Origin: Spirochaetia bacterium
GTDB taxonomy: Bacteria; Spirochaetota; Spirochaetia; SP-2023
Direction of reading: 5' to 3'
Length of the DNA stretch: 64,000 bases
NCBI GenBank assembly: GCA_965225855.1
Contig: CBDDCK010000005.1
Location: 736,001-800,000 of the forward strand
Shown: positions 1 to 64,000 of the stretch, piece by piece
Layout of the letters: each line of letters starts with the position of its first letter
Numbering within the stretch: the stretch's first letter is position 1
Position numbers and translations under genes: made by a program
Notes under the pieces: model-generated
Told to the model about the DNA's origin: nothing
The model's database searches: none
The model's input: the letters and a program-made list of their open reading frames with translations, nothing else

Positions 1-661
1 TGCTACCACCAAAATAAGTACGCAGCTCAAAATAATAGCTGCCGGCAGAAAGAGTGGGCGTCTCCCCGATAATTTCGGTGGTAGTGTTTTTAATAAGGGT
101 CGAAACCTTATATTCGGTTTTATCGCTTTTGTCAATAAAGTAGCAGCCTTCGCTATTATCTTTTTGTGCGCTGGCCATAACTTTGGCTTTGATGGCATTA
201 CAGGTAAAAGCCCCACCAGAGGTAAGCACATTATTTACCAAACCACTACGAGCATCAATAAAAGAGATAATACCAGCTTTCTTTCTTGTGCCATAGACCT
301 TTTCTATATGCAGCTTGCTTAGCAAGAGCTTGCTAGACTGGCTGGGGTTTATGTGCAATACCACCTGTTGCTTAGATGGATCAAAAGTATCATCGGGGCT
401 GTTAATCACCCCCCTAATGCTAAAGCTGGACTTAAATATATCTAAAGCCACACTTGCACCTTGTTCTATAATATTCTTAAAGGCACGCTCAATCGCAGAT
501 AAATTGGCTTCTGCCTGGCCTCGGACTAAGCCCGGATCGAGCAACAAAACCAAATCAATAAATTCATCTCGGTTATAAACCTTCTCGTCCACCACTTTAG
601 CAATATAAGAGGTCGTATCCTTAGACAAAGGGTTTTTAATTACTTTATATTTAATAGACAT
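1..661 (-). CDS. HU/IHF-like DNA-binding domain protein with C-terminal Ig-like (DUF4469-type) domain; runs off the window start
   Basis: Not in the ORF track. Manual translation from ATG 661 (AGGAG RBS upstream) is open to position 1: MSIKYKVIKNPLSKDTTSYIAKVV...FSIRGVINSPDDTFDPSKQQV...NNVLTSGG...EGCYFI...PTLSAGSYYFELRTYF. Resembles Bacteroidetes/spirochaete HU-like + DUF4469 proteins. Confidence 0.7.
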   Translation of the reverse strand, partial: MSIKYKVIKNPLSKDTTSYIAKVVDEKVYNRDEFIDLVLLLDPGLVRGQAEANLSAIERAFKNIIEQGASVALDIFKSSFSIRGVINSPDDTFDPSKQQVVLHINPSQSSKLLLSKLHIEKVYGTRKKAGIISFIDARSGLVNNVLTSGGAFTCNAIKAKVMASAQKDNSEGCYFIDKSDKTEYKVSTLIKNTTTEIIGETPTLSAGSYYFELRTYFGGS

Positions 662-883
662 AACACAGCTCCTATAGCCATTATGGCTACAAGAATAAAT
701 TAAGGCAAGTGATTCTTTATATAGCTTGGCCCATATTTGGCTCTATGTTACTTTATTGCTTTCATTATTTTTAATAAGCATTTTGGCAGCTTGACCCCAC
801 TAGCAATATTTCTGCAATAAGCTTATGCTTGATACTTTAATACTATTGCTTGGGCTTCCACTATAGCTATATAAGCAAAGCAG

Positions 884-1678
884 ATGGAAAATATAAATAT
901 CGTAAATAACCTCTATACAGCAAATTCTGTTGATTTTATGGCACAATACATAAAGTCTGAAAGTATAGACCTCACCGTTACCTCACCACCCTACGATAAC
1001 CTTAGGGATTACAAAGGCTATACATTCGATTTTGAACATATAGCCCAAGAATTATTTAGGGTAACCAAGAAAGGTGGGATAGTTGTTTGGATTGTGGGCG
1101 ATAAAATACACAATGGCAACAAATCCCTCACCAGTTTTAGGCAAGCTCTGTATTTCCAAGAGCTTGGTTTTAATGCCCATGATGTGATGATCTATGCCAA
1201 GAAGAATACGCCTTTTATGCGCTCTAATGCCTATACCAACGGCCATGAATATATGTTGATTCTAGCTAAGGGCAAACCCAAAACATTTAACCCATTAAAA
1301 GAACCAACGGTAAGAAGTGGCATGGAAATGCTGGTGCACAACAAAGGCCCCGATGCCCAAAACAACAAGGTACTAAAAGAGCTCAAGAAAGAGAAAACCA
1401 AAAGCAATATATGGTACTATGCCGTTGGCTTAGGTGGCAGTACCAATGATAAAGTGGCATTTCAGCATCCCGCCATCTATCCAGAGCAATTAGCAGCCGA
1501 TCATATACTATCTTGGAGCAATGAAGGCGAGCTTGTATTAGACCCTATGTGTGGCTCTGGCACCACCTGTAAGATGGCCAAGCTAAACAATAGAAACTAT
1601 ATTGGCATTGATATTAGTGAAGAATATATAAATATTGCCCAGCAAAGGCTTAAACAAACAGCAGGGCTCTTTAAATGA
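884..1678 (+). CDS. Site-specific DNA methyltransferase (beta class, likely N4-cytosine), cognate of the downstream REase
   Basis: TSPPY catalytic motif near the N-terminus, HPAIYP, and DPMCGSGTT SAM-binding motif. Stop overlaps the REase start. Confidence 0.9.
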   Translation: MENINIVNNLYTANSVDFMAQYIKSESIDLTVTSPPYDNLRDYKGYTFDFEHIAQELFRVTKKGGIVVWIVGDKIHNGNKSLTSFRQALYFQELGFNAHDVMIYAKKNTPFMRSNAYTNGHEYMLILAKGKPKTFNPLKEPTVRSGMEMLVHNKGPDAQNNKVLKELKKEKTKSNIWYYAVGLGGSTNDKVAFQHPAIYPEQLAADHILSWSNEGELVLDPMCGSGTTCKMAKLNNRNYIGIDISEEYINIAQQRLKQTAGLFK

Positions 1679-2244
1679 TAAACATAGAAGATATTGTTGT
1701 GAATACATCATCAATAAATGATGTAGTGCCCAATTCGTTAGGGATTATCAAAGCGATCAACGGTAACAATGCTATGGTACTGTTTGTTGGCTTAAATAAA
1801 CTGTTGAGAGTGAGCTTGGAACATTTACAGGCAATCGAACCAAACAAGACAGGAAAAGGCTATACTCAAAAGATATGTAACATTTGCCATATCTTACAAG
1901 AAACAGACCAATTCGATGTCAACCAAACCGATGCCAAAGGCAGGAAAACCACACGCCCAAGTTGTAAAACCTGTAGGCAAGGCATAGATGGGGTGCAATT
2001 AAAACCAGAAGAGAAAAAGAGAATGGATAAAATCAAGCCACCAGAAGGAAGTGTGTTTGAATGCCCTATCTGCCAAAAGAGGACGATTGTGGGTATTACG
2101 GCTAATCTAGTGCGAGATCATGACCATAAAACAGGGCAAGGTCGGGAATGGATTTGTGATAGTTGCAATACGGGGTTAGGACGCTTTAAAGATGACGCCC
2201 AGTTTTTACATCGTGTTATTGCATATTTACAAAGACATAAATGA
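1675..2244 (+). CDS. Hpy99I-family type II restriction endonuclease (zinc-binding HNH)
   Basis: Four CxxC pairs (CNIC, CKTC, CPIC, CDSC) and DHDH...CDSCNTGLGRFKDD beta-beta-alpha-Me motif; 189 aa; paired with an MTase. Confidence 0.8.
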   Translation: MINIEDIVVNTSSINDVVPNSLGIIKAINGNNAMVLFVGLNKLLRVSLEHLQAIEPNKTGKGYTQKICNICHILQETDQFDVNQTDAKGRKTTRPSCKTCRQGIDGVQLKPEEKKRMDKIKPPEGSVFECPICQKRTIVGITANLVRDHDHKTGQGREWICDSCNTGLGRFKDDAQFLHRVIAYLQRHK

Positions 2245-2393
2245 ACTCTAGTAGAAAACGCCTCAACTCTGTAAAACGAATATAATTAAAGATGAGCTTA
2301 AAGAATCCTAAAGAATTTTTTTCGTTCTAAACCCAGACTTGCTTAGATTTTATATTAAAGCGCAACTATTACCGATAGTCGGTCTATGGTATC

Positions 2394-4304
2394 TTATTTC
2401 ATGCTCCCTAAGTTAATTACCAAGTTTCGCAGTTCAGAAACACTGTTAGCAGATAGCCATTGTTGCTCAAAATCAAGCGTCTCTTCAGCCATAGTGGCAA
2501 TGGTAGCCAAGCATTCCAAATGCTTACGGCGTTGGTGTGGGCCGCCGCCCAATAGGAAAATCGCCTTAACGCTACCGTGTTGCTCATCAAAGTAGATGCC
2601 CTCCTTGCAGCGGATAATCTGCATAAATAGCTCATGCTCGCCTTCGGTAATAAAGTGGGGTATGGCCAAAAACGGGCTAAAGGCGGTAGAACCTTCAGCT
2701 TGCCGTTGCAAGAAGCGTTGCTCTAAAACTTCTGGTGTTAAGCCTGTTTCGGTTGCCAAAGTCTTGCTGCTGGCCTTTAGCATATTGGCAAAGGCCATAG
2801 AATAGGGTAGGTCTAAAATCTCTGCTTTGTGTACCATCTCTTGGAAGGTATTCAGCTTGACATCATCGCGGTAGAGCAGTACATCGAGCAGCTCATCTTC
2901 TAGGTTGCCGCTATCCAAATGCCTGTCGATAATGCGGCGCAGCAAGTAGACTAAGGCAAAACTATGGCTACCGTGTTTGCGGCCATAGAACCAATAAATG
3001 GCAATGCTAAATATAAGGAAGAACAAACTAATGCCGATGGTACGAGAACCAATGTCTACCACAAAAAAGCCAAAGATGATAATCGCAATAATTTGTAACC
3101 AAGGATAAAACGGTGCACGAAAGCTGGGTTGGTAATTGGTAACTCGGCTTTCGCGAAAGATAATGAGGGCCAAATTGGTTAGAATATACGAGCTAAGCAC
3201 AGCAGCCGAAGCTGCCTTTACTAAAGTGCTCAAAGGCAAAAATAAGGCAATGGCAATGATTGCGCCCGTTAAGGCCAAGGCCGGTATTGGTGTTTGGTAG
3301 CGGGGGTGAACCTTGCCTATCCAAGCTGGTAGTAACTTGTCTCGGCTTAGAGCCATTGGGTAGCGCGATGCTGCCATAATGCCCGCATTGGCGGTAGTGA
3401 TAAACGCAAACAGGGAGGCCAGCAATACAATATGGTAGGCGATATTGGCAGCCATCTGGTTAAGGCCAAAGCCCGCCACAATGAGCCGTGCCGAATCGGC
3501 TACCGGAGCTAGTGAGTTCTGCAAGGTTTCACTGGGCACTACCGCTACTAAAATAATATTGATTAGGACATACAGAACGGTTACGACTATAATGGATAAG
3601 CTCATACCCAATGGCAAATTGCGTTTGGGGTTGTCGATTTCTTCGGCAATATTGGTAACCTTGAGCAAGCCCCCAAACGAGACAAAAACAAAGCTGGAGA
3701 CAGCCAATAAATTCAGCCATTTACTTTGGGAATTGAGGTTGTGCCAATGGAAACCTTGCTCTATCGCTCGCCAAAGTTCTGGTATGCGCGAACCTTCTGC
3801 TACTGTTTGCAGGCCCAAAGTAATACCCGCCAAACTGTAGAGCAGCAATAGACCCAAAAGGAAAAACACCAACAGGTTTTGCAAGGTAATGGCCTCCTTT
3901 GTGCCTACGGCATTGAGCAACACAAATAAGGCGCAAAGGACTAAACCGCTTAGCGCTGGTGCAATACCCAAAAAACGCAGCAGCACTTCACTGATACCAA
4001 AGATAGCAAACGCACTTTTTAAGGACAGTGCAAACCAGCCAAAAATCCCCGAAATGCTGCCAATGAAACCACCAAAGGTTTTATGGATAAAGTAATAATC
4101 CCCGCCCGATTTGGGCATGGCGGTAGCTAGTTCCATAATGCTGAAAGAACCACAAAAGGCCAGCAGCCCGGCAATGAGATAGGCAAGGCTAACCGCTGGC
4201 CCCAATTGAGAAAATGCTAAGCTGGGTAGAATAAAAATCCCAGAGCTAATCATTGCTCCGGTAGCGATGGTAAAAACCCCAGTTAAACGTATATGTTTGG
4301 CCAT
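2394..4304 (-). CDS. APC-family amino acid permease fused to a C-terminal PTS EIIA (type 2)-like domain
   Basis: GAMISSGIFILP (TM1), ELATAMPKSGGDY, AEEIDNPKRNLP and about 12 hydrophobic segments. C-terminal R..EGSTAF...LAIPH is the PTS EIIA-2 signature. Confidence 0.85.
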   Translation of the reverse strand: MAKHIRLTGVFTIATGAMISSGIFILPSLAFSQLGPAVSLAYLIAGLLAFCGSFSIMELATAMPKSGGDYYFIHKTFGGFIGSISGIFGWFALSLKSAFAIFGISEVLLRFLGIAPALSGLVLCALFVLLNAVGTKEAITLQNLLVFFLLGLLLLYSLAGITLGLQTVAEGSRIPELWRAIEQGFHWHNLNSQSKWLNLLAVSSFVFVSFGGLLKVTNIAEEIDNPKRNLPLGMSLSIIVVTVLYVLINIILVAVVPSETLQNSLAPVADSARLIVAGFGLNQMAANIAYHIVLLASLFAFITTANAGIMAASRYPMALSRDKLLPAWIGKVHPRYQTPIPALALTGAIIAIALFLPLSTLVKAASAAVLSSYILTNLALIIFRESRVTNYQPSFRAPFYPWLQIIAIIIFGFFVVDIGSRTIGISLFFLIFSIAIYWFYGRKHGSHSFALVYLLRRIIDRHLDSGNLEDELLDVLLYRDDVKLNTFQEMVHKAEILDLPYSMAFANMLKASSKTLATETGLTPEVLEQRFLQRQAEGSTAFSPFLAIPHFITEGEHELFMQIIRCKEGIYFDEQHGSVKAIFLLGGGPHQRRKHLECLATIATMAEETLDFEQQWLSANSVSELRNLVINLGSMK

Positions 4305-4512
4305 GAATCAATAAACCTTTATTGGAATATGCCTTAAAAGGCGTGCCCGTTATGGCAAAGTAGCAGAAAATACTAGGAGTATTTAGCACCAGCGGAAACG
4401 GCAACGCTTTTAACAAAAAAAGCCGATTATGGCAATTCCCATAAAATGTAAAAATTATTTATAATTGCTAGCTTATCTTATTGATAATCTTATTTATGGG
4501 TGGTGGCAACCA

Positions 4513-5439
4513 ATGCGGCATTTTATCGACTTGCGTGATTTTAATTTAGCTGAAATGGAAGATATTCTGAAATTATCGGCGCGACTAAAAGCAAACCCTT
4601 CACTAAAGTTATTGCACAACAAACAGGTAGCGTTGATCTTTGAGAAGAACTCTACTCGTACTCGCATGTCTTTTGAAGTGGGGGTCAACCAATTAGGTGG
4701 TAATAGTTTGGTAATTGATGGGGTCAACAGCCACATTGGTAGTAAAGAAAATCTGTATGATTCAGCCAAAGTGATGTCGCGCTTTGTGGATATGATTATG
4801 ATTCGTGCCAATAGCCATGACGATGTGGTGGAACTGGCAACCCATGCGGAAGTACCTATCATCAATGGCTTAACGGACTACAACCACCCCTGCCAAGTAT
4901 TGGCCGATATTTTTACTTATATAGAACATCGTGGCCCGATACAAGGCAAAAAAATTGCTTGGATTGGCGATGCCAACAATATGGCTAATACTTTTGTGCA
5001 TGCTGCTTTTCTCTTTGGTTTTGACTTGGCCATTGCCACGCCTTTGGAATACCAATTGGTAGGTACTGTACAACGTTGGGCTGCCAAGCAAAAAGCTGAA
5101 GGCAAAGCTGGCAGTATTGTCCAGCATCTGAACCCAGAACATGGTTTAATTGCAGCAACCCAACAGGCAGATTTAGTAGTAACAGATACTTGGTTATCTA
5201 TGGGGGTTACAGACTATGAACTGCGTAAAGCCGTATTTTCACCGTATTACACAGTAACGGCTGACTTACTCAAACATGCCAAAGCCGATGCTTTGTTTAT
5301 GCATTGCCTACCGGCCAGCAGGGGGCAAGAAGTTACAGACGAAGTTATGGACGGCCCGCAGTCGGTAATTTTTGATGAAGCAGAAAACCGCTTACATGTG
5401 CAAAAAGCCATTATGGCATGGCTGCTGCACCATGTATGA
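4513..5439 (+). CDS. argF: Ornithine carbamoyltransferase
   Basis: STRTR carbamoyl-phosphate motif, HPCQ, DTWLSMG, HCLP, EAENRLH. Start placed at ATG 4513 (MRHFIDL). Confidence 0.95.
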   Translation: MRHFIDLRDFNLAEMEDILKLSARLKANPSLKLLHNKQVALIFEKNSTRTRMSFEVGVNQLGGNSLVIDGVNSHIGSKENLYDSAKVMSRFVDMIMIRANSHDDVVELATHAEVPIINGLTDYNHPCQVLADIFTYIEHRGPIQGKKIAWIGDANNMANTFVHAAFLFGFDLAIATPLEYQLVGTVQRWAAKQKAEGKAGSIVQHLNPEHGLIAATQQADLVVTDTWLSMGVTDYELRKAVFSPYYTVTADLLKHAKADALFMHCLPASRGQEVTDEVMDGPQSVIFDEAENRLHVQKAIMAWLLHHV

Positions 5440-5721
5440 ACATGTATGAATCAAACCTAAGGCAAAATAAAATCCACAATTATTTATGATTTTTCATATA
5501 GTCCCGTTACAGTAGCGTTCACTTTACCAGATAGCTGCCATATAATTCTTACAGAATTAGAACATATTTTGTTACGAAAACCTTAGTTGTTTGCGCAAAG
5601 CGCTTTCGCTATATACCCAGAAGAGCCGCAAGGTAAAGGCCAAAGGGCTTCAGATAAAAAAAGCAGATTCACAAATTGGGGCATCGACTTATCATTATCT
5701 AATTAAAGTAGCCAGCCCCCT

Positions 5722-5843
5722 CTACCCATAGAATAACCTCCCACCTATGTAATAGAATCGACCCAAATCTATCTATAGAATTACCTCCCACCTATGGATA
5801 GAATTGACCTAAATCTATCCATAGATTTACCTCCCACCTATTA
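5722..5843. repeat. Tandem array of five 23/24-bp units (alternating A/B types) with palindromic core CTATNNATAG
   Basis: Units start at 5722, 5745, 5769, 5792, 5815, plus a partial unit at 5838. Examples: ctatctatagaattacctcccac and ctatggatagaattgacctaaat. Confidence 0.85.
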
Positions 5844-6289
5844 ATACCCTAGTCTTTAATGAAATTTTCTACATCGGCACATAATCAAGGACCTATACAA
5901 CAATCATCGGCAATCGTTGGCCAAATTCTGAACGCCCCTGAAAGAATAATATCCCGTTTTCATTTTCATTAAATGTTTCACCTTTTGGAGATTGCCCCAT
6001 AGTGTAATTAAGGTATAATCAAGTATTTTATTCAATTCTACACTTTCCCACCCCAAAGGCTGAAACAACCAACACCCTTAAGCCTTTTGATTGGCATGGA
6101 TTTTGAACTACCTTACAACACTAAACAACACTAACACACAAAAAAAGTGCCCAAACATAAAAAAAGCACAAAAAAACTTACAAAAAGCTTATATAGACCT
6201 TGACGCAACACCCCCCCTAGCAAAATGGGGCACTGTACACTAGCCCGTATGGGTTGGTTAATCTTTATCCCTTGTTGGAGGTATTGCTT

Positions 6290-8401
6290 ATGTATAAGCT
6301 CAAACTATTTTTATTGCCTGTAGCATTGCTACTGGCCTTTATGGCCTTTGCCTGCGCCCCACCCGATGACAACGATGACAATGGTGCGCCATCTTCTGGG
6401 CCGACTATCAATAACGCCATCTACGACTTTGCTACGGCGCTGTTAACCGTACAAGGTACTGACTTAAGTCCTACAGAAGCGCAAATCCAAACCATCGTGG
6501 TAGGAAGCCAAACAAATGGTGTAGCCTTAAGTTCCTATACTGCAGATGAGGATGCCACTGGGCCAAATAGTAACAGTCTTGCAAAAGGTAAGTACCGTAT
6601 TAAAACCGATGGCACAGCGCTTTGGCTTAGACTTACCGATCGACATAAAGCTGCTCTTCAGGCCAAGTTGGGTAGCGATGGTCTAAAAAAAGGCTTGCTT
6701 AGCGTTGGCTCTGGTGCTTGGGCGGGTTTAAATACAGCCAAAGACTTGGACGTTAGGAATGTACCCGGTAAGCAGTCGCCTAAGCAAGCTGAACAAACCG
6801 AACAGCAGTCGCCTAAGCAAGCTAAAGTCGAACAAGACGAACAAGCTGAACAAGCCAAACAAACTGAAGAAGTCGAAGATAAGCAGTCTAAGACCGAAAC
6901 TGAAGATCAGTCGCTTAAGCTACCCGAAGCTGCAATTACCCGTGCAACCTACAATGTTGGCACGGCGCTGTTAACCGTACAAGGTACTCACTTAAGTCCT
7001 ACCAGTGCGACCCAAGCACAAATCCAAACTATCACGGTAGCTGGCTTAGCCTTAAGTTCCTATATTGCAGATGGCACAGCCACTGGGCCAGATAGTCGTG
7101 GTCTTGCAAAAGGTAAGTACCGTATTAAAGGCGATGGCACAGCGCTTTGGCTTTATCTTACCGATCCACATAAAGCTACTCTGAATGGCAAGGACGGTAT
7201 GGATAGCAATGGTCTAAAAGATGGGTTGCTTAGCGTTGGTACTGGTGCTTGGGCGGGTTTAGATGCAGCCAAAGCCTTGGCCGTTAGTGGAAACCCCGCA
7301 CCCACAATTACCCGTGCAACCTACAATGTTGGCACGGCGCTGTTAACTGTACAAGGTACTGACTTAGCTAGTGCGACCCAAGCGCAAATCCAAACTATCG
7401 TGGTAGATGGCTTAGCCTTAAGTTCCTATACTGCAGATGCCACAGCTACTGGGCCAGATAGTCGCGGTCTTGCAAAAGGTAAGTACCGCATGCATAGCGC
7501 TGGCACAGCGCTTTGGCTTTACCTTACCGATACCGATAAAACTACTCTGAATGGCAAGACAGGTATGGATAGCAATGGTCTAAAAGATGGGTTGCTTAGC
7601 GTTGGCACTGGTGCTTGGGCGGGTTTAGATACAGCCAAAGCCTTGGCCGTTAGTGGAAACCCACCCGCAATTACCAGTGCAACCTACAATGCTGCTACAG
7701 CTGTGTTAGTGATTACAGGTGTCAATTTACCGTCATCAGTGTATGGCTGGGACTTTAGCAAATTGAGGCTTGTCGCAGGTAATGGCCGTAAGAGTCAACC
7801 ATTATTACGGCACAGACCAACCGGTAGAAACAGAGCCACAGGTTCTAATGCAAGTGCAACAAGCTTAACGATTACTTTAAAGGGTAGTGAATACACGAAA
7901 GCCAGTAATATATTGGTTAAGAATGGTGATAGTGATGATGCTGGTGCATACAACCTGGAAGCAGCAGCAGGATTTGCAGGTGGTAGCGCAGCAGACACAA
8001 GCAACCCTATTACCGTTAGTGGGTATGTAGTCAGAATCGATGACGCATACTACTCTGTTAGTAGAGGCATATTATGGATTTCTGGTAGCGGTTTACCGTC
8101 AACAGTTGAAGAGTGGGACTTTAGCAAATTGACGCTTGTATCCGGTGATGGTAATAAGAGATACACATTACCCCGGCACTCAACTGTAGGTGAAAACACA
8201 GCCACAGGTTCTAATGCAATTATAAGCAGCTTAACGATTACTTTAAGCGGTAATGTAAAAGCGGAAGTCGAGAAGATATTGGTTAAGAATGGTAAAAGTG
8301 ATGATACTGGTGCATACAACCTTAAAGTAGCAGCAGGATTTGTAATGGGTGGTTCAGCAGACCCAACCAATGCTATTGAAGTTATAGGAGTTGTTGAATA
8401 G
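6290..8401 (+). CDS. Surface lipoprotein built of about 120-aa beta-rich repeats (3 type A + 2 type B) with a Q/E/K-rich linker
   Basis: GGAGG RBS before ATG 6290; signal peptide MYKLKLFLLPVALLLAFMAFA-C (lipobox); repeated IT.ATYN...LLTVQGT...GAWAGL units. Confidence 0.8.
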   Translation: MYKLKLFLLPVALLLAFMAFACAPPDDNDDNGAPSSGPTINNAIYDFATALLTVQGTDLSPTEAQIQTIVVGSQTNGVALSSYTADEDATGPNSNSLAKGKYRIKTDGTALWLRLTDRHKAALQAKLGSDGLKKGLLSVGSGAWAGLNTAKDLDVRNVPGKQSPKQAEQTEQQSPKQAKVEQDEQAEQAKQTEEVEDKQSKTETEDQSLKLPEAAITRATYNVGTALLTVQGTHLSPTSATQAQIQTITVAGLALSSYIADGTATGPDSRGLAKGKYRIKGDGTALWLYLTDPHKATLNGKDGMDSNGLKDGLLSVGTGAWAGLDAAKALAVSGNPAPTITRATYNVGTALLTVQGTDLASATQAQIQTIVVDGLALSSYTADATATGPDSRGLAKGKYRMHSAGTALWLYLTDTDKTTLNGKTGMDSNGLKDGLLSVGTGAWAGLDTAKALAVSGNPPAITSATYNAATAVLVITGVNLPSSVYGWDFSKLRLVAGNGRKSQPLLRHRPTGRNRATGSNASATSLTITLKGSEYTKASNILVKNGDSDDAGAYNLEAAAGFAGGSAADTSNPITVSGYVVRIDDAYYSVSRGILWISGSGLPSTVEEWDFSKLTLVSGDGNKRYTLPRHSTVGENTATGSNAIISSLTITLSGNVKAEVEKILVKNGKSDDTGAYNLKVAAGFVMGGSADPTNAIEVIGVVE

Positions 8402-8410
8402 GGTTTGGTT

Positions 8411-8446
8411 CAGCCTTGGTAAGTTTTCTTATCAAGGCTGCTTTTA
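8411..8446 (+). terminator. Probable intrinsic terminator of the lipoprotein gene
   Basis: CAGCCTTGGTAAG-TTTT-CTTATCAAGGCTG 13-bp stem (one G-U pair) followed by CTTTT, 10 nt after the stop codon. Confidence 0.7.
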
Positions 8447-8515
8447 TCAATTACAGCCTTAGTATGGAGAACATACCAAGGCCAAAACCACCAAGCTAAA
8501 ACGTTGCCATAAAAA

Positions 8516-8770
8516 TTAAGAGAGTCTCTTAATGCTTAATAAGAGAATTTCTTAATGCATAAAAAGAGAATTTCTTAATGCATAAAAAGAGAATTTCTTA
8601 ATGCTTAATAAGAGAATTTCTTAATGCTTAATAAGAGAATTTCTTAATGCTTAATAAGAGAATTTCTTAATGCTTAATAAGAGAATTTCTTAATGCTTAA
8701 TAAGAGAATTTCTTAATGCTTAATAAGAGAGTCTCTTAATACCCAACAAGAGAATTTCTTAATAACTAAC
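8516..8770. repeat. Tandem array of 11 x 23-bp units (AAGAGAATTTCTTAATGCTTAAT) with palindromic core
   Basis: AAGAGA recurs at 8518, 8541, 8564 ... 8748, exactly every 23 bp. Units 1 and 10 contain the inverted repeat TAAGAGA-G-TCTCTTA. Confidence 0.95.
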
Positions 8771-8874
8771 AACAGACCTTAGAAATTGTACTTAGCATAA
8801 ATTCTGTAAAGTTGAAATTGCATTTAATGATTTTTCCTATACTTTGGTTGGCATACCACCCAAAGAGCTAAACT

Positions 8875-10515
8875 CTAATTTTGAATCGTTGCTGAATTGA
8901 GTTTGTCCAAAAGATTCTCATCAAAACATTGTTCAATCAATTTGCGCAAACTGTAAGGGCCACGATATAAACAATTTTGTTGTAATTCTTTGGTATTCAT
9001 TTGCCAATGGTTGCAAAGTTTGCTTAAGTAACTGGCAATTTCCCATTCCAATATTTCACTTTCACGTTGTGTGCGAAAATTTTGCCAAGCTATAAGCCGC
9101 CTATTTGTTCTTTTTTTGGCTTTTTTTTGTTCTGGTAATTTGGGGTATGGACTTATGGCAAATTGTTCTGCAATGGTTATTTCCTGTATTTGTAGAGAAA
9201 TTTGCGGCAAAAAACTACCCGAAGCTTTTAAGGCGTTTTGCCAAGCTTTCAAGCATTGATTCCAAAAATTTTCTTGCGTTTCTAAACCAAGTTTTTCCAA
9301 TTTATTTTGAGGGCTTAAATGCAAAACAGCAATTTGTAGTTGTTCCTGCCAACCAATCATTTTTAAGTATTCTAAAAAATTCAGTAACGGGCTTAAACCT
9401 GCACCACTGCCAATATAAAGCAAACGCCCATTGTTGAAGATACTTTTTATAAACTGGGGCTGTGCATCGTAGTAAGGGCCCCATACTTGCACCGTATTAT
9501 TGACAAAAGCCGATGAAGGAAGATATTCCAAAAAACCTTGCATTTCGAGGGCAAATTCTAGTTCTATTTTGCTTTCTGTTTTGCTATAGCGAAGTAAACT
9601 TAGAGGGTGTTCATTTTGCTGCGAACGGGCTAAGCCTTTTTGTTTGGGAAAATGGAGGATATAAAAGCCCATAGGTAGGAACATGGGTAGGGCTATTTGG
9701 TTTATATTATGATGGGTTGCTGCGTTGGCTATACATTGTAGCCCTAATTTCTTGCTGAAACAATGTTCGAGAGTGCTGTGGCAAGTCAGCTTTAAACGCA
9801 AGAGATACAACCCTGATGCTACAGCCTCAAAACTAGAGATTTCCCCTATGCAGCTATGCATAGGCCTAAGGTAATGGACTTTGTAGTAATGCCAGTTGCG
9901 CCAGTAGATATAGAGCAATGGCGGCAAAGCAAAGATTAGCACAAACCACGCTAGCCCAAGTAACTGCGACAAATTATACAAGGTTATAAACAGAAAACCT
10001 AAGTAAACTAATTCGCACAGCCATAAGATACCATCGGGCCACAATGGCCAACGGCGGCCAAAGTCAGCAGGGGTGGTATCGCGGCTGCTAATGCCAAGGC
10101 TATTAAAATGTTGCAAGCGAGTGGCTAGTAAGGCAAGAAAGCTAACAGCAAACCATAACAAAAAGAGCCACCATTTAAAGGGATGCCATTGCAAAACTAT
10201 AAGCCCGTTATTTCCTAATAATGATAATCCTATTGTTTTAGGGATTATTGACTTTGGTGGCTGATAAAATAGTAATAGCAACAGGGGTAGGGCTGCCAAA
10301 GCCGCACCACTACCGTGGTGCTCAATGCGCTTGAGCAATGTTTTAGGCTTCACTACAGCCCATATCTTTGTTGCTAGAGCTAGGGCCAAAGTTTCATGCT
10401 CAGGCCTAGCATGTTGAGCATTATAAAGGAGATCGCTTTGGGGGCGCAGCAGTAGTAAACTCTGGCGCAGCAGTAGGGCAAAATGTATAGCCAATAATAT
10501 GGTTGTAAGCAGCAT
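8875..10515 (-). CDS. Membrane protein with a divergent ferredoxin-NADP reductase-like (FAD/NAD-binding) C-terminal region
   Basis: Several N-terminal TM segments, then EHPLSL (cf. HPFS), WGPY (cf. GPYG) and YIGSGAGLSP (cf. GGxGITP). Confidence 0.5.
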   Translation of the reverse strand: MLLTTILLAIHFALLLRQSLLLLRPQSDLLYNAQHARPEHETLALALATKIWAVVKPKTLLKRIEHHGSGAALAALPLLLLLFYQPPKSIIPKTIGLSLLGNNGLIVLQWHPFKWWLFLLWFAVSFLALLATRLQHFNSLGISSRDTTPADFGRRWPLWPDGILWLCELVYLGFLFITLYNLSQLLGLAWFVLIFALPPLLYIYWRNWHYYKVHYLRPMHSCIGEISSFEAVASGLYLLRLKLTCHSTLEHCFSKKLGLQCIANAATHHNINQIALPMFLPMGFYILHFPKQKGLARSQQNEHPLSLLRYSKTESKIELEFALEMQGFLEYLPSSAFVNNTVQVWGPYYDAQPQFIKSIFNNGRLLYIGSGAGLSPLLNFLEYLKMIGWQEQLQIAVLHLSPQNKLEKLGLETQENFWNQCLKAWQNALKASGSFLPQISLQIQEITIAEQFAISPYPKLPEQKKAKKRTNRRLIAWQNFRTQRESEILEWEIASYLSKLCNHWQMNTKELQQNCLYRGPYSLRKLIEQCFDENLLDKLNSATIQN

Positions 10516-13500
10516 CTAGGGCACAGCTTCCCAGTTGTCATCGTGGAAGATATTGCGCTTATGCAGGTTGTACTGACTGCGAATGTAGTATTGGTAACCG
10601 TTGCCAGCCAGCTCACGGCTACGCTTGACCCCCTCTATTACAAATAACGGTATCGGCTCGGTTTGGACAGCTTGAAGGGCTTTACCACTATAGGGGTTTT
10701 TATGGATACCAAGTTGTGGTAGAAATTCTGCAGGAATATCGGCCACAGTACGAAACTCTGGAGAGCTTTGCAAAGATCCTCGCTCACCAAAGCCTTTACT
10801 CATATAGAGGCTATGCCAATTGCCTTTGGTGCGGTAGCCTGTGCGCCCCTGCACTGGAAAGCTAGGGTCATACAGTGTAGAACCATGGTCTGAAACCAAA
10901 TAGATTTGGCTGTTATCGTAGAGTCCTTGCTCTTTTAAAGTATCGAGCCAATTGGCGACCAGATATAGGCTTTGGTAGTGAGCCAGATAGGCGGTAGCGT
11001 GCTCATGGTTGCTACCGTGATTACGGTCTATCTCTTGTAATATGGCTGGGATAGGCGGCAGGGGAAAATGGAAGTTCTCTGGATTGCCAAAATACTGTTC
11101 CGAGCCTGTAAAGCTGGCTGTATTGTGGGTCAATTGATTGTGGTATAGTACATACGAACCTTTTAGTTCATCGTTAGCTTCAAATAGTTTACTTAGGCTT
11201 AGCAGTTCGATATAAGGCTGCCAAAAAGCAATGGAAGCCCACACGCTAGCATTACCTAATAAGCCCATCCATTTACCGTGGTTGTATATCTTCTCACGGA
11301 ATATCGGGCCAAAGGCTTGAAATAAACCTAGTAGGCTCAAGAAGTTTTGCCATTGTAGTTGGGTACTTGCATGGCTCTGACCCTTCGAGTCTGTAGGTCT
11401 TCTGGGGCCTGTGGTAAGTTCTGGTTGCGCTACTAAGCTGTAATCATAGCCCGTCTTGCGTACTTGAACTTGTTCTGTTGCTAGGCGTGCTAGCATGGTA
11501 GCACGCCCTTGTGCAGGCAAGACGTATTCGACATTGATAAAGTAAGAGGCAAAACCAGAGCGTTGCTCATTTAAGGCTTTGGGTATCATAGTGAAGGCTT
11601 CAATTATATCTAGTTCTAGGGGCCTTTGGTTGGCATTCATTTGGTCTACCGTGTATTCACTGCCGCCGACAATGGGGTGGAGCCCTCCGTAGGTGCGCTG
11701 TGCTTGGGATACGCTATTGGGGTAGTAGACAAAGCCATCAAACCGCTGGGATAGCTCGGTTAGCAGAGGGCTTTTTATAACAGGTTTGCTAGCATCTTGG
11801 CTAGCTGTTTTAGGTTCTTCTATTGGCAGTAGCTCGGGGATAAAGCCTGCCATGAACTTATCCAGTACCAAGATGATAACATTAGGCCCATTGAGGCTAA
11901 GCTGTACCCTGGTATTGGACTCGGCTTGCAAGTTACTTTCCCCTAGTGAATTAGTTAGTTCTGGGGGCTGGATAGTCCTATTACCTTGAGCTAGCTCGAA
12001 ATGGTAGCGGCTTACTTGGTAGCTAGAGCCTACGATCGATAGGATATGGCTTGCCAATAACAATGGCAGTAAGTGGTCTAGCTTCAGCCATGTTTTAAGG
12101 CTAGCGGGTTTAGTTTCCCCTTGATAGTACCAGCTTAAATAACAGCTAAGCAATAGGCATAGCAAAGTGGCAAACAACAAGACACTGGCAGCTATTTCAT
12201 TGTGCCCAATGCTCAAGGGATTGCGGAATGAAGTAAACTCTAAGGGCCCATAATCCCCCGGCAGCCACAGCACATTGATACTGAAAAAGCATGCGGCTAC
12301 CGTAGCCAGCAAAGAACTATAATAGCGTAGCACTTTGGGGAATAGTAGGTATATCGATAAGAATATACTGCTAGCCAATAACAACAATAAAGCTAAGCTT
12401 ATTGACAGTGTTAAGTAGTTGCTATTGCCTTCAAAGCTAGCAGGGTCGCTAGCTACAGCCTTGGCGGGCACCGTTCCAAATATGGCCAGTAGCATGCAGG
12501 TAATCGACATGGTATAGCGGTAGAGATGCGTACGGTTTGGCATGGCTTTTCTGCCAAGTCTTAAATGGCCATATAAGGCTTTATATATGGCAATAGAAGA
12601 GCGCACTAGGGGAGGCGGGTGCTTAGCCCTTGGCCTTACTAGCCATGCGGCCATAGGGCGGCCATAGGGCCATAGCCAAGCATTGTATCCATTGGCCAAT
12701 GGCAACAGAATCTGGCCGCAGATTACCGCAAGCAAACCCAAGCCCCAGGCAATCGGTCGCAAGGCTTGGGCTTGCTTTTCCAGCATAAATGATTGGGCTA
12801 GTTGGCCGCTACTTTGTAGAGAGGAATTTTGCGCACCGAGGTAGATTAAGCGCAGCAATAGCCCTGATGTGCCCAGTAATGCCAATAGCCATAGCCAGCT
12901 TAGCCCAATATATAAACTCCTACGTGCTTGGTTTGTATTTTGCCCTTGTAAAGGTTGCTTTACTAAGCAAGCGCCAGCAAGCCCATAGTAGAGCGCTAGG
13001 TAGACCAACACAGCAAGAGAAATATTCAGCCATAGCACTACCAATACTTCATCGATGCGAATTAGATAGAGTGTGGCAAGGAATAAGGCTAGAAACAATA
13101 AGCTGATGTGAAAGGCCCGAATGCTAGGGTTAGAGTATAGCTGTGCTGCTATGGTTGTTAGGCTTACTTTTAGCTTTGCAGGGTTAGTAGCTGCGCCTTT
13201 GCTGCTTGTCTGTTGCGTGGTTAGCTTGCTGCGCTTCTGTTGCTGCCAATGCCATAAATTCTTTAATAAGGATAAGATGTTGTTGATGCTCCAGTAGAAG
13301 ACTAGGGCAACGGGCTGCTGGTATAGCAATAGTAAGAATAGAGTCGGCAATAGCCAAATTCTAGCCCTTTCGCTTAGTTTTGCGCTTTCGCTTGGGTTTG
13401 TGCTTGAGTTTGCAGCATAAAGATAAGCCGATAGCAGATTGAGCAAGGTCATGAATAATGGCAGTATATGTACGCTAATGCCATAGAATTGCCATAGGCC

Positions 13501-13932
13501 ATCGGGTTGGGCTAAGTCCTGAAAAGGTCCTACTGTTAGGCCTGTAAAGCTAGCAAAGTTGTGCAGCATTTGGTAACTAGCAAAGAAGAATGGTATTTGT
13601 ACGGCTAAGCCAAACAAACCCACTAGGCTGTGTATGGGATTATAACCATAGCGGCGGTAAATTTCTCGAGTATAGAAGTATTTGCGCATACCCCCTTGAT
13701 TATGTTGCCCTTGGTCTAAATGGGTAATGGAATCTAGCTCGTGTTGCATTGCGGCTTTGCGCTGGTGTTCCCGTGCTAGCAAGACATCGCCAAAGCGGTA
13801 TAGCGGTAGCATCAGTATAAATATGGTTAGGCTCAACAAGGCTAAAGCTGCTAGGGGGCCAGCAAAACTCAAGTAGAATACCAGCATTGCTTCCATAGCG
13901 ATAATGAGGGGCTCTAAAATCATAGCAAACAT
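10516..13932 (-). CDS. YidC/Oxa1-like insertase domain fused to a multi-TM region and an alkaline-phosphatase-superfamily (sulfatase/LTA-synthase-like) domain
   Basis: N-terminal LMLPLY...YGYNP...QIPFF...DLAQPDG...ILPLFMT...LVFYWSINN (YidC-like). C-terminal VIILVLD, RTYG (possible Thr nucleophile), THN, LVSDHG. Start uncertain (13950/13932/13923). Confidence 0.75.
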   Translation of the reverse strand: MFAMILEPLIIAMEAMLVFYLSFAGPLAALALLSLTIFILMLPLYRFGDVLLAREHQRKAAMQHELDSITHLDQGQHNQGGMRKYFYTREIYRRYGYNPIHSLVGLFGLAVQIPFFFASYQMLHNFASFTGLTVGPFQDLAQPDGLWQFYGISVHILPLFMTLLNLLSAYLYAANSSTNPSESAKLSERARIWLLPTLFLLLLYQQPVALVFYWSINNILSLLKNLWHWQQQKRSKLTTQQTSSKGAATNPAKLKVSLTTIAAQLYSNPSIRAFHISLLFLALFLATLYLIRIDEVLVVLWLNISLAVLVYLALYYGLAGACLVKQPLQGQNTNQARRSLYIGLSWLWLLALLGTSGLLLRLIYLGAQNSSLQSSGQLAQSFMLEKQAQALRPIAWGLGLLAVICGQILLPLANGYNAWLWPYGRPMAAWLVRPRAKHPPPLVRSSIAIYKALYGHLRLGRKAMPNRTHLYRYTMSITCMLLAIFGTVPAKAVASDPASFEGNSNYLTLSISLALLLLLASSIFLSIYLLFPKVLRYYSSLLATVAACFFSINVLWLPGDYGPLEFTSFRNPLSIGHNEIAASVLLFATLLCLLLSCYLSWYYQGETKPASLKTWLKLDHLLPLLLASHILSIVGSSYQVSRYHFELAQGNRTIQPPELTNSLGESNLQAESNTRVQLSLNGPNVIILVLDKFMAGFIPELLPIEEPKTASQDASKPVIKSPLLTELSQRFDGFVYYPNSVSQAQRTYGGLHPIVGGSEYTVDQMNANQRPLELDIIEAFTMIPKALNEQRSGFASYFINVEYVLPAQGRATMLARLATEQVQVRKTGYDYSLVAQPELTTGPRRPTDSKGQSHASTQLQWQNFLSLLGLFQAFGPIFREKIYNHGKWMGLLGNASVWASIAFWQPYIELLSLSKLFEANDELKGSYVLYHNQLTHNTASFTGSEQYFGNPENFHFPLPPIPAILQEIDRNHGSNHEHATAYLAHYQSLYLVANWLDTLKEQGLYDNSQIYLVSDHGSTLYDPSFPVQGRTGYRTKGNWHSLYMSKGFGERGSLQSSPEFRTVADIPAEFLPQLGIHKNPYSGKALQAVQTEPIPLFVIEGVKRSRELAGNGYQYYIRSQYNLHKRNIFHDDNWEAVP

Positions 13933-14370
13933 ACTATAGCAGCCTTGCAATAGAATGGCAATTGGCTGCTGCCTTTATATCAACATATTTTATCAATGTT
14001 ATAGTCTCTATAACTGTGTACCATATAGCAAAGTCTCTACAAGATAATATTACCTAAATCAGCAATAATCCTTCTTACTTATCGTCAAGAGGAATACTTG
14101 TAGTAGCTCAAGAGAAAAGCACTATAGGCTAAGAAAATATACTACTACTATAAGTAATAATATGTGCTAGGGCTATACTAGACACAAAGCCCTAGGGTAA
14201 GGTACTATCTTGCTAAAAACCAAAGCAACACAGCAACAAGGGTATATGAATCCCTTGTACTTGCAAAATATGGTAGCGATAAAGCATAGCCAAGCCCAAA
14301 GCAAAGTAGCGCTTTCAACCCAATGGTGCATATAGCCATACAATCATCGAAATAACCGGTCCCATTCCCG

Positions 14371-15357
14371 TTATTGGGCTTGTAGTGTTATTTGGATGGC
14401 CTGCCAATCTAGGCTAGGCAGTGGCAACCCGTGTTGCAAACAAGCCGCTTGAATGGTATTGTACAATAGTATGGTAATGGTCATAGGGCCGACACCGCCC
14501 GGAACGGGGGTTATGTGGCTGGCTTTGGGTAGCAAATTAGGGTAATCCATATCGCCCACCAAACGGTAGCCGCGCTTTTTGCTACTATCTGCTACACGGT
14601 TCATACCCACATCGATCAACACACTATTGGGCTTGACCATCTCTGCGCTAACTAAGTTGGCATAGCCCGTTGCAGAGATAATCATATCGGCATTTTGGCA
14701 ATGCCTAGCTAGGCCCTTAGTACGGGAATTGCACTGAGTTACGGTGGCATCACCCAAGCCGAAATTAAATAGCTCATTGGGTTTTTGTGACATTAGATAG
14801 CTCATTGGGTTGCCCACAATATGGCTGCGGCCAATAATGCAAACATGGCTACCTTGAATATGTTTCGTCTCAAAGCCATACGCTTTTAATAAGGCCAGAA
14901 TACCCATTGGGGTACAGGGCTTTAAACTTTCTGGATAGTTACGGGCTAATTGCCCTTGGCTTACCACAGTAAAGCCATCAACATCTTTTGCCGGCTGGAT
15001 AGCTTCAATCACTAGGCGTTCTGCATCGATAGCTTCTTTAGACCAAACATCTGGCAATGGCAACTGTACTAGTACCCCGTTGCAAGAGTTTTGGTTTTGA
15101 ATGTCTGCTAGTTTTGCCAAGGCCTCATGGAAACTAATGCTTGAGGGCTGGTGATGGATTCTCCCGATAATACCTACTTTTTCTGCTGCTTTTTTCTTAC
15201 CAGTTACATAAGAAATACTAGCGGCAGAATCACCAATCAATAAGACATCTAGTCCGGGTATTAGATTGTGGTCGGTCTGCAATTGTTTGACAATTTGGCT
15301 AAGTTGTTCTTGAATTACAGCTGCACATCTATTGCCATCAAGGATTACAGGGGGCAT
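14371..15357 (-). CDS. folD: Bifunctional methylenetetrahydrofolate dehydrogenase/cyclohydrolase
   Basis: VQLPLP, KDVDG, PCTPMG, GRSHIVGNP, TPVPGGVGPMT motifs. Confidence 0.95.
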   Translation of the reverse strand: MPPVILDGNRCAAVIQEQLSQIVKQLQTDHNLIPGLDVLLIGDSAASISYVTGKKKAAEKVGIIGRIHHQPSSISFHEALAKLADIQNQNSCNGVLVQLPLPDVWSKEAIDAERLVIEAIQPAKDVDGFTVVSQGQLARNYPESLKPCTPMGILALLKAYGFETKHIQGSHVCIIGRSHIVGNPMSYLMSQKPNELFNFGLGDATVTQCNSRTKGLARHCQNADMIISATGYANLVSAEMVKPNSVLIDVGMNRVADSSKKRGYRLVGDMDYPNLLPKASHITPVPGGVGPMTITILLYNTIQAACLQHGLPLPSLDWQAIQITLQAQ

Positions 15358-15629
15358 ATTTTTCTCCTATCTTGAATTAATGAATTTCCATAGATATTTT
15401 TGGGTAGAGAAGATAAAACAGAATTAGGGATAAAACAAGTTTTTTAATCTTGGTTGTGGTTATAATTTTGTATGATCTGCTAAGTATGTTTATATTACAG
15501 ATGGCATTTTGTGGTTTTTGTTGTTATTTATAGCATTAGAACACTTTTATTTTTTAGTTTTAGAAATCTTTTTGCCACTTTGCCACAAGGTTTTAATTTT
15601 TCATTAAAGTTACGGCCTATGTAAGGAAA

Positions 15630-16650
15630 ATGAAGTTATAGAGTTATAGAATAGTGTTATTGTTTTTTATTCTATCACACAATTATTAAAGTTTAAACTT
15701 GCTATAAATATTATTTTTAAATATACAGGAAACAATTCTGGTTAGTTGTGATTTTTCTAAAGCAAATTTGTCTAAGGCGAGTTTGCGTAATACAAAGCTT
15801 GAAAGTGCAGATTTGCGCGAGGCTGATCTTCGTTCTGCTGACTTGTACGAGGCTAATTTACAGGCTAGCCGGTTACGTGGTTGCAGTTTAGGATGCGCAG
15901 ATCTAAGCCATGCCAATTTGCAAGAGAGCCAACTTTTAGGAGCCATTATCGTTGGTGCCAATTTTCGTGAAGCTCAATTGCAAAATGTCAAGTGGAATGG
16001 AGAAAAAACGAAGGTCGTAGGCAAATGGCTGTGCTCAATAGTAGCAATTTGCAAGGGGCTAAGCTGGAATATGCAGACTTTTCCAATGCAACATTGATGC
16101 AAGTTCAGCTTCAAAATGCAAAATTACATTGGGCGAATATGCGCGGGGCTGATATGTCGGGTACGGCCCTTGACCATGCCAATCTCCCAAAAGAGCGGTT
16201 CTCAGTGGTGTAAAACTAGTTGGGAGCAGTATGAGAGCTACAAACTTTGAAAGCGTATTTTGGGAATATGCCGATTTAGCTAAAGCTAGTCTACCTGCGG
16301 CGAATTTCTCTGGAGCCGATTTATTGGAGGTAAATTTCAAAAATGCGAATTTGAAAATATATACTTGCCACAAGCTAATTTTAGTTCTGCCAATTTAATC
16401 AATCCCGATTTTTCAAATGCTTACTGTAAAGACAGTAATTTTGAAAGTGCCTCTTTGAAAAAAAGACTCACGTAGAAAATGCAAATTTAGAAAACTGCGA
16501 CTTTAGCAGGGAGGATCTTTCAGAGACAAATTTCTTCCGTGCAAATTTAAAGAATGTAGGGCTAAGCGAATTAGCAACAGACAACAAAACCAATTTTGAT
16601 CGTTGTACAAAGGATAGTCTGCATCTAATTCAGGGACTACCGAATAAATA
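15630..16650 (+). pseudogene. Fragmented pentapeptide-repeat protein gene
   Basis: A(D/N)Lxx repeats continue across several frames (ORF pieces 15768-16097, 15992-16213 and on to about 16600) with multiple frameshifts and stops. AAGGA RBS + ATG at 15630 is followed at once by a stop. Confidence 0.75.
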
Positions 16651-16658
16651 AAACCAGT

Positions 16659-17819
16659 TCAAGAAAGAACGGCTACAATGGCATTTACGGCCATTTGTAG
16701 CTGTTCTTGGTTGATGGTCAGGGGTGGAACTAGGCGCAACGTATTGGGGCTGGCACTGATACAAGCGACCTTATGTTCACTATAAAGTCTTTTTAAGTAA
16801 GGAGCTACTGGTTCATGCAAAGCAACGCCTTGCATGAGACCCAGACCGCGAACTTGTTCTACTTTATTATTGAGTTTTAATCTTTGTTGCAATTGCTCTA
16901 AAAGCCATAAGCCTTTTTTCTGAACCTCATTTAAAAATTCTGGCTGTTGGATAATTTCCAAAACCGCGCTAGCAGCACGCACTGCCAATAGATTACCCCC
17001 AAATGTGGAACCATGCGAACCATAATTGAAAGTTTCTGCCAATTCTTCGCGGGCTAAAATAGCACCGATGGGCAAACCATTCCCTAAACCTTTGGCTAGT
17101 GAAATTATGTCGGGCTTCAGCCCAAAATGCTGATAAGCAAAAATTTTACCCGTGCGCCCAATACCTGTTTGAACTTCATCAATAATCAACAAAACATTTT
17201 TTTCATGGCAAACTTGAGCTAAAGTTTGTAAAAATTGGGCCTCTACAGGATAAAGCCCTCCGTCTCCTTGAATAGGTTCAATAATCACGGCAGCTAGACT
17301 AGAATCTACAAAATCAAAAATCTTGGTATCATTGATGTGAGCATAAATATAATATTTTGCCCCCAATGGAAAAAACCCTTGTTGAATACGCTCTTGCCCT
17401 GTTGCTGAAAGTGTAGAATGACTACGCCCATGAAAAGAATTGTAAAAGGACAATATTTTCTTTTTACCCGTAAATTTACGGGCCAACTTGAAAGCAGCTT
17501 CATTGGCTTCCAGACCACTATTGCAGAAAAAAGTGCGGCTGCAATGCCCACTGATTTTGGTCAGCGTTTGGGCCAGTTCCATAACTAATGGGCTAAGAAA
17601 ATAATTGCTTGTATGCCAAACTTTTTGTAATTGATCTTCAATAGCGGCTTGCACATACGGATGGCGGTGTCCTAAGTTATTGACAGCAATGCCAGAAAAT
17701 AAATCAAGGTATTTATCACCATTTTTACTATACAACCAGCAACCTTCTGCATTATGAACCGCAAAGGGGAATGCCCGATGATCGGGATAACCGTAATTAG
17801 GGAAGAGGGGAAAAGACAT
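16659..17819 (-). CDS. argD: Acetylornithine aminotransferase (class III PLP enzyme)
   Basis: SGIAVNNLGH, NSGLEANEAA, FHGRS, DEVQTGIGRTG, AKGLGNG, HGSTFGGN. Start is ATG 17819 or TTG 17834. Confidence 0.9.
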   Translation of the reverse strand: MSFPLFPNYGYPDHRAFPFAVHNAEGCWLYSKNGDKYLDLFSGIAVNNLGHRHPYVQAAIEDQLQKVWHTSNYFLSPLVMELAQTLTKISGHCSRTFFCNSGLEANEAAFKLARKFTGKKKILSFYNSFHGRSHSTLSATGQERIQQGFFPLGAKYYIYAHINDTKIFDFVDSSLAAVIIEPIQGDGGLYPVEAQFLQTLAQVCHEKNVLLIIDEVQTGIGRTGKIFAYQHFGLKPDIISLAKGLGNGLPIGAILAREELAETFNYGSHGSTFGGNLLAVRAASAVLEIIQQPEFLNEVQKKGLWLLEQLQQRLKLNNKVEQVRGLGLMQGVALHEPVAPYLKRLYSEHKVACISASPNTLRLVPPLTINQEQLQMAVNAIVAVLS

Positions 17820-17845
17820 GATTATTTTTCTCAATTTATATACTG

Positions 17846-18292
17846 CTACTTTACATTATTTAATTCCAATAATGTATAAATAATACTAGGATCAACATGA
17901 CTCGTGCGAATAATTTTATAACCAATAAAAGTAGAAAGTACAGGACTCAATAAAATAAGGCCTAAAACCAAACTAATAAAACCTGGGCTCAACAGGTAAA
18001 GAACAGCAGGGAAAGAACCTATAAGGCGATAGATACGTTTGAGCTTGTAATTGCAAAGAGCTTGCCGAATACGCATTTTAATGACCAGAAAAAGTGAAAC
18101 ATAACCAATGAGAACACTTAACGACTCAATCGTTATAATCATTTGTGTTTCACAATTTTCTGCAAAAATATTAGTGATAATAAATAATTCTAATATAATT
18201 GGTAGAAATAATACAAGCGTTAAAGACAAAGCAACAGGGAATTTCTTTGGGTTAAGCAGATTATTTAAAAGAATATATAGTTGATCTTCCAT
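17846..18292 (-). CDS. FxsA-like membrane protein
   Basis: 148 aa, 3-4 TM; LPIILE and LLSPGFISLVLGLILLSP resemble the FxsA PGF motif. Confidence 0.55.
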   Translation of the reverse strand: MEDQLYILLNNLLNPKKFPVALSLTLVLFLPIILELFIITNIFAENCETQMIITIESLSVLIGYVSLFLVIKMRIRQALCNYKLKRIYRLIGSFPAVLYLLSPGFISLVLGLILLSPVLSTFIGYKIIRTSHVDPSIIYTLLELNNVK

Positions 18293-18315
18293 TAAATGGT
18301 TCCTTCAAAAAAATA

Positions 18316-19470
18316 TTAATTCTTTTTTACAGTAAAGATAGATAAAAATAAAATTTTTATAAGAAATATTAAAATACAAAATAATTCTGGCCATTTCCAA
18401 GGAAATAATAAATAGGTTAGAGGTGCCAATACTTTCAAAAATACAATTTTTGAAGGACGATATTTGCTAGAAAAATCTTGCAAAGCTTTCGGATAATCCA
18501 ACACAAAAAAAGATTTTATTTTCCGCTCACCATTTTTACCGTCAATAAAATCATGAATATTTATATTTTTTGTCAATAGAAGCAAAGTGGGTGCAGATTT
18601 ATTGATCACAGTGCGAATTTCATTGATGCGCCTACCCCTTTGATAGCGCTGATAGCGCGCAGTATAACGCCCCAATATTTTAATATTTTGAAATGAAGTC
18701 TTTAAACTATTTTCTAGATGGTTGAGTTCTAAAGCTGTACCACCTATTAAAAATATAGAGCAGTGATATTTATCAAGATCACTGAGCAAATTAACCGTAA
18801 AATTAAATTCCGTTAAAAATTCATAAACGGGCTTTTCCGAATGGTTTGTATTTAATGTTTTAGCGGAAAGAATACGAAAAAACCATTGCATTAATATTCC
18901 TTGGGGATACACCATGTTTGCAGTTTGCAAAACTCGGCGCGTGGGTGGATGCAGTAAAGATTTTAAATAACGAGAGAAATTCAAAAACAAAATATTGAAA
19001 TTATAACCATCGCCATTGTCCATAATGCGAGCTATGTACTCGCTTGATTTACTCTCATCTTTGTTATATCGCATTTCCTTAATAATTTTTTTAAACCTTT
19101 TTTGTCTATCGTTTTCAATTTTATATAGACGTCTAACAACTAATTCAAAATTTTCTTCGGAAATATAGGAAAGATTTATATATTTATTTAGCACAACTTT
19201 TTCTAGTTTTATATCGTGCCATGGGTCTGTATACGGGTCTGTATCTTTATTAACATTTTCGTCAAAGGTTTCTTCTACCAGATCAAGCGTGGTTTGGACT
19301 TGTATTAATTTGGTGTTTTTTAACACATTTTCATTGGGCTGGGGGAATAAGCGCTCTGTCTGATTTTTTACATTTTGGCTTACTTCTTTTGAATCATTGA
19401 TTTTGTTTTTATTCTTTAACACTTTGTCAGACGAGTCTGCTGGCCAGTCTGGCTTATCTTCTGTTATCAT
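18316..19470 (-). CDS. Divergent WecB/TagA/CpsF glycosyltransferase-like protein
   Basis: SIFLIGG...LKTSFQNIKILGRY...INKSAPTLLLL matches the TagA core. Start set at ATG 19470 behind a GAAGGGG RBS. Confidence 0.55.
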   Translation of the reverse strand: MITEDKPDWPADSSDKVLKNKNKINDSKEVSQNVKNQTERLFPQPNENVLKNTKLIQVQTTLDLVEETFDENVNKDTDPYTDPWHDIKLEKVVLNKYINLSYISEENFELVVRRLYKIENDRQKRFKKIIKEMRYNKDESKSSEYIARIMDNGDGYNFNILFLNFSRYLKSLLHPPTRRVLQTANMVYPQGILMQWFFRILSAKTLNTNHSEKPVYEFLTEFNFTVNLLSDLDKYHCSIFLIGGTALELNHLENSLKTSFQNIKILGRYTARYQRYQRGRRINEIRTVINKSAPTLLLLTKNINIHDFIDGKNGERKIKSFFVLDYPKALQDFSSKYRPSKIVFLKVLAPLTYLLFPWKWPELFCILIFLIKILFLSIFTVKKN

Positions 19471-19505
19471 AGTCACCCCTTCTTTTTTGTACAGAATTAG
19501 CTGTT

Positions 19506-19916
19506 TTACAACAAAGCTGGTAGTAATTGGCATTGGATTTGCCGCTGAAATCTGGGGCCATCAAATTCACAAAAATAAATCCCTTGCCACGTGCCCAAAA
19601 CAAGGCGGCCTTGAGACACAGGCACCAACAAAGAAGACCCCGTCATAATAGCTTGGATATGCGAATCTGAATTCCCTTCTCCGTGGATAAAAGATGGACT
19701 TTTGGGGACCAACACTGTATAGTGTCGGAGAAAATCTTGCTGCACTGTAGGATCGGCATTTTCATTGACCGTCAAGGCAGCAGTTGTATGTTGGCAAAAC
19801 AGCAATAGAGCAGCTTCACGGTATTTTTGTAATAGGTCGCCAACTAAATCTTTTATATCTGCAGTAATATCTATCATTTGTTTACGGCGACTAGAATCTA
19901 CTTTTAACTCTCTCAT
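19506..19916 (-). CDS. yjbQ: YjbQ (UPF0047) family protein
   Basis: HTTAALTVNENADP, HGEGNSDSH, LGTWQGIYFCEFDGPR. Confidence 0.92.
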   Translation of the reverse strand: MRELKVDSSRRKQMIDITADIKDLVGDLLQKYREAALLLFCQHTTAALTVNENADPTVQQDFLRHYTVLVPKSPSFIHGEGNSDSHIQAIMTGSSLLVPVSQGRLVLGTWQGIYFCEFDGPRFQRQIQCQLLPALL

Positions 19917-19998
19917 AACTACTTTTAAACTCTCCTAAAGTAATTAAATACAAACAATACAGTCGCGTTAGACAGTGATTATAACCAATATGGGTAAA

Positions 19999-22134
19999 TC
20001 ATTCATGGTCTTCAGGTATCTTTTCGCCATTTTTTGAAAATTCGGTAAATAGGCTGAAAGGCGTTGCTTGCTTATATATGCTGGTTTTGACTAATGCATC
20101 TTGGCTACCGATAAAACAAACCCTTTGTTTGGCCCGAGTGATGGCTGTATACAATAGTGGTTTCGACCAAAAATTCCCTGATTCTGGCATAAGTATACAA
20201 ACGTTAGAGTATTCTGAACCTTGGCTTTTATGGATAGTTTGCACAAATGATACTTCGCAATGTTCGAGTTGCCCTATGGGCAATAGGCGATATCTACTTA
20301 GCAGCCCATCTTCGCCTCTTTTGGTGTTTTGGGCATTTTGAGAATTGGGCGATTCAAAAACACCATAGAGTTGAGACTCAAAACCCAATTGTAAACAAAA
20401 ACCGCGATCGCCATTATGCAACCCCAGTTGGTAATTATTGCGAGTTATTTGAATTGGGCAGCCATGAAAAAAACCAAAGTTTTCTGCTTTGCCAAATTGC
20501 CGTGCCCCATATTGCAACAGCATTTGGCTGATAGTTTGCGCTCCACCTGCCCCACGCAGCAATGGACTTAGTATGCTATAATTATGCAACCATTGAAAAT
20601 ACGGTTCAATCATATCCCCGGTCATATTCACAGCAGAGCCTGTATTTGCATGATGGAGGGCAATATAGGGGCACCAGTTTTTCCACAAATAACCAAGCAA
20701 TTCAGCATGTTGTTCCCAATTTCCAGATACAGTCGGTAGGCTCAAAGGTTGCCAAGAAATAATAGAGTTGTGTTTTTTATTCTCTGTTGGCAATAGCTGG
20801 GCAAAGTTTTGTTCTTGTAATTTTTGTCCTCGCAACACATTTTGAGAGAGCTGCTGTATTTCAGCCACAGAACGATGACTGGTTTTTAGCTCCACCAGAC
20901 AATCAGCTAAAATAGAATTTTTCCTAACAATGGCAGCAAGCAATTCTGTCCAAAACGCCCCACAACCAACGGGCGGTAATTGCTCTGGGTCTCCAATCAA
21001 AATCACACGAGTTTGGGGGTGCAAGTGAGAAAACAAGTTCCAAGCTATTTCGCAATCTAACATCGAAACTTCGTCTATCACCAGTAAATCCAAGCGGAGT
21101 AGTGCGATATTTTTGGGATTGCGATAATGTAAATGGGTTTGTATTGCCGGGCGGTGTAATTTTGCTGCCGACCAACCTAAACCCAGCAATTTATGTAAGG
21201 TAGAGGCCTTAAACCTTTCACTTTCTGCACCCAAGATATTAGCTAAATTTTGCAACATTCGTTGGGCCGCTCGAGCGGTGGGTGCACAAAGTGCCAATTC
21301 AAGTTTGCGCTGTGTGTTACTTTGTTCGGCTTGTTTGAATATCTGCAATAAGCTAGCCAGCAAAGTTGTTTTGCCACTACCTGGCCCTCCAGAAATTAAT
21401 AACAAATGGCTTTGGCATAATTTCTCTAAACAATTTTGCAATACTCTCTGCTTTTGTGGCAAACGGTGTTGCTTACCGTTTGCCAACGTTTCATTTTTCA
21501 TATGGGCCAATGTATCCAGCAAAAACTGGGGCTGCCCGAATAAATTTTCTTGAAATAATTTTGCAGGTTTGCTTTTGTTGCGAATGCAATGGAATAAATT
21601 TTGTTGGAGCTGTGCCATACGAACCAAGCAAAAACCCAGCTCTCCATGTTGTTCACTTTGCCAATAGCAAAAATACGCCCCCCCATACGCTTCAAAATAT
21701 GGGGTTTGGTTTTCTTCTTTTACAGCACAAAATTTGGGTAGTTGTTTTAAATATGCATTATCCATTTTACGCAAATTATGAAAGCAAAGACCATTATGTA
21801 AATAGCTGGTTAGCTCTTGAGCATCTCTTGGACTATTCATTTGGCTGACTACAGCAACAATAGTTATTTGCAATATTTCCAATAATTCGCTAAAACGGAA
21901 ACACAAACGACCACTGAAATCGTTATTAAGAAATTGTTCTTCACTATGTAATTGGCTAGTCCCTTGTGCCAACAATATCGCTAATGCCAATAATAAGGCT
22001 TCTTCATGCGCTGCAGCTTCTTTGCGATATTGCTGATAAATCAAAGTATATAAGGCTGGTAGCTGGGCTAATCTGGCTAAATATATTTTTTCCAAATCAA
22101 GAAAATTTTTAGAAAATAATTTTGTTTCTTCCAT
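19999..22134 (-). CDS. recD: RecD-like SF1B helicase (exonuclease V alpha subunit)
   Basis: GGPGSGKTT, APTARAA, TLHKLL, IDEVSM, GDPEQLPPV, TIHKSQGSEY, LYTAITRAK. Confidence 0.85.
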   Translation of the reverse strand: MEETKLFSKNFLDLEKIYLARLAQLPALYTLIYQQYRKEAAAHEEALLLALAILLAQGTSQLHSEEQFLNNDFSGRLCFRFSELLEILQITIVAVVSQMNSPRDAQELTSYLHNGLCFHNLRKMDNAYLKQLPKFCAVKEENQTPYFEAYGGAYFCYWQSEQHGELGFCLVRMAQLQQNLFHCIRNKSKPAKLFQENLFGQPQFLLDTLAHMKNETLANGKQHRLPQKQRVLQNCLEKLCQSHLLLISGGPGSGKTTLLASLLQIFKQAEQSNTQRKLELALCAPTARAAQRMLQNLANILGAESERFKASTLHKLLGLGWSAAKLHRPAIQTHLHYRNPKNIALLRLDLLVIDEVSMLDCEIAWNLFSHLHPQTRVILIGDPEQLPPVGCGAFWTELLAAIVRKNSILADCLVELKTSHRSVAEIQQLSQNVLRGQKLQEQNFAQLLPTENKKHNSIISWQPLSLPTVSGNWEQHAELLGYLWKNWCPYIALHHANTGSAVNMTGDMIEPYFQWLHNYSILSPLLRGAGGAQTISQMLLQYGARQFGKAENFGFFHGCPIQITRNNYQLGLHNGDRGFCLQLGFESQLYGVFESPNSQNAQNTKRGEDGLLSRYRLLPIGQLEHCEVSFVQTIHKSQGSEYSNVCILMPESGNFWSKPLLYTAITRAKQRVCFIGSQDALVKTSIYKQATPFSLFTEFSKNGEKIPEDHE

Positions 22135-22146
22135 TTACTAAGCCAT

Positions 22147-22728
22147 TTAAGTAAGCCATTCTATATTGTGGCTCAGCAGATTATTTTGCCTATCGAAAAC
22201 AAAATAGCCACAAATCCGCCCACCTTGCAACACATAAGGTAACCATAAGGCATCATCTTGCCACATTTGGTATAAAGGCAGGCGGTCGCGCTTACACCAA
22301 AATGGTGCAGCTTCTTTGCTAACTTGGGGCGTTCCAAGCCATTCATTGCAGAAATAAGCATAACCGCGCATGCGCTTACCATCGGGCGAATGGAAGTATA
22401 AATCAGCACCTAGATGGAAATTACGTGGCTCTATCGAAATTTCTTCCAAACATTCACGCACTACACATTGTTCTAAAGTTTCGCCGGGCTCTCGCTTGCC
22501 ACCGGGGCCACTGATCAAACCGTAAGCATAATCACTAAGCCGCTTGATCAGCAAGACTTCATCTGTTTCTGGGTTGGTAATATAACACAGCACCGCTTCC
22601 ACAGTGGGCTGCCACTGTTCCCAATTTATATCGTGGACACTGGGCAATTGCTTTAAGGCTTCTGTATAGTTGACAAGCTCTGAAATTTTCACCTCAAGAA
22701 ATATAACAATGAAAGTTTGACAAGGCAA
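22147..22728 (-). CDS. Nudix hydrolase, MutT/MTH1-like 8-oxo-dGTPase (start uncertain)
   Basis: Nudix box GGKREPGETLEQCVVRECLEE and MWQDDALWLP. Confidence 0.85.
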   Translation of the reverse strand: MPCQTFIVIFLEVKISELVNYTEALKQLPSVHDINWEQWQPTVEAVLCYITNPETDEVLLIKRLSDYAYGLISGPGGKREPGETLEQCVVRECLEEISIEPRNFHLGADLYFHSPDGKRMRGYAYFCNEWLGTPQVSKEAAPFWCKRDRLPLYQMWQDDALWLPYVLQGGRICGYFVFDRQNNLLSHNIEWLT

Positions 22729-22760
22729 TAACTACAAAAACATTATTGCAAACAAATGAA

Positions 22761-22804
22761 AATAAAGCCGATTACCATAACATCAAGCGGCGATCGGCTT
22801 TATT
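22761..22804 (-). terminator. Probable terminator downstream of tRNA-Leu
   Basis: AATAAAGCCGAT...ATCGGCTTTATT inverted repeat, followed by a U-rich tract on the minus strand. Confidence 0.6.
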
Positions 22805-22809
22805 GAAAA

Positions 22810-22893
22810 TACCGGCGGTGGGACTCGAACCCACACGGGATCACTCCCACAAGATTTTGAGTCTAGCGTGTCTACCAATTCCACCACGCCGGC
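22810..22893 (-). tRNA. tRNA-Leu (anticodon CAA), CCA not encoded
   Basis: Minus strand reads GCCGGCGTGGTGGAATTGGTAGACACGCTAGACT-CAA-AATCTTGTGGGAGTGATCCCGTGTGGGTTCGAGTCCCACCGCCGGTA: cloverleaf with long variable arm and GTTCGA T-loop. Confidence 0.95.
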
Positions 22894-23009
22894 CCATGAT
22901 CGATAAATATATTGAAATGGTTGATAGATGTCAATAGCAATTTGCATTATTGTTTCTATTTATCTGTTTACCTGAATATACTAATTGCGTTATAATCCTT
23001 GCTTTCAGT

Positions 23010-25118
23010 ATGGAATACCAAGTTACCGCCACGCGCCGCCGCCCACAAAATTTGCAACAACTTTCTGGGCAAGGTTTTGTCCAGCAAACGTTGCATAATG
23101 CTATTAGCAGTGGTCGTATAGCTCATGCTTATTTATTTTCCGGCCCGCGCGGTGTGGGTAAAACTTCTACAGCGCGGATTTTGGCGCGTTCTTTAAACTG
23201 TGAGCAAGGCCCTTCTAGTACGCCTTGTAATCAATGCTCGAATTGCCAAGATATTCTTGTTGGCAAAGCCATCGATGTGATTGAAATTGATGGGGCATCG
23301 CATACTGGGGTCGATGATATTCGCGAAATAAAAGATGAAGTGCTTTATGCGCCCAGTAGCTCCCGTTATAAAATATTTATTATTGACGAAGTGCATATGC
23401 TTTCCAACAGTGCTTTTAATGCACTTTTGAAAACTATAGAAGAACCTCCCGAGTATATTGTTTTTATTTTTGCGACCACGGAAATCCACAAAGTGCCATT
23501 GACGGTGCGCAGCCGTTGCCAGCATTATCATTTTCATTTGGTGCAGCTAGAGCTTATCCAACAAAACTTAGCTGCCGCTTGTGATGAAATTGGCTTAGAA
23601 TACCGAACAGAAGCATTGGTCTGGGTGGCTCGTGAAGCTAAAGGCTCTATGCGAGATGCCTATACTTTATTTGATCAAGTTGTATCATTTTGTGGTGGTA
23701 ATGCCCTAAGCTTAGAATTGATCGAAGAAAAGATGGGGCTGATTGCCATTGACCAGATCGGCTACCTTTGTGATGCTTTGATTGAAGCCCAGATGGAAAC
23801 TGCCATTAGCTTATACCAAAACATCATTCAAAGTGGCACCTCGTTAGAGCAATTGCTAATTGATTTATGTGAATATTTGCGCGCTTTGCTATTGCTGCAA
23901 AGTGGGCTCAGTGAGCAACAATTATTGTTGCTTTTGCCTTATCCCTCCAGCCATTACAGCGCAAAAGCCCAACAAGCTTGGAATAGCGAACAGCTCTGCC
24001 ATATTTTGGAGCGTTGCTTTCATTTATATCGCAACCTGCGTTATTCTATTAATGAGCATTTTGAATTTGAGCTATTGCTGTTTGAGCTGGTCCACCTGCG
24101 CTATTATAGTAGTAATGCTTATCAGCTAAAGCGTTTAGAAGAATTAACTGGTCAACTACAAAAGGGCTTGCCCGATTATGATGTAGTCGCCGACAAAAAA
24201 AACTCTAAGTGCTTAGAGCTTGAATCCAAATTACCAAAAGTAAATATAGCCCAGCCAGTCAATAGCCATCATCAAAATAATGCCCAGAGTAATCTTCAAG
24301 AAAATCTTCAAGCTGTTTTATCCGAGGGGGTAACTTCTGCTGCGTCTTCAGTATCTACAACACATGTAGATGAGTTACAAGATATTGCTGGAAAAGAATC
24401 ATTAAAAAATGCACTAGAGCTAGAAACGAAGTCCAATATCAGCATAGAATTGCGGGCAATGGTGCTCAAACGATTACAGCACAGCAATCCAACGCTAGCC
24501 CAAAGCCTTGCTCAAGCTTGTTGGACATGGTTAGCAAAAGACCATTGCCTCAATATCCTATTGCCTGATGTTGCAGTACAGCAAAAGTTAAAACAAAATA
24601 ACAGCTTATTCCTCCGTGTTTTTCAACAAGCTTTAGCGAATAGCAAAATTTCATCGATCACCAAACTAAGTTTTCTCCATCAAGATGATTCTCAAGCTAA
24701 TTACCCAGTTGTTCCTACTGTAGCCAGAGTCGATGAAGTATCTGTGCTTCAATCTAGGGCCATAGAGCTAGCACCCCCACAAGTTAATAAAATATTGGCC
24801 CAAGCACCGGCAGAACCCCAAATGATTGAGCCGACTGCTTCATATATTTTACCCGATATGTCGCAAGTAATCTCCCACAAAGTTCCACAATCTTCGGCCA
24901 AATTTTCAGATGTAGTAACAGATGAAGGAAAAACGGTTGAAAAAGAAACGAAAGATAGTTTGTTGGAACAAGCTTCCAAGCGCATTGTTGGCGAGCAAAT
25001 AATTAATGATTATTCCCAATTGCCTAAAGAATTACAGATATTGCAAAAAGTCTTATTGGCCCAAGTGAAAAAAATACAAATAGAACCAAAATATGAAAAT
25101 AAAAATCAAAGTGATTGA
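23010..25118 (+). CDS. dnaX: DNA polymerase III subunit gamma/tau
   Basis: HAYLFSGPRGVGKT, zinc-binding cysteines, EIDGAS, IIDEVHML, SRCQ. Start ATG 23010. Confidence 0.95.
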   Translation: MEYQVTATRRRPQNLQQLSGQGFVQQTLHNAISSGRIAHAYLFSGPRGVGKTSTARILARSLNCEQGPSSTPCNQCSNCQDILVGKAIDVIEIDGASHTGVDDIREIKDEVLYAPSSSRYKIFIIDEVHMLSNSAFNALLKTIEEPPEYIVFIFATTEIHKVPLTVRSRCQHYHFHLVQLELIQQNLAAACDEIGLEYRTEALVWVAREAKGSMRDAYTLFDQVVSFCGGNALSLELIEEKMGLIAIDQIGYLCDALIEAQMETAISLYQNIIQSGTSLEQLLIDLCEYLRALLLLQSGLSEQQLLLLLPYPSSHYSAKAQQAWNSEQLCHILERCFHLYRNLRYSINEHFEFELLLFELVHLRYYSSNAYQLKRLEELTGQLQKGLPDYDVVADKKNSKCLELESKLPKVNIAQPVNSHHQNNAQSNLQENLQAVLSEGVTSAASSVSTTHVDELQDIAGKESLKNALELETKSNISIELRAMVLKRLQHSNPTLAQSLAQACWTWLAKDHCLNILLPDVAVQQKLKQNNSLFLRVFQQALANSKISSITKLSFLHQDDSQANYPVVPTVARVDEVSVLQSRAIELAPPQVNKILAQAPAEPQMIEPTASYILPDMSQVISHKVPQSSAKFSDVVTDEGKTVEKETKDSLLEQASKRIVGEQIINDYSQLPKELQILQKVLLAQVKKIQIEPKYENKNQSD
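24195..24218 (+). other. Putative programmed -1 frameshift/slippage site in dnaX
   Basis: In-frame GAC AAA AAA AAC (A8 run; A_AAA_AAC heptamer). The -1 frame reads AAA CTC TAA. A CTCTAAG/CTTAGAG hairpin follows. Confidence 0.6.
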
Positions 25119-25252
25119 GAAGGTTGCCCAAAAATATTTGGTAAAATAAGGAATAGGAAATAATAACTCTAGTCTATGGTTACCTTTTCCGAATATTTAA
25201 CAATATGAAATTATTGTGCTGGAAAAGCCCAACAGATGAATAGGAGAATTTT

Positions 25253-25546
25253 ATGAATCCCTTAGAATTGCTGCAACAAGCAAATTTAAAAAGTAATATG
25301 AATGAATTACAAAACCAATTACAAGGCTTAACAGCGACCGGTTCTGCCGGTGGCGAGCTGGTACAAGTTGTCTTTAATGGTGCCATGGAGGTCAAAAGCG
25401 TGAAGATTGACCCCATAGTGGTAGACCCACGTGATGTGGGAATGTTAGAGCAATTGGTGGCATCAGCCATTGTCGATGCACAAAATAAAATCAAGCAAAA
25501 AATCCAGTTTCAATTTAACCCCATGATGGGCATGTTTAATTCATAA
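25253..25546 (+). CDS. ybaB: YbaB/EbfC nucleoid-associated protein
   Basis: GSAGGELVQV..NG, VKIDP, D..MLEQLV; lies between dnaX and recR. Confidence 0.92.
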   Translation: MNPLELLQQANLKSNMNELQNQLQGLTATGSAGGELVQVVFNGAMEVKSVKIDPIVVDPRDVGMLEQLVASAIVDAQNKIKQKIQFQFNPMMGMFNS

Positions 25547-25549
25547 TAT

Positions 25550-26146
25550 ATGAACCCTTTAGACCCGTTGATCCGCCAATTTTCTAGTTTGCCGGGGATT
25601 GGCCGTAAAAGTGCTGCACGCATTGTTTTTTATATACTCAATGCTCCAGAGCAGCAAGCGCAGCAATTGGGCCAAAGCTTAGTAGAGTTGCACCAACAAA
25701 TTCAGCATTGCCCCGATTGTGGCAATTATATGGCAGTGGGTTCAACAAGTGTTTGCCATATTTGCACCAACCTCCACAGAAATCCTGAAAAACTTTGTAT
25801 TGTGGAACATATCCAAGATTTGTACACCATTGAAGGGTCGCAAACTTTTGACGGTTACTACCAAGTTTTGCATGGGGTACTTTCGCCAATTGATGGGGTT
25901 GGGCCAGAACAACTGGGTATTCCCCAATTGTTGAAACGGGTGGAACAACAGGGCTTTCGTGAGATTATTTTGGCGACAAACCCAACTTTAGAAGGTGATG
26001 CCACAGCTATTTATATTAAGCAGCAGCTTGCCGATAAAATAATTACGCTTAGCCGTATCGCCTCTGGTTTGCCGGTGGGCGGTGATTTAGAATACGCCGA
26101 TCGTTTAAGTGTTGCCCGAGCTTTGGAAAGCCGTTATCCAATTTAA
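25550..26146 (+). CDS. recR: Recombination mediator RecR
   Basis: LPGIGRKSAAR HhH motif, C4 zinc finger, LATNPTLEGDAT Toprim, GLPVGGDLEY. Confidence 0.96.
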   Translation: MNPLDPLIRQFSSLPGIGRKSAARIVFYILNAPEQQAQQLGQSLVELHQQIQHCPDCGNYMAVGSTSVCHICTNLHRNPEKLCIVEHIQDLYTIEGSQTFDGYYQVLHGVLSPIDGVGPEQLGIPQLLKRVEQQGFREIILATNPTLEGDATAIYIKQQLADKIITLSRIASGLPVGGDLEYADRLSVARALESRYPI

Positions 26147-26307
26147 CTCTTGGCAATTTTAGGCATATTTTGGCACTGCAGTAAATTATATTATAAGCAA
26201 GGACAGAATAAGCACAAAAAATGGGAACCGATAATGAGTTCCCATTTAAACCAATCCAAACCAATTTTGGTCAAGCTATTCCAACGAACGCCAATCTAAA
26301 CCCAATT

Positions 26308-27051
26308 TTAAACCACTGGATTATTTTGCAAATAAACATCTAGTTCTTTGTTACTGCCAATCAATTGACCGCCGATAAAAACCTGTGGGGTTGTTGTCTT
26401 TTGAGTAATGGCGCGCAAACTGACAATAGAGGCATCGCTACCCAACACAATTTCTTCATACTGTAAATTGCGTTCTGTTAAGGCATTTTTAATTTTGGCA
26501 CAATACGGACAACCCGGGCGGGTAAAAACAGTAATAGACTGCTGTGCCTGGTGATCGGGTGCAATATATTTTAGCATGGTATCGGCATCGGAAACTTTAA
26601 AAGGGTCGCCCGGTTCTTCAGGCTCAATGAACATTTTTGCCACTTCGCCATTTTTAACCAACATGCTATACCGCCAGGAACGCATGCCAAAACCCAAGGC
26701 AGAAAAGTCTTTTAATAAACCCATTCCTTTGGAAAATTCACCATTGCCATCGGGAACCATTTCAATATTTTCTGCTTCCAAGTCTCTCTTCCAAGCGTTC
26801 ATTACAAATGTATCATTTACCGATACGCAGAGAATGGAATCAATACCATATTTTTGGAAAGTTGGGAACATCTCATTATAGCGTGGCAAATGGCTTGATG
26901 AACAAGTTGGGGTAAAAGCCCCTGGCAAACTAAAAACAATAACAGTTTTCCCTTTAAATAAATCATCTGTACTGACATCGTGCCAGCTATCTTCGCGGCG
27001 AACCTTAAATGTAACTTGCGGTACGCTTTGCCCTGTTTTGTCTTGGGACAT
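26308..27051 (-). CDS. Hybrid peroxiredoxin (Prx5)-glutaredoxin, glutathione-dependent peroxidase
   Basis: LPGAFTPTCS peroxidatic motif, RSWRYSM, and a C-terminal Grx domain with CPYC and TTPQVFIGG. Confidence 0.92.
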   Translation of the reverse strand: MSQDKTGQSVPQVTFKVRREDSWHDVSTDDLFKGKTVIVFSLPGAFTPTCSSSHLPRYNEMFPTFQKYGIDSILCVSVNDTFVMNAWKRDLEAENIEMVPDGNGEFSKGMGLLKDFSALGFGMRSWRYSMLVKNGEVAKMFIEPEEPGDPFKVSDADTMLKYIAPDHQAQQSITVFTRPGCPYCAKIKNALTERNLQYEEIVLGSDASIVSLRAITQKTTTPQVFIGGQLIGSNKELDVYLQNNPVV

Positions 27052-27104
27052 AGAAACTCCTAGTAAAAATTATATGAAATTTTGTGAAAAGATCACAAGC
27101 TGCA

Positions 27105-27170
27105 ATGATACTTTAAATCAAGTTAAAGTCAATAATCGTATATTGACAAAGGGAATTTTTTATTTATAGC
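27105..27170. promoter_or_regulatory. Back-to-back sigma70-like promoters
   Basis: Minus strand TTGACT-N16-TATCAT (27132-27105) toward the Prx-Grx gene; plus strand TTGACA-N16-TATAGC (27143-27170). Confidence 0.5.
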
Positions 27171-27308
27171 CTTGCAGCTATTATTTCTAGCTGAAGGAAT
27201 TTTTCAAAGGATTTTCTCACATACATTACGTAATATTACTATCAGCAGGTGAGCGAAAAATTTCGCATTTGTTTGAGCTTCAGCCTCATTTATTTATCAT
27301 CAAATCCG

Positions 27309-27337
27309 TTGACATCAATATATTCAATGGATAGTCT
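27309..27337 (+). promoter_or_regulatory. sigma70-like promoter upstream of the HU-like/res genes
   Basis: TTGACA-N17-TAGTCT. Confidence 0.45.
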
Positions 27338-27472
27338 GATTTATTAGGTTTGATATGGTTTAAGCTAGGCTACTATAATAAGTGTTTAGAATATTTTCTA
27401 ATCATAAAAAATATTACTTAAATATTTAGCTAGATATACACATAAAAGTTAATTTTATGCTACACTAGGTTT

Positions 27473-27853
27473 ATGTCCATAGAATATAAAGTTGTTGAAC
27501 GCGCAAACCCGCAAGATAGGCAAAGTAAAAAGTATTATGCTTCGGCCAATGTTACTGGGGAGACCAGTACCAAAGATTTGTGTAAAGATATAGAACAAAT
27601 GAGCACGGTAAACGGAGCCGATGTGCAGGCGGTGCTGTATGCTTTATCCGAGGTGATTCCCCGCCATTTGGCCGATGGCAAAAGCGTACGCTTGGGCGAC
27701 TTGGGTAGTTTTCGTATTACCATACGCAGTAAGGGCGAAGAGGCTGAAAAAGATGTCGATGTCCACAGCATTACCGATGCTCGTATTACCTTTAACCCAA
27801 ACCGTGAGTTTTCTGCTATTACAAAAAATTTGCACTACAAGAAAATCAAATAG
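27473..27853 (+). CDS. HU-family (Bacteroidetes-type histone-like) DNA-binding protein
   Basis: MSIEYKVVERANP...KYYA...STVNGADVQAVL...LADGKSVRLGDLGSF...ITFNP. Confidence 0.85.
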   Translation: MSIEYKVVERANPQDRQSKKYYASANVTGETSTKDLCKDIEQMSTVNGADVQAVLYALSEVIPRHLADGKSVRLGDLGSFRITIRSKGEEAEKDVDVHSITDARITFNPNREFSAITKNLHYKKIK

Positions 27854-27919
27854 GTATACAGTAAGTGGTTAGCAATGGGTTTTACGCTAGAGAACCGTTG
27901 CTAAAGGCTTAGCCTGCTT

Positions 27920-30484
27920 GTGAGTAAACCTATGGATAAAAAAACTCTCTACAATACTTATGAAGCTTTAGAGGAGGCACAAGGCCATGAGGCTTTGTAT
28001 CGTCCAGTTGAATCTTGCCTAAAACAAGCCGAGCAAAGCCTAAAGCACCAATTGCGCCCCTACCAACAAAAAGCCCTACAGCGGTTTTTCCATTACGAAA
28101 CCGAGTATAAAAACAAGCACAACAATAACCATCTGCTGTTTGAAATGGCTACCGGCACCGGTAAAACACTTATTATGGCCGCCTTGCTACCGTATTTTTA
28201 CCAACGCGGTTACACCACTTTTATATTTTTCGTCAACAGTACGGCCATTGTCGAAAAAACCAAGCAAAACTTTTGCGACAGTGCTTCTAGCAAATATTTA
28301 TTTGCCCAGCCATTGGTTATAGACGGCGAGCGCATAGAGGTACAAGCCGTACCAAATATTGACGAAGCCCACGACAAGTGCATAAACATTATCTTTACCA
28401 CCATTCAGGGCTTGCATATGCAAATGCAAAACCCTAAGGAAAATACCACCACCTTAGAAGATTTTGCTGATCGCAAAGTAGTATTGCTAGCCGATGAAGC
28501 CCACCACAACAGCACCAATACGAAAGCTAAAGCCAAAGAATTATTGCGTTCTTGGGAAGATACGGTACAGGATATTTACCAGCAAAATAAGGAAAACTAC
28601 CTACTGGAATTTAGTGCCACGGCCGAGCTCAATAAAAAGGAAGTCGAACAAAAATACCATGATAAGGTAATTATACGCTATGGCTTAAAAGAGTTTCGCC
28701 AAGAGGGCTATTCTAAAAATATCTATTTGGCGATCACCAAAACAGAGTCTATAGCAGAACGATTATTGCTGGCAGCAGTTATTAGCCAGTATCGCCAAGA
28801 GTTGGCTGCCCAACATGACCTAAGCATAAAACCAGTATTGTTGTTTATTTCTAAGACAATTAAAGAGAGTAAGGAAGCAGAACAAACATTCCACAATTTA
28901 ATCGAGCACATGGATGAAAGCGATATAGAGAATATTTTTACCCTAGTGCAAAAATACCAAGACATAGATTTATACTGCAAAATGCATGACTTTTTTCACA
29001 AAGAAAATTTTGCCTACAGCCATTTGGCACGGCGTTTAGCAGCCAACTTTTCTAAAGAAAGGTGCATCAATGTCAATGATGATAAAGCTCTGGAAGCAAT
29101 GCAAGTGCACTTAAATACACTGGAAGATAGTAGCAACCCCTATAGAGCGATCTTTGCCGTCAATAAATTAAATGAAGGTTGGGACGTGCTGAACTTGTAC
29201 GATATAGTCAAATTGTACGAAACCAAAAAGCAGAAAGGCAAGCCACCAACCACCCAAGAAGTGCAGCTAATTGGGCGCGGAGCGCGGCTATATCCGTTTG
29301 TGCTAGAAGAGGGGCAAGAAAAGTATAAGCGCAAATACGATGATGATAGCGACCATACACTTGGTATTTTAGAACAGCTACACTTTCATACGGCCGATGG
29401 TTCGGCTTTTATTGACCAGCTCAATAAAGACTTGGACGATGCGGGGTTATTCGATAGCGATAAAAAACAGCACGAAATACGCTTAAAACAATCTTTTATC
29501 GATTCGGAATTATATAAAGAAGGCCATTTTTATACCAATAAACAACACAAGAGCGAGCCCAAAAATTGGCTGCAATATAACTTGTTTGGCGAGATAGAAA
29601 CCCGTTCTTTAGAAGGGCTTAGCGGGTACTACAGTATTGATGTACGCCTAGATATAATGGATATAGACCAACAAGCCACTGCGGAAGTGCTGGAAAATAC
29701 CAAAGCATTAACGCTTAGCCTAAAGGATATTCCCGATAGAATCTTTTTAAAAGCGGTTGCCTCAAACCAGTATTACCGCTTCGAGCCGTTTAGCCGTAAG
29801 CTGGCCATAGATACCATAGTAAAAATCAAAGAGCGATTAAAGCAACATAAGCTAACGATTGCCTATCCAGAAAACTATCGCAAAGCGGAAGTTATGGCCA
29901 TGATGCGCCCATTGCGGAAAGTTTGCGCAAACTTTTTAGCCAATTTACAAGCAAAGATAGAAAATGAATGGAGCGATTTTATTGGCACGAAAGAGCTAAT
30001 TGAACAGCCCATAAAAAAAGTGTTTCAGCACAAAAAGATATTTTTGAATAAGCAAGAAACCATGCTTCCTTGCCAACAATGGCCTTATTTTGCCCAAGAG
30101 CAAGTAAAAGTAAATAACGATGAAGAGCAATGTATAAAAGATGTGCACCAGTTATTACAAGAAGCCAAGCTGCCTATCCGGTGGCTGCTGCGCAATGAAC
30201 GCCAGTTTAAGATATATAACTTTGCCGATGGCCGAGGCTTTGAGCCAGACTTTTTGCTAATGCTGGAAAATAACCATAAAACTATATACCAGATATTTAT
30301 AGAACCCAAAGGCGAGTTTTTGCAGGACTATGACCGCTGGAAAGAACAGCTTATGCAGGATTTTGCCCAGCTAGAAACGCCCGAAAGCCTATACCAAATT
30401 ATTGCGCTGCCATTCTACAACCCAAAAAATAAAACCGAGTTTATGGCTATGTTGGAACAGCGTATCAATAGCTTGCAAACTTAG
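27920..30484 (+). CDS. res: Type III restriction-modification Res subunit (SF2 helicase + PD-(D/E)xK nuclease)
   Basis: MATGTGKT, DEAHH, SAT, LNEGWDV, QLIGRGAR and C-terminal FEPDF...IEPKG; appears intact. Confidence 0.9.
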   Translation: MSKPMDKKTLYNTYEALEEAQGHEALYRPVESCLKQAEQSLKHQLRPYQQKALQRFFHYETEYKNKHNNNHLLFEMATGTGKTLIMAALLPYFYQRGYTTFIFFVNSTAIVEKTKQNFCDSASSKYLFAQPLVIDGERIEVQAVPNIDEAHDKCINIIFTTIQGLHMQMQNPKENTTTLEDFADRKVVLLADEAHHNSTNTKAKAKELLRSWEDTVQDIYQQNKENYLLEFSATAELNKKEVEQKYHDKVIIRYGLKEFRQEGYSKNIYLAITKTESIAERLLLAAVISQYRQELAAQHDLSIKPVLLFISKTIKESKEAEQTFHNLIEHMDESDIENIFTLVQKYQDIDLYCKMHDFFHKENFAYSHLARRLAANFSKERCINVNDDKALEAMQVHLNTLEDSSNPYRAIFAVNKLNEGWDVLNLYDIVKLYETKKQKGKPPTTQEVQLIGRGARLYPFVLEEGQEKYKRKYDDDSDHTLGILEQLHFHTADGSAFIDQLNKDLDDAGLFDSDKKQHEIRLKQSFIDSELYKEGHFYTNKQHKSEPKNWLQYNLFGEIETRSLEGLSGYYSIDVRLDIMDIDQQATAEVLENTKALTLSLKDIPDRIFLKAVASNQYYRFEPFSRKLAIDTIVKIKERLKQHKLTIAYPENYRKAEVMAMMRPLRKVCANFLANLQAKIENEWSDFIGTKELIEQPIKKVFQHKKIFLNKQETMLPCQQWPYFAQEQVKVNNDEEQCIKDVHQLLQEAKLPIRWLLRNERQFKIYNFADGRGFEPDFLLMLENNHKTIYQIFIEPKGEFLQDYDRWKEQLMQDFAQLETPESLYQIIALPFYNPKNKTEFMAMLEQRINSLQT

Positions 30485-30530
30485 TTTGTGGGCTAGGGCC
30501 TTATTAGTTTATGGGCTAGGGCCTTAGGGA

Positions 30531-30716
30531 ATGAACGGTAGAGAACTAATAAAACTGTTAGAACAAAACGGCTGGCAGTTAGTCCGCATAAAAGGTTCGC
30601 ACCATGTAATGAAGAAGGAAGGGATAGAGAGACAAGTATCTGTTCCGGTTCATAAAGGAAAAGATATTCCCAAAGGTACTTGTAAACAAATATTGAAAAA
30701 AGCAGGATTAAAGTAG
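30531..30716 (+). CDS. hicA: HicA-family toxin (copy 1)
   Basis: 61 aa; RIKGSHH and VPVH motifs. Confidence 0.92.
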   Translation: MNGRELIKLLEQNGWQLVRIKGSHHVMKKEGIERQVSVPVHKGKDIPKGTCKQILKKAGLK

Positions 30717-30737
30717 AATTAAAGTAAGGATAAAAGA

Positions 30738-31166
30738 ATGGTTATTATTCACTATATCGCCAATCTAAAGTACGACAGACAAACAGATATGTACGAGATT
30801 GAAATTCCAGAAATAGAAGGATGTTATACTTGCTCTCCTCCGTCTTATGAACAAGCAGCCCAGATGGGTAAAGAAATTTTAAGCATTGTCTTGGCCGAGT
30901 GTCTTGAAATAGGTGAAATTATTCCGCGGCCTAAGAATAATAAGCCTACAGAATCGCAAATAGCGATTCGCCCCGAGCCGGATATTGCCTTGGCGTTATG
31001 GTTGCGTTGGCAGCGCGAAGACCGCCAGCTTAGCCAGGAACAAATGGCCAAGCAGTGCGAGCTGGATATGAACACCTATCAACGTTTAGAATCTGCCAAT
31101 GAGCCGGCGATGAAGATACTAACTAAACTCGAGCACGGTTTGGGTGAGAATATTTTCGCTCTATAA
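30738..31166 (+). CDS. hicB: HicB-family antitoxin with XRE-type HTH (copy 1)
   Basis: Y.IEIPEIEGCYT N-terminal domain; LSQEQMAK...YQRLE HTH; follows hicA. Confidence 0.88.
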   Translation: MVIIHYIANLKYDRQTDMYEIEIPEIEGCYTCSPPSYEQAAQMGKEILSIVLAECLEIGEIIPRPKNNKPTESQIAIRPEPDIALALWLRWQREDRQLSQEQMAKQCELDMNTYQRLESANEPAMKILTKLEHGLGENIFAL

Positions 31167-31255
31167 TGAAGCCTTGGCAATTATTAAAAATAGTGTATAC
31201 ATGAAGTCTATCAACCAATTGCAAACTTAGTTTGTACGGCTTGGGGCCTTACGCA

Positions 31256-31438
31256 GTGAGCGGTAGAGAAATAATAAAACTTTTGGAACAAAACGGCTGG
31301 CAGTTAGACCGCATCAAGGGCTCGCACCATGTAATGAACAAGGAAGGAGAAAGGTCTATTGCCGTTCCAGTTCATGGAAATAAAGATTTAAAGACCGGTA
31401 TTGTTCAGCAAATAATGAAGGACGGAGGTTTGAAATGA
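31256..31438 (+). CDS. hicA: HicA-family toxin (copy 2)
   Basis: GTG start aligns with copy 1; RIKGSHH and VPVHG motifs. Confidence 0.9.
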   Translation: MSGREIIKLLEQNGWQLDRIKGSHHVMNKEGERSIAVPVHGNKDLKTGIVQQIMKDGGLK

Positions 31439-31869
31439 AAGAGATTTACTACATTGCCCATATTGATTATGAAGACGAAACAGATATGTATGGGGTTGTA
31501 TTTCCAGAAATACAAGGTTGCTATACTTGCGCACCTTCTACTATTGAAAGGGCAGTAGAGATGGCAAAGGAAGTTTTAAGTATTGTTTTAGAAGAGCAGC
31601 TTAAAAATGGAGATGCTATTGTTAGGCCTAGCAAGGCCATGATTACGCAGACAGAATCGCAAATAGCGATTCGCCCCGAGCCGGATATTGCCTTGGCGTT
31701 GTGGTTGCGCTGGCAGCGCGAAGACCGCCAGCTTAGCCAGGAACAAATGGCCAAGCAGTGTGCGCTGGATATGAGCACCTATCAACGTTTAGAATCTGCC
31801 AATGAGCCGGCGATGAAGATACTAAGCAAACTCGAGCACGGTTTGGGTGAGCATGTTTTCACTCTATAG
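31435..31869 (+). CDS. hicB: HicB-family antitoxin with XRE-type HTH (copy 2)
   Basis: YGVVFPEIQGCYT; HTH almost identical to copy 1; ATGA overlap with hicA2. Confidence 0.88.
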   Translation: MKEIYYIAHIDYEDETDMYGVVFPEIQGCYTCAPSTIERAVEMAKEVLSIVLEEQLKNGDAIVRPSKAMITQTESQIAIRPEPDIALALWLRWQREDRQLSQEQMAKQCALDMSTYQRLESANEPAMKILSKLEHGLGEHVFTL

Positions 31870-31877
31870 TGGGGTTT

Positions 31878-32050
31878 GGGCGTTCACGGTGGTAAAAATT
31901 GCAAAACCCTTATAAAATGCTTGTTAAAATCTTACTTACATAATATCAAAAAGCATATAATGCAGAGTAAGGCACATTTTATAAACCAATAAAATAGAAG
32001 AGGTGTGGTATGAATTATGCTATTTGGAACAATAAAGGCGGGGTAGGCAA
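31878..32050 (+). repeat. About 130-bp leader (copy 1) plus first parA codons; second copy at about 38886-39020
   Basis: ttcacggtgg...caaaacccttataaaatgctt...aaaatctta..tacataatatcaaaaagcatataa...agagtaa.gcacatttta is shared with 38891-39000. Confidence 0.85.
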
Positions 32051-33041
32051 GTCTTTTTTAACGTTTGTGTTGGCCACAGAATACGCCAAAGCGCACCCCA
32101 AACAACAAGTATGTGTGATAGACATGTGCCCGCAGGCCAATGTGAGCGAAATACTTTTAGGTGGCAACGGCAAGGGCCATAAAAATATCTCTAGCTTTCT
32201 TTCTAGCACGGACAATAGAGGAAGAACAACCATCGGAGGGTATTTGGACAAAAGATTATCCCAGCCCGATAGCAAGACTGGCAATGAATCCCATTATGCC
32301 ATAGCGATAAAAAAAGATTTTGCAATAAGTAACATTCCCAACAATCTTTTATTGGTTTGTGGCGATCCTTCGTTGGAGCTGCAAGTACAGTCTATTAATC
32401 AAATAGCTTCGGTAGATTTGCCGGAAGGCCGATGGGGCAATGTGCATCACTGGATTCAAGACCTTATCGATGGAATCTCTAGCAATTACGACAACAATGT
32501 GGTTTATTTTATAGATTGTAACCCCAGTTTTGCCACCTACACAGCCCAAGCGGTATTGGCAGCCCAAAGGTTGATCGTACCGTGTACTGCCGATGGAGCT
32601 TCGGCGCGGGCTATAGACAACATTGGCCAATTATTATATGGCGTTGGGGTGTCGCAACTGTATGCCAAAACCAATTTTTGCGCCAAAGCCAAGGAAAACC
32701 ATTTGGAAATTCCTAAAATACACCTTGTTTTGCTCAATAGATACACTACCAGTAGCAATGCCCCCAGTAAAGCATTTGAAGCTATGTACAAAGAAGTAAG
32801 GAATAGAGTCTCTACATTTACTGGCAAAGATATTTTACTGAACAATGATACAGAGAGAACTTGCCAAGAGATACCCGATGCCCACGCGGTAGCGATAACT
32901 TCTTCGGAGTTAGCAATTCCTATTTCAGAATTAACGGCTAAAGCATATCCATTACAACACGGCCAAACACAGATTAACCAAGCACCGCTAGAACGCTATC
33001 AAAAGGCCATCAATAAGATACTTCCATTATTATTGCAATAG
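32010..33041 (+). CDS. Orphan ParA/Soj-family ATPase
   Basis: Deviant Walker A NNKGGVGKS, IDMCPQAN, IDCNPS; no parB adjacent. Confidence 0.88.
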   Translation: MNYAIWNNKGGVGKSFLTFVLATEYAKAHPKQQVCVIDMCPQANVSEILLGGNGKGHKNISSFLSSTDNRGRTTIGGYLDKRLSQPDSKTGNESHYAIAIKKDFAISNIPNNLLLVCGDPSLELQVQSINQIASVDLPEGRWGNVHHWIQDLIDGISSNYDNNVVYFIDCNPSFATYTAQAVLAAQRLIVPCTADGASARAIDNIGQLLYGVGVSQLYAKTNFCAKAKENHLEIPKIHLVLLNRYTTSSNAPSKAFEAMYKEVRNRVSTFTGKDILLNNDTERTCQEIPDAHAVAITSSELAIPISELTAKAYPLQHGQTQINQAPLERYQKAINKILPLLLQ

Positions 33042-33059
33042 TTTGGCTACCCCCCAAAA

Positions 33060-33208
33060 GCGCCCCGGCTAAATACGGGGAGAGCTTAGGCTAAATACGG
33101 GAAGAGCTTTAGACAAATACGGGGAGAGCTTCGGCTAAATACGGGAATAAGTTTGACGCAATACGCAAATAAATTATCGTTATACAGTATAAACAAATAG
33201 GAGAAACT
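33060..33208 (+). repeat. 22-bp-period array 1 (5 units, core AATACG) plus promoter/RBS leader of mod1
   Basis: AATACG at 33072, 33094, 33116, 33138, 33160. The last unit carries TTGACG-N16-TATCGT, then AGGAG. Confidence 0.9.
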
Positions 33209-35095
33209 ATGAAGACCCCACCCCTAAGCCTAGAATACCTAAAGAATTTACTACAAGCCCAGCCGCACTACCTAGACCAAGAGGGCGAGCTAAACACGGC
33301 TTTATTGTATAAGCTAGCCCAGCAGTGCCAGCGCAATTTGCTGGAATTGTTGTTTGCCGATACGGCTGCGCGCAAGGCGTTTTTCTTGGAACAAGGCGGG
33401 GTTACGGTATTTGTGCGCGACCATTTTATCGACTACATACAGCACAAACGCTTTGTGGCCAATAGCTACACCGCCTATCGTAACAAAATTGGCTTGCACG
33501 ATGAGCACGACTATCTAAAGAAAAGCCAAGATGTGGTGCTGGCCTTTCCGTTTAAAGACTGCGTACTGGAAGGTGGCCAAACTAAAGACGATGCCAAGCG
33601 CAGCGAACGCTACTACCACCGCATACTGGCGATAGAACAACTTGACCGCTTGCTGGACCCCAAAGTGCTAACTAACGCGCGCCGCTATACTAAGGAGGGC
33701 CCAAGCGAATGTAGGGAATTTACCCGCAAACCAAGCGACCATACCATTAGCGATAATTTGATTATTAAAGGCAACAATTTAATTGCGTTGCATACCATCA
33801 AGGAACAGTTTGCCAAAAAAGTACAGCTGATCTACATCGACCCACCGTATAACACCGGCAACGATAGCTTTTTGTATAACGACAACTTTAACCACAGCAC
33901 TTGGTTGGTATTTATGAAAAATCGCCTAGAAGCAGCGCGCGAACTGCTGCGAGACGATGGCGTGATTTTTGTTCAGTGTGATGACAACGAACAGGCTTAT
34001 TTGAAGGTACTCATGGACGAAGTCTTTGGACGGGAGAATTTTGTTGCTAGTTTAGTTTATAAAAGAAGAAAAACCCAAGCAAATCTAACTAAGTGGATTG
34101 CTCCTATACATGAATATATTTTAGGATTTGCGAAGAGTAAAAATAGTTTATCAATAAATAGAATACCTTTGCGACAAGAGTATGTGAAAGAAATGTATAA
34201 GAATCCTGATAATGATTCCCGTGGTTTATGGAGAACGAAACCGTTAGCATCGCCTGATAACTCACCTAACAAAGAGTTTGAATTAGATTTAAGAAACGGC
34301 AGAAAAATTAAAGCAAAATGGAGAGTTTCCCAAAAGACTTATGATCAATACTTAAAAGATAATTTAGTCGTTATCCCTAGAGGCGGGGAAGGAATGCCTA
34401 ATGCAAAAGTTTTTTTGAAAGATAATGAAGGGCAAATACCTAATACTCTTTTAATTGATGTTGCAACGAATGAACAAGGCAGTAAAGAAATAGAACTTAT
34501 TTTTGGCTCTAATAGTGCTTTTGCCTATCCCAAGCCGGAAGGGCTGTTACAAAGGATTATCGAGATTGCCACTAAGCAAGGCGACCTAGTGCTAGACTTT
34601 TGTTTGGGCAGCGGAACTACTGCGGCGGTTGCCCACAAAATGGGCAGGCAATATATCGGCATTGAACAAATGGACTATATACAAACTATTGCGGTAGAGC
34701 GCCTTACCAAAGTTATTGCCGGCGAACAGGGCGGCATCAGCAAAAATGTAGCTTGGCAAGGCGGTGGCAGCTTTGTCTATTTAGAGCTGAAAGCGCACAA
34801 CCAAACTTTTATAGGGCGTATTACCGAGGCCACCACCCAAGCGCAAATGGCGCAAATACAGCAAGAGTTACTCAAAAACCCAGATTTGGACTACCGCCTA
34901 AACACCCAAGAGGTACGGCAGAGCGCCGAAGATTTTGCCGCGCTAAGCCTAGACGATCAAAGGCAAGCGCTTATTGACTTTTTGGAACTAAACCAATTAT
35001 ATGTGCCGTATACCGAGCGCAAAGACACGCGCTTTAATTGCACAGACAAAGAAATTAACCTAAGCGAAAGTTTTTACAAGGGAGAAAAATCATGA
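33209..35095 (+). CDS. mod: Type III R-M Mod subunit 1 (beta-class adenine MTase)
   Basis: NLIIKGNNL, IYIDPPYNTG, YPKPEGLL, LDFCLGSGTT, GIEQMDY. Confidence 0.9.
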   Translation: MKTPPLSLEYLKNLLQAQPHYLDQEGELNTALLYKLAQQCQRNLLELLFADTAARKAFFLEQGGVTVFVRDHFIDYIQHKRFVANSYTAYRNKIGLHDEHDYLKKSQDVVLAFPFKDCVLEGGQTKDDAKRSERYYHRILAIEQLDRLLDPKVLTNARRYTKEGPSECREFTRKPSDHTISDNLIIKGNNLIALHTIKEQFAKKVQLIYIDPPYNTGNDSFLYNDNFNHSTWLVFMKNRLEAARELLRDDGVIFVQCDDNEQAYLKVLMDEVFGRENFVASLVYKRRKTQANLTKWIAPIHEYILGFAKSKNSLSINRIPLRQEYVKEMYKNPDNDSRGLWRTKPLASPDNSPNKEFELDLRNGRKIKAKWRVSQKTYDQYLKDNLVVIPRGGEGMPNAKVFLKDNEGQIPNTLLIDVATNEQGSKEIELIFGSNSAFAYPKPEGLLQRIIEIATKQGDLVLDFCLGSGTTAAVAHKMGRQYIGIEQMDYIQTIAVERLTKVIAGEQGGISKNVAWQGGGSFVYLELKAHNQTFIGRITEATTQAQMAQIQQELLKNPDLDYRLNTQEVRQSAEDFAALSLDDQRQALIDFLELNQLYVPYTERKDTRFNCTDKEINLSESFYKGEKS

Positions 35096-36636
35096 ACGAC
35101 CGTGAAATAGAATTTTTTACACAGATTATTGATAATCCCAATTCTACCAATGAACAGAAGGCGGGGGCGTATGGTAGTAGGGGAAATGCTTACAGCGAAC
35201 AAGGAAAGTATAAAGAGGCCATAGCCGACTTTACCCAAGCCATTGAGCTATTTACAGATAATAACGACAAAGCAATAGCTTATTTCAACAGAGGCCTTAC
35301 TTATTTTCAACAAAAAGGATACGAGCCTGCCATAGCAGACTATAGACAGGCCATTGGCTTATCTACAGATAACAACGACAAAGCAAAGGCGTATTTCAAC
35401 AGAGGCTATGTTTATAGAGAACAAAAAGAATATGAGCCCGCCATAGTGGATTTCACTCAAGCCATTGGGCTATTCACGGATAATAACGACAAAGCCAATG
35501 CGTATTTCAACAGAGGAGCTATTTACGGGGAACAAGAAAAATATAAGCTAGCGATAGCGGATTTTACCCAGGCCATTAGCTTATCTAAAGATAACAACGA
35601 CAAAGCAAAGATATATGATAACAGAGGCAATGCTTACTGTAAAACAGGAAAATACCAACAAGCGATAGCAAACTATACACAAGGGATTGACTTATATACA
35701 GATAACAACGACAAAGCCAATGCGTATTTCAACAGAGGCAATGCGTACAACAAACAAGGAAAATACCAACAAGCGATAGCAAACTATACACAAGGGATTG
35801 ACTTATATACAGATAACAACGACAAAGCCAATGCGTATTTCAACAGAGGCAATGCGTACAACAAACAAGGAAAATATCCAGAAGCCATAGCCGACTATAC
35901 CCAAGCCATTGACTTATACAAAGCGGATAACGACAAAGCAATTGCGTATTTAAACAGAGGCAATGCTTACGGAGAACAAGAAAAATACCAGCAAGCAATA
36001 GATGATTTTACAGAGGCCATTGAGTTATTCACGGATAACAACGATAAAGCAAAGGCATATCATAATAGGGCTATTGTTTACGGAGAACAAGAAAAATACC
36101 AGCAAGCGATAGCGGATTTTACAGAGGCCATTGGCTTATTCACGGATAATAACGACAAAGCCAATGCGTATTATAACATAGGCATTGTTTACGGAGAACA
36201 AGAAAAATACCAGCAAGCAATAGATGATTTTACAGAGGCCATTGAGTTATTCACGGATAACAACGATAAAGCAAAGGCATATCATAATAGGGCTATTGTT
36301 TACGGAGAACAAGAAAAATACCAGCAAGCAATAGATGATTTTACAGAGGCCATTGGCTTATTCACGGATAATAACGACAAAGCCAATGCGTATTATAACA
36401 TAGGCATTGCTTACGGAGAACAAGAAAAATACCAGCAAGCAATAGATGATTTTACAGAGGCCATTGAGTTATTCACGGATAATAACGAAAAAGCAGAGGC
36501 GCATTACAACAGGGGCCTTATTTACAGCAAACAAGAAAAATACGAACAAGCAGTAGCAGATTTTGATGAAGTTACAAAGCTAAACCCAGACCATGAATTA
36601 AAATACTTACAACAAGAAATTGCTGCTATATTATGA
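35092..36636 (+). CDS. TPR protein with 13 x 37-aa repeats
   Basis: AxAYxNRGxxY...AIADFTQAI.L-TDNNDK repeats; ATGA overlap with the mod1 stop. Confidence 0.92.
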   Translation: MNDREIEFFTQIIDNPNSTNEQKAGAYGSRGNAYSEQGKYKEAIADFTQAIELFTDNNDKAIAYFNRGLTYFQQKGYEPAIADYRQAIGLSTDNNDKAKAYFNRGYVYREQKEYEPAIVDFTQAIGLFTDNNDKANAYFNRGAIYGEQEKYKLAIADFTQAISLSKDNNDKAKIYDNRGNAYCKTGKYQQAIANYTQGIDLYTDNNDKANAYFNRGNAYNKQGKYQQAIANYTQGIDLYTDNNDKANAYFNRGNAYNKQGKYPEAIADYTQAIDLYKADNDKAIAYLNRGNAYGEQEKYQQAIDDFTEAIELFTDNNDKAKAYHNRAIVYGEQEKYQQAIADFTEAIGLFTDNNDKANAYYNIGIVYGEQEKYQQAIDDFTEAIELFTDNNDKAKAYHNRAIVYGEQEKYQQAIDDFTEAIGLFTDNNDKANAYYNIGIAYGEQEKYQQAIDDFTEAIELFTDNNEKAEAHYNRGLIYSKQEKYEQAVADFDEVTKLNPDHELKYLQQEIAAIL

Positions 36637-37790
36637 AACAAGAGTACATAAAGCTTATTGATTATCTCAATATGGCTTTAAGGCGTGGTTTACCGACTGA
36701 ACCTGTAAAAGCATACATTAAAAATACATTTGGCAAACAAGATACTGTTATTGATAGTATACTTGTTATCTTTGAAAATGTTCTCCATATACTAGATGAA
36801 TTAAAGGTAAGCAAAGATTCTAAAGACAAAGTAAAATACCTTTCTCATACAACCAAACTGCCAGTATTTACTAAGTATTTGGTCCCGATAAACAGTGAGG
36901 GAGAACCAGAACTAGGCAAATTGCACATGTACCATATTGCCTATGCCAACGACCCCACCGAAGGAACGGTGCTATTGGACCACTTAGGCATTGCGCACGA
37001 ACCAATAAAATCCAGTGCCAATATTCCCTATGTAATGGTGGCCAGCTTTTGTGGTGGCCAAACACCCGAAGCATTAGACCGTTTGCCCATATGGAGTATG
37101 TACGGCGATGATGCTAAAGGTATTGCCTTGCTCTTTCAAACAGAAGACTTAGCCTATAGTGGGCCAGAGCATGCCCTACCGCGTTTTTCATCATTTGAAT
37201 TTAATAAATTAAGTGATGATAGTAAGCAAGGCAAAGTGGCTACAGTGGCACAAAAAAATAAAGAAAGCACAGAAGAAGCGCCCCCACAGATATTATACAA
37301 AGTCCGATATATAGATAGCAGCAACCAAGAAGTGGATGGGGAAATGAAGGAAATAAGAGACAGCCTTAAACAAATAAAAGAAAAAGAGCAACAAATAAAG
37401 GAAGAGAATAAAAATGACCTTTCGATATACCATAAATGCTTAGAGTTACTAAACGGCATACGCTATTTGATAAAAGACAAAAGCTATGCCCACGAACAAG
37501 AATATCGTTTCGTGTGTTTTGCCGGTACCGAACATATCCCTGAAATACTAAAAAGAGAAGTGCTTACAGAACCAGAACAAGAGCCAAAAGATACCCAAGA
37601 CCATAGCCGCTCTCGTATTTATGTAGAAACCGATATACTAAAGAAGCTATGCGCGGTACTAACGGCCCCGAAAATAGAAAAGGGAAACGTCCTAGATATA
37701 CAGTATATTTTGCATTGGTATACAAAGTCGGACCAATTCCTCAAACCAGAACAATTGCCCGTATATACAAGCAGTATTCCGTACCGCTAG
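36633..37790 (+). CDS. DUF2971-like domain protein
   Basis: ANDPTEG, SFC...DRLPIWSMYGDD.KGIAL, LYKVRY and K..SYAHEQEYR motifs typical of DUF2971 proteins; ATGA overlap with the TPR gene. Confidence 0.7.
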   Translation: MKQEYIKLIDYLNMALRRGLPTEPVKAYIKNTFGKQDTVIDSILVIFENVLHILDELKVSKDSKDKVKYLSHTTKLPVFTKYLVPINSEGEPELGKLHMYHIAYANDPTEGTVLLDHLGIAHEPIKSSANIPYVMVASFCGGQTPEALDRLPIWSMYGDDAKGIALLFQTEDLAYSGPEHALPRFSSFEFNKLSDDSKQGKVATVAQKNKESTEEAPPQILYKVRYIDSSNQEVDGEMKEIRDSLKQIKEKEQQIKEENKNDLSIYHKCLELLNGIRYLIKDKSYAHEQEYRFVCFAGTEHIPEILKREVLTEPEQEPKDTQDHSRSRIYVETDILKKLCAVLTAPKIEKGNVLDIQYILHWYTKSDQFLKPEQLPVYTSSIPYR

Positions 37791-37797
37791 CTTGCGG

Positions 37798-37913
37798 CCC
37801 GGCCCGGCTCAATACGCAAAGCGCCCCGCTCTAAATACCGAGAGAGCCCCGGCAATATATGCAAAGAACTTTAGCAATATAGCGATGGACAAAAATAAAA
37901 GGCACGGTACAAT
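37798..37913 (+). repeat. Degenerate 22-bp-period array 2 and promoter before the TIR gene
   Basis: aatacgcaaa at 37811 and aataccgaga at 37834, with weaker units after; TGGACA-N16-TACAAT at 37886-37913. Confidence 0.6.
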
Positions 37914-37965
37914 ACTTTTGCTAAGCTATGTTTTAGCCGATAGTAAAGGTTAAGGAGAAACTATT

Positions 37966-38379
37966 ATGAAAACCTACCATTTGTTTATAAGCCATTCTTG
38001 GACTTATGAAAATCAGTATGATAACCTTGTGAATTTATTAAATAATGCGCAGGATTTTAGGTACAAGAATTATTCTGTAGCGAAAGACAACCCTATCCAT
38101 ACTAATGGAACAAACAAACAATTACGAGTTGCGATAGCAGAAAAGATACGAAATAGCTCTGTTATATTAGTTCTTGCTGGAGTATATGCAACATATAGCA
38201 AATGGATTAATATAGAGATAGAAATAGCTAAAAACGACTTTTCACGCAAAAAGCCGATTATTGCCCTTGAACCGCGGGGAGCAAACAGAACATCTCAATA
38301 TGTAAAAGAGAATGCCGATGCCATAGTCAAATGGAATACCAATAGTATAGTTAAAGCCATTCAAGAGCTACGCTCGTAA
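37966..38379 (+). CDS. TIR domain protein (MTH538/DUF1863, ThsB-like)
   Basis: LFISHSW, SSVILVLAG, SKWINIEI (catalytic Glu position retained), KPIIAL, IVKWN. Confidence 0.85.
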   Translation: MKTYHLFISHSWTYENQYDNLVNLLNNAQDFRYKNYSVAKDNPIHTNGTNKQLRVAIAEKIRNSSVILVLAGVYATYSKWINIEIEIAKNDFSRKKPIIALEPRGANRTSQYVKENADAIVKWNTNSIVKAIQELRS

Positions 38380-38380
38380 T

Positions 38381-38851
38381 ATGAAAAAGCAAGATAACCC
38401 CGAAATAAGTACCTTATTAGAATTGTACAAACTCTATGTACAAACCGCAGAAAGCACCAGCGATAGAAGGCTGCGCAGTAACCGGTTTTACCTTACCTTT
38501 TGTTCTGTGCTGGCCAGCAGTGCCTATGCTCTGTTTCAGTTGGGGAAAGCAGACGGCTTATTTATATTTATTGCCAGTATTTTTGGCGTGTTGTTTTCTT
38601 TTGTGTGGCTGTGCAATATACGCTCTTACAAGGCCTTAAACAGCGGCAAGTTTGCGGTTATCCATAAGTTAGAGCAACAATTGCCTTTTGCCTGCTTTAG
38701 CGAAGAATGGCAGGAATTAGGGCGCCTGGGCTATAATCAGCGTATAAAGTACCGGCTGCTTAGCAATATTGAAAGTTTTGTACCGATGATCTTTATTGCC
38801 GGCTTTAAGCTGGTGATTCTGCTATATATCTATAGTTATTTTTGGGGCTAA
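38381..38851 (+). CDS. Small 3-TM membrane protein (RipA-like oligomeric membrane protein family)
   Basis: LYKLYVQTAE..SDRR..SNRFYL, W...IRSYKALNSGKFAVIHKLEQQLP, EEW, IE..VP..F; starts 1 nt after the TIR stop. Confidence 0.65.
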   Translation: MKKQDNPEISTLLELYKLYVQTAESTSDRRLRSNRFYLTFCSVLASSAYALFQLGKADGLFIFIASIFGVLFSFVWLCNIRSYKALNSGKFAVIHKLEQQLPFACFSEEWQELGRLGYNQRIKYRLLSNIESFVPMIFIAGFKLVILLYIYSYFWG

Positions 38852-38885
38852 GCGCCTAGCATTGCTGCCAATAGCCAAAGCGCCC

Positions 38886-39020
38886 GGGCCATTCACGGTG
38901 GGGTAAATACCAAAACCCTTATAAAATGCTTTTCAAAATCTTAGCTACATAATATCAAAAAGCATATAAACTAGAGTAAAGCACATTTTAGTAACCAACA
39001 AAAGTAAAGGCGGGGTAGGC
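38886..39020 (+). repeat. About 130-bp leader (copy 2) ending in a 16-nt parA remnant
   Basis: Homologous to 31878-31995; ends in taaaggcggggtaggc, identical to the parA K-G-G-V-G codons. Confidence 0.85.
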
Positions 39021-39079
39021 TATTATGCTAAGATATTGATTATTAGATTGCTTGGGATAGAATTTATTGATAAGGGCTT

Positions 39080-40780
39080 GTGATGGCATACAATACACCG
39101 ATACATACCGAAAATCAAACTTTGGAAGAAATATTTGCCAATAGCAAACAGTACCAAGTACCTAAATTCCAGCGGGACTATTCTTGGGAACAAGAGCAAT
39201 GGCAAGTATTGTGGGACGATATTCAAACTATTGCCGAAGCTAGCGAAGACTACCACTATATGGGCTACTTAGTATTACAACAGGGGCAGCAAAACAAACA
39301 ATTTATTGTTGTCGATGGCCAGCAACGGCTTACGACCTTTTCTTTACTGGCACTTAGTGCGATTGGCAGGTTTAAGCAGTTAGGGCATGCGGATACCGCT
39401 AAAGAGTTTTTCCGCCGTTTTATTGGTTCAGAACAATATAGCTTTATTAAGATAACAGAGAAAAAACTTATCTTAAACAAGAACAATGAATATTATTACA
39501 ATCAATTAGTTAGCTTTTACAAACAAGACGCAGCAGCACAGCAAGCCCCGATACACAAGAGAGGCCAAAAGCAAACCGTTATTCTTATGGGCAAAGCGAT
39601 AGAGTATTTTAGCCAGCAGCTGGCTGGGCTAAGTGCCCAAAAAATCAGTGAGCTACTGCAAACTATGGCCGAGCGGGTATTGTTTACCACTATTTTTATT
39701 GCCGATCAAGTAAATGCCTACAAGATTTTTGAAACCTTAAACGCGCGCGGCGTACAGCTTAGCACGGGAGACTTACTAAAAAACTATATTTTTTCAGCAA
39801 TAGATACAAATGGACAAATCCCCGATGAAGAGCTAAACAGACTGGAAGAGATATGGGAAAACATAGGCCACAACGTTGGCAAGCATAAATACAGCGACTA
39901 TATTTTAGTGCAATGGAAAAGTAGCCATAGGCCTTTGCGCCCCAAACAACACCTTTTTACCACGATAAAAAAGCAGGTTTGTGGCGAGCAGCAAGCCAGT
40001 ACATACTTACAAATATTAGAACAAGACAGCGAGTTGTACAGTGCTTTGCTGGATTATGAGCACCATCTTTGGAAAGATTTTGACCAGTACCAGCAAGTAA
40101 CACAAGATATACGGGTACTGAATTTGTTTAACCTAAAGCAACCGATTAGCGTATTGCTAGCTGCGTACAAAAAATACAAGCCCAAACAATTTGCCACTAT
40201 ATTGCATTGGCTGATGGTATTTTCTATCCGCTACAATGTGATTTGCCGCTTGTATGCCAGTGAGCAAGAACATTTTTATAGTAAATTATGCCAACAAATA
40301 CAGCAACAAACGCCACTTGCCGAAGTAAAAACAACTATGCTGCAAGGTTTGTACCCCAACGATGAACTATTTAAACGGGCTTTTAGCGAAAAGTCCCTGC
40401 CAACCGAACAATCAAATAAGAAAGCTCGCTATATACTGGTAGCCCTGTGCCAATGCATGGGCGATAAAGCCCTTGATGAACAGCAACTTACCGTAGAACA
40501 CTTATTGCCACTAAAGCCCAATCAATTTTGGCAAGATAGTTTTGAGCAATCCACTAAGGCCTTTGCTACCCGTTTGGGCAATATGGCCCTAGTGGATTCT
40601 AAGATCAATCAGGAATTGGGGCAAAAACCCTTTGCCCAGAAAAGGCAGATGATCTTACAACAAAACATTTGCCCAATAAACCAAAGCCTGGCCGATTATA
40701 TGGAATGGACAACCGATACAATCCATTCGCGCCAAAGGGAAATGGCGCAAACAGCGTGCCGAACTTGGCAAATCAATTAA
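39080..40780 (+). CDS. DUF262 + DUF1524 (GmrSD-like) protein
   Basis: VPKFQRDYSW, VVDGQQRLTT, FETLNARG (DUF262); VEHLLP...RLGNMAL...N (HNH-like DUF1524). Confidence 0.88.
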   Translation: MMAYNTPIHTENQTLEEIFANSKQYQVPKFQRDYSWEQEQWQVLWDDIQTIAEASEDYHYMGYLVLQQGQQNKQFIVVDGQQRLTTFSLLALSAIGRFKQLGHADTAKEFFRRFIGSEQYSFIKITEKKLILNKNNEYYYNQLVSFYKQDAAAQQAPIHKRGQKQTVILMGKAIEYFSQQLAGLSAQKISELLQTMAERVLFTTIFIADQVNAYKIFETLNARGVQLSTGDLLKNYIFSAIDTNGQIPDEELNRLEEIWENIGHNVGKHKYSDYILVQWKSSHRPLRPKQHLFTTIKKQVCGEQQASTYLQILEQDSELYSALLDYEHHLWKDFDQYQQVTQDIRVLNLFNLKQPISVLLAAYKKYKPKQFATILHWLMVFSIRYNVICRLYASEQEHFYSKLCQQIQQQTPLAEVKTTMLQGLYPNDELFKRAFSEKSLPTEQSNKKARYILVALCQCMGDKALDEQQLTVEHLLPLKPNQFWQDSFEQSTKAFATRLGNMALVDSKINQELGQKPFAQKRQMILQQNICPINQSLADYMEWTTDTIHSRQREMAQTACRTWQIN

Positions 40781-40789
40781 CATACAGGC

Positions 40790-40941
40790 AAACCACCCCG
40801 GCTAAATACGGGAAGAGCCCGAGCTAAATACGGAGAGAGCTTGGGCTAAATACGGGGAGAGCCCGCCCTAAATACGGGAATAACTTCGGCGCAATACGCA
40901 AATAGATTATAGTTATATAGTATAAACAAATAGGAGAAACC
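40790..40941 (+). repeat. 22-bp-period array 3 (5 units) plus leader
   Basis: AATACG at 40805, 40827, 40849, 40871, 40893; same ttatagttata...aaacaaataggagaaac leader. Confidence 0.9.
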
Positions 40942-41109
40942 ATGAAAAGCCAATCCCTAAGCCTAGAATCCTTAAAAGCTTTGCTAAAGGCACAACACCA
41001 CTACCTAGACCAAGAAGGCGAGCTAAACACAGCTTTGCTGCATAAGCTAGCCCAACAGTGTGAGCACAATTTGCTGGAATTGTTATGGGCAGACAAAATT
41101 ATTGGATAA
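40942..41109 (+). pseudogene. 5' remnant of a mod gene (55 codons)
   Basis: MKSQSLSLESLKALLKAQHHYLDQEGELNTALLHKLAQQCEHNLLELLWAD... matches the Mod N-terminus, then stops. Confidence 0.9.
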
Positions 41110-41126
41110 AGAGAGTTTGATTTTTT

Positions 41127-41294
41127 ATGAATAAACCTAGTAAAGAGACTAAATTTAAAACGGTTATCGAGAGAAATACCTTTTATTTTTACAACAAGAT
41201 ATTTGAAGAAAAATATGAAGGATATTTAAATTCTCTAAAAGAAACTTTAGTGATTCTAAAATATAAAATAGAAGAGGTTTTTTCTGGAAAATAA
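41127..41294 (+). pseudogene. Short AT-rich ORF, possibly an internally deleted type II restriction endonuclease gene
   Basis: MNKPSKETKFKTVIERNTFYFYNKIFEEKYEGYLNSLKETLVILKYKIEEVFSGK resembles, from memory, N-termini of DpnII-family REases; ends 5 nt before the MTase. Confidence 0.45.
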
Positions 41295-41299
41295 GTTTT

Positions 41300-42217
41300 A
41301 TGTTAGAAAGTTATTTGAACAAAATTATTCAAGGCGACTGTTTACCATTATTAAAAGGCATTCCCAATGATTCTATAGATATTACATTTGCAGACCCACC
41401 TTTTAATTTAAAGAAGAAATATAATGGATATAAAGATAGTTTAGAATTTATAGAATATATTAATTGGTGTGAAGAATGGATAAAAGAAATGATTAGAATA
41501 ACCAAACCTACGGGTTCTATCTTTTTACATAATATACCTAAATGGCTAACTTTCTATGTGGGTATACTGAACAAATACGCTTATTTCAAGCATTGGATAG
41601 TGTGGAATGCCCCGAGTTCTCCTATGGGCAAAAGTTTACAACCCAATCATTATGGCATTTTGTTCTATACCAAACAAAGTAACAACACAAAGATTTATGA
41701 ATTGAGAATGCCACATGAAAGGGAAAGGAAAACGACATTTCTAAGAAAAGATTACGGTGGAAAGAAGGGAGGATTGCATCCTTTTGGCCCTTTGGTTTCC
41801 GATGTATGGTCGGATATACATAGAATCAAACATGCCAAATATAGAAATGCCCATCCTTGCCAACTACCAGTTCATTTATTAGAAAGGATAATATTATTGA
41901 CAACAGACCAACATGATATAGTTTTCGATCCTTTTGTTGGCACTGGCACCACAGCGGTAGCAGCCAAGAAATTAAATAGAAAGTTTATTGGTTTTGACTT
42001 AGCTCAAGAATACGTAAAAGTAGCTCAAGAAAATTTAGCTGCGGTACAACCAAACTCAAAAATTAACGATATATGGGTGAGTTTCTATTTAGAAGAGATA
42101 AAAACCATAAGAGATAAAGACTGGGATATACTATCAAGAAATTTTGAAATACCCAGCAACTTAACAGAAATTGACTTTAAAAAGATCAAACTGAAAAATG
42201 TTTCCAGTCTTTTTTGA
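41300..42217 (+). CDS. Orphan site-specific DNA methyltransferase (beta class, amino-MTase)
   Basis: FADPPFN, HPCQLP, FDPFVGTGTT. Confidence 0.9.
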   Translation: MLESYLNKIIQGDCLPLLKGIPNDSIDITFADPPFNLKKKYNGYKDSLEFIEYINWCEEWIKEMIRITKPTGSIFLHNIPKWLTFYVGILNKYAYFKHWIVWNAPSSPMGKSLQPNHYGILFYTKQSNNTKIYELRMPHERERKTTFLRKDYGGKKGGLHPFGPLVSDVWSDIHRIKHAKYRNAHPCQLPVHLLERIILLTTDQHDIVFDPFVGTGTTAVAAKKLNRKFIGFDLAQEYVKVAQENLAAVQPNSKINDIWVSFYLEEIKTIRDKDWDILSRNFEIPSNLTEIDFKKIKLKNVSSLF

Positions 42218-42287
42218 AAGAGGACGACATTGTGCTAGACTTTTGTTTGATCAATACCAATAGCCTCTGCTCCAAAATTATTTGCGC

Positions 42288-42462
42288 CAAACCACCCCGG
42301 CTAAATACGCAAAGCGCCCCGGCTAAATACGCTTAGAGCTTGGGCTAAATACGGGAAGAGCCCGCCTTAAATACGGGAATAACTTTGGTTAAATACGGGA
42401 ATAAGTTTGACGCAATACGCAAATAAATTATAGTTATACAGTATAAACAAATAGGAGAAACC
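42288..42462 (+). repeat. 22-bp-period array 4 (6 units) plus promoter/RBS leader of mod2
   Basis: AATACG at 42304, 42326, 42348, 42370, 42392, 42414; TTGACG-N16-TATAGT. Confidence 0.9.
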
Positions 42463-44409
42463 ATGAAGACCCCAGCCCTAAGCCTAGAATCCTTAAAAAC
42501 TTTGCTACAAGCCCAGCCGCACTATGTAGACCCAGAAGGCGAGCTCAACACGGCTTTATTGTATAAGCTAGCCCAGCAGTGCCAGCGCAATTTGCTAGAA
42601 TTGTTGTTTGCGGACACGGCCGCGCGCAAGGCGTTTTTCTTGCAGCAGGGCGGGGTTACGGTGTTTGTGCGCGACCATTTTATCGACTACATACAGCACA
42701 AACGCTTTGTAGCCAACAGCTACACCGCCTATAAAAACAAAATCGGCTTGCACGATGAGCACGACTATCTAAAGAAAAGCCAAGATATTGTGCTGGCCTT
42801 TCCGTTTAAAGACTGCGTACTGGAGGGTGGCCAAACTAAAGACGATGCCAAACGCAGCGAACGCTACTACCACCGCATACTGGCGATAGAGGAACTTGAC
42901 CGCTTGCTGGACCCCAAAGTGCTAACTAACGCGCGCCGCTACACTAAGGAGGGCCTAAGCGAATGTAGGGAATTTACCCGCAGCCCAAGCAATAATACCA
43001 TTAGCGACAATTTGATTATCAAGGGCAACAACCTTATCGCCTTGCACAGCATCAAGGAACAATTTGCCAAAAAAGTAAAGCTGATCTATATCGACCCGCC
43101 ATATAATCCTCAAAGCCCCAATAATACTTTTTGCTACAATAATAATTTTAACCGTTCTACTTGGTTAGTGTTTATGAAAAATCGCTTGGAAGTAGCCAAG
43201 CAATTATTGACAGAAGACGGAGCGATAATTATTGCCATTGATGACAATGAAAGGGATTATTTGGGCGTTTTGTTAAGAGAATTATTTCATGAAGACCAAC
43301 ACGAAACCCATTGTATTACCATTGTGCACAACCCTCGTGGGGTACAAGGCACAAATTTTTCTTATACCCATGAATACGCATTCTTTGTAATACCCAAAGG
43401 AAAAAAGACTATTATAAACCAAAAAATAGCAGCAGAAAATATTACTTTTAGAGGTTTACGAGACAATGGCGGTATAAGTTTAAGAAGTGATGCTAAGAAT
43501 TGTTTTTATCCGATTATAGTAGATAAACAGAGCAAGCAAGTTATTGGCTTTGGGGCAGTCTGTGAAGATAGCTTTTCTCCCAAAGCGCGCATGATAGAAC
43601 ATGCCGATACGTATGCTATTTATCCGGTAGATGATGGCGGCGTAGAACGCAAATGGCGGTATGCCTATCAATCGGTAGCCAAAGTAAAGCACTTGTTGCG
43701 TGCTAGAGAAGTAAAAGGTATATGGGATATTCAAATAGGCAAAGACTTTCGCCAATACCCAACGGTATGGCAAAATACCAAATATGATGCCAATGAATAC
43801 GGCACGAAACTGATTAAATCTTTAGTGCCCAATGCCAGCTTTGACTTTCCCAAATCTTTATGGACTGTGTACGACTGCCTCTATGCTGTTGTCGGAGAAG
43901 ATAAAAATGCGATTGTTTTAGATTATCATGCGGGTAGTGGCACAACCGCACACGCTGTATTGGAATTAAATAAACAAGACAACGGCAATCGGCAATTTAT
44001 ACTTTGTGAACAAATGGACTATATAGAAAATGTAACCAGTCAAAGAATCCAAGCTGTATTAAAGCAAGAAAATATAGATAACAGCTTTGTCTATTTGGAG
44101 CTAAAACAGCACAACCAAGGCTTTATACAGCGTATTACCGAGGCCACCACCCAAGCGCAACTTAGCGCAATACAGCAAGAGTTACTGCAAAACCCCGATT
44201 TGGACTACCGCCTGAATACCGAAGCCGTGCAACAAAGCACCGAAGATTTTGCTGCGCTAAGCCTAGACAATCAAAGGCAAATATTGATAGACTTTTTGGA
44301 ACTCAACCAATTGTATGTGCCGTATAGCGAGCGCAAAGATACGCGCTTTCATTGCACGGACCAAGAAATACCACTAAGCGAAAGTTTTTACAACGGAGGC
44401 CAAGCATGA
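42463..44409 (+). CDS. mod: Type III R-M Mod subunit 2
   Basis: IYIDPPYN, FPKS, LDYHAGSGTT; termini nearly identical to mod1, centre unrelated. Confidence 0.9.
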   Translation: MKTPALSLESLKTLLQAQPHYVDPEGELNTALLYKLAQQCQRNLLELLFADTAARKAFFLQQGGVTVFVRDHFIDYIQHKRFVANSYTAYKNKIGLHDEHDYLKKSQDIVLAFPFKDCVLEGGQTKDDAKRSERYYHRILAIEELDRLLDPKVLTNARRYTKEGLSECREFTRSPSNNTISDNLIIKGNNLIALHSIKEQFAKKVKLIYIDPPYNPQSPNNTFCYNNNFNRSTWLVFMKNRLEVAKQLLTEDGAIIIAIDDNERDYLGVLLRELFHEDQHETHCITIVHNPRGVQGTNFSYTHEYAFFVIPKGKKTIINQKIAAENITFRGLRDNGGISLRSDAKNCFYPIIVDKQSKQVIGFGAVCEDSFSPKARMIEHADTYAIYPVDDGGVERKWRYAYQSVAKVKHLLRAREVKGIWDIQIGKDFRQYPTVWQNTKYDANEYGTKLIKSLVPNASFDFPKSLWTVYDCLYAVVGEDKNAIVLDYHAGSGTTAHAVLELNKQDNGNRQFILCEQMDYIENVTSQRIQAVLKQENIDNSFVYLELKQHNQGFIQRITEATTQAQLSAIQQELLQNPDLDYRLNTEAVQQSTEDFAALSLDNQRQILIDFLELNQLYVPYSERKDTRFHCTDQEIPLSESFYNGGQA

Positions 44410-45506
44410 ATAACCGTGAAATAGAACAGTATACAAGGATTATTGACGACCCCAATTCTACCAATGAACAGAAGGCGGAGGTGTATATAGATAGGGGGCT
44501 TACTTATGCTATACAAGGGGAATTTGTAAAAGCGATAGCGGATTTTACAGAGGCTATAGGGCTAGCAACAGATAATGAAACGAAAGCAAATGTATATTTA
44601 GACAGAGGGCTTACTTACAGCAAACAAGGAAAATACCAGCAAGCGATAGCCGACTTTAACCAAGCCATTGAGTTAGCAACAGATAATGAAACGAAAGCAA
44701 AGGTTTATAACAACAGAGGAGCTATTTACAGCGAACAAGGAGAATACCAGCTAGCGCTAGCGGATTTTACCCAGGCCATTAAGCGATATACGGATAATAA
44801 CGACAAAGCCAATGCGTATATCAACAGAGGCGTTGCTTATGATGAACAAGAAAAATATCCAGAGGCCATAGCCGACTATAAAAATGCCTTAAACTTAAAC
44901 CCAAAACTTAAAGAAGCAAGAATAAATCTAGCTATAGCCGAAGTAAAAGAAAAACAAGCAAAATTTGACCGTTTATCTGGGGAGGCTCGCAGTTTTGGGT
45001 TGGCAAAAGAATATCAAGAGGAACAAGATAAACTAAACAAATATGTGAAGAAATGTACAAAATGGTTTATAGTAGGAATAGGAGCGCTAATCGTTGTAGT
45101 CTTATTGCAGATTACAGTAGGAATATTATCACTATTTGGTGTAACTTTCTGGCGGATCGATTGGAGTAAGATTTCTTTTAGTCTTACGACTATACTCACT
45201 ACCTTGCCTTTGCTTGCCCCCATAATATGGCTTACCAGTTTCTTTGCCAAACGCAGGAGCGAGGCCAATATGCTTTTGCAAGAATATAGCCACAAAACCA
45301 TATTTGCCAAATCGTATATTGCCTATAAACAGGAAATAGAAAAGCTAGAAAGCCCAGACTCGAACCTACAGCCCAAGTTATTAGAAGCAATGATAGAGAC
45401 ACTAAAACGCAGCCCGACAACTATTTTTAGCAAAAAACACTCCAGCGACTTACCGATTGAAGAGCTAAAGCAAATAATCGAGCTTGCCAAAACACTAAAA
45501 AGTTAG
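44406..45506 (+). CDS. TPR protein (4 repeats) with coiled-coil and 2-TM C-terminal domain
   Basis: Start at ATG 44406 (ATGA overlap with mod2); 37-aa TPRs; hydrophobic WFIVGIGALIVVVLL and LPLLAPIIWLTSFF; EYSHKTIFAKSY tail. Confidence 0.85.
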   Translation: MNNREIEQYTRIIDDPNSTNEQKAEVYIDRGLTYAIQGEFVKAIADFTEAIGLATDNETKANVYLDRGLTYSKQGKYQQAIADFNQAIELATDNETKAKVYNNRGAIYSEQGEYQLALADFTQAIKRYTDNNDKANAYINRGVAYDEQEKYPEAIADYKNALNLNPKLKEARINLAIAEVKEKQAKFDRLSGEARSFGLAKEYQEEQDKLNKYVKKCTKWFIVGIGALIVVVLLQITVGILSLFGVTFWRIDWSKISFSLTTILTTLPLLAPIIWLTSFFAKRRSEANMLLQEYSHKTIFAKSYIAYKQEIEKLESPDSNLQPKLLEAMIETLKRSPTTIFSKKHSSDLPIEELKQIIELAKTLKS

Positions 45507-45521
45507 CGTTGCCTTTCAAGA

Positions 45522-45694
45522 AATAGCCTGCCCTAAATACGCTTAGAGCTTGGGCTAAATACGGTCAGAGCCTGCCCTAAATACGGGAAGAGCTTGGGCT
45601 AAATACGGGGAGAGCCCGCCCTAAATACGGGGAGAGCTTGGCCACTGTAGGCAAATAAATTATAGTTATACAGTATAAACAAATGGGAGAAATC
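45522..45694 (+). repeat. 22-bp-period array 5 (5 units + 1 degenerate) plus leader of mod3
   Basis: AATACG at 45536, 45558, 45580, 45602, 45624. Confidence 0.9.
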
Positions 45695-47668
45695 ATGAAA
45701 ACCCCACCCCTAAGCCTAGAATCCTTAAAAGCTTTGCTACAAGCCCAGCCGCACTATGTAGACCCAGAAGGTGAACTGAACACGGCTTTATTGCACCAGC
45801 TAGCGCAGCAGTGCCAGCGCAATTTGCTGGAATTATTGTTTGATAATAGCGCTACCCGGCAGGCGTTCTTTTTTGAGCACGAAGGGCACAGCGTATTTGT
45901 GCGCGACCATTTTATCGACTACATACAGCACAAACGCTTTGTGGCCAATAGCTACACCGCCTATCGTAATAAAATTGGCTTGCACGATGGCCAAGACTAC
46001 CTAAAGAAAAACAAGGATATTGTACTGGCCTTTCCATTTAAAGACTGCGTTTTGGAAGGCGGTCAAAGCAAAAGCGAGGCCAAACGCAGCGAACGCTACT
46101 ACCACCGCATACTGGCGATAGAGGAACTTGACCGCTTGCTGGAGCCCAAAGTGCTGTGCAACGCGCGCCGCTACACTAAGGAGGGCCCAAGCGAATGTAG
46201 GGACTTTACCCGCAATAACAGCAATAATACCATTAGCGACAATTTGATTATCAAGGGCAACAATTTAATTGCCTTGCACAGCATCAACGAACAATTTGCC
46301 AAAAAAGTAAAGCTGATCTATATCGACCCGCCGTACAACACCGGCAACGATAGCTTTTTGTACAACGACAATTTTAACCATTCTACTTGGCTAGTATTTA
46401 TCAAAAACCGTCTGGAAATAGCGCGCAAGCTATTGCGAGGGGACGGGGTGATTTTTGTGCAGTGTGATGATAACGAAATGGCTTATTTAAAGGTGTTGAT
46501 GGACGAAGTCTTTGGACGGGAGAATTTTGTCAGTACCATCACCACAAGAGCAACGCCGAATGCCAGAGACTATGGATTGATTGCGCAAATGCATGAATTT
46601 ATTTTGTTTTATGCAAACGATGTTGTTCGAGCAAATACCAATTTAATCGATATGGAGGACAACCATCAGAAAGGCTTTTGTTATACAGACCAAAAAGGAG
46701 AATTTAATATCCATCCTCTGTATAACAGTAATGTCAATTTTCATATTGACAATAGACCAAACTTATTTTACCCATTCTACCTAAATACTCATAAAACAGA
46801 TCAAAACGGCTTCTTTGAAATTTCTTTGGAAAAACAAAGTGGTTGTATCGAAATTTACCCACCAAAATCCCAAAAGGATAGTGTTCAGTTGGTCTGGCGA
46901 TGGGGCAAAGAAAAATCTTTAGCAAATATTAACAAAGAAATTGTCGGTTATCAAACAAGACAAGGTCTATTTAGAATTGTGCAAAAAATGCGTGGAGATA
47001 AACAGCTTGCTAGAACTATATGGTTTGATACAAGTATTTCGAATAGAAGAGCTACAGAAGATTTACAAAAGCTGTTTGCGGAAAAAGTCTTTGCCTATCC
47101 CAAGCCGGAAGGGCTGTTACAAAGAATTATCGAGATTGCCACTAAGGAAGGCGACCTAGTTTTGGACTTTTGTTTGGGCAGCGGCACGACTGCGGCGGTG
47201 GCCCACAAAATGGGCCGGCAATATATCGGCATAGAACAAATGGACTATATACAAACTATTGCGGTAGAGCGCCTTGCCAAAGTAATTGCCGGCGAGCAGG
47301 GCGGTATCAGCAAAAATGTGGGCTGGGCCGGCGGTGGCAGCTTTGTCTATTTGGAGCTGAAAGCACACAACCAAGCTTTTATACAGCGTATTACCGAGGC
47401 CAGCAGCCAAGCGCAACTTAGCGAAATCCAGCAAGAGTTACTACAAAACCTCGATTTGGACTACCGCCTAAATACCGAAGCCGTGCAACAAAGCGCCGAA
47501 GATTTTGCCGCGCTAAGCCTAGAAAAGCAAAGGCAAATATTGATAGACTTTTTGGAACTCAACCAATTATATGTGCCGTATAGCGAGCGCAAAGACACCC
47601 GCTTTAGCTGCACACAACAAGAAATACCACTAAGCGAAAGTTTTTACAACGGAGGAAACCATGAATAA
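45695..47668 (+). CDS. mod: Type III R-M Mod subunit 3
   Basis: IYIDPPYNTG, YPKPEGLL, LDFCLGSGTT; distinct TRD; start ATG 45695 by alignment with the other copies. Confidence 0.9.
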   Translation: MKTPPLSLESLKALLQAQPHYVDPEGELNTALLHQLAQQCQRNLLELLFDNSATRQAFFFEHEGHSVFVRDHFIDYIQHKRFVANSYTAYRNKIGLHDGQDYLKKNKDIVLAFPFKDCVLEGGQSKSEAKRSERYYHRILAIEELDRLLEPKVLCNARRYTKEGPSECRDFTRNNSNNTISDNLIIKGNNLIALHSINEQFAKKVKLIYIDPPYNTGNDSFLYNDNFNHSTWLVFIKNRLEIARKLLRGDGVIFVQCDDNEMAYLKVLMDEVFGRENFVSTITTRATPNARDYGLIAQMHEFILFYANDVVRANTNLIDMEDNHQKGFCYTDQKGEFNIHPLYNSNVNFHIDNRPNLFYPFYLNTHKTDQNGFFEISLEKQSGCIEIYPPKSQKDSVQLVWRWGKEKSLANINKEIVGYQTRQGLFRIVQKMRGDKQLARTIWFDTSISNRRATEDLQKLFAEKVFAYPKPEGLLQRIIEIATKEGDLVLDFCLGSGTTAAVAHKMGRQYIGIEQMDYIQTIAVERLAKVIAGEQGGISKNVGWAGGGSFVYLELKAHNQAFIQRITEASSQAQLSEIQQELLQNLDLDYRLNTEAVQQSAEDFAALSLEKQRQILIDFLELNQLYVPYSERKDTRFSCTQQEIPLSESFYNGGNHE

Positions 47669-48737
47669 CCGTGACATAGAACGATACACAGAGATTATTG
47701 AAAACTCGAATTTTTCAGATAAAGAGAGGGTAAAAGCGTATAACAACAGAGGCAATGCTTACAGGAGACAAAAAGAATATGAGCCCGCAATAGCGGATTT
47801 TATAGAGGCTATTGCGTTAGCAACAGATAATGAAACAAAAGCAATTGCGTATTTCAACAGAAGCTTTGCGTACTTTCAGCAAAAGAAATACGAGCTAGCG
47901 ATAAAGGACTTTACGCAAACCATTGATTTATTTACATATAGTAACCAAATGATACAGCGAGTGTTAAGAGAAGCTAAGACAAACTTTGATAATCGAGATT
48001 ATAGTGAAGCGATAGAAAAATATCAAAATATAATTCCTTCCTTAAAAGAGAATGAGGTTGGGAAAAAAGCGTATCAAGGGAGAAGTGATTCATATTTAAA
48101 ATTGGGAAAGCATAATGAGTCGATAGCCGATCATAAAAAGGCCATAGACTTAGATAGGCAATTAGAATCAGCAAAACTTTATTTGTGCCTTGCAGAAACA
48201 AAAAAGGCAGTAGAAGAAAGCAATAAGGTAAAAGAGGAATTTCAAAGCTTATATGGAGATGCCGGCAGTATTGGGCTGGCAACAGGATATGAAAAGCAAC
48301 AAGATAAACTAAATAAATATGTGAAGAAATGTACGATATGGTTTATAGTAGGAATAGGAGCGCTAATCGCTGTAGCTTTATGGCAGATATTTTGCAATAA
48401 GGATTCTTTTAGTCTTACTACTATACTCACCGCCTTGCCTTTGCTTGCCCCCATAATATGGCTTACCAGTTTCTTTGCCAAACGCAGGAGCGAGGCCAAT
48501 ATGCTTTTGCAAGAATATAGCCACAAAACCATATTTGCCAAATCTTATAGTGCTTATAAACAGGAAATAGAAAACCTAAAAAGCCCAGACTTGAACCTAC
48601 AGCCCAAGCTATTAGCAGCAATGATAGACACCATAAAACACAGCCCGAAAACTATTTTTAGCAAAAAACACTCCAGCGACTTACCGATTGAAGAGCTAAA
48701 GCAAATAATCGAGCTTGCTAAAACATTAAAAAGTTAG
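47661..48737 (+). CDS. TPR protein (about 4 repeats) with coiled-coil and 2-TM C-terminal domain
   Basis: Overlaps the mod3 stop by 8 nt; 3' half nearly identical to 44406-45506. Confidence 0.85.
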   Translation: MNNRDIERYTEIIENSNFSDKERVKAYNNRGNAYRRQKEYEPAIADFIEAIALATDNETKAIAYFNRSFAYFQQKKYELAIKDFTQTIDLFTYSNQMIQRVLREAKTNFDNRDYSEAIEKYQNIIPSLKENEVGKKAYQGRSDSYLKLGKHNESIADHKKAIDLDRQLESAKLYLCLAETKKAVEESNKVKEEFQSLYGDAGSIGLATGYEKQQDKLNKYVKKCTIWFIVGIGALIAVALWQIFCNKDSFSLTTILTALPLLAPIIWLTSFFAKRRSEANMLLQEYSHKTIFAKSYSAYKQEIENLKSPDLNLQPKLLAAMIDTIKHSPKTIFSKKHSSDLPIEELKQIIELAKTLKS

Positions 48738-48774
48738 CGTTGTCTTTCAAGAAATAGCCCGGGCGATTCAGGCC

Positions 48775-48969
48775 AAGCGCCCCGGCTAAATACGGGAAGC
48801 GCCCGCCTTAAATACGGGGAGAGCCGAAGCTAAATACGGGAAGCGCCCGCCCTAAATACGCTTAGAGCTTGGGCTAAATACGGGAAGAGCCCGCCCTAAA
48901 TACGCTTAGAGCTTGGCCACTGTAGATAAATTGATTATGATTATACACTATAACTAAATAGGAGAAACC
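48775..48969 (+). repeat. 22-bp-period array 6 (6 units) plus leader
   Basis: AATACG at 48789, 48811, 48833, 48855, 48877, 48899; ends in aaataggagaaacc. Confidence 0.9.
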
Positions 48970-49137
48970 ATGAAGACCCCACCCCTAAGCCTAGAAAGTC
49001 AAAAGAAAATACTTGTCGGCTTTTGGGAACTCAATCAATTATATGTTCCCTACACCGAACGCAAGGACACGCGCTTTAACTGCACGGACCAAGAAATTAC
49101 CCTAAGCGAGAATTTTTGTATGGGAGGCCAAGCATGA
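48970..49137 (+). pseudogene. Mini-mod: in-frame fusion of the first about 9 and last about 46 codons of a mod gene
   Basis: MKTPPLSLE-SQKKILVGFWELNQLYVPYTERKDTRFNCTDQEITLSENFCMGGQA*. Confidence 0.9.
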
Positions 49138-50552
49138 GCAACAAAGAAATAGAACGGTACACACAAATTATTGAAACCCCAATTCTACCAATGAAGAGAG
49201 GGCGGTGGCGTATGGTGGTAAAGGGATTACTTATTTTCAACAAAAAGAATACGAGCCCGCCATAGCCGACTTTAACCAAGCCATTGAGTTATTTACAGAT
49301 AATAACGACAAAGCAATAGCTTATACCAACAGAGGCAATGCTTATAAAGAACAAAAAGAATACGAGCCCGCCATAGCGGACTTTAACCAAGCCATTGAGT
49401 TATTTACAGATAACAACGACAAAGCAATAGCTTATACCAACAGAGGCGCTGCGTACTTTGAACAAGGAGAATACCAGCTAGCAATAGCGGATTTTACCCA
49501 GGCCATTGGGCTAGCTGTAGATAATAACCTTAAAGCAATGGCATATATTGACAAAGGAACTGCTTACGAACAACAAGAACAATACGAGCCCGCCATAGCG
49601 GACTTTACCCAAGCCATTCATTTATACAGAGATAACAACGAAAAAGCAAAGGCTTATAACGGCAGAGGCCTTACTTATGGGAAACAAGAACAATACGAGC
49701 CCGCCATAGCGGACTACACACAGGCCATTGAGCGATATATGGATAATAACTTTAAAGCAAAGGCCTATAACAACAGAGGCTATGCTTACGGAGAACAAGA
49801 AAAATACCAACAAGCGATAGCGGACTACACACAGGCCATTGGCTTATTTACAGACAATAACGACAAAGCAAAGGCCTATAATAACAGAGGCTATGCTTAC
49901 GGAGAACAAGAAAAATACCAACAAGCGATAGCGGACTACACACAGGCCATTGGCTTATTTACAGACAATAACGACAAAGCAAAGGCCTATAACAACAGAG
50001 GCTATGCTTACGGAGAACAAAAAGAATACGAGCTAGCGATAGCGGACTTTACCCAAGCCATTCATTTATACAGAGATAACAACGACAAAGCAAAGGCCTA
50101 TAATAACAGAGGCCTTACTTATGGGAAACAAGAAAAATATGATAATGAAGGAAATAAAGAAGAATCTTAAAATAATTAAGAGAAAAAGAGCCGAATGTAT
50201 ACCCAAAAAGTTTAGAGTTACTAAGCGGTTTGCACTATTTGATAAAAGATGCCAGCTATGCCTACGAACAAGAATACCGTTTCGTGTGTTTTGCCAGCAC
50301 AGAACATATGCCCGAGATATTACAAAGAGAAAACCAGACCAAGAGCCAAAAGATACCCAAGACCATAGCTGCTCTCGTATTTATGTAGAAACCGATATAC
50401 TAGAAAAGTTATCCGCGGTGCTAACGGCCCCGAAAATAGAAAAGGCAAAAGTCCTAGATATACAGTATTTTTTGCATTGGTATACAAAGTCGGGCCAATT
50501 CTCCAAACAAGAACAATTGCCTGTATATACAAGCCGTATTCCGTACCGCTAG
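49134..50552 (+). pseudogene. Decayed TPR (about 8.5 repeats) + DUF2971-like 3' fragment
   Basis: ATG 49134 (MSNKEIERYTQII) frameshifts near 49175. TPRs run to about 50140, then join a frameshifted copy of roughly 37340-37790. Confidence 0.85.
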
Positions 50553-50826
50553 CTTGCCGCCCGGCCCGGCCTGCACTTGACTGCACGCAAAAAATATATA
50601 CACAACAACTCAAGAAATTCCCCTAGGCAAAGCGTTTTACTGCCAAGCTCCTAAGTTTTGAATACTTAAAAGATTGACTAAAGACAAAGTCCCTTGTTCA
50701 ATTTAGTTTTTTGCTGCTGCATATAAACCTTGTATAAATACGAAACTATTGATATATTCAAGCCGTTATAATTCTTTTACTTTTTTGATCTTTGTACTTT
50801 TTTGAACCATTTTAAGGAGTTTATCT

Positions 50827-51726
50827 ATGGCGGTACATAAAATCCAAAACGAAGAGCTTTCTGTTGAAGTTTCTACTCTTGGGGCAGAACTTTATTCGAT
50901 TAATCACCAAGGCACAGAGTATCTGTGGCCAGGCAACCCCGAAACTTGGAATGGCAGGGCTCCTATTTTATTCCCAATTATTGGGCCCTTATTGAATGGT
51001 AGCTACCAATTAGATGGCAAAAGTTACCAAATGGGGCAACATGGTTTTGCCCGCCACAGTGAATGGCAACTTATTCAAAGCGAAACAGATTTCCTACTTT
51101 TTTCCCTAAAGGAAAACGAACAAATCCAGAAGCTCTACCCTTTTGCTTTCTATTTAGAAGCAGGTTATCGTATTGTAAATAATAAACTAGAATGTAGTTA
51201 TCGGGTTAATAATCAATCGGCAATTGACATGCCTTTTGCCATCGGCAGTCATACGGCATTCCGAGTGCCGATTGACCCTTCATTAAACTTTAGCGACTAT
51301 GAATTAGAGTTTGAAAAACAAGAGGATACAGTCCGATATTTGCAAATCAGTGGAGGGCCTTTAAGCGGTGAAACGGTAGCATTTCGTACCCAAAACCGTA
51401 AGCTGCCTTTAGAGCATAGTTTTTTTGCCAATAGTTCTATTGTTTTTAAAGAATTAGCCTCGGAGCGCATTACGATTCAAAGTCCGAAAGACAAAGAAAA
51501 CCGTAAAGCTTCCATTTCTTTTGCTGGCTTTCCCTACTGTACATTGTGGACGTATTTTCACCGTAGTGAACCTTATTTGTGTATTGAACCTTGGTATGGT
51601 GTTACCCCAACAGTGGGCAGCAGTACAGACATGCGCGAGCGTGAAGGGAATTTGTGTTTAAAGCCCAAACAAGAATTTTCTTGTCAATTCCAAATTGCAC
51701 TTGGTTCAGTTAATTGTTTTAGTTAA
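50827..51726 (+). CDS. Aldose 1-epimerase family protein (LacX/GalM-like)
   Basis: GAEL.SI, APILFPIIG, QHGFAR, GSHTAF, CIEPWYG. Confidence 0.9.
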   Translation: MAVHKIQNEELSVEVSTLGAELYSINHQGTEYLWPGNPETWNGRAPILFPIIGPLLNGSYQLDGKSYQMGQHGFARHSEWQLIQSETDFLLFSLKENEQIQKLYPFAFYLEAGYRIVNNKLECSYRVNNQSAIDMPFAIGSHTAFRVPIDPSLNFSDYELEFEKQEDTVRYLQISGGPLSGETVAFRTQNRKLPLEHSFFANSSIVFKELASERITIQSPKDKENRKASISFAGFPYCTLWTYFHRSEPYLCIEPWYGVTPTVGSSTDMREREGNLCLKPKQEFSCQFQIALGSVNCFS

Positions 51727-51766
51727 ATAGTCTGGGAAATAAAAAGTCATAAATTAGGAGAAAGCT

Positions 51767-52003
51767 ATGGCAATGGATATGGCTGTTGTAGAGCAGCTAA
51801 TCAAAGAAAAGCTGCCCGATGCCCAAGTACATATTAGTGATTTTGTGGGGGATAATAACCATTTGTCTGCTACAGTAACATCGGCACAATTTGTGGGTAA
51901 AACGCGCGTGCAGCAACACAAGATGGTATTCGATGCCTTGGGCGAGAGAATGGGTGATGAACTCCATGCACTGGCAATTCAAACTATTGCCAAAGAAAAA
52001 TAA
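51767..52003 (+). CDS. bolA: BolA family protein
   Basis: GDNNH...S.QF.GKTRVQQHKMV...LHALAIQT. Confidence 0.92.
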   Translation: MAMDMAVVEQLIKEKLPDAQVHISDFVGDNNHLSATVTSAQFVGKTRVQQHKMVFDALGERMGDELHALAIQTIAKEK

Positions 52004-52017
52004 AAAAGGAAGAAACA

Positions 52018-52341
52018 ATGTCTGTAGAACAACAAATCAAGCAAATTGTGTCTGAATATGATGTAGTTGTATTTATGAAAGGCACACAACAACAACCTCT
52101 ATGTGGCTTTTCTAACACGGTTGCTCAAATTTTGGCCCACCTTCAAGTGAGTTATCACGATGTCAATGTATTGGAAGATGATGCGATTCGCGAAGGTGTC
52201 AAACAATTTTCCCAATGGCCAACGTTGCCCCAAGTATATGTCAAAGGGGAATTTTTGGGCGGTTGCGATATTATTCGGGAAATGTTTAATACCGAAGAAT
52301 TAGCACAGTACTTGGATAGTAAAGGTATTAACCATTGCTAA
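52018..52341 (+). CDS. grxD: Monothiol glutaredoxin Grx4
   Basis: FMKGT...CGFS, WPTLPQ, GGCDI. Confidence 0.95.
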   Translation: MSVEQQIKQIVSEYDVVVFMKGTQQQPLCGFSNTVAQILAHLQVSYHDVNVLEDDAIREGVKQFSQWPTLPQVYVKGEFLGGCDIIREMFNTEELAQYLDSKGINHC

Positions 52342-52448
52342 AAAGTACTTAAAGATTTACAAAGTAAAAGTAAAAGCCGTTTTGTCAGCAAAAAATAAAA
52401 GAACTGCTACTTTGTCATATTGCTTGCAGCTATTATACCATCTAGCTT

Positions 52449-54287
52449 ATGTTTAAACGCCTTTACCCTTACATGAAGCCTTTTGCGCGATATTTTTATC
52501 TAGCAATATTTTTACTAATATTAGATATTTTTGTTAATATTATGATTCCTTGGGCTACCGGACAAATTATTGATAAAGTATTCCAGGCAAGTTCTATAAG
52601 TTGGGAACTGCGCCGAGAAACTTTACACCACTTGCTACTACTACTAACTTCTTGTTTTATCGTTCTATTGCTGTGCATTTATTTGCGGGGTCTGGCAATA
52701 GAATGGTTTAGCCAAAAAACAATGCACAGCCTACGAGCAGCCCTGTTTAATCACATGCAAAAACTGGATATGAGTTTTTATCATCAAAACACGGTAGGGG
52801 AATTGATGTCTCGGGTTACCGGTGATATTGAACAGCTACGCAATTATTGTGCTCACGGTTTGCCTGCTACTGTATTTAATCTAATGTTTTTTCCTTCTGC
52901 AGCTATATATATGCTGTATTTAAATTGGCAGCTAACCCTCTTATGTTTGCTGGTATCGCCATTAATCGGATTGATAGCTGTTCGTTTTTCTAAAATCAGT
53001 AAACACAACCAAGAGTATAACCGCAAAATCTATGCCAAATTAAGTGCAGTCGTTCAAGAAAGTTTAAACGGTGTTCGAGTCATCCAGAATTTTATGAGTC
53101 AAGATTATCAAGCAAAGCGTTTTTTAGAATCAAACCGTAAGTTTACGGAGGGGAGGTATCGCTCTGTTAAAAATTGGGCAAAACACGTGCCTGTTCTCGA
53201 GGTATTAGGTTCTTTCAGCAATATTTTAGCTTTAACCATAGGCGGTTACATGGCCATTCGAGGGGATTTTAGCTTGGGGACTTGGATACAATTTACCGGT
53301 TATACTTGGATGTTAGTAATGCCCATGCGCCAACTGGGTGAATTAATTAGTTCCATAAATTTTGCCAGAGTTGCATCGGAGCGTTTGTTTTGCATTCTCG
53401 ATGAGCAACCCAAAATTTACAGCCCAGAAACGGGAGCGTATATACCGAAACAAACTTTACCTGAAGGCCTACATTCAATAGGGCAATTGCCTGGAGGTCA
53501 AATAATACAAACCTACCCTCAAGGAAAAGGTGAAATTGAATTTGTCAATGTTACTTGGTACGGCAGTGATGCAAATACAAAACAAGCTGAGCGAACAGCA
53601 ATATTGGAAAATATTTGCCTAAAAATTCCAGCAGGTAGTAGTCTGGGAATTATTGGCGAAACAGGTGTGGGTAAAACTTCTTTGGCTAATTTGATTTGCC
53701 GCTTTGCCGATCCAGATAATGGCCAAATTTTTATGGATGGAATCGATTTGCGGCAATGGGATATACATGCTTTGCGCTCCCAAATTTCTTATGTAATGCA
53801 AGAACCTTTTTTATTTTCCGATACCTTGGCTTTTAATATCAGCTTCAATGAATCCTCAATCTCGCAAGATAAAGTGATTCGTTCAGCGCAGCGCAGTGCA
53901 GCGCATAGTTTTATTGGCATGCTACAAGAAGGTTATCAAACTATGGTGGGCGAGCGTGGAGTAGGGCTTTCAGGTGGCCAGCGTCAACGCACAGCACTAG
54001 CTCGAGCCTTGGTAAAAGAAAGCTCAATCTTGATTTTAGATGATACCACTTCGGCAGTGGATATGGAAACCGAAAAAGAAATTCAGCAACAACTTTTGGC
54101 CGTGGATTCACACCATACCCGCATTATCATTGCCCATCGCCTTAGTTCTGTAATGCTTTGCACTCAAATTATTGTAATGGAAGAGGGCCGTATTATAGAG
54201 CGTGGCAATCACCAAGAATTGATGGCACAAGAAGGTTATTATTGCCAAGTCTTCAATGAGCAACAACTGCTTGAAAAAGAGGAATAG
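52449..54287 (+). CDS. ABC exporter, fused permease/ATPase (heterodimer subunit 1)
   Basis: 6-TM domain, GETGVGKT, LSGGQRQR, LILDD (degenerate Walker B), IAHR. Confidence 0.92.
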   Translation: MFKRLYPYMKPFARYFYLAIFLLILDIFVNIMIPWATGQIIDKVFQASSISWELRRETLHHLLLLLTSCFIVLLLCIYLRGLAIEWFSQKTMHSLRAALFNHMQKLDMSFYHQNTVGELMSRVTGDIEQLRNYCAHGLPATVFNLMFFPSAAIYMLYLNWQLTLLCLLVSPLIGLIAVRFSKISKHNQEYNRKIYAKLSAVVQESLNGVRVIQNFMSQDYQAKRFLESNRKFTEGRYRSVKNWAKHVPVLEVLGSFSNILALTIGGYMAIRGDFSLGTWIQFTGYTWMLVMPMRQLGELISSINFARVASERLFCILDEQPKIYSPETGAYIPKQTLPEGLHSIGQLPGGQIIQTYPQGKGEIEFVNVTWYGSDANTKQAERTAILENICLKIPAGSSLGIIGETGVGKTSLANLICRFADPDNGQIFMDGIDLRQWDIHALRSQISYVMQEPFLFSDTLAFNISFNESSISQDKVIRSAQRSAAHSFIGMLQEGYQTMVGERGVGLSGGQRQRTALARALVKESSILILDDTTSAVDMETEKEIQQQLLAVDSHHTRIIIAHRLSSVMLCTQIIVMEEGRIIERGNHQELMAQEGYYCQVFNEQQLLEKEE

Positions 54288-54290
54288 CTG

Positions 54291-56060
54291 ATGGTCGACA
54301 GCCAAATTGAAAACGAAGATGATATAGAACTAAGCCGAGAAACTTTATGGCGTTTACTTGGTTTACTAAGGCCTTGGAAATGGCACGTTATATGCGCTTT
54401 ATTGCTAATGGTCTTAGGGGCTTTAGCTATGTTGACCGGCCCGTATTTGACGAAATTATTAATTGATTATTATGTCCCGAACAAAAAAATTGCTTGGGTT
54501 TTTGGCATAGGCGGCCTTTATGCTTTATTAGTGATGTGCAATGGTGTTTGCCTGCGCTACCGAATAAAAATGATGGTAGTAATTGGCGATAAAGTCCTTG
54601 AAAAACTGCGCCAACAAGCTTTTGAACACGCTTTAAAACTCTCATTTTCATTTTATGACCAAATGCCTAGCAGCAAAGTTATGGTACGTATCGTTTACAA
54701 TACAGAACAATTGCAACAATTTTTAAAACATGGTTTTGTAAACTTGTTGATAGACCTTGTTCGCATTGTGTTAATTTTTGGACTTTTGTTAGCCATTAAC
54801 ATAAAACTAAGCCTAATTGTGCTAGCCTCTTCACCATTGATTGGCCTATTGGTTGCCCTGTTGCGTTCAACAATTCATGAGCGCTGGCAAACGGTGCAAC
54901 AAAAAAATTCAGTGGTCAACGCCTTTTTACAGGAAAATATTTCCGGTATAAAAGTCAATCAGTCCTATTTGCGAGAAGATAGCAATATTCAGCGTATGGA
55001 ACAAAACTTAAGCAGTTTTGTACGTCTGTGGATGCGCGCTATTGTAGCCAATAATGTTGTTTTCCCTTTAGTTTTGTTATTTAACAGTATATCCATTTTG
55101 TTGGTATATATTTATGGTTTTGAACAACTGCGCCTTGGGCTAATTTCTGTTGGCGGTTTAGTTACTTTTGCCCAATATACTTGGATGTTTAATGAACCTG
55201 TAGTCGCCATGAGCCAATATTACAGCCAGATCATGCAAGCTATTTCCGCAGCAGAGCGTGTCTTTGACATTCTCAACCGGCCGATAGAAATTAACAGCCC
55301 GCAACAGCCATTACCACTACTCCGTTGCCGTGGCAAAATTACTTTTGAAAATGTCGATTTTTCCTATAAACCAGAAATGCGGGTATTAAGAGATTTAAGC
55401 TTTGTGCTACAGCCGGGCGAACGAGTGGCCATTGTCGGCGAAACGGGTGCCGGTAAGACAACGATTATCAATTTACTCACGCGTTTTTACGATATTCAAG
55501 GCGGACGCATTTTACTGGATGACCAAGATATTTGCACATTCGATTTAAAAGATTTGCGAAGTAAAGTGGGCGTGATGATGCAAGATAGCTTTTTGTTTAA
55601 CAGCAGCATCCGTGAAAATATCCGCTATGGTAATTTAGCTGCAACCGATGAAGAAGTTTTGACCGCAGCTAAACTCGTCCACGCTCACGAATTTATAATA
55701 AAACAAGAAAATGCTTATGACACGATGATAGGAGAGCGTGGAGTAAAGCTATCGCTGGGGCAAAGGCAATTGCTAGCGTTTGCTCGCATATTACTTTATA
55801 ATCCGCAAGTGCTCATTTTAGATGAAGCAACTTCCAGCATTGACACAAAGACCGAAGCCTTATTACAACAAGCTATTGAAGTAGTGCTTTCCCAGCGTAC
55901 AAGTATCGTGATAGCCCATCGCCTTTCTACTGTTCGCAATGCCGATCGTATATTTGTTATGGCGAATGGACATATTATTGAAGAAGGGAAACACAAAGAG
56001 CTGCTTGCCAAAGGCGGAAAATATTTTCAATTATATGAAAGCTTGAAAATTGAAGCCTAA
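54291..56060 (+). CDS. ABC exporter, fused permease/ATPase (heterodimer subunit 2)
   Basis: GETGAGKT, LSLGQRQ, LILDEATS, IAHRLST. Confidence 0.92.
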   Translation: MVDSQIENEDDIELSRETLWRLLGLLRPWKWHVICALLLMVLGALAMLTGPYLTKLLIDYYVPNKKIAWVFGIGGLYALLVMCNGVCLRYRIKMMVVIGDKVLEKLRQQAFEHALKLSFSFYDQMPSSKVMVRIVYNTEQLQQFLKHGFVNLLIDLVRIVLIFGLLLAINIKLSLIVLASSPLIGLLVALLRSTIHERWQTVQQKNSVVNAFLQENISGIKVNQSYLREDSNIQRMEQNLSSFVRLWMRAIVANNVVFPLVLLFNSISILLVYIYGFEQLRLGLISVGGLVTFAQYTWMFNEPVVAMSQYYSQIMQAISAAERVFDILNRPIEINSPQQPLPLLRCRGKITFENVDFSYKPEMRVLRDLSFVLQPGERVAIVGETGAGKTTIINLLTRFYDIQGGRILLDDQDICTFDLKDLRSKVGVMMQDSFLFNSSIRENIRYGNLAATDEEVLTAAKLVHAHEFIIKQENAYDTMIGERGVKLSLGQRQLLAFARILLYNPQVLILDEATSSIDTKTEALLQQAIEVVLSQRTSIVIAHRLSTVRNADRIFVMANGHIIEEGKHKELLAKGGKYFQLYESLKIEA

Positions 56061-56173
56061 AGACTTTCAACTTTAGCAACAAATTTTTGTACTCAAAACC
56101 AAATTATGCAGTTTTTCGCTTAGTTAAATGCTTTTAGTCGATAGTAATTTCCTATAGCAGACTAGAAAAAACT

Positions 56174-56200
56174 TAAAGCATAACAACACAATGCCGACAC
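56174..56200 (+). promoter_or_regulatory. Putative sigma28 (FliA) promoter
   Basis: TAAA-N15-GCCGACAC versus consensus TAAA-N15-GCCGATAA, 62 nt upstream of the flgF ATG. Confidence 0.55.
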
Positions 56201-56262
56201 TGTGCTAAGAGTTTTTGCAGGCAAAATATGCTCTTATATGCTACTTTTGGAAGGATATATTA

Positions 56263-57126
56263 ATGGTAAGGAGTTTCTATACGAGCACAAGTGGGCTAAA
56301 GGCTCAAGAACAGCGCATGAATAATGTGGCCAACAATTTGGCAAATGTCAATCGTACAGGTTTTAAGCGCGATATTTCTGTAATGAAAGCTTTTCCTGAA
56401 ATGTTAATCAGCAGGCTCAATGACCAAGTGCAACGCCTACCTATTGGAAGTATTGACAATGGGCCGCTTATTGGAATGTTGGGAACTGGTGTTGAATCCA
56501 ACCAGACTTTCATTGATTTTTCGCAGGGCAGCCTTGTAGAAACAAAGCACCCATATGACATGGGCTTAGAGGGTGCAGGTTTTTTTGTGGTCGAAACCCC
56601 CCAGGGGGAACGCTATACTCGCAATGGCGAATTCACTCTTGGTAAAGAAGGTTTTCTCGAAACAAAAGAAGGGCTGCGTATTTTGGGAGAAAAAGGCCCT
56701 ATCTCACTCAAATTACACAATTTTCGTATCGACCGCAATGGCAATATTTTTTATAATCCAGAGTTTCAAAATGTCGGTCTTGTTGGTGAGCGCGATAATC
56801 GGTGGGAAAAAGAAGAATTATTAGATACCATGAGACTTGTAGGGTTTGAGCGACCACAGCATTTGGAAAAAATGGGCTCTTCTCTGTTTAAGCCCGCTTA
56901 TGAGAGTAATCTGGAAATACCCGTAAGTGGTTATCCGCAATTACTTACAGATAATCAGCGGCCCATAGTGCGTTGGAAAATGTTGGAAAAATCCAATATC
57001 AATGCGGTTTCGGAAATGGTTCAAATGATAGAAGTTCAGCGTGCTTATGAAGCGAATCAAAAAGTTATTCAAACCGATGATCAATTGCTGGGTCGTCTAA
57101 TAAATGGTGTGGGGAAATACGCTTAG
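56263..57126 (+). CDS. flgF: Flagellar basal-body rod protein FlgF
   Basis: ANNLANVN.TGFK, YTRNGEF, LEKSNINAVSEMV; precedes flgG; start ATG 56263. Confidence 0.85.
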   Translation: MVRSFYTSTSGLKAQEQRMNNVANNLANVNRTGFKRDISVMKAFPEMLISRLNDQVQRLPIGSIDNGPLIGMLGTGVESNQTFIDFSQGSLVETKHPYDMGLEGAGFFVVETPQGERYTRNGEFTLGKEGFLETKEGLRILGEKGPISLKLHNFRIDRNGNIFYNPEFQNVGLVGERDNRWEKEELLDTMRLVGFERPQHLEKMGSSLFKPAYESNLEIPVSGYPQLLTDNQRPIVRWKMLEKSNINAVSEMVQMIEVQRAYEANQKVIQTDDQLLGRLINGVGKYA

Positions 57127-57155
57127 AAAGATTTGGGTTTTTAGGAGATAATACT

Positions 57156-57950
57156 ATGATTCGTTCCCTTTGGACAGCTGCTTCAGGTATGGACAGCACG
57201 CAGCAATATTTTGATACAATTGCCAACAATTTAGCCAATGTGAACACGGTGGGTTATCGTCGAGTTCGTGCAGAGTTTGAAGATTTGCTTTATGCTCATG
57301 AAAAATTGGCAGGAACTCGCGCTACAGATGAGACGGTTCGTCCCCTTGACGTCTCGATTGGGCACGGTAGTCGCGTTTCAGCAACCCAGCGCATTTTCAA
57401 TCAAGGCGTAATTAAAGCTAGCGAAAATCCTGTAGATATAGCGATTCAGGGTGAAGGTTTTTTTCGGTTGGAAATGCCTAATGGCGAATATTCCTACAGT
57501 CGCAATGGAGCCTTTAAAGTCGATGCGAACAAACAAATAGTTACAGCCCAAGGGTTTCGTTTATCTCCAGAAGTTATTTTGCCAGAAAGTATTAACTTGG
57601 AAGAAGATTTGACTATCACTCGCGATGGTAAAGTCAATGTACGGATCAAAGATGATGTTACAGAAGTTGGGCAGATTGAGTTATTTCGTTTTGTAAATCC
57701 AGCGGGTTTAAAAGCTTTAGGTGAAAATGTCTTTCAAGAGACCCAAGCTTCTGGTCAAGCAATTCAAGGTAGCCCCGAAGACGGTAAAGGTATGGGAAGC
57801 CTTTACCAACGTTTTTTAGAATATTCCAATGTCAATATGGCGAAAGAAATGGTCAATATGATAGTCGCAAATAGGGCTTATGAGTTTAATTCTCGGGCAA
57901 TACGAACTAGCGATAGCATGCTCAATACAGCTATCAATATTAAACGCTAG
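57156..57950 (+). CDS. flgG: Flagellar basal-body rod protein FlgG
   Basis: MIRSLWTAASGM, ANNLANVNTVGY, FEDLLY, LEYSNV, RAYEFNS. Confidence 0.95.
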   Translation: MIRSLWTAASGMDSTQQYFDTIANNLANVNTVGYRRVRAEFEDLLYAHEKLAGTRATDETVRPLDVSIGHGSRVSATQRIFNQGVIKASENPVDIAIQGEGFFRLEMPNGEYSYSRNGAFKVDANKQIVTAQGFRLSPEVILPESINLEEDLTITRDGKVNVRIKDDVTEVGQIELFRFVNPAGLKALGENVFQETQASGQAIQGSPEDGKGMGSLYQRFLEYSNVNMAKEMVNMIVANRAYEFNSRAIRTSDSMLNTAINIKR

Positions 57951-57965
57951 GTTTCATGTTCGAAG

Positions 57966-60900
57966 ATGCCTTCCATTCAAGATCTAAATGCCTTTAAGAA
58001 TATAGTAAACCTGCTCGGTAGTGAGCCCGAGGTGGTTCAAGCTAGAGATGAAGCCCTTGAAGATATTCAGCCGGGCGAGAATACTTTACCTTTAATGCCA
58101 GAGCTTTCTGCTATGCGGGAAGCCTTAGAACAAAGAAATCAAGAAGATAGTGAAGATCTTGAAGATAATGAAACCCAAGAACAGATTACTCCTGTAGAAA
58201 ATGAGGTTTTAGAAGAACGGCTCGTAGAAATTGTCATGAATGATGAGCTCGAAGAGCAAGAAAGAGTAGAGCAAGAAGAAAACTTTCTCGAAGAGCAGAT
58301 AGATGAGGAGGCTTTGTATCCTCTTTTCGAAGAATTTGATACGCTTTTTAATGATTCTTCTAATACAGAAAAGCCAGAAGAGAATCCACTGGATGCCCAG
58401 CCATTAGAAGAAACTCAAAAAGAAGTTACGGCTGAAGAATTCGCCCAGCAAAATCAACCCTTTCCTGAAGAAGCTGTACCACAGTCGGTTTACGAAATGC
58501 TGAATACGGGATTTGGAGAATTGGATAGTGAGAGGCTAAGTACAGAAATATTAGATGATAAAGCTGTAGAAGATATAACTCCAGAAGAACTAGAAACCCC
58601 TCCTATGGCAACAGAAATAGAAGAGCCTACGGAGCCAGAAAAACCTCCGATTTTAGCAGAGACCGAAGACTTGCCAACCGATCTGGCTGAAGATGAATTT
58701 AATCCATGGGATGAGTTCGATGATGTAGAAAATTTAGAAGAAAACACTCAAGAAGATGTAGCTTCATACAGCACTGATATAAGTACTTATGATGGCTATA
58801 AAGAAAATACTTCTGAACAGCCTTTATCGGCTCATCAACGTATTCTCCATTTAGAAGAAGCCATCAAAGAGCACCGTAATGTAGACCTGCTTAATGTCAA
58901 TGAAGAACAAATTGAGCAAGAAGATGAAGAGCTGCAATTTATTATAAATCATGATAATGCTCGCGATTTTCTACTCCAGCTAAGTTCCTACCCGATTGCC
59001 TTAAAAATGGCAATTGAGGAAGAGATTGGCGAAAGGGAACTTAACGAAGAAGCTTTAGAAACATTGGTAGATATGGTTATCAATGGGGTTGCTCCCCGCC
59101 ATGTAGCCAATTACTTTTTTTCCCAAACAGGTAAGCGAATCTTACTACCCAAAGGGCAGCGCTATCATGCAATTGCTAAGAAAGACGATATAAGCTTGCT
59201 CTTCCAGCAGCAATTTACCGATCTTGCGCTGCCTGTAATACGCCTTACTTGTGTTGGTATTGTATTATTAGCTTTGTTATTTTGGTTGCCTTTTTATTAC
59301 ATCTATCGTCCAATACAAGCCTATTCATACTATCAGCAAGGCCATTTGGAAATCCTTCGCGATAATTTTAGTCAAGCTGAAAGATTTTTTACCCTTGCAA
59401 CGTATGGTTGGCCTTTGTTCAATGATACTTTTTTTGTTAAAGGTTGGCCTTTTAGATATTGGTATTTAGAGTATGCCAAAGCTTATGCGCAACGGAAAAG
59501 TTTTGCAGAATCAACTTTTAAATTGCGTGAGACTCTGCGCAACTATCCCGATTATCGGGACGCATGGTTTGAATATATCAATCTTTTAAGCCAAGAAATG
59601 GGGGAATATGCCAAGGCAGAAGACGTTATTCAACAATACTATGATCGTTTTGGGCATGATTATCGCTCTTTAATCATACGAGGGCAAAATTACCTAAATT
59701 GGGGTGAAGTCGATCCCATTTATTATGAAGAGGCCCGTTTAGTATTTAGCGCAACTTATAGTTTGGAAAACAAAGATGATCTTCCGTTACTATATCTTTT
59801 GGATTATTATATACGCACCGAACCGTATAACCCCGATGAAGAACAGCTGCAAAAACTAACATCGTTCTTTTTAGACGCAGACCCCATGGAGCTAGAAGTT
59901 CCTGGGCCACTCTTTTCCCAAGTTATGAGTAAAACGGCGGACTACTATTTAAATCAAGGTCAAATTGAATTGGCCAAAAAATTGTTATTAAATGCTTCAA
60001 AAGTTACCAATAACAGTATGGAAGTTTACCGTTCTTTTGCCAATTATTACAACATTGTGGGCGATAACGAGAAAGAAGAAGAAGCTCTCAATATGTCTTT
60101 ATTTTTCTTGCGTTATCGCGATGATCGAAATACAACACCCAATCTATTGGAAAAATTGTCCCTAACAACACGATATGCGAATTTTCTTATAAAAGATCAG
60201 CAAATATCTAGGACGAATTTTTTGTTCAATGCTCTTTTAACCCAATTACAAAAAACAGAGCAACTCTACTTACATACGAGAAAAGGAGAATTATCTAACA
60301 TTTATGCTATGTTTGGCAATTTTTATTACCAAAATACAACAACCGCTCTCAATTCAGTTTCTTACTATCGAAAAGCAATACAACTAGGAATCCAAGCTCC
60401 TTATCTTCGTTATAACTACGGCTATCAACTATACCAAAAGAATGATTTTAACCATGCTGTCGATCAATTTATCGAGAGTCAAGTACATTTGGCTGAAAAT
60501 AATAAAATTAAATATGCATTGGGTAATAGTTTATTGCAAGCAGGTAATTATAATAGTGCCCAAGGTATTATGGAAGAAGCTTATTCAAGTATACAAGAAG
60601 AATTGCGCACAAGCTATTTACTCGACCCTCAGTATTCTAAGGAAGCCCGAGATCGCTTATTTATGTTAGTGCGATTGGCAAATGATCTAGGGGTTTCATA
60701 TTATCGTGAAACTCTGCGAAGCCCAAACCTCAGTAATGAAGAAACATCAATGGCTTATTTTATCCAAGCTATGGGTTATTTAGATATACTTAGCCGTGAA
60801 AATACGGTTGCTTTAAAATTACCTCCCGAGCTGTTATTTCGGCCGCGTTTGCTAAATAGAAAGAGTATTGAAAATTTAGAAAACAGTATTGCCGCTAAAG

Positions 60901-61049
60901 GCCTTATACCCGGTAGTCTTCCCGATAAAAACTTTAAACAAATTTTAGAAAGTAAAATTATCGCTCCTATTCTCCATAAAGACCTTAAACCATATTCACT
61001 TGATATTCTTGATCCAACTATTCTACAGGAAACTATGGGCTATGAATAA
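57966..61049 (+). CDS. flcA: FlcA-like periplasmic flagellar collar protein
   Basis: MPSIQDLNAFK...LGSEP N-terminus, long acidic cytoplasmic region, LSSYPIALK..IEE motif, single TM, then TPR-rich region; architecture recalled for spirochaete FlcA. Confidence 0.7.
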   Translation: MPSIQDLNAFKNIVNLLGSEPEVVQARDEALEDIQPGENTLPLMPELSAMREALEQRNQEDSEDLEDNETQEQITPVENEVLEERLVEIVMNDELEEQERVEQEENFLEEQIDEEALYPLFEEFDTLFNDSSNTEKPEENPLDAQPLEETQKEVTAEEFAQQNQPFPEEAVPQSVYEMLNTGFGELDSERLSTEILDDKAVEDITPEELETPPMATEIEEPTEPEKPPILAETEDLPTDLAEDEFNPWDEFDDVENLEENTQEDVASYSTDISTYDGYKENTSEQPLSAHQRILHLEEAIKEHRNVDLLNVNEEQIEQEDEELQFIINHDNARDFLLQLSSYPIALKMAIEEEIGERELNEEALETLVDMVINGVAPRHVANYFFSQTGKRILLPKGQRYHAIAKKDDISLLFQQQFTDLALPVIRLTCVGIVLLALLFWLPFYYIYRPIQAYSYYQQGHLEILRDNFSQAERFFTLATYGWPLFNDTFFVKGWPFRYWYLEYAKAYAQRKSFAESTFKLRETLRNYPDYRDAWFEYINLLSQEMGEYAKAEDVIQQYYDRFGHDYRSLIIRGQNYLNWGEVDPIYYEEARLVFSATYSLENKDDLPLLYLLDYYIRTEPYNPDEEQLQKLTSFFLDADPMELEVPGPLFSQVMSKTADYYLNQGQIELAKKLLLNASKVTNNSMEVYRSFANYYNIVGDNEKEEEALNMSLFFLRYRDDRNTTPNLLEKLSLTTRYANFLIKDQQISRTNFLFNALLTQLQKTEQLYLHTRKGELSNIYAMFGNFYYQNTTTALNSVSYYRKAIQLGIQAPYLRYNYGYQLYQKNDFNHAVDQFIESQVHLAENNKIKYALGNSLLQAGNYNSAQGIMEEAYSSIQEELRTSYLLDPQYSKEARDRLFMLVRLANDLGVSYYRETLRSPNLSNEETSMAYFIQAMGYLDILSRENTVALKLPPELLFRPRLLNRKSIENLENSIAAKGLIPGSLPDKNFKQILESKIIAPILHKDLKPYSLDILDPTILQETMGYE

Positions 61050-62175
61050 AAAACTATTGCCACTATTAATTTTACTGCTCCACAGCAGTTTAATCTCCCA
61101 AACTACAGGCGATGATCAATTGTCTCCTGTAGTAGCCGAGCAACAAAACCCTAGTTGGCTGTTATTAGAGCAAGGAAAAATTTTATATCAGCAAAGGGAC
61201 TATGGTGAAGCGTTGCGTAAATTCTTACTAGCAAAGCGTTCTAGCCCTTATGCACCCGAAGCAAACTATTTAATTAGCCGAATTTTCGATGTGGATAATC
61301 ACCTGCGTTTGGCTGTTACACAATTGCAAGAAGCTTTGGATCAAAAAGAATTTTTTTATGATGAGAATGATATATACAAACTTTATATAGTCTTGGCCAA
61401 TATTTACTATCGCCAGCAAGAATTTCACCAATATGAAGCAGCTTTGTTAAAAGCCATTGCCATAGAATTGCCTACAACAACCAAAAGATTCCGTAAAGGC
61501 CGTCAAATCCGTAGTATGTTGCAAACCCAAGGTATTGATAACATACTGTATTACTACGATGATATTTTTTCATATATCGTTCCAGCAACAAATGAATTAG
61601 CCCTTTATTATTATCAGAAGGCTTATTACAACGATAGTTTGCGTTTAGGGCTTTATTCTATTATATCGACATTTTCTCAAGGGATTAAGTACTTACAAGA
61701 ACAACAATATATATCTCGTATCCCCAAAGATATCAACGATTTGTATGAATTAGACCCTGAATATATTATTGATAAGCTGAGTACAGATTTAAAAAGTTTA
61801 GGTGTTGATTACCAGTTTCGCTGGAATTTATCGGATTTATCTTTGGAAGAACCAGAAACACAATTGATCCAAATCATCGGCAAAATTCAAGAAATCGACC
61901 CGCTATATCACTTTAGTTTAATAGGTTATTACCTAAATACATTAGAGCAATATCCAGTAACGCAGGAATTGATATACAAAAATAATTTGTATCGCCATCT
62001 TTATTTTATCGGCTCTGCTCTATCTATCCAGGGGTATATGGACGGTGCCAGCGATATTTTAAATGTCTTAAGCTATTTACCACAAGCAGGAGAATGGCAA
62101 CAACGCTCAATTTCTCAACTGCGCCAATCGTTTATTGACAGACAAGTGCCTTTAGGTACTTACCTGCTAGACTAA
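61042..62175 (+). CDS. Exported TPR-like hypothetical protein
   Basis: Signal peptide MNKKLLPLLILLLHSSLIS; TPR-like helices; overlaps the flcA stop. Confidence 0.65.
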   Translation: MNKKLLPLLILLLHSSLISQTTGDDQLSPVVAEQQNPSWLLLEQGKILYQQRDYGEALRKFLLAKRSSPYAPEANYLISRIFDVDNHLRLAVTQLQEALDQKEFFYDENDIYKLYIVLANIYYRQQEFHQYEAALLKAIAIELPTTTKRFRKGRQIRSMLQTQGIDNILYYYDDIFSYIVPATNELALYYYQKAYYNDSLRLGLYSIISTFSQGIKYLQEQQYISRIPKDINDLYELDPEYIIDKLSTDLKSLGVDYQFRWNLSDLSLEEPETQLIQIIGKIQEIDPLYHFSLIGYYLNTLEQYPVTQELIYKNNLYRHLYFIGSALSIQGYMDGASDILNVLSYLPQAGEWQQRSISQLRQSFIDRQVPLGTYLLD

Positions 62176-62185
62176 TCTTCTGGCT

Positions 62186-63931
62186 ATGGGCTTACTGCAA
62201 TATAATTTATTCAGTAGTTATCTGCGCTCAATCAAAACCAACCCTTTCTTGCTATTATTTGCTGCTGGTTTTTTATTTGCTCTAAGCTTTCCCAGTAGCC
62301 TTGCCCCATTTTCTTTTTGGCCGTTCTCTTTGCTAGGCCGTGTAGTAGAGCAAGGGTTGCCCATTATGGCTTTTGTTTTTGCTTTACCATTGCTCCAAGT
62401 TTTGCAACAATTGCGCAGCTTAGGTCAGTCCATACGCTATGGCGCATTCTATGGTTTTAGTAGTTATTTATTACTTAGCCTTTGGTTGCTCACTTATGAC
62501 TGGATTGCTTTTATTCTCATACCCGGTATTTATCTTTACTATTTTAGTATCTTTTTTACTGCACACTTACTATTGAAAAAAATTATGGCAAAGTATGCCC
62601 TACCCTCTTGCCTCAATTACTTCAGTTTTGTTGCCCTTTGGTTGCTGCTGGAATACTTAAAATCCACGGGTTGGGTGGCATATACTTATGGCAGCTTATT
62701 GTATAGCCATTATTTATATCCCCATATTATTTATTTTAGTCGTAACTTTTTTCTGCAAAACCTTGCTTACATCTTGCTGCTAACACCCTCAATTTGCTGC
62801 CATGCTTGGCTCACAGGGAAAAAACCAAAATTCAAAAAGTGGGGCTTACTGTTTGCAAGTTTAGCCATTGCAATCCTAAATTTGACTTTTATTGCTAAGG
62901 TAGACAATTTTGCTTCTGTGGATTCCCATACGGAATTGTTAAGGCAAACAAACCAAAAAGCCATGCCCACAAGCCCCAATACTCTAAATATTGCTTTGAT
63001 TCAGCACAATATTAATTCTTGGCAAACGGAAAAAAATACCGATCGGCAAGCACTGAATCGTTTATTAGTATTGAGCCGCCAAGCAGAAAAAGCCAATGCC
63101 GAGCTGATCATTTGGTCAGAAACCGCTTTTGTTCCGCGATTCCGTTCATACCGCAATCAAAAGCTTGGCCCGATCAAACAGAGTATAGAGCAATTAGAAC
63201 AGCAATTGCATCAAAATCCAGATACTAATATCGCAAAAAATTTAAACTATTTTCGCCTGCGCTATAATGAAATTTTACTTAGCCATAAGCTACAGAATTA
63301 TTTAAAACAAGTCCAGGCAACCTACTTAATTGGCACCAATGACAACAAAGCCTTTGTCAAAGAAAAACGTTGGGGGCTGTACAATGGTATGTTATTGATT
63401 CGCAATGGCGAAATTTTAGCTACGTATCATAAGAAACGCTTAGTGCCTTTCAGTGAAGAAGCAAAGTTTGAAGACTTATTGCCAGAGCTGAATAATTACT
63501 TGCAAAAAAATAATTTTGCCCAATATAGTTCGGGTACCGGCAGCCCAATAGTGCCAGTACCTTTGCAAAATAAAACTCTTCGCCAACTAAATATTTATGC
63601 TATGATTTGTTATGAAGATTCACTGCCATTGTATTGGCCACACCGTTTATTTACCCCGCCTCAGAAGAGTTCTGTGCTAGCCAAGCAAAACTTTGATATA
63701 TTACTGTCCATTTCTAATGATTCTTGGAGCCCATCGCCGGTTGGTGGTTTACAACATTTAAGTAGCTCGATTAGCCGAGCAGTGGAAACGCAAAAGTATT
63801 TTTTGCGCGGCAGTACTTCAGGGCAAACAACAGCAATAAGCCCTAAGGGCCAGATATTACAGCGTTTGCCCGCTAATGTTCCAGCTATTTTATATTTTCG
63901 CTTGCCTTTGGATAAGCTAAATGGCAGGTAA
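62186..63931 (+). CDS. lnt: Apolipoprotein N-acyltransferase
   Basis: N-terminal TMs; nitrilase triad motifs IIWSETA, K.RLVPFSE, ICYED; SNDSW, RAVE. Confidence 0.9.
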   Translation: MGLLQYNLFSSYLRSIKTNPFLLLFAAGFLFALSFPSSLAPFSFWPFSLLGRVVEQGLPIMAFVFALPLLQVLQQLRSLGQSIRYGAFYGFSSYLLLSLWLLTYDWIAFILIPGIYLYYFSIFFTAHLLLKKIMAKYALPSCLNYFSFVALWLLLEYLKSTGWVAYTYGSLLYSHYLYPHIIYFSRNFFLQNLAYILLLTPSICCHAWLTGKKPKFKKWGLLFASLAIAILNLTFIAKVDNFASVDSHTELLRQTNQKAMPTSPNTLNIALIQHNINSWQTEKNTDRQALNRLLVLSRQAEKANAELIIWSETAFVPRFRSYRNQKLGPIKQSIEQLEQQLHQNPDTNIAKNLNYFRLRYNEILLSHKLQNYLKQVQATYLIGTNDNKAFVKEKRWGLYNGMLLIRNGEILATYHKKRLVPFSEEAKFEDLLPELNNYLQKNNFAQYSSGTGSPIVPVPLQNKTLRQLNIYAMICYEDSLPLYWPHRLFTPPQKSSVLAKQNFDILLSISNDSWSPSPVGGLQHLSSSISRAVETQKYFLRGSTSGQTTAISPKGQILQRLPANVPAILYFRLPLDKLNGR

Positions 63932-64000
63932 GGCGAACCATAGTCAAAATGCAATAAGCAGGCTAATGCTCACTTGACAATTTGTTCTGTAATTATGCTT

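Follow-up and report, generated by a model that had tools for sequence, protein, structure and literature searches.

Organization of the island

The stretch of DNA analysed (64,000 nucleotides; hereafter, the window) contains a chromosomal defence island of ∼23 kb (region 27473..50575) in which one type III res gene accompanies a row of repeat-headed units. The repeated unit consists of a mod gene, a TPR gene and an effector, the last being of one of three kinds: a DUF2971 protein predicted to be a DarT-like ADP-ribosyltransferase, a domain resembling PDC-S31, or a membrane domain. An earlier, sequence-only reading had described tandem, same-strand, repeat-headed mod(-TPR) units with a single res, five 22-bp-period arrays, a conserved leader, five mod starts and overlapping TPR genes; when the island was re-examined, all of these were present where that reading had placed them. 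The cargo it had named (DUF2971, ThsB-like TIR plus 8xMP, GmrSD/HEC-06 and an N6_N4 methyltransferase) was confirmed by Pfam and PADLOC. Its claim that integrases, invertases and transposases are absent also held, as a Pfam scan of 23 ORFs detected no such domain and no recombinase in the island. The features, all on the + strand, are as follows:

27473..27853, +, HU-family DNA-binding protein (HU-HIG), the island's first gene (Pfam PF18291, E 4.9e-35; NCBIfam TIGR01201)
27920..30484, +, type III Res, intact and full-length (Pfam ResIII; PADLOC REase_III, E 4.7e-120, residues 38-852)
30504..31871, +, two paralogous HicB-like/HTH modules (ORFs 30738-31166 and 31435-31869; Pfam HicB_lk_antitox and HTH_3)
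32010..33041, +, ParA/MinD-like P-loop ATPase (Pfam AAA_31/CbiA)
33067..33208, +, array 1 (33067-33154) and leader with promoter-like hexamers and RBS
33209..35095, +, mod1, intact type III methyltransferase (Pfam N6_N4_Mtase and TypeIII_RM_meth; PADLOC MTase_III, E 4e-186)
35092..36636, +, TPR1, with 13 TPR units repeating every 111 bp and an ATG that overlaps the stop of mod1 (ATGA)
36633..37790, +, DUF2971 protein, a predicted ADP-ribosyltransferase effector resembling DarT, with a start that overlaps the stop of TPR1 (Pfam PF11185, 30.2 bits, cutoff 22)
∼37805-37890, +, sixth, degenerate array heading the TIR cassette
37966..38851, +, TIR cassette, with the ThsB-like TIR protein at 37966-38379 (Pfam PF08937, E 3e-17; PADLOC ThsB)
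38381-38851, +, 8xMP membrane protein of the same cassette (Pfam PF24838, E 7e-34)
39080..40780, +, GmrSD-type (HEC-06/Orf5) type IV restriction enzyme (Pfam GmrSD_N and GmrSD_C; PADLOC HEC-06, E 1.3e-160)
40797..41109, +, array 2 (40797-40898), leader and 55-codon N-terminal mod stub (40942-41109)
41110..42217, +, insert of low GC (0.325; composition) with a beta-class N6/N4 DNA methyltransferase (41300-42217; Pfam, PADLOC MTase_II)
42295..42462, +, array 3 (42295-42426) and leader
42463..44409, +, mod2, intact, diverging most among the copies, with a recognition domain of its own (Pfam, PADLOC, alignment)
44406..45506, +, TPR2, four TPR units and, at the C-terminus, a predicted membrane effector domain with a pair of hydrophobic helices
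45525..45694, +, array 4 (45525-45641) and leader
45695..47668, +, mod3, intact, likewise with a recognition domain of its own (Pfam, PADLOC, alignment)
47661..48737, +, TPR3, with a membrane-type C-terminal domain as in TPR2
48784..48969, +, array 5 (48784-48916) and leader
48970..49137, +, mod stub with the interior deleted, its first 10 codons joined in frame to the last ∼45
49134..50170, +, TPR4, with the coupled ATG (49134) kept and a 1-nt frameshift before the repeat body
50198..50570, +, remnant of a DUF2971 gene 3′-end (ORF 50121-50552), the right edge of the island

Several parts of the island recur within it. The HicB-like/HTH modules form a direct repeat (30504-31168 and 31227-31871, 76% alike), the 140 bp upstream of the ParA/MinD-like gene reappear before the GmrSD gene (31883-32022 versus 38892-39030, 82%), and the DUF2971 remnant matches the end of the first unit (37426-37808 versus 50198-50570, 87%). 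The homology of unit 1 to the right end of the island ceases exactly where, in unit 1, an array begins. No nuclease adjoins the N6/N4 methyltransferase of the low-GC insert. A ∼94% alike copy occurs, at ten times the depth, on a 7-kb contig of the same sample.

The mod genes and a second locus

Genome-wide, the family has seven intact mods. The window holds three of these, and the other four belong to a further mod-TPR locus of five units (locus 2), 650 kb away on the same 2.03-Mb contig. The earlier description of five units at one locus was correct for the window but had overlooked this second set, which lacks a res, the genome having a single match of the res family. The seven genes specify six recognition domains, mod1 sharing its domain (94% aa identity) with the mod that opens locus 2. 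When the seven were aligned, ∼290 N-terminal and ∼180 C-terminal residues were conserved, while the centres were variable and could not be aligned. The catalytic motifs (DPPY, FxGxG / GSGTT) were invariant in all seven and simple sequence repeats were found in none. Since frames and motifs are intact in the seven despite a divergence of 3-29%, the mods appear to be under purifying selection. The mod is broken in three of the ten units of the two loci; two units have lost the mod interior while keeping the leader and the coupled TPR gene. Unit B of locus 2 retains an intact 1273-aa TPR-effector gene next to a mod reduced to a 9-codon stub.

TPR genes and their effectors

A TPR gene is coupled to the mod in nine of the ten units, through an ATGA or an 8-nt overlap with the RBS inside the mod 3′-end; in the window, TPR starts overlap mod stops at 35092, 44406 and 47661. 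The sequence-only reading had noted these genes, but not that they carry or precede an effector domain. The effector types are DUF2971 (with a DarT-like fold), PDC-S31-like and a membrane type with two helices. The TPR2 and TPR3 regions are related (44962-45721 versus 48238-48996, 79% match), and TPR4 is likely a pseudogene, given the 1-nt frameshift between its coupled start and its repeat body.

The DUF2971 protein is predicted to be a DarT-like ADP-ribosyltransferase effector. Its YANDPTEG, WxxYGD and ExEYR positions are invariant in 15 relatives, and the best fold matches of its AF2 model (pLDDT 70.7) were to DarT, at modest scores (7yk3_C, Z 6.5; 7omv, Z 6.4). The clade is very rare: only 12 other proteins were found at E ≤ 1e-5 among 5.8 billion. 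In five of the six loci of family f43, TPR-DUF2971 genes have no adjacent mod; in G071, such a gene abuts two tandem mods, with res 7 kb distant. In published work, DUF2971 is placed among DarT-type ADP-ribosyltransferases (PMC12522546), and Aristaios, a lone DUF2971 protein, protects Lactococcus from phage (PMC11381338).

Relationship of res to the mods

Res was 35% identical over its full length to the Res that follows a mod in G022, with the GTGKT, DEAHH and PD...EPK motifs aligned. The res gene lies 2.7 kb upstream of the mods, with four genes between, and forms no operon with any of them. Of 79 metagenome loci of related mods, 71 have res directly after the mod and none has a TPR gene there; two mods with one res were seen in three. 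Res is likewise 3′ of mod in G022, G116, G154, G145, G248 and G060. Matches of the Mods to relatives reach residues 623-627 of 628; as res is the usual partner of the family, the Mods retain a Res-type architecture. The absence of a TPR gene after any of the 79 related mods indicates that mod-TPR coupling is a derived feature, which may signal a new function. With res uncoupled from every mod and lacking from locus 2, the use of Res in trans can only be inferred.

Arrays, leaders and the history of the copies

Within the window, 21 occurrences of the array core motif, CTAAATACGSNNAGMGC, were counted, all on the + strand, versus 0.02 expected. Each of the five arrays is followed by a conserved leader of ∼55 nt and then by an ATG (at 33209, 40942, 42463, 45695 or 48970). 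The leader comprises a -35/-10-like pair, an inverted repeat (TTATAC-A-GTATAA) and AGGAGAAACC. The sixth array had not been listed by the earlier reading, which had treated the arrays as a feature of the cassettes. This was not borne out: ∼30 arrays exist genome-wide, some beside genes for ornithine decarboxylase, malic enzyme, alanine dehydrogenase and Dus, and others bounding defence genes at C5 532-538 kb and 1008-1014 kb. They were absent from three congeners, and nothing significant was found in their folding (z -0.73). The arrays may be viewed as an intergenic repeat found throughout the species, which marks the limits of the units and offers possible break points, not as a dedicated cassette site.

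The nearest neighbour among the mod copies shifts along the gene. In the 42463 mod, nt 1-420 are 93% like mod1, nt 421-840 are 71-78% like the others and the last 270 nt are 91% like the 45695 mod. Such mosaic identity points to segmental gene conversion. Together with exact tracts of up to 220 bp common to units, the interior deletions and the end of homology at an array boundary, it indicates that recombination between shared parts shaped the locus. This much of the accordion-like platform proposed earlier stands; no evidence was found for ongoing rapid cassette exchange at the island, and the arrays are not specific to such a platform. The copies are old: the paralogues are 71-97% identical in the conserved mod blocks and 71-88% when the two loci are aligned over stretches that include the TPR and DUF2971 genes as well. 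In the congeners, the 22-bp repeat, the mod family and the synteny were all absent.

DISCUSSION

Type I systems of multiple specificity (with several hsdS genes or shufflons) have clustered specificity subunits with shared blocks and one nuclease or motor subunit; they contain inverted repeats and usually a site-specific recombinase. The island resembles them in that one nuclease/motor subunit would serve several clustered specificity subunits, but it belongs to another enzyme class, its units are all direct repeats and no recombinase is nearby. The architecture had been thought not to match any described, yet more than one mod per res has been published for Mycoplasma agalactiae 5632 (MAGa1570/1580; PMC9465063), where one res is accompanied by tandem mods whose 5′ and 3′ parts are conserved and whose central recognition domains vary. 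Here, in contrast, seven intact mods lie in two loci and have no phase-variable repeats, res is upstream and uncoupled, a TPR-effector gene comes after each mod, 22-bp arrays head the units and other defence genes are interleaved. Mosaic mods in which the recognition domain and the conserved parts give different phylogenetic signals, with recombination through conserved motif-coding DNA, also between loci, are known from Helicobacter pylori (Furuta and Kobayashi 2012, PMC3467074); there each mod has its own res and locus, whereas the present ones are tandem paralogues with shared leaders, and duplication has involved whole units and not domains alone. The Mod architecture and the allelic pattern of recognition domains recall the phasevarions ModA, ModM and ModS (Atack et al. 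2018, PMC5909438), but none of the seven mods has simple sequence repeats, and a single genome carries the alleles side by side, whereas in phasevarions they alternate between strains. With Aristaios (PMC11381338) and DarT (PMC12522546; PDB 7yk3, 7omv) the effector shares the DUF2971 domain, the conserved Y and ExE and DarT as best fold; it differs in being fused or coupled to long TPR arrays behind a type III mod, and, from DarT, in the absence of a DarG-like antitoxin.

The explanation we favour, and to which we would give about an even chance, is a bank of type III mods that share one Res in trans, each mod being operon-joined to a TPR-effector abortive-infection module. Mod dimers of each specificity would methylate host DNA, and the shared Res would be recruited to cut unmodified DNA, so that several specificities would be served at once by one nuclease. 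The TPR-effector proteins would form a second, suicide-type layer, either sensing phage proteins by themselves or watching the Mod proteins. The bank may have grown and diversified as units were duplicated in tandem and between loci, were deleted and underwent segmental gene conversion via the shared leader and mod ends.

The strict mod-TPR pairing and its translational coupling would be left unexplained if mod and TPR were independent. It might be imagined that mod, TPR and effector form a self-contained, Res-independent system in which TPR docks on the Mod dimer in place of Res and the effector is released once Mod meets unmethylated foreign DNA, res being a leftover or serving mod1 only. 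The TPR gene does occupy the position that res has in relatives, no res accompanies the four intact mods of locus 2, and the arrangement in G071 is of this kind. We nevertheless judge this unlikely: TPR-DUF2971 genes mostly stand without a mod in f43, unit B of locus 2 keeps its effector gene intact despite its mod stub, the Mods retain every region of their Res-partnered relatives, and a lone DUF2971 protein is enough for defence in Lactococcus (PMC11381338). It is quite unlikely, too, that the extra mods are orphan methyltransferases (epigenetic or anti-restriction) or slowly decaying duplicates, with at most one Mod-Res pair restricting. Type III mods are well known as regulators (PMC5909438), and the broken mods, the frameshifted TPR gene and the uncoupling of res from all mods would fit; the seven intact frames and sets of catalytic motifs at 3-29% nucleotide divergence in the conserved blocks, the lack of the simple repeats that mark phase-variable regulators and the intact Res would not.

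That the 22-bp arrays are dedicated recombination sites of an accordion-like platform with frequent gain, loss and swapping of cassettes seems improbable. Each unit and cargo block starts right after an array, upstream genes end 17-78 bp before one, the right edge of the island corresponds to an array boundary in the paralogue and arrays bound defence genes elsewhere, but they also lie beside housekeeping genes, show no significant fold, and occur in an island without a recombinase whose paralogues are old. Finally, the source sample's short-read contigs are interrupted at each repeat and do not confirm the unit order, and other organisms are present in the sample, as would suit an assembly that had joined end to end the strain alleles of a single mod-TPR locus. 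Such an artefact is nonetheless extremely improbable: unique recognition-domain pieces (43057-44159, 47626-48367) and cargo (37797-40817) were recovered exactly, piece depths in those contigs (4.7-11.3, versus 7.7 for the flank) are not fractions of the flank value, contigs bridge the parA-like gene and array 1, the array-TIR...GmrSD segment and array 2, and the DUF2971 remnant and the flank, and a second locus of like design lies on the same contig. Under the shared-Res explanation, it is likely that in this organism one nuclease works with several DNA specificities, each methylase being paired with a predicted cell-killing effector.

A single res and repeated mod units in the island

As the sequence-only reading had proposed, Pfam and PADLOC identified in the island a single full-length type III Res, three long ORFs encoding type III Mods, and cargo consisting of a DUF2971 gene, a ThsB-like TIR gene with an 8xMP membrane protein, a GmrSD/HEC-06 gene and an N6/N4 methyltransferase gene. 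Tandem Repeats Finder recovered the five predicted arrays of period 22, and each was followed by the conserved leader, with sigma-70-like hexamers (e.g. TTGACG-16-TATAGT), and an ATG codon. The predicted overlap of TPR genes with the mods was also found, their starts lying within the mod stops. All units in the window are direct repeats on one strand.

Features of the island (window positions)
27920–30484: type III res
33067–33154: array, + strand; mod1 starts at 33209 and the TPR gene behind it at 35092
36633–37790: PF11185 (DUF2971) match
40797–40898: array, + strand; mod stub starts at 40942
41110–42217: methyltransferase insert
42295–42426: array, + strand; mod2 starts at 42463 and its TPR gene at 44406
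45525–45641: array, + strand; mod3 starts at 45695 and its TPR gene at 47661
48784–48916: array, + strand; mod stub starts at 48970, its N- and C-terminal mod ends fused in frame; the TPR gene behind it (TPR4) is frameshifted
50121–50552: ORF, tail of a DUF2971 gene

The window contains 21 copies of the array core, CTAAATACGSNNAGMGC, on the + strand only, versus 0.02 expected; a sixth, degenerate array precedes the TIR gene. A self dot-plot, suggested with the sequence-only reading, revealed 83–87% identity between the 5′ parts of the mods, unrelated centres, and 79–82% identity between the 3′ parts, continuing into the TPR genes. Thoeris, in which a ThsB TIR protein acts with a ThsA effector (SIR2/SLOG or Macro), was rejected for the ThsB-like TIR gene because its partner is the 8xMP protein and no ThsA model was matched (PADLOC); a literature search on 8xMP returned nothing relevant.

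Two other features of the island were recorded. The 140 bp upstream of the ParA-like and GmrSD genes (31883–32022 and 38892–39030) are 82% identical, forming a second kind of cassette head with no 22-bp array. The methyltransferase insert has a GC content of 0.325 versus about 0.40 around it, and a copy ∼94% alike, its gene preceded by 817 additional letters, was found on a 7-kb contig from the same sample at about ten times the depth, which suggests a link to another, more abundant replicon.

Seven mods and one res

The three window mods all matched N6_N4_Mtase and TypeIII_RM_meth (Pfam) and MTase_III (PADLOC). The genome holds seven intact mods of this family. In their alignment, conservation covers the N-terminal ∼290 and the C-terminal ∼180 residues, with the beta-class N6-adenine methyltransferase motifs DPPY and FxGxG, as well as GSGTT, invariant, while the centres are unalignable, except between mod1 and the first mod of a second bank (locus 2), which are 94% identical; the seven mods therefore carry six recognition domains. 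The Res, an SF2 helicase-like ATPase with a C-terminal PD-(D/E)xK nuclease (PADLOC REase_III, E = 4.7e-120), has motifs (GTGKT, DEAHH and PD...EPK) that line up with those of the Res of a relative (G022), to which it is 35% identical over its full length; identity to the Res of another relative (G116) is 56%. Searched against the whole genome, the Res protein gave a single match, so that the ratio of mod to res is 7:1. The arrangement is not the usual mod-then-res operon: four genes separate the res from the mods downstream of it, and a TPR gene, not a res, stands behind each mod.

None of the seven mods contains a simple sequence repeat (homopolymers ≥8, dinucleotides ≥5, tetra- to heptanucleotides ≥3–4 copies), and phase variation of the phasevarion type was rejected for this reason. 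The absence of a recombinase from the island, also claimed earlier, held for the 23 ORFs at 22.9–54.3 kb (Pfam). An integron-like platform, which would place a tyrosine recombinase (IntI) next to the array, was discarded, as none turned up among these ORFs; the boundaries are 22-bp direct tandem repeats without a significant fold rather than attC-type palindromes. A shufflon or invertible locus was likewise rejected, since the units are same-strand direct repeats and no invertase was found among those ORFs.

A second bank of mod-TPR units

Locus 2 (C5:110700–132150, minus strand), on the same 2.03-Mb contig as the window, contains five units with array, leader and start of the window type. It has four intact mods and no res.

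Units of locus 2
mod, TPR gene, DUF2971 gene (Pfam, PADLOC)
9-codon mod stub, then an intact TPR protein (1273 aa, ∼26 near-identical repeats) that ends in a PDC-S31-like domain
mod, then a 610-aa TPR-PDC-S31 protein
mod, then a 795-aa TPR protein with a membrane domain
mod, then an 833-aa TPR-DUF2971 fusion

The repeated unit is thus array, leader, mod, TPR and effector, the last being of three kinds: a DUF2971 domain, encoded by its own coupled gene or forming part of the TPR protein; a PDC-S31-like domain, related to DUF2971; or a C-terminal domain with two long hydrophobic helices, present in the second and third TPR proteins of the window (TPR2, TPR3) and in one locus 2 protein. For this domain in TPR2 and TPR3 a protein atlas search gave only a weak lead to DUF6161 (0.90), which Pfam did not confirm.

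The PF11185 match in the window scored 30.2 bits versus a cutoff of 22, and matches were also obtained in the locus 2 copies and in fusions from a relative in another family of the class (G071). Fifteen DUF2971 relatives keep the YANDPTEG, WxxYGD and ExEYR positions, with Y157 and E288/E290, candidates for the motif II Tyr and motif III ExE of an ART fold, invariant. An AlphaFold model (pLDDT 70.7, pTM 0.77) had DarT as its best fold match (7yk3_C, Z 6.5; 7omv, 6.4; 7omu, 5.6; 8baq, 5.3), and Tpt1 also matched (5.6); at Z 6.5/6.4 the match covers 148 aligned residues at an rmsd of about 4 Å. The predicted likeness to the DarT fold is modest but coherent. One paper (PMC12522546) places DUF2971 among the ADP-ribosyltransferase families, close to DarT, and in another (PMC11381338) a lone DUF2971 protein makes up Aristaios, an antiphage system of lactococci. 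The present clade is rare, with just 12 further proteins retrieved at E ≤ 1e-5 from a set of 5.8 billion, five of them with TPR domains. Four of the 401 class genomes carried it, and in the phylum sample of 401 genomes it occurred only in the window's own.

Relatives carry res behind mod

The window mod family was absent from the three congeners, where the best matches were 36–38% identical, and a close mod match was found in 14 of 401 genomes of the class. A res of 862–928 aa follows the mod in six relatives (G022, G116, G154, G145, G248 and G060). Of 79 metagenome loci whose mods reach at most 48% identity to the window family, 71 had the res downstream of the mod (within 150 nt in 54), three loci ended too soon to tell and five showed no res; two full-size mods preceded one res in three loci, and none had a TPR gene. 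Because relatives carry a res behind the mod and no TPR gene occurs in these 79 loci, comparison of gene orders indicates that mod-res is the ancestral state and that the TPR gene here takes the place of res. The one partial parallel is G071 (C1:1323937–1340629), where a TPR-DUF2971 gene of 964 aa stands immediately before a tandem pair of overlapping mods and the matching res comes 7 kb later, after metabolic genes; in the same family (f43), the five remaining TPR-DUF2971 loci have no adjoining mod. A scan of the genome collection with the mod alignment gave 70 pattern hits, none confirmed. The Prx-Grx to aldose-epimerase interval offered no empty site for comparison: these genes lie ∼0.44–0.55 Mb apart in congeners G002 and G003, and in G001 the aldose-epimerase match is clear, with a partial Prx-Grx match (52%, residues 22–164) ∼0.94 Mb away.

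Recombination among the units

In nt 1–420 the 42463 mod matches mod1 at 93%; in nt 421–840 it is 71–78% like all other copies, and in its last 270 nt 91% like the 45695 mod. Three locus 2 mods are 93–97% alike in nt 1–420 and 84–88% in nt 421–840. Units have exact tracts of up to 220 bp in common (≥50 bp in most pairs of intact units), and two units have lost the mod interior, with leader, initial codons and coupled 3′ end remaining. Where the end of unit 1 is compared with the right end of the island, homology breaks off exactly at the first base of the unit 1 array. These observations fit a history of duplication and deletion together with segmental gene conversion, both inside each bank and across the two; recognition-domain movement in H. 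pylori is described as proceeding in this way (PMC3467074). The copies are nonetheless old, at 71–97% identity in the conserved mod blocks and 71–88% in alignments also spanning the TPR and DUF2971 genes. The earlier proposal of an accordion-like platform is borne out as regards recombination, which shaped the banks; there was no sign of rapid switching.

The 22-bp arrays, which head the cassettes in that proposal, did not prove to be a cassette signature. The 2.71-Mb assembly contains at least about 30 arrays of two or more units, some beside housekeeping genes. They are intergenic, with the core CTAAATACGGGAAGAGC and a near-palindrome, AGCCnGGCT, between cores (e.g. C5:1231262–1231607, with 16 units, C4:208120–208201 and C5:292493–292618).

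Context of the arrays listed
ten: heading mod units of the window family
one: remnant before the TIR gene
four: other type III loci with their own res (C5 533, 535, 538 and 1810 kb)
four: around a pair of type IIG-like genes (1285 aa) and AAA_15/AAA_13 genes
two: end of a TIR-TPR gene
nine: beside ornithine decarboxylase, malic enzyme, alanine dehydrogenase, Dus, solute-binding protein and other genes, or unknowns

About two thirds of the arrays listed lie in defence loci. The repeat has no copy in the three congeners or in G071. The arrays belong to a young intergenic repeat that is species-wide and enriched in defence loci. A structured-RNA role was rejected, the fold z-score (−0.73) not being significant. 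As a separate species-specific repeat family bounding many defence genes, they merit study of their own.

Further details of several of these loci were noted. At C5:528001–546000 and C5:1800001–1818000, three type III mods of another family, with an EcoP15I-like C-terminal domain, are each headed by an array; two of these mods come with a res of their own (979 and 971 aa), and behind the third lies a protein of 1243 aa that matched nothing in Pfam. Paralogous genes for fused methylase-specificity (type IIG-like) proteins of 1285/1286 aa (C5:1004454–1008311 and C5:1145209–1149069) are each followed by an array and an identical ∼100-bp flank, with AAA_15 and AAA_13 ATPase genes between further arrays. 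The 758-aa TIR-TPR gene (C5:81274–83892) ends in two 5-unit arrays 240 bp apart, its reading frame continuing into the first. At C5:1999940–2000060 there is a third copy of an array remnant with leader-like sequence and a mod-like start codon context, adjoining an ApaLI-type R-M pair and a beta-eliminating lyase and SNF symporter pair; the latter pair is also found behind the tandem mods of G071.

Assembly and population evidence

Short-read contigs from the likely source sample recovered 31796–33120, 37797–40817, 43057–44159, 47626–48367 and 50373–51400 and beyond with no difference, at depths of 4.7–11.3 versus 7.7 for the flank; the order of the units was not bridged by these contigs. Exact recovery at flank-like depths argues against strain alleles having been strung together.

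Sequencing runs of another study, from a related organism (organism B), gave pieces 85–99% alike, including a mod with a different 477-letter centre. In one run (X4), a contig links a 5′ part resembling mod1 with a 3′ part resembling mod3 over 477 unrelated letters (window 33758–34044/47098–47242); in the same run, part of the mod3 centre (46644–47124) is 99% alike and most other pieces 85–95%. Apart from this contig, joints at 85% likeness in runs X1, X4 and X5 were not counted as variants, as they might come from locus 2 paralogues or other organisms. Run X6, labelled as the same species as the window, yielded no matching pieces, a result not read as absence. The organism B sequences provide a lead that recognition domains may differ between related populations and that one of these may have a further allele.

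Interpretation of the two banks

The most likely reading, which we hold at about an even chance, is that of an expanded type III specificity bank in which the Mods would share one Res in trans, fused with TPR-effector genes that would act as abortive-infection modules, the banks having probably been shaped by homologous recombination. It ranks above its main rival, a new modification-dependent system in which mod-TPR-effector would act independently of Res; we consider this rival unlikely. A fuller version, rather unlikely, would be a type III-derived immunity in which a TPR adaptor replacing Res couples the reading of unmethylated DNA by the Mod dimer to a swappable effector (a DarT-like DNA ADP-ribosyltransferase, a PDC-S31-like domain or a membrane-disrupting domain), the three-part unit having been multiplied into two banks.

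That the extra mods are orphan or decaying is quite doubtful; the mod stubs and a frameshift in TPR4 stand beside seven intact mods with invariant catalytic motifs. A dedicated, array-driven accordion, the strong form of the sequence-only reading, is improbable given that arrays also lie beside housekeeping genes, that the island ORFs include no recombinase and that the copies are old. Misassembly is the least probable explanation, and very much so, in view of the window pieces recovered unchanged from short reads.

Tandem mods with one res (PMC9465063) and recognition-domain movement (PMC3467074) are already in print; a targeted literature search for multiple mod genes with a single res gave no relevant result. 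Neither the literature searches nor the 79 related loci yielded seven mods to one res in two banks, a res uncoupled from all mods, repeat-bounded units, or a TPR-effector gene translationally coupled to every mod. The mod-TPR coupling suggests a guard layer that watches over the R-M system, or else a new effector arm serving a self-mark based on methylation. If the shared-Res reading is true, seven Mods with one Res would be a type III counterpart of the multi-hsdS type I systems, in which one motor-nuclease would draw six specificities from two recombining banks, and both the tolerance of mixed Mod dimers and the build-up of specificity repertoires would become directly testable.

Follow-up and report, generated by a model that had tools for sequence, protein, structure and literature searches.

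A dispersed 22-bp intergenic repeat heads type III mod cassettes in a Spirochaetia genome: possible origin as a binding array of an HU-HIG protein

The six arrays that head gene cassettes in the 64,000-nucleotide stretch of Spirochaetia DNA analysed here (the window) are copies of one repeat unit, F1, which was found at 51 loci genome-wide; mod-type heads account for only 12 of these, and the other 39 lie elsewhere. With moderate confidence we favour the explanation that F1 likely originated as a binding array for an HU-HIG protein, that duplication of gene cassettes together with ectopic recombination likely dispersed it, and that a protein bound to it would damp all mod copies. Dimers of such a protein would bind about two helical turns apart along the phased sites, and their binding would repress the mod promoters.

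A first-pass annotation of the window had described six AATACG arrays with a 22-bp period and flank variants that differed in order from array to array, and both descriptions were confirmed. AATACG recurred every 22 bp at positions 33072–33160 (5 copies), 40805–40893 (5), 42304–42414 (6), 45536–45624 (5) and 48789–48899 (6), and a single copy at 37811 lay within the degenerate array 2. Altogether the window contained 91 copies, compared with 28.8 ± 5.9 in shuffles, and five phased runs of at least three copies, compared with none in any of 100 shuffles. The annotation had also placed a -35 box in the last unit of each array. In agreement with this, TTGACG-N16-TATCGT and TTGACG-N16-TATAGT were present at mod1 and mod2, respectively, and altered forms that passed a promoter consensus scan were present at the ends of array 5 (TTGGCC-N17-TATAGT) and array 6 (TTGGCC-N17-TATGAT); the placement did not hold for array 3, for which the scan gave no match, or for array 2, where the predicted promoter lay about 20 bp past the array end. 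Since the scan as a whole was barely above chance (63 matches versus 48.6 ± 7.9), the array promoters are predicted only. Small hairpins, likewise suggested, received little support, as the AGC/GCT pair (AGC-n4-GCT) was perfect in only 65 of 171 F1 units, and for 9 of 10 array strands folding showed no advantage over shuffled sequence, the best z being -2.1. A structured RNA was rejected from the same folding results and from an Rfam search of positions 27000–51500, which gave no match. Inverted spacers and inverted end units were present among F1 units.

Table 1. Arrays, predicted promoters and genes of the window (positions are those of the window)
Feature	Position	Strand	Remarks
HU-HIG(Ig) gene	1..661	-	extends 58 bases beyond window start; detector calls no array there
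Short (Ig-less) HU-HIG gene	27473..27853	+	heads island; without own array; candidate F1 partner
Type III res, 854 aa	27920..30484	+	tblastn in genome matches itself only
ParA-like ATPase	32010..33041	+	immediately 5' of array 1; neighbours hicAB and mod
Array 1	33060..33169	+	5 F1 units (22-bp family); upstream of mod1
Predicted sigma70 promoter, array 1	33153..33180	+	-35 within last unit, -10 within next lattice position
Type III mod1, 628 aa	33209..35095	+	TPR gene (35092-36636), then DUF2971 gene (36633-37790), downstream
Array 2	37799..37865	+	3 degenerate units, spacing 23 and 22; heads TIR (ThsB-like), 8xMP and GmrSD-like genes (37966-40780)
Array 3	40793..40902	+	5 units, -35 degenerate; heads mod stub and orphan methyltransferase
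55-codon mod 5' stub	40942-41109		downstream of array 3
Orphan type II methyltransferase	41300-42217		downstream of array 3
Array 4	42292..42423	+	6 units; predicted promoter 42407-42434; upstream of mod2
Type III mod2, 648 aa	42463..44409	+	different central region; followed by TPR gene ending at 45506
Array 5	45524..45633	+	5 units and degenerate terminal unit; predicted promoter 45638-45666; upstream of mod3
Type III mod3, 661 aa from first ATG	45683..47668	+	followed by TPR gene (47661-48737)
Array 6	48777..48908	+	6 units; predicted promoter 48913-48941; heads internally deleted mod and frameshifted TPR gene
Internally deleted mod (55-codon stub)	48970-49137		behind array 6
Frameshifted TPR gene	49134-50170		after deleted mod of array 6

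That each array heads a cassette was true in part. Thus, an intact mod stood behind three arrays only, while arrays 3 and 6 headed 55-codon stubs and array 2 a TIR-8xMP-GmrSD set. The mod heads were copies of one duplicated array-promoter-mod-TPR cassette, and the genome contained one res as opposed to seven full mod paralogs of the same family with six different central regions. The annotation had proposed that the arrays set which mod is expressed, perhaps as methylation-sensitive operators. Dedicated operators that choose the mod paired with the single res would fit the overlap of arrays with the predicted promoters of all seven full paralogs, the six central regions and the differences in -35 sequence between heads. 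The genome-wide scatter that the annotation itself had counted against its proposal was, however, what a search for the unit returned, and with 39 of 51 loci elsewhere a mod-selection device is unsupported. Moreover, all heads carried the identical invariant core, so that one reader could not distinguish them, and the core was not an avoided word (observed/expected 1.10 for AATACG and 0.96 for AAATAC, compared with 0.19–0.34 for CGACG, GTCAC and CATCC in the same genome). Phase-variable type III mod genes and type I hsdS shufflons offer several methyltransferase specificities to a common restriction subunit. The locus described here differs from both in that mod1–3 and res contained no slippage tract, there was no inversion layout, no invertase was found, and each mod was complete with its own head, all in the same orientation. 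No serine recombinase or resolvase was found in the assembly (94% complete, 5 contigs), and its two tyrosine recombinases were both amid housekeeping genes. We therefore regard dedicated operators as very improbable. Under the explanation that we favour, the overlap of the last F1 units with the predicted mod promoter means that protein binding would lower expression of every copy at once and would not select among them.

The F1 lattice consisted of AGAGC, seven variable bases, AAATACG and three bases, with a period of 22 or, in some cases, 23 bp and from 1 to 16 copies per array. The loci fell into about seven flank classes, and 48 of 51 were between called genes, two overlapped doubtful open reading frames and one was at a contig edge; three were in convergent gaps, which make up 15% of intergenic bases, but with only about ten independent flank lineages no bias in position is claimed. 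Among 35 distinct units picked by GAGC alone, seven core positions were 100% invariant whereas spacer positions 4–8 were conserved at 40–60%, and the spacer occurred in 27 variants beside the invariant core. This pattern of conservation argues for the first-pass suggestion of phased protein-binding sites. Plasmid iterons and parC-type centromere/operator arrays consist of direct repeats phased at roughly two helical turns, in which conserved blocks enclose a variable spacer, and they lie over a promoter. F1 has the same layout but is chromosomal, occupies 51 loci and is not beside a partition operon, its neighbours at the locus being ParA-like, mod and TPR genes; no Rep3 initiator was found in the 94% complete genome, and the iteron proposal is unsupported.

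F1 was absent from 40 of 40 relatives examined and had no matches in genome, metagenome and viral collections, outside of which very close records may lie. It was one of about eight unrelated 21–23-bp satellite families in this genome, where arrays of period 22/23 or double numbered 138 (51 per Mb), compared with 0, 0 and 6 when a 400-kb sample was taken from each of three congeners. Subirana and Messeguer described constant-length, non-coding bacterial satellites of 20–23 nt that are intergenic and species-specific, with several families of one unit length but unrelated sequence per genome and units that each retain a few short conserved motifs, and guessed at a protein polymerising at fixed spacing, no protein being named in the passages concerned (PMC8161180, PMC6749651). 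F1 resembles these satellites in its non-coding unit of 20–23 nt, in the presence of several families of the same length and in its species-specific sequence, but here most families can be tied to HU-HIG genes by adjacency and one supplies a predicted promoter. Overlap of the F1 lattice with a predicted promoter was limited to mod heads, the other classes being judged by eye, and lipoprotein genes carried a conserved -35-like motif of their own, located at about -91; satellites as general promoter generators were rejected.

A 21–23-bp array adjoining an HU-HIG gene is the rule in this genome and in two phyla. Families F3, F4, F7, F8, F9 and FA1 each had an array adjoining its own HU-Ig gene, and a strict array detector was positive for 7 of 15 HU-Ig genes compared with 143 of 1631 other genes. 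The genome contained 14–15 Ig-fused HU-HIG members plus one short paralog, and 14 PF14848 matches versus none in three congeners; identification rested on Pfam and on PDB 4FMR (E 1e-9 by sequence, 1e-16 by fold). Elsewhere in the phylum, adjacent 21–24-bp arrays were noted at 46 of 75 HU-HIG(Ig) loci (20 of 26 genomes; 10 of 28 clusters after grouping at 50% identity) as opposed to 7/145, 8/141, 0/192 and 5/247 control loci (0–6%), and the period was 21–24 in 46 of 47 array calls. Adjacent 21–24-bp arrays were also noted at 18 of 22 Bacteroidota HU-HIG loci, and 21/22-bp arrays at 6 of 9 loci of short HU-HIG genes. One Bacteroidota genus and two large clades within family f36 contributed most of the positive loci, which counts against generality. 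HU-HIG proteins form a clade of the HU/IHF superfamily (PF18291, PF14848 and PF14734; PDB 4FMR) with lineage-specific expansion and fast divergence (PMC5499826). That study describes the clade as being without conserved genomic linkage and judges it unlikely to be sequence-specific, whereas the non-coding linkage of HU-HIG genes to private 21–23-bp arrays was the rule here.

We infer that F1 also has an HU-HIG partner, although none was found. No HU-HIG gene or fragment was within 5 kb of any F1 array in the 94% complete assembly, nor any such gene within about 350 bp, the nearest being the short gene at 27473, 5.2 kb away. The best candidates would be this gene, the paralog C5:924521, or a gene that is missing from the assembly or has been lost; among the proteins named in the first-pass annotation, the HU-like protein is the best lead. 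Short HU-HIG relatives with DNA context were limited to one distant metagenome locus, with none in viral contigs. Three look-alikes were rejected. Thus, the best F1 resemblance beside an HU-Ig gene (L210) was not significant after correction (40/300), a half-unit 30 bp past the HU-Ig gene at the window start had a score of 9.7, with 175 such sites outside arrays, and the resemblance of the 3' end of the window HU gene to a mod head (22 of 32 bases) was one of six such sites and was missed by a profile. The lack of a gene or fragment within 5 kb counts against our favoured explanation, as does the poor palindromy of F1, given that dyad symmetry exceeded that of shuffled sequence in 35 of 38 HU-Ig arrays. 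Burroughs et al. can likewise be cited against it, as can the confinement of promoter overlap to the mod lineage, which counts as one event.

The absence of an adjoining partner gene would be expected if F1 were a recombinogenic minisatellite, selfish or neutral, that at present lacks a binding partner. Slippage and gene conversion within the two conserved blocks would then maintain it, it would serve as a cassette-duplication joint, and the promoter overlap would have arisen once, by accident, as 22 bp happens to match the -35/-10 distance. Signs of recombination support the first-pass suggestion of a recombination substrate. Variants on either side of GAGC were freely recombined, so that unit halves were shuffled, copy number varied from locus to locus, and inter-cassette homology started either in an array or no more than about 45 bp from one. 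Related-strain contigs joined array parts in combinations not seen in this assembly, although paralog mix-up is possible. Besides an insertion in a convergent gap, two TPR repeats exceeded their 132-bp sister repeats in length by 109 and 108 bp, with the extra tract, which included a 58-bp exact match to a distant array, at a unit-like site; an insertion that repeats a unit-like target is consistent with homology-driven entry, and the tract also counts in favour of our explanation. Against a minisatellite of this kind, an invariant core beside a 27-variant spacer is hard to obtain without selection, six sister families have partner genes, and cassette shuffling also made use of array-free shared DNA (31883–32022 versus 38892–39030). 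On these grounds we consider it rather unlikely.

Transposition of F1 as cargo of a MITE-like element, moved by a resident or lost transposase, appears quite improbable. The nearest parallel is BrickBuilt of P. gingivalis, a 23-nt minisatellite in a MITE that occupies 19 intergenic loci, varies in copy number, is flanked by a leader and a tail, has promoter activity and carries IS5-like terminal repeats (PMC4596501). Its shortest copy is tabulated there beside an HU-family gene, which fits the explanation favoured above. F1 is similar in its tandem unit, intergenic loci, variable copy number and leader/tail flanks, but has several unrelated flank classes and no matching IS ends that could be found, and rides duplicated genes. 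In favour of a mobile element, leader and tail sequences were shared in several flank classes, one 150-bp block occurred at two unrelated C4 sites, an inverted unit opened many arrays, and IS1595-family and Mu-type transposase genes were present. Nevertheless, leaders and tails differed between classes, F1 was not at the ends of IS1595 copies or of the Mu-like prophage, and the IS region had no F1-flank match among the matches listed. There was no empty site at two C4 arrays in one related strain, the contigs of which reach both arrays and break at repeats. REP/BIME elements with RAYT were rejected since there was no conserved hairpin and no Y1 transposase was found; DDE_1 transposase and reverse transcriptase were likewise not found in the 94% complete genome.

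A wider form of the favoured explanation, which we put forward tentatively as possible rather than probable, is that the enigmatic 20–23-nt satellites are escaped HU-HIG arrays and that F1 was captured as promoter and operator of a seven-copy mod battery. Each HU-HIG paralog would read a private site and polymerise every 21–23 bp, the Ig-fused forms by means of one hypervariable loop, and arrays hitch-hiking on amplifying genes would seed genome-wide regulons. Several observations bear on both this form and the favoured explanation. In genome G286, three of four dispersed arrays belonged to the family that adjoins one of its HU-Ig genes. In the present genome, the leader of a lipoprotein gene contained what remains of an HU-Ig 3' end, together with its FA1 array. 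Array sequence co-varied with one exposed 9-residue Ig loop in two of three clades (partial r 0.46, 0/300 permutations; r 0.35, 3/300) but not in the third (81/300), and did not track residues nearer the array than this loop. L240 was left out of the analysis as its lattice was ambiguous; it is a counter-example, with a loop nearly as in L239 and a different array. Loop and array are physically linked, and co-transfer can mimic a code. As part of the favoured explanation, the specificity of Ig-fused members may be located in this loop, which belongs to the last beta-hairpin of the Ig domain and in a structure model is a low-confidence hairpin tip.

Constant-length satellites of variable sequence have been described from many bacteria with no function assigned, and HU-HIG proteins with no target. 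Since this genome combines about eight dispersed array families, most of them adjoining a partner gene, with 15 Ig-fused paralogs and a short one, both questions could be addressed by one protein-by-array binding matrix. If the loop signal is real, it would point to a compact family of DNA readers that are orthogonal and have diversified naturally. At the locus itself, the supposed mod switch becomes a case of a repeat co-opted as a predicted promoter. Binding sites that have likely escaped from a little-studied HU-like protein would help to explain bacterial repeats of fixed 21–23-base length and ever-changing sequence. Although the gene neighbourhoods in the supplements of PMC5499826 may bear on novelty, no prior description was found in the literature; new here are the genome-wide escape of HU-HIG-type arrays, the Ig-loop signal and the tract inserted in a TPR gene.

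The 22-bp AATACG repeat family (F1) was represented in the window by five clear arrays and one degenerate array, located where the first-pass annotation had placed them (Table). Phased AATACG runs of at least three numbered five in the window versus none in any of 100 shuffles. Viewed as a lattice, the unit consists of AGAGC, seven variable bases, AAATACG and three bases, and it contains the partial dyad AGC-n4-GCT. The description of the arrays as running into promoters held for arrays 1, 4, 5 and 6, the ends of which were overlapped by predicted promoters, and failed for array 2, with a predicted site just past its end and no overlap, and for array 3, where a consensus scan predicted none; these promoters are consensus matches only, 63 being found versus 48.6 ± 7.9 expected. 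In the mod heads (i.e., array plus promoter before a type III methyltransferase gene, mod), the -35 and -10 hexamers occupied two consecutive lattice rows.

The island opens with a short gene of HU-HIG, an HU/IHF-superfamily clade, followed by the type III restriction gene (res), two hicAB pairs, a ParA-like ATPase gene and then repeated array-promoter-mod-TPR cassettes, with three mods intact and two reduced to 55-codon stubs. A second locus (113-132 kb of contig C5), which lacks res, adds four full mods, each behind a head of the same kind. Six different central regions were read from an alignment of the seven mods. Homology between cassettes starts at the arrays or at most about 45 bp away, so that the mod heads, as copies of a single duplicated unit, amount to one evolutionary event. 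An orphan methyltransferase gene and its preceding DNA matched, at 94-95%, a contig of the same run with about tenfold higher depth and 817 extra bases; this segment probably arose by capture of a type II R-M cassette, with deletion of the nuclease gene and fusion to a mod 5' stub. A TIR (ThsB-like) gene and the 8xMP membrane-protein gene coupled to it, possibly a defence pair, precede a GmrSD-like gene.

A profile search of the genome found 51 F1 loci with 171 units, from a seed that misses some 23-bp variants (e.g., C5:1940519) and did not occur in two shuffled genomes. The pattern was not detected in 40 relatives searched and had no match in three public collections. The suggestion that the arrays choose which mod is expressed is set aside, because the unit is scattered genome-wide, the very outcome that the first-pass annotation had named as contrary to it. 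Neither a slippage tract nor a serine recombinase was found for a mod switch. Similarly, Rep3, sought in connection with an iteron role, was not found, and the AATACG core, proposed as methylation-sensitive, was not an avoided word in the genome. Words that were strongly avoided genome-wide (CGACG, GTCAC, CATCC, CTCAG, GGACC, CCAGG and several 6-bp palindromes) are candidate target sites for the many R-M systems of this genome.

Table. Features of the window and of the genome, with F1 loci classed by their flanks; positions are in the window unless a contig or locus is named
Feature	Position	Remarks
F1 array 1	33060-33169 (+)
F1 array 2	37799-37865 (+)	degenerate
F1 array 3	40793-40902 (+)
F1 array 4	42292-42423 (+)
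F1 array 5	45524-45633 (+)
F1 array 6	48777-48908 (+)
Full mod paralogs	33209-47668; C5:113205-131973	seven, each TPR-coupled; single res of family
Short HU-HIG gene	27473
23-bp tandem	30481-30526	two copies, between res and first hicA; then two hicAB pairs
TIR and 8xMP genes	37966-38851
Orphan methyltransferase segment	41067-42217	extra bases of matching contig at 41272-41274
Lipoprotein family	6290-8401	107 other loci
Satellites flanking window lipoprotein gene	5600-5846; 8517-8763	single F1-like unit, F0 array, F3 array
Mu-like prophage	C5:1263000-1293600	partial additional copies at C3 and C4 contig ends
HU-Ig 3' remnant with FA1 array	C5:1679450-1679900
43/44-bp arrays of a congener	L050:4261-11111	five
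F1 loci, mod-type heads		12 (array 2 included)
F1 loci, lipoprotein leaders		23
F1 loci, beside other type III genes		4
F1 loci, between defence genes		4
F1 loci, TPR tail		2
F1 loci, common block on C4		2
F1 loci, singles		4

Dispersal of F1 mostly tracks a lineage-specific family of lipoprotein genes, with 108 copies in this genome and none found in three congeners, the leaders and tails of which bear one satellite or another interchangeably. The dispersed copies have a common promoter motif, and no mobilising enzyme was identified for the family. Within F1, spacer variants combine freely with different upstream 4-mers, so that exchange takes place at both conserved blocks. In a TIR-TPR gene of 132-bp repeats, the final two repeats measure 241 and 240 bp, five F1 units lie at a coding stretch that was already unit-like, and one F1 tract has 58 exact bases in common with an array on another contig; we infer that F1 tracts entered this gene through homology-driven import. 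Contigs of a related strain contained array junctions and a cassette order missing from the present assembly, paralog confusion being possible. At two C4 arrays these contigs showed no unoccupied site.

Satellites of several unrelated families were noted in this genome, with 187 TRF arrays of period 20-25 or 43-47. Arrays of period 22/23 and their doubles reached 51 per Mb versus 0, 0 and 15 per Mb in three congeners, the congener densities coming from 400-kb samples in which five of six arrays lay within one 20-kb piece. In type they match the satellites of constant length described by Subirana and Messeguer (PMC8161180, PMC6749651), and they resemble BrickBuilt (PMC4596501). At one locus of a congener, five 43/44-bp arrays alternate with 21-bp, probably coding, repeats; the congener genome concerned (G003) had no PF14848 match.

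Arrays of five other families (F3, F4, F7, F8 and F9) lie directly upstream of genes for HU-Ig, the Ig-fused HU-HIG form (PF14848), and an FA1 array lies 3' of three such genes. PF14848 had 14 matches in this genome, a local profile adding one divergent paralog, and none in three congeners or in 16 of 17 further relatives. In a phylum survey, 90 loci were fetched and 15 dropped for a contig edge or weak match; the remaining 75, which represent 26 genomes, were scored for arrays other than microsatellites up to 350 bp before the gene or 300 bp after it. Arrays of period 21-24 stood beside 46 of the 75 HU-Ig loci (10 of 28 clusters at 50% identity positive; 46 of 47 array calls of this period), and control ORFs were positive in 7/145, 8/141, 0/192 and 5/247 cases. 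Similarly, arrays accompanied 18 of 22 Bacteroidota loci (19 taken from a set of 22 plus 3 plasmid records, mostly Parabacteroides) and 6 of 9 short, Ig-less HU-HIG genes (period 21/22; two of the loci duplicates). In 200-kb samples, 3 and 4 arrays occurred in genomes with 9 and 8 matches and none in those with 2 and 0 matches; of the 4 arrays in G286, 3 matched the family adjoining one of its HU-Ig genes. No paper pairing HU-HIG with such arrays was found in the literature searched. The HU-Ig 3' remnant and its FA1 array are embedded, reversed, in a lipoprotein leader, and two intact HU-Ig paralogs are divergent from lipoprotein genes.

F1 shares period, block structure, position and company with the HU-HIG arrays and differs from them in failing adjacency. 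No HU-Ig gene adjoins F0 or F1 in this genome (a possible F0 remnant ahead of the paralog at C4:317934 was seen by eye), and every F1 array is more than 5 kb from any HU-HIG gene or fragment, the closest being the short gene of the same island, without an array of its own. Three sequence leads to an F1 partner failed or remained weak. We regard F1 as a real feature and a dispersed satellite, not a mod switch, and lean slightly towards an origin as a HU-HIG binding array, the putative sites of which would have escaped, dispersed and been co-opted as promoter region at the mod heads. That constant-length satellites in general derive from HU-HIG binding arrays is a more tentative proposal, which we rate as somewhat less than an even chance.

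HU-Ig proteins that are 85-95% identical often have unrelated arrays, and an array is common to proteins with the same loop after the last-but-one Ig strand. With near-duplicates and one ambiguous locus that contradicts this rule (L240) left out, sliding-window partial correlation peaked at this loop in a clade of 18 sequences (r 0.46, 0/300 permutations) and in a second clade of 16 (r 0.35, 3/300), and showed no loop peak in a third of 15 (81/300). HU-Ig residues closer to the array showed no correlation with its sequence, which argues, though not decisively, against linkage alone. The HU-Ig fold is that of 4FMR, with the loop as a flexible hairpin tip in a predicted structure model. Burroughs et al. 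(PMC5499826) expected that HU-HIG proteins fused to Ig would not use their clasp for DNA binding, so that the Ig loop or a partner other than DNA remain as options; the loop sequence is a candidate code for array preference. Long 7- and 8-bp microsatellites upstream of many genes of one HU-Ig family, f36 (loci L149, L151, L154, L162, L172, L194 and L200), are possibly length-variable promoter tracts.
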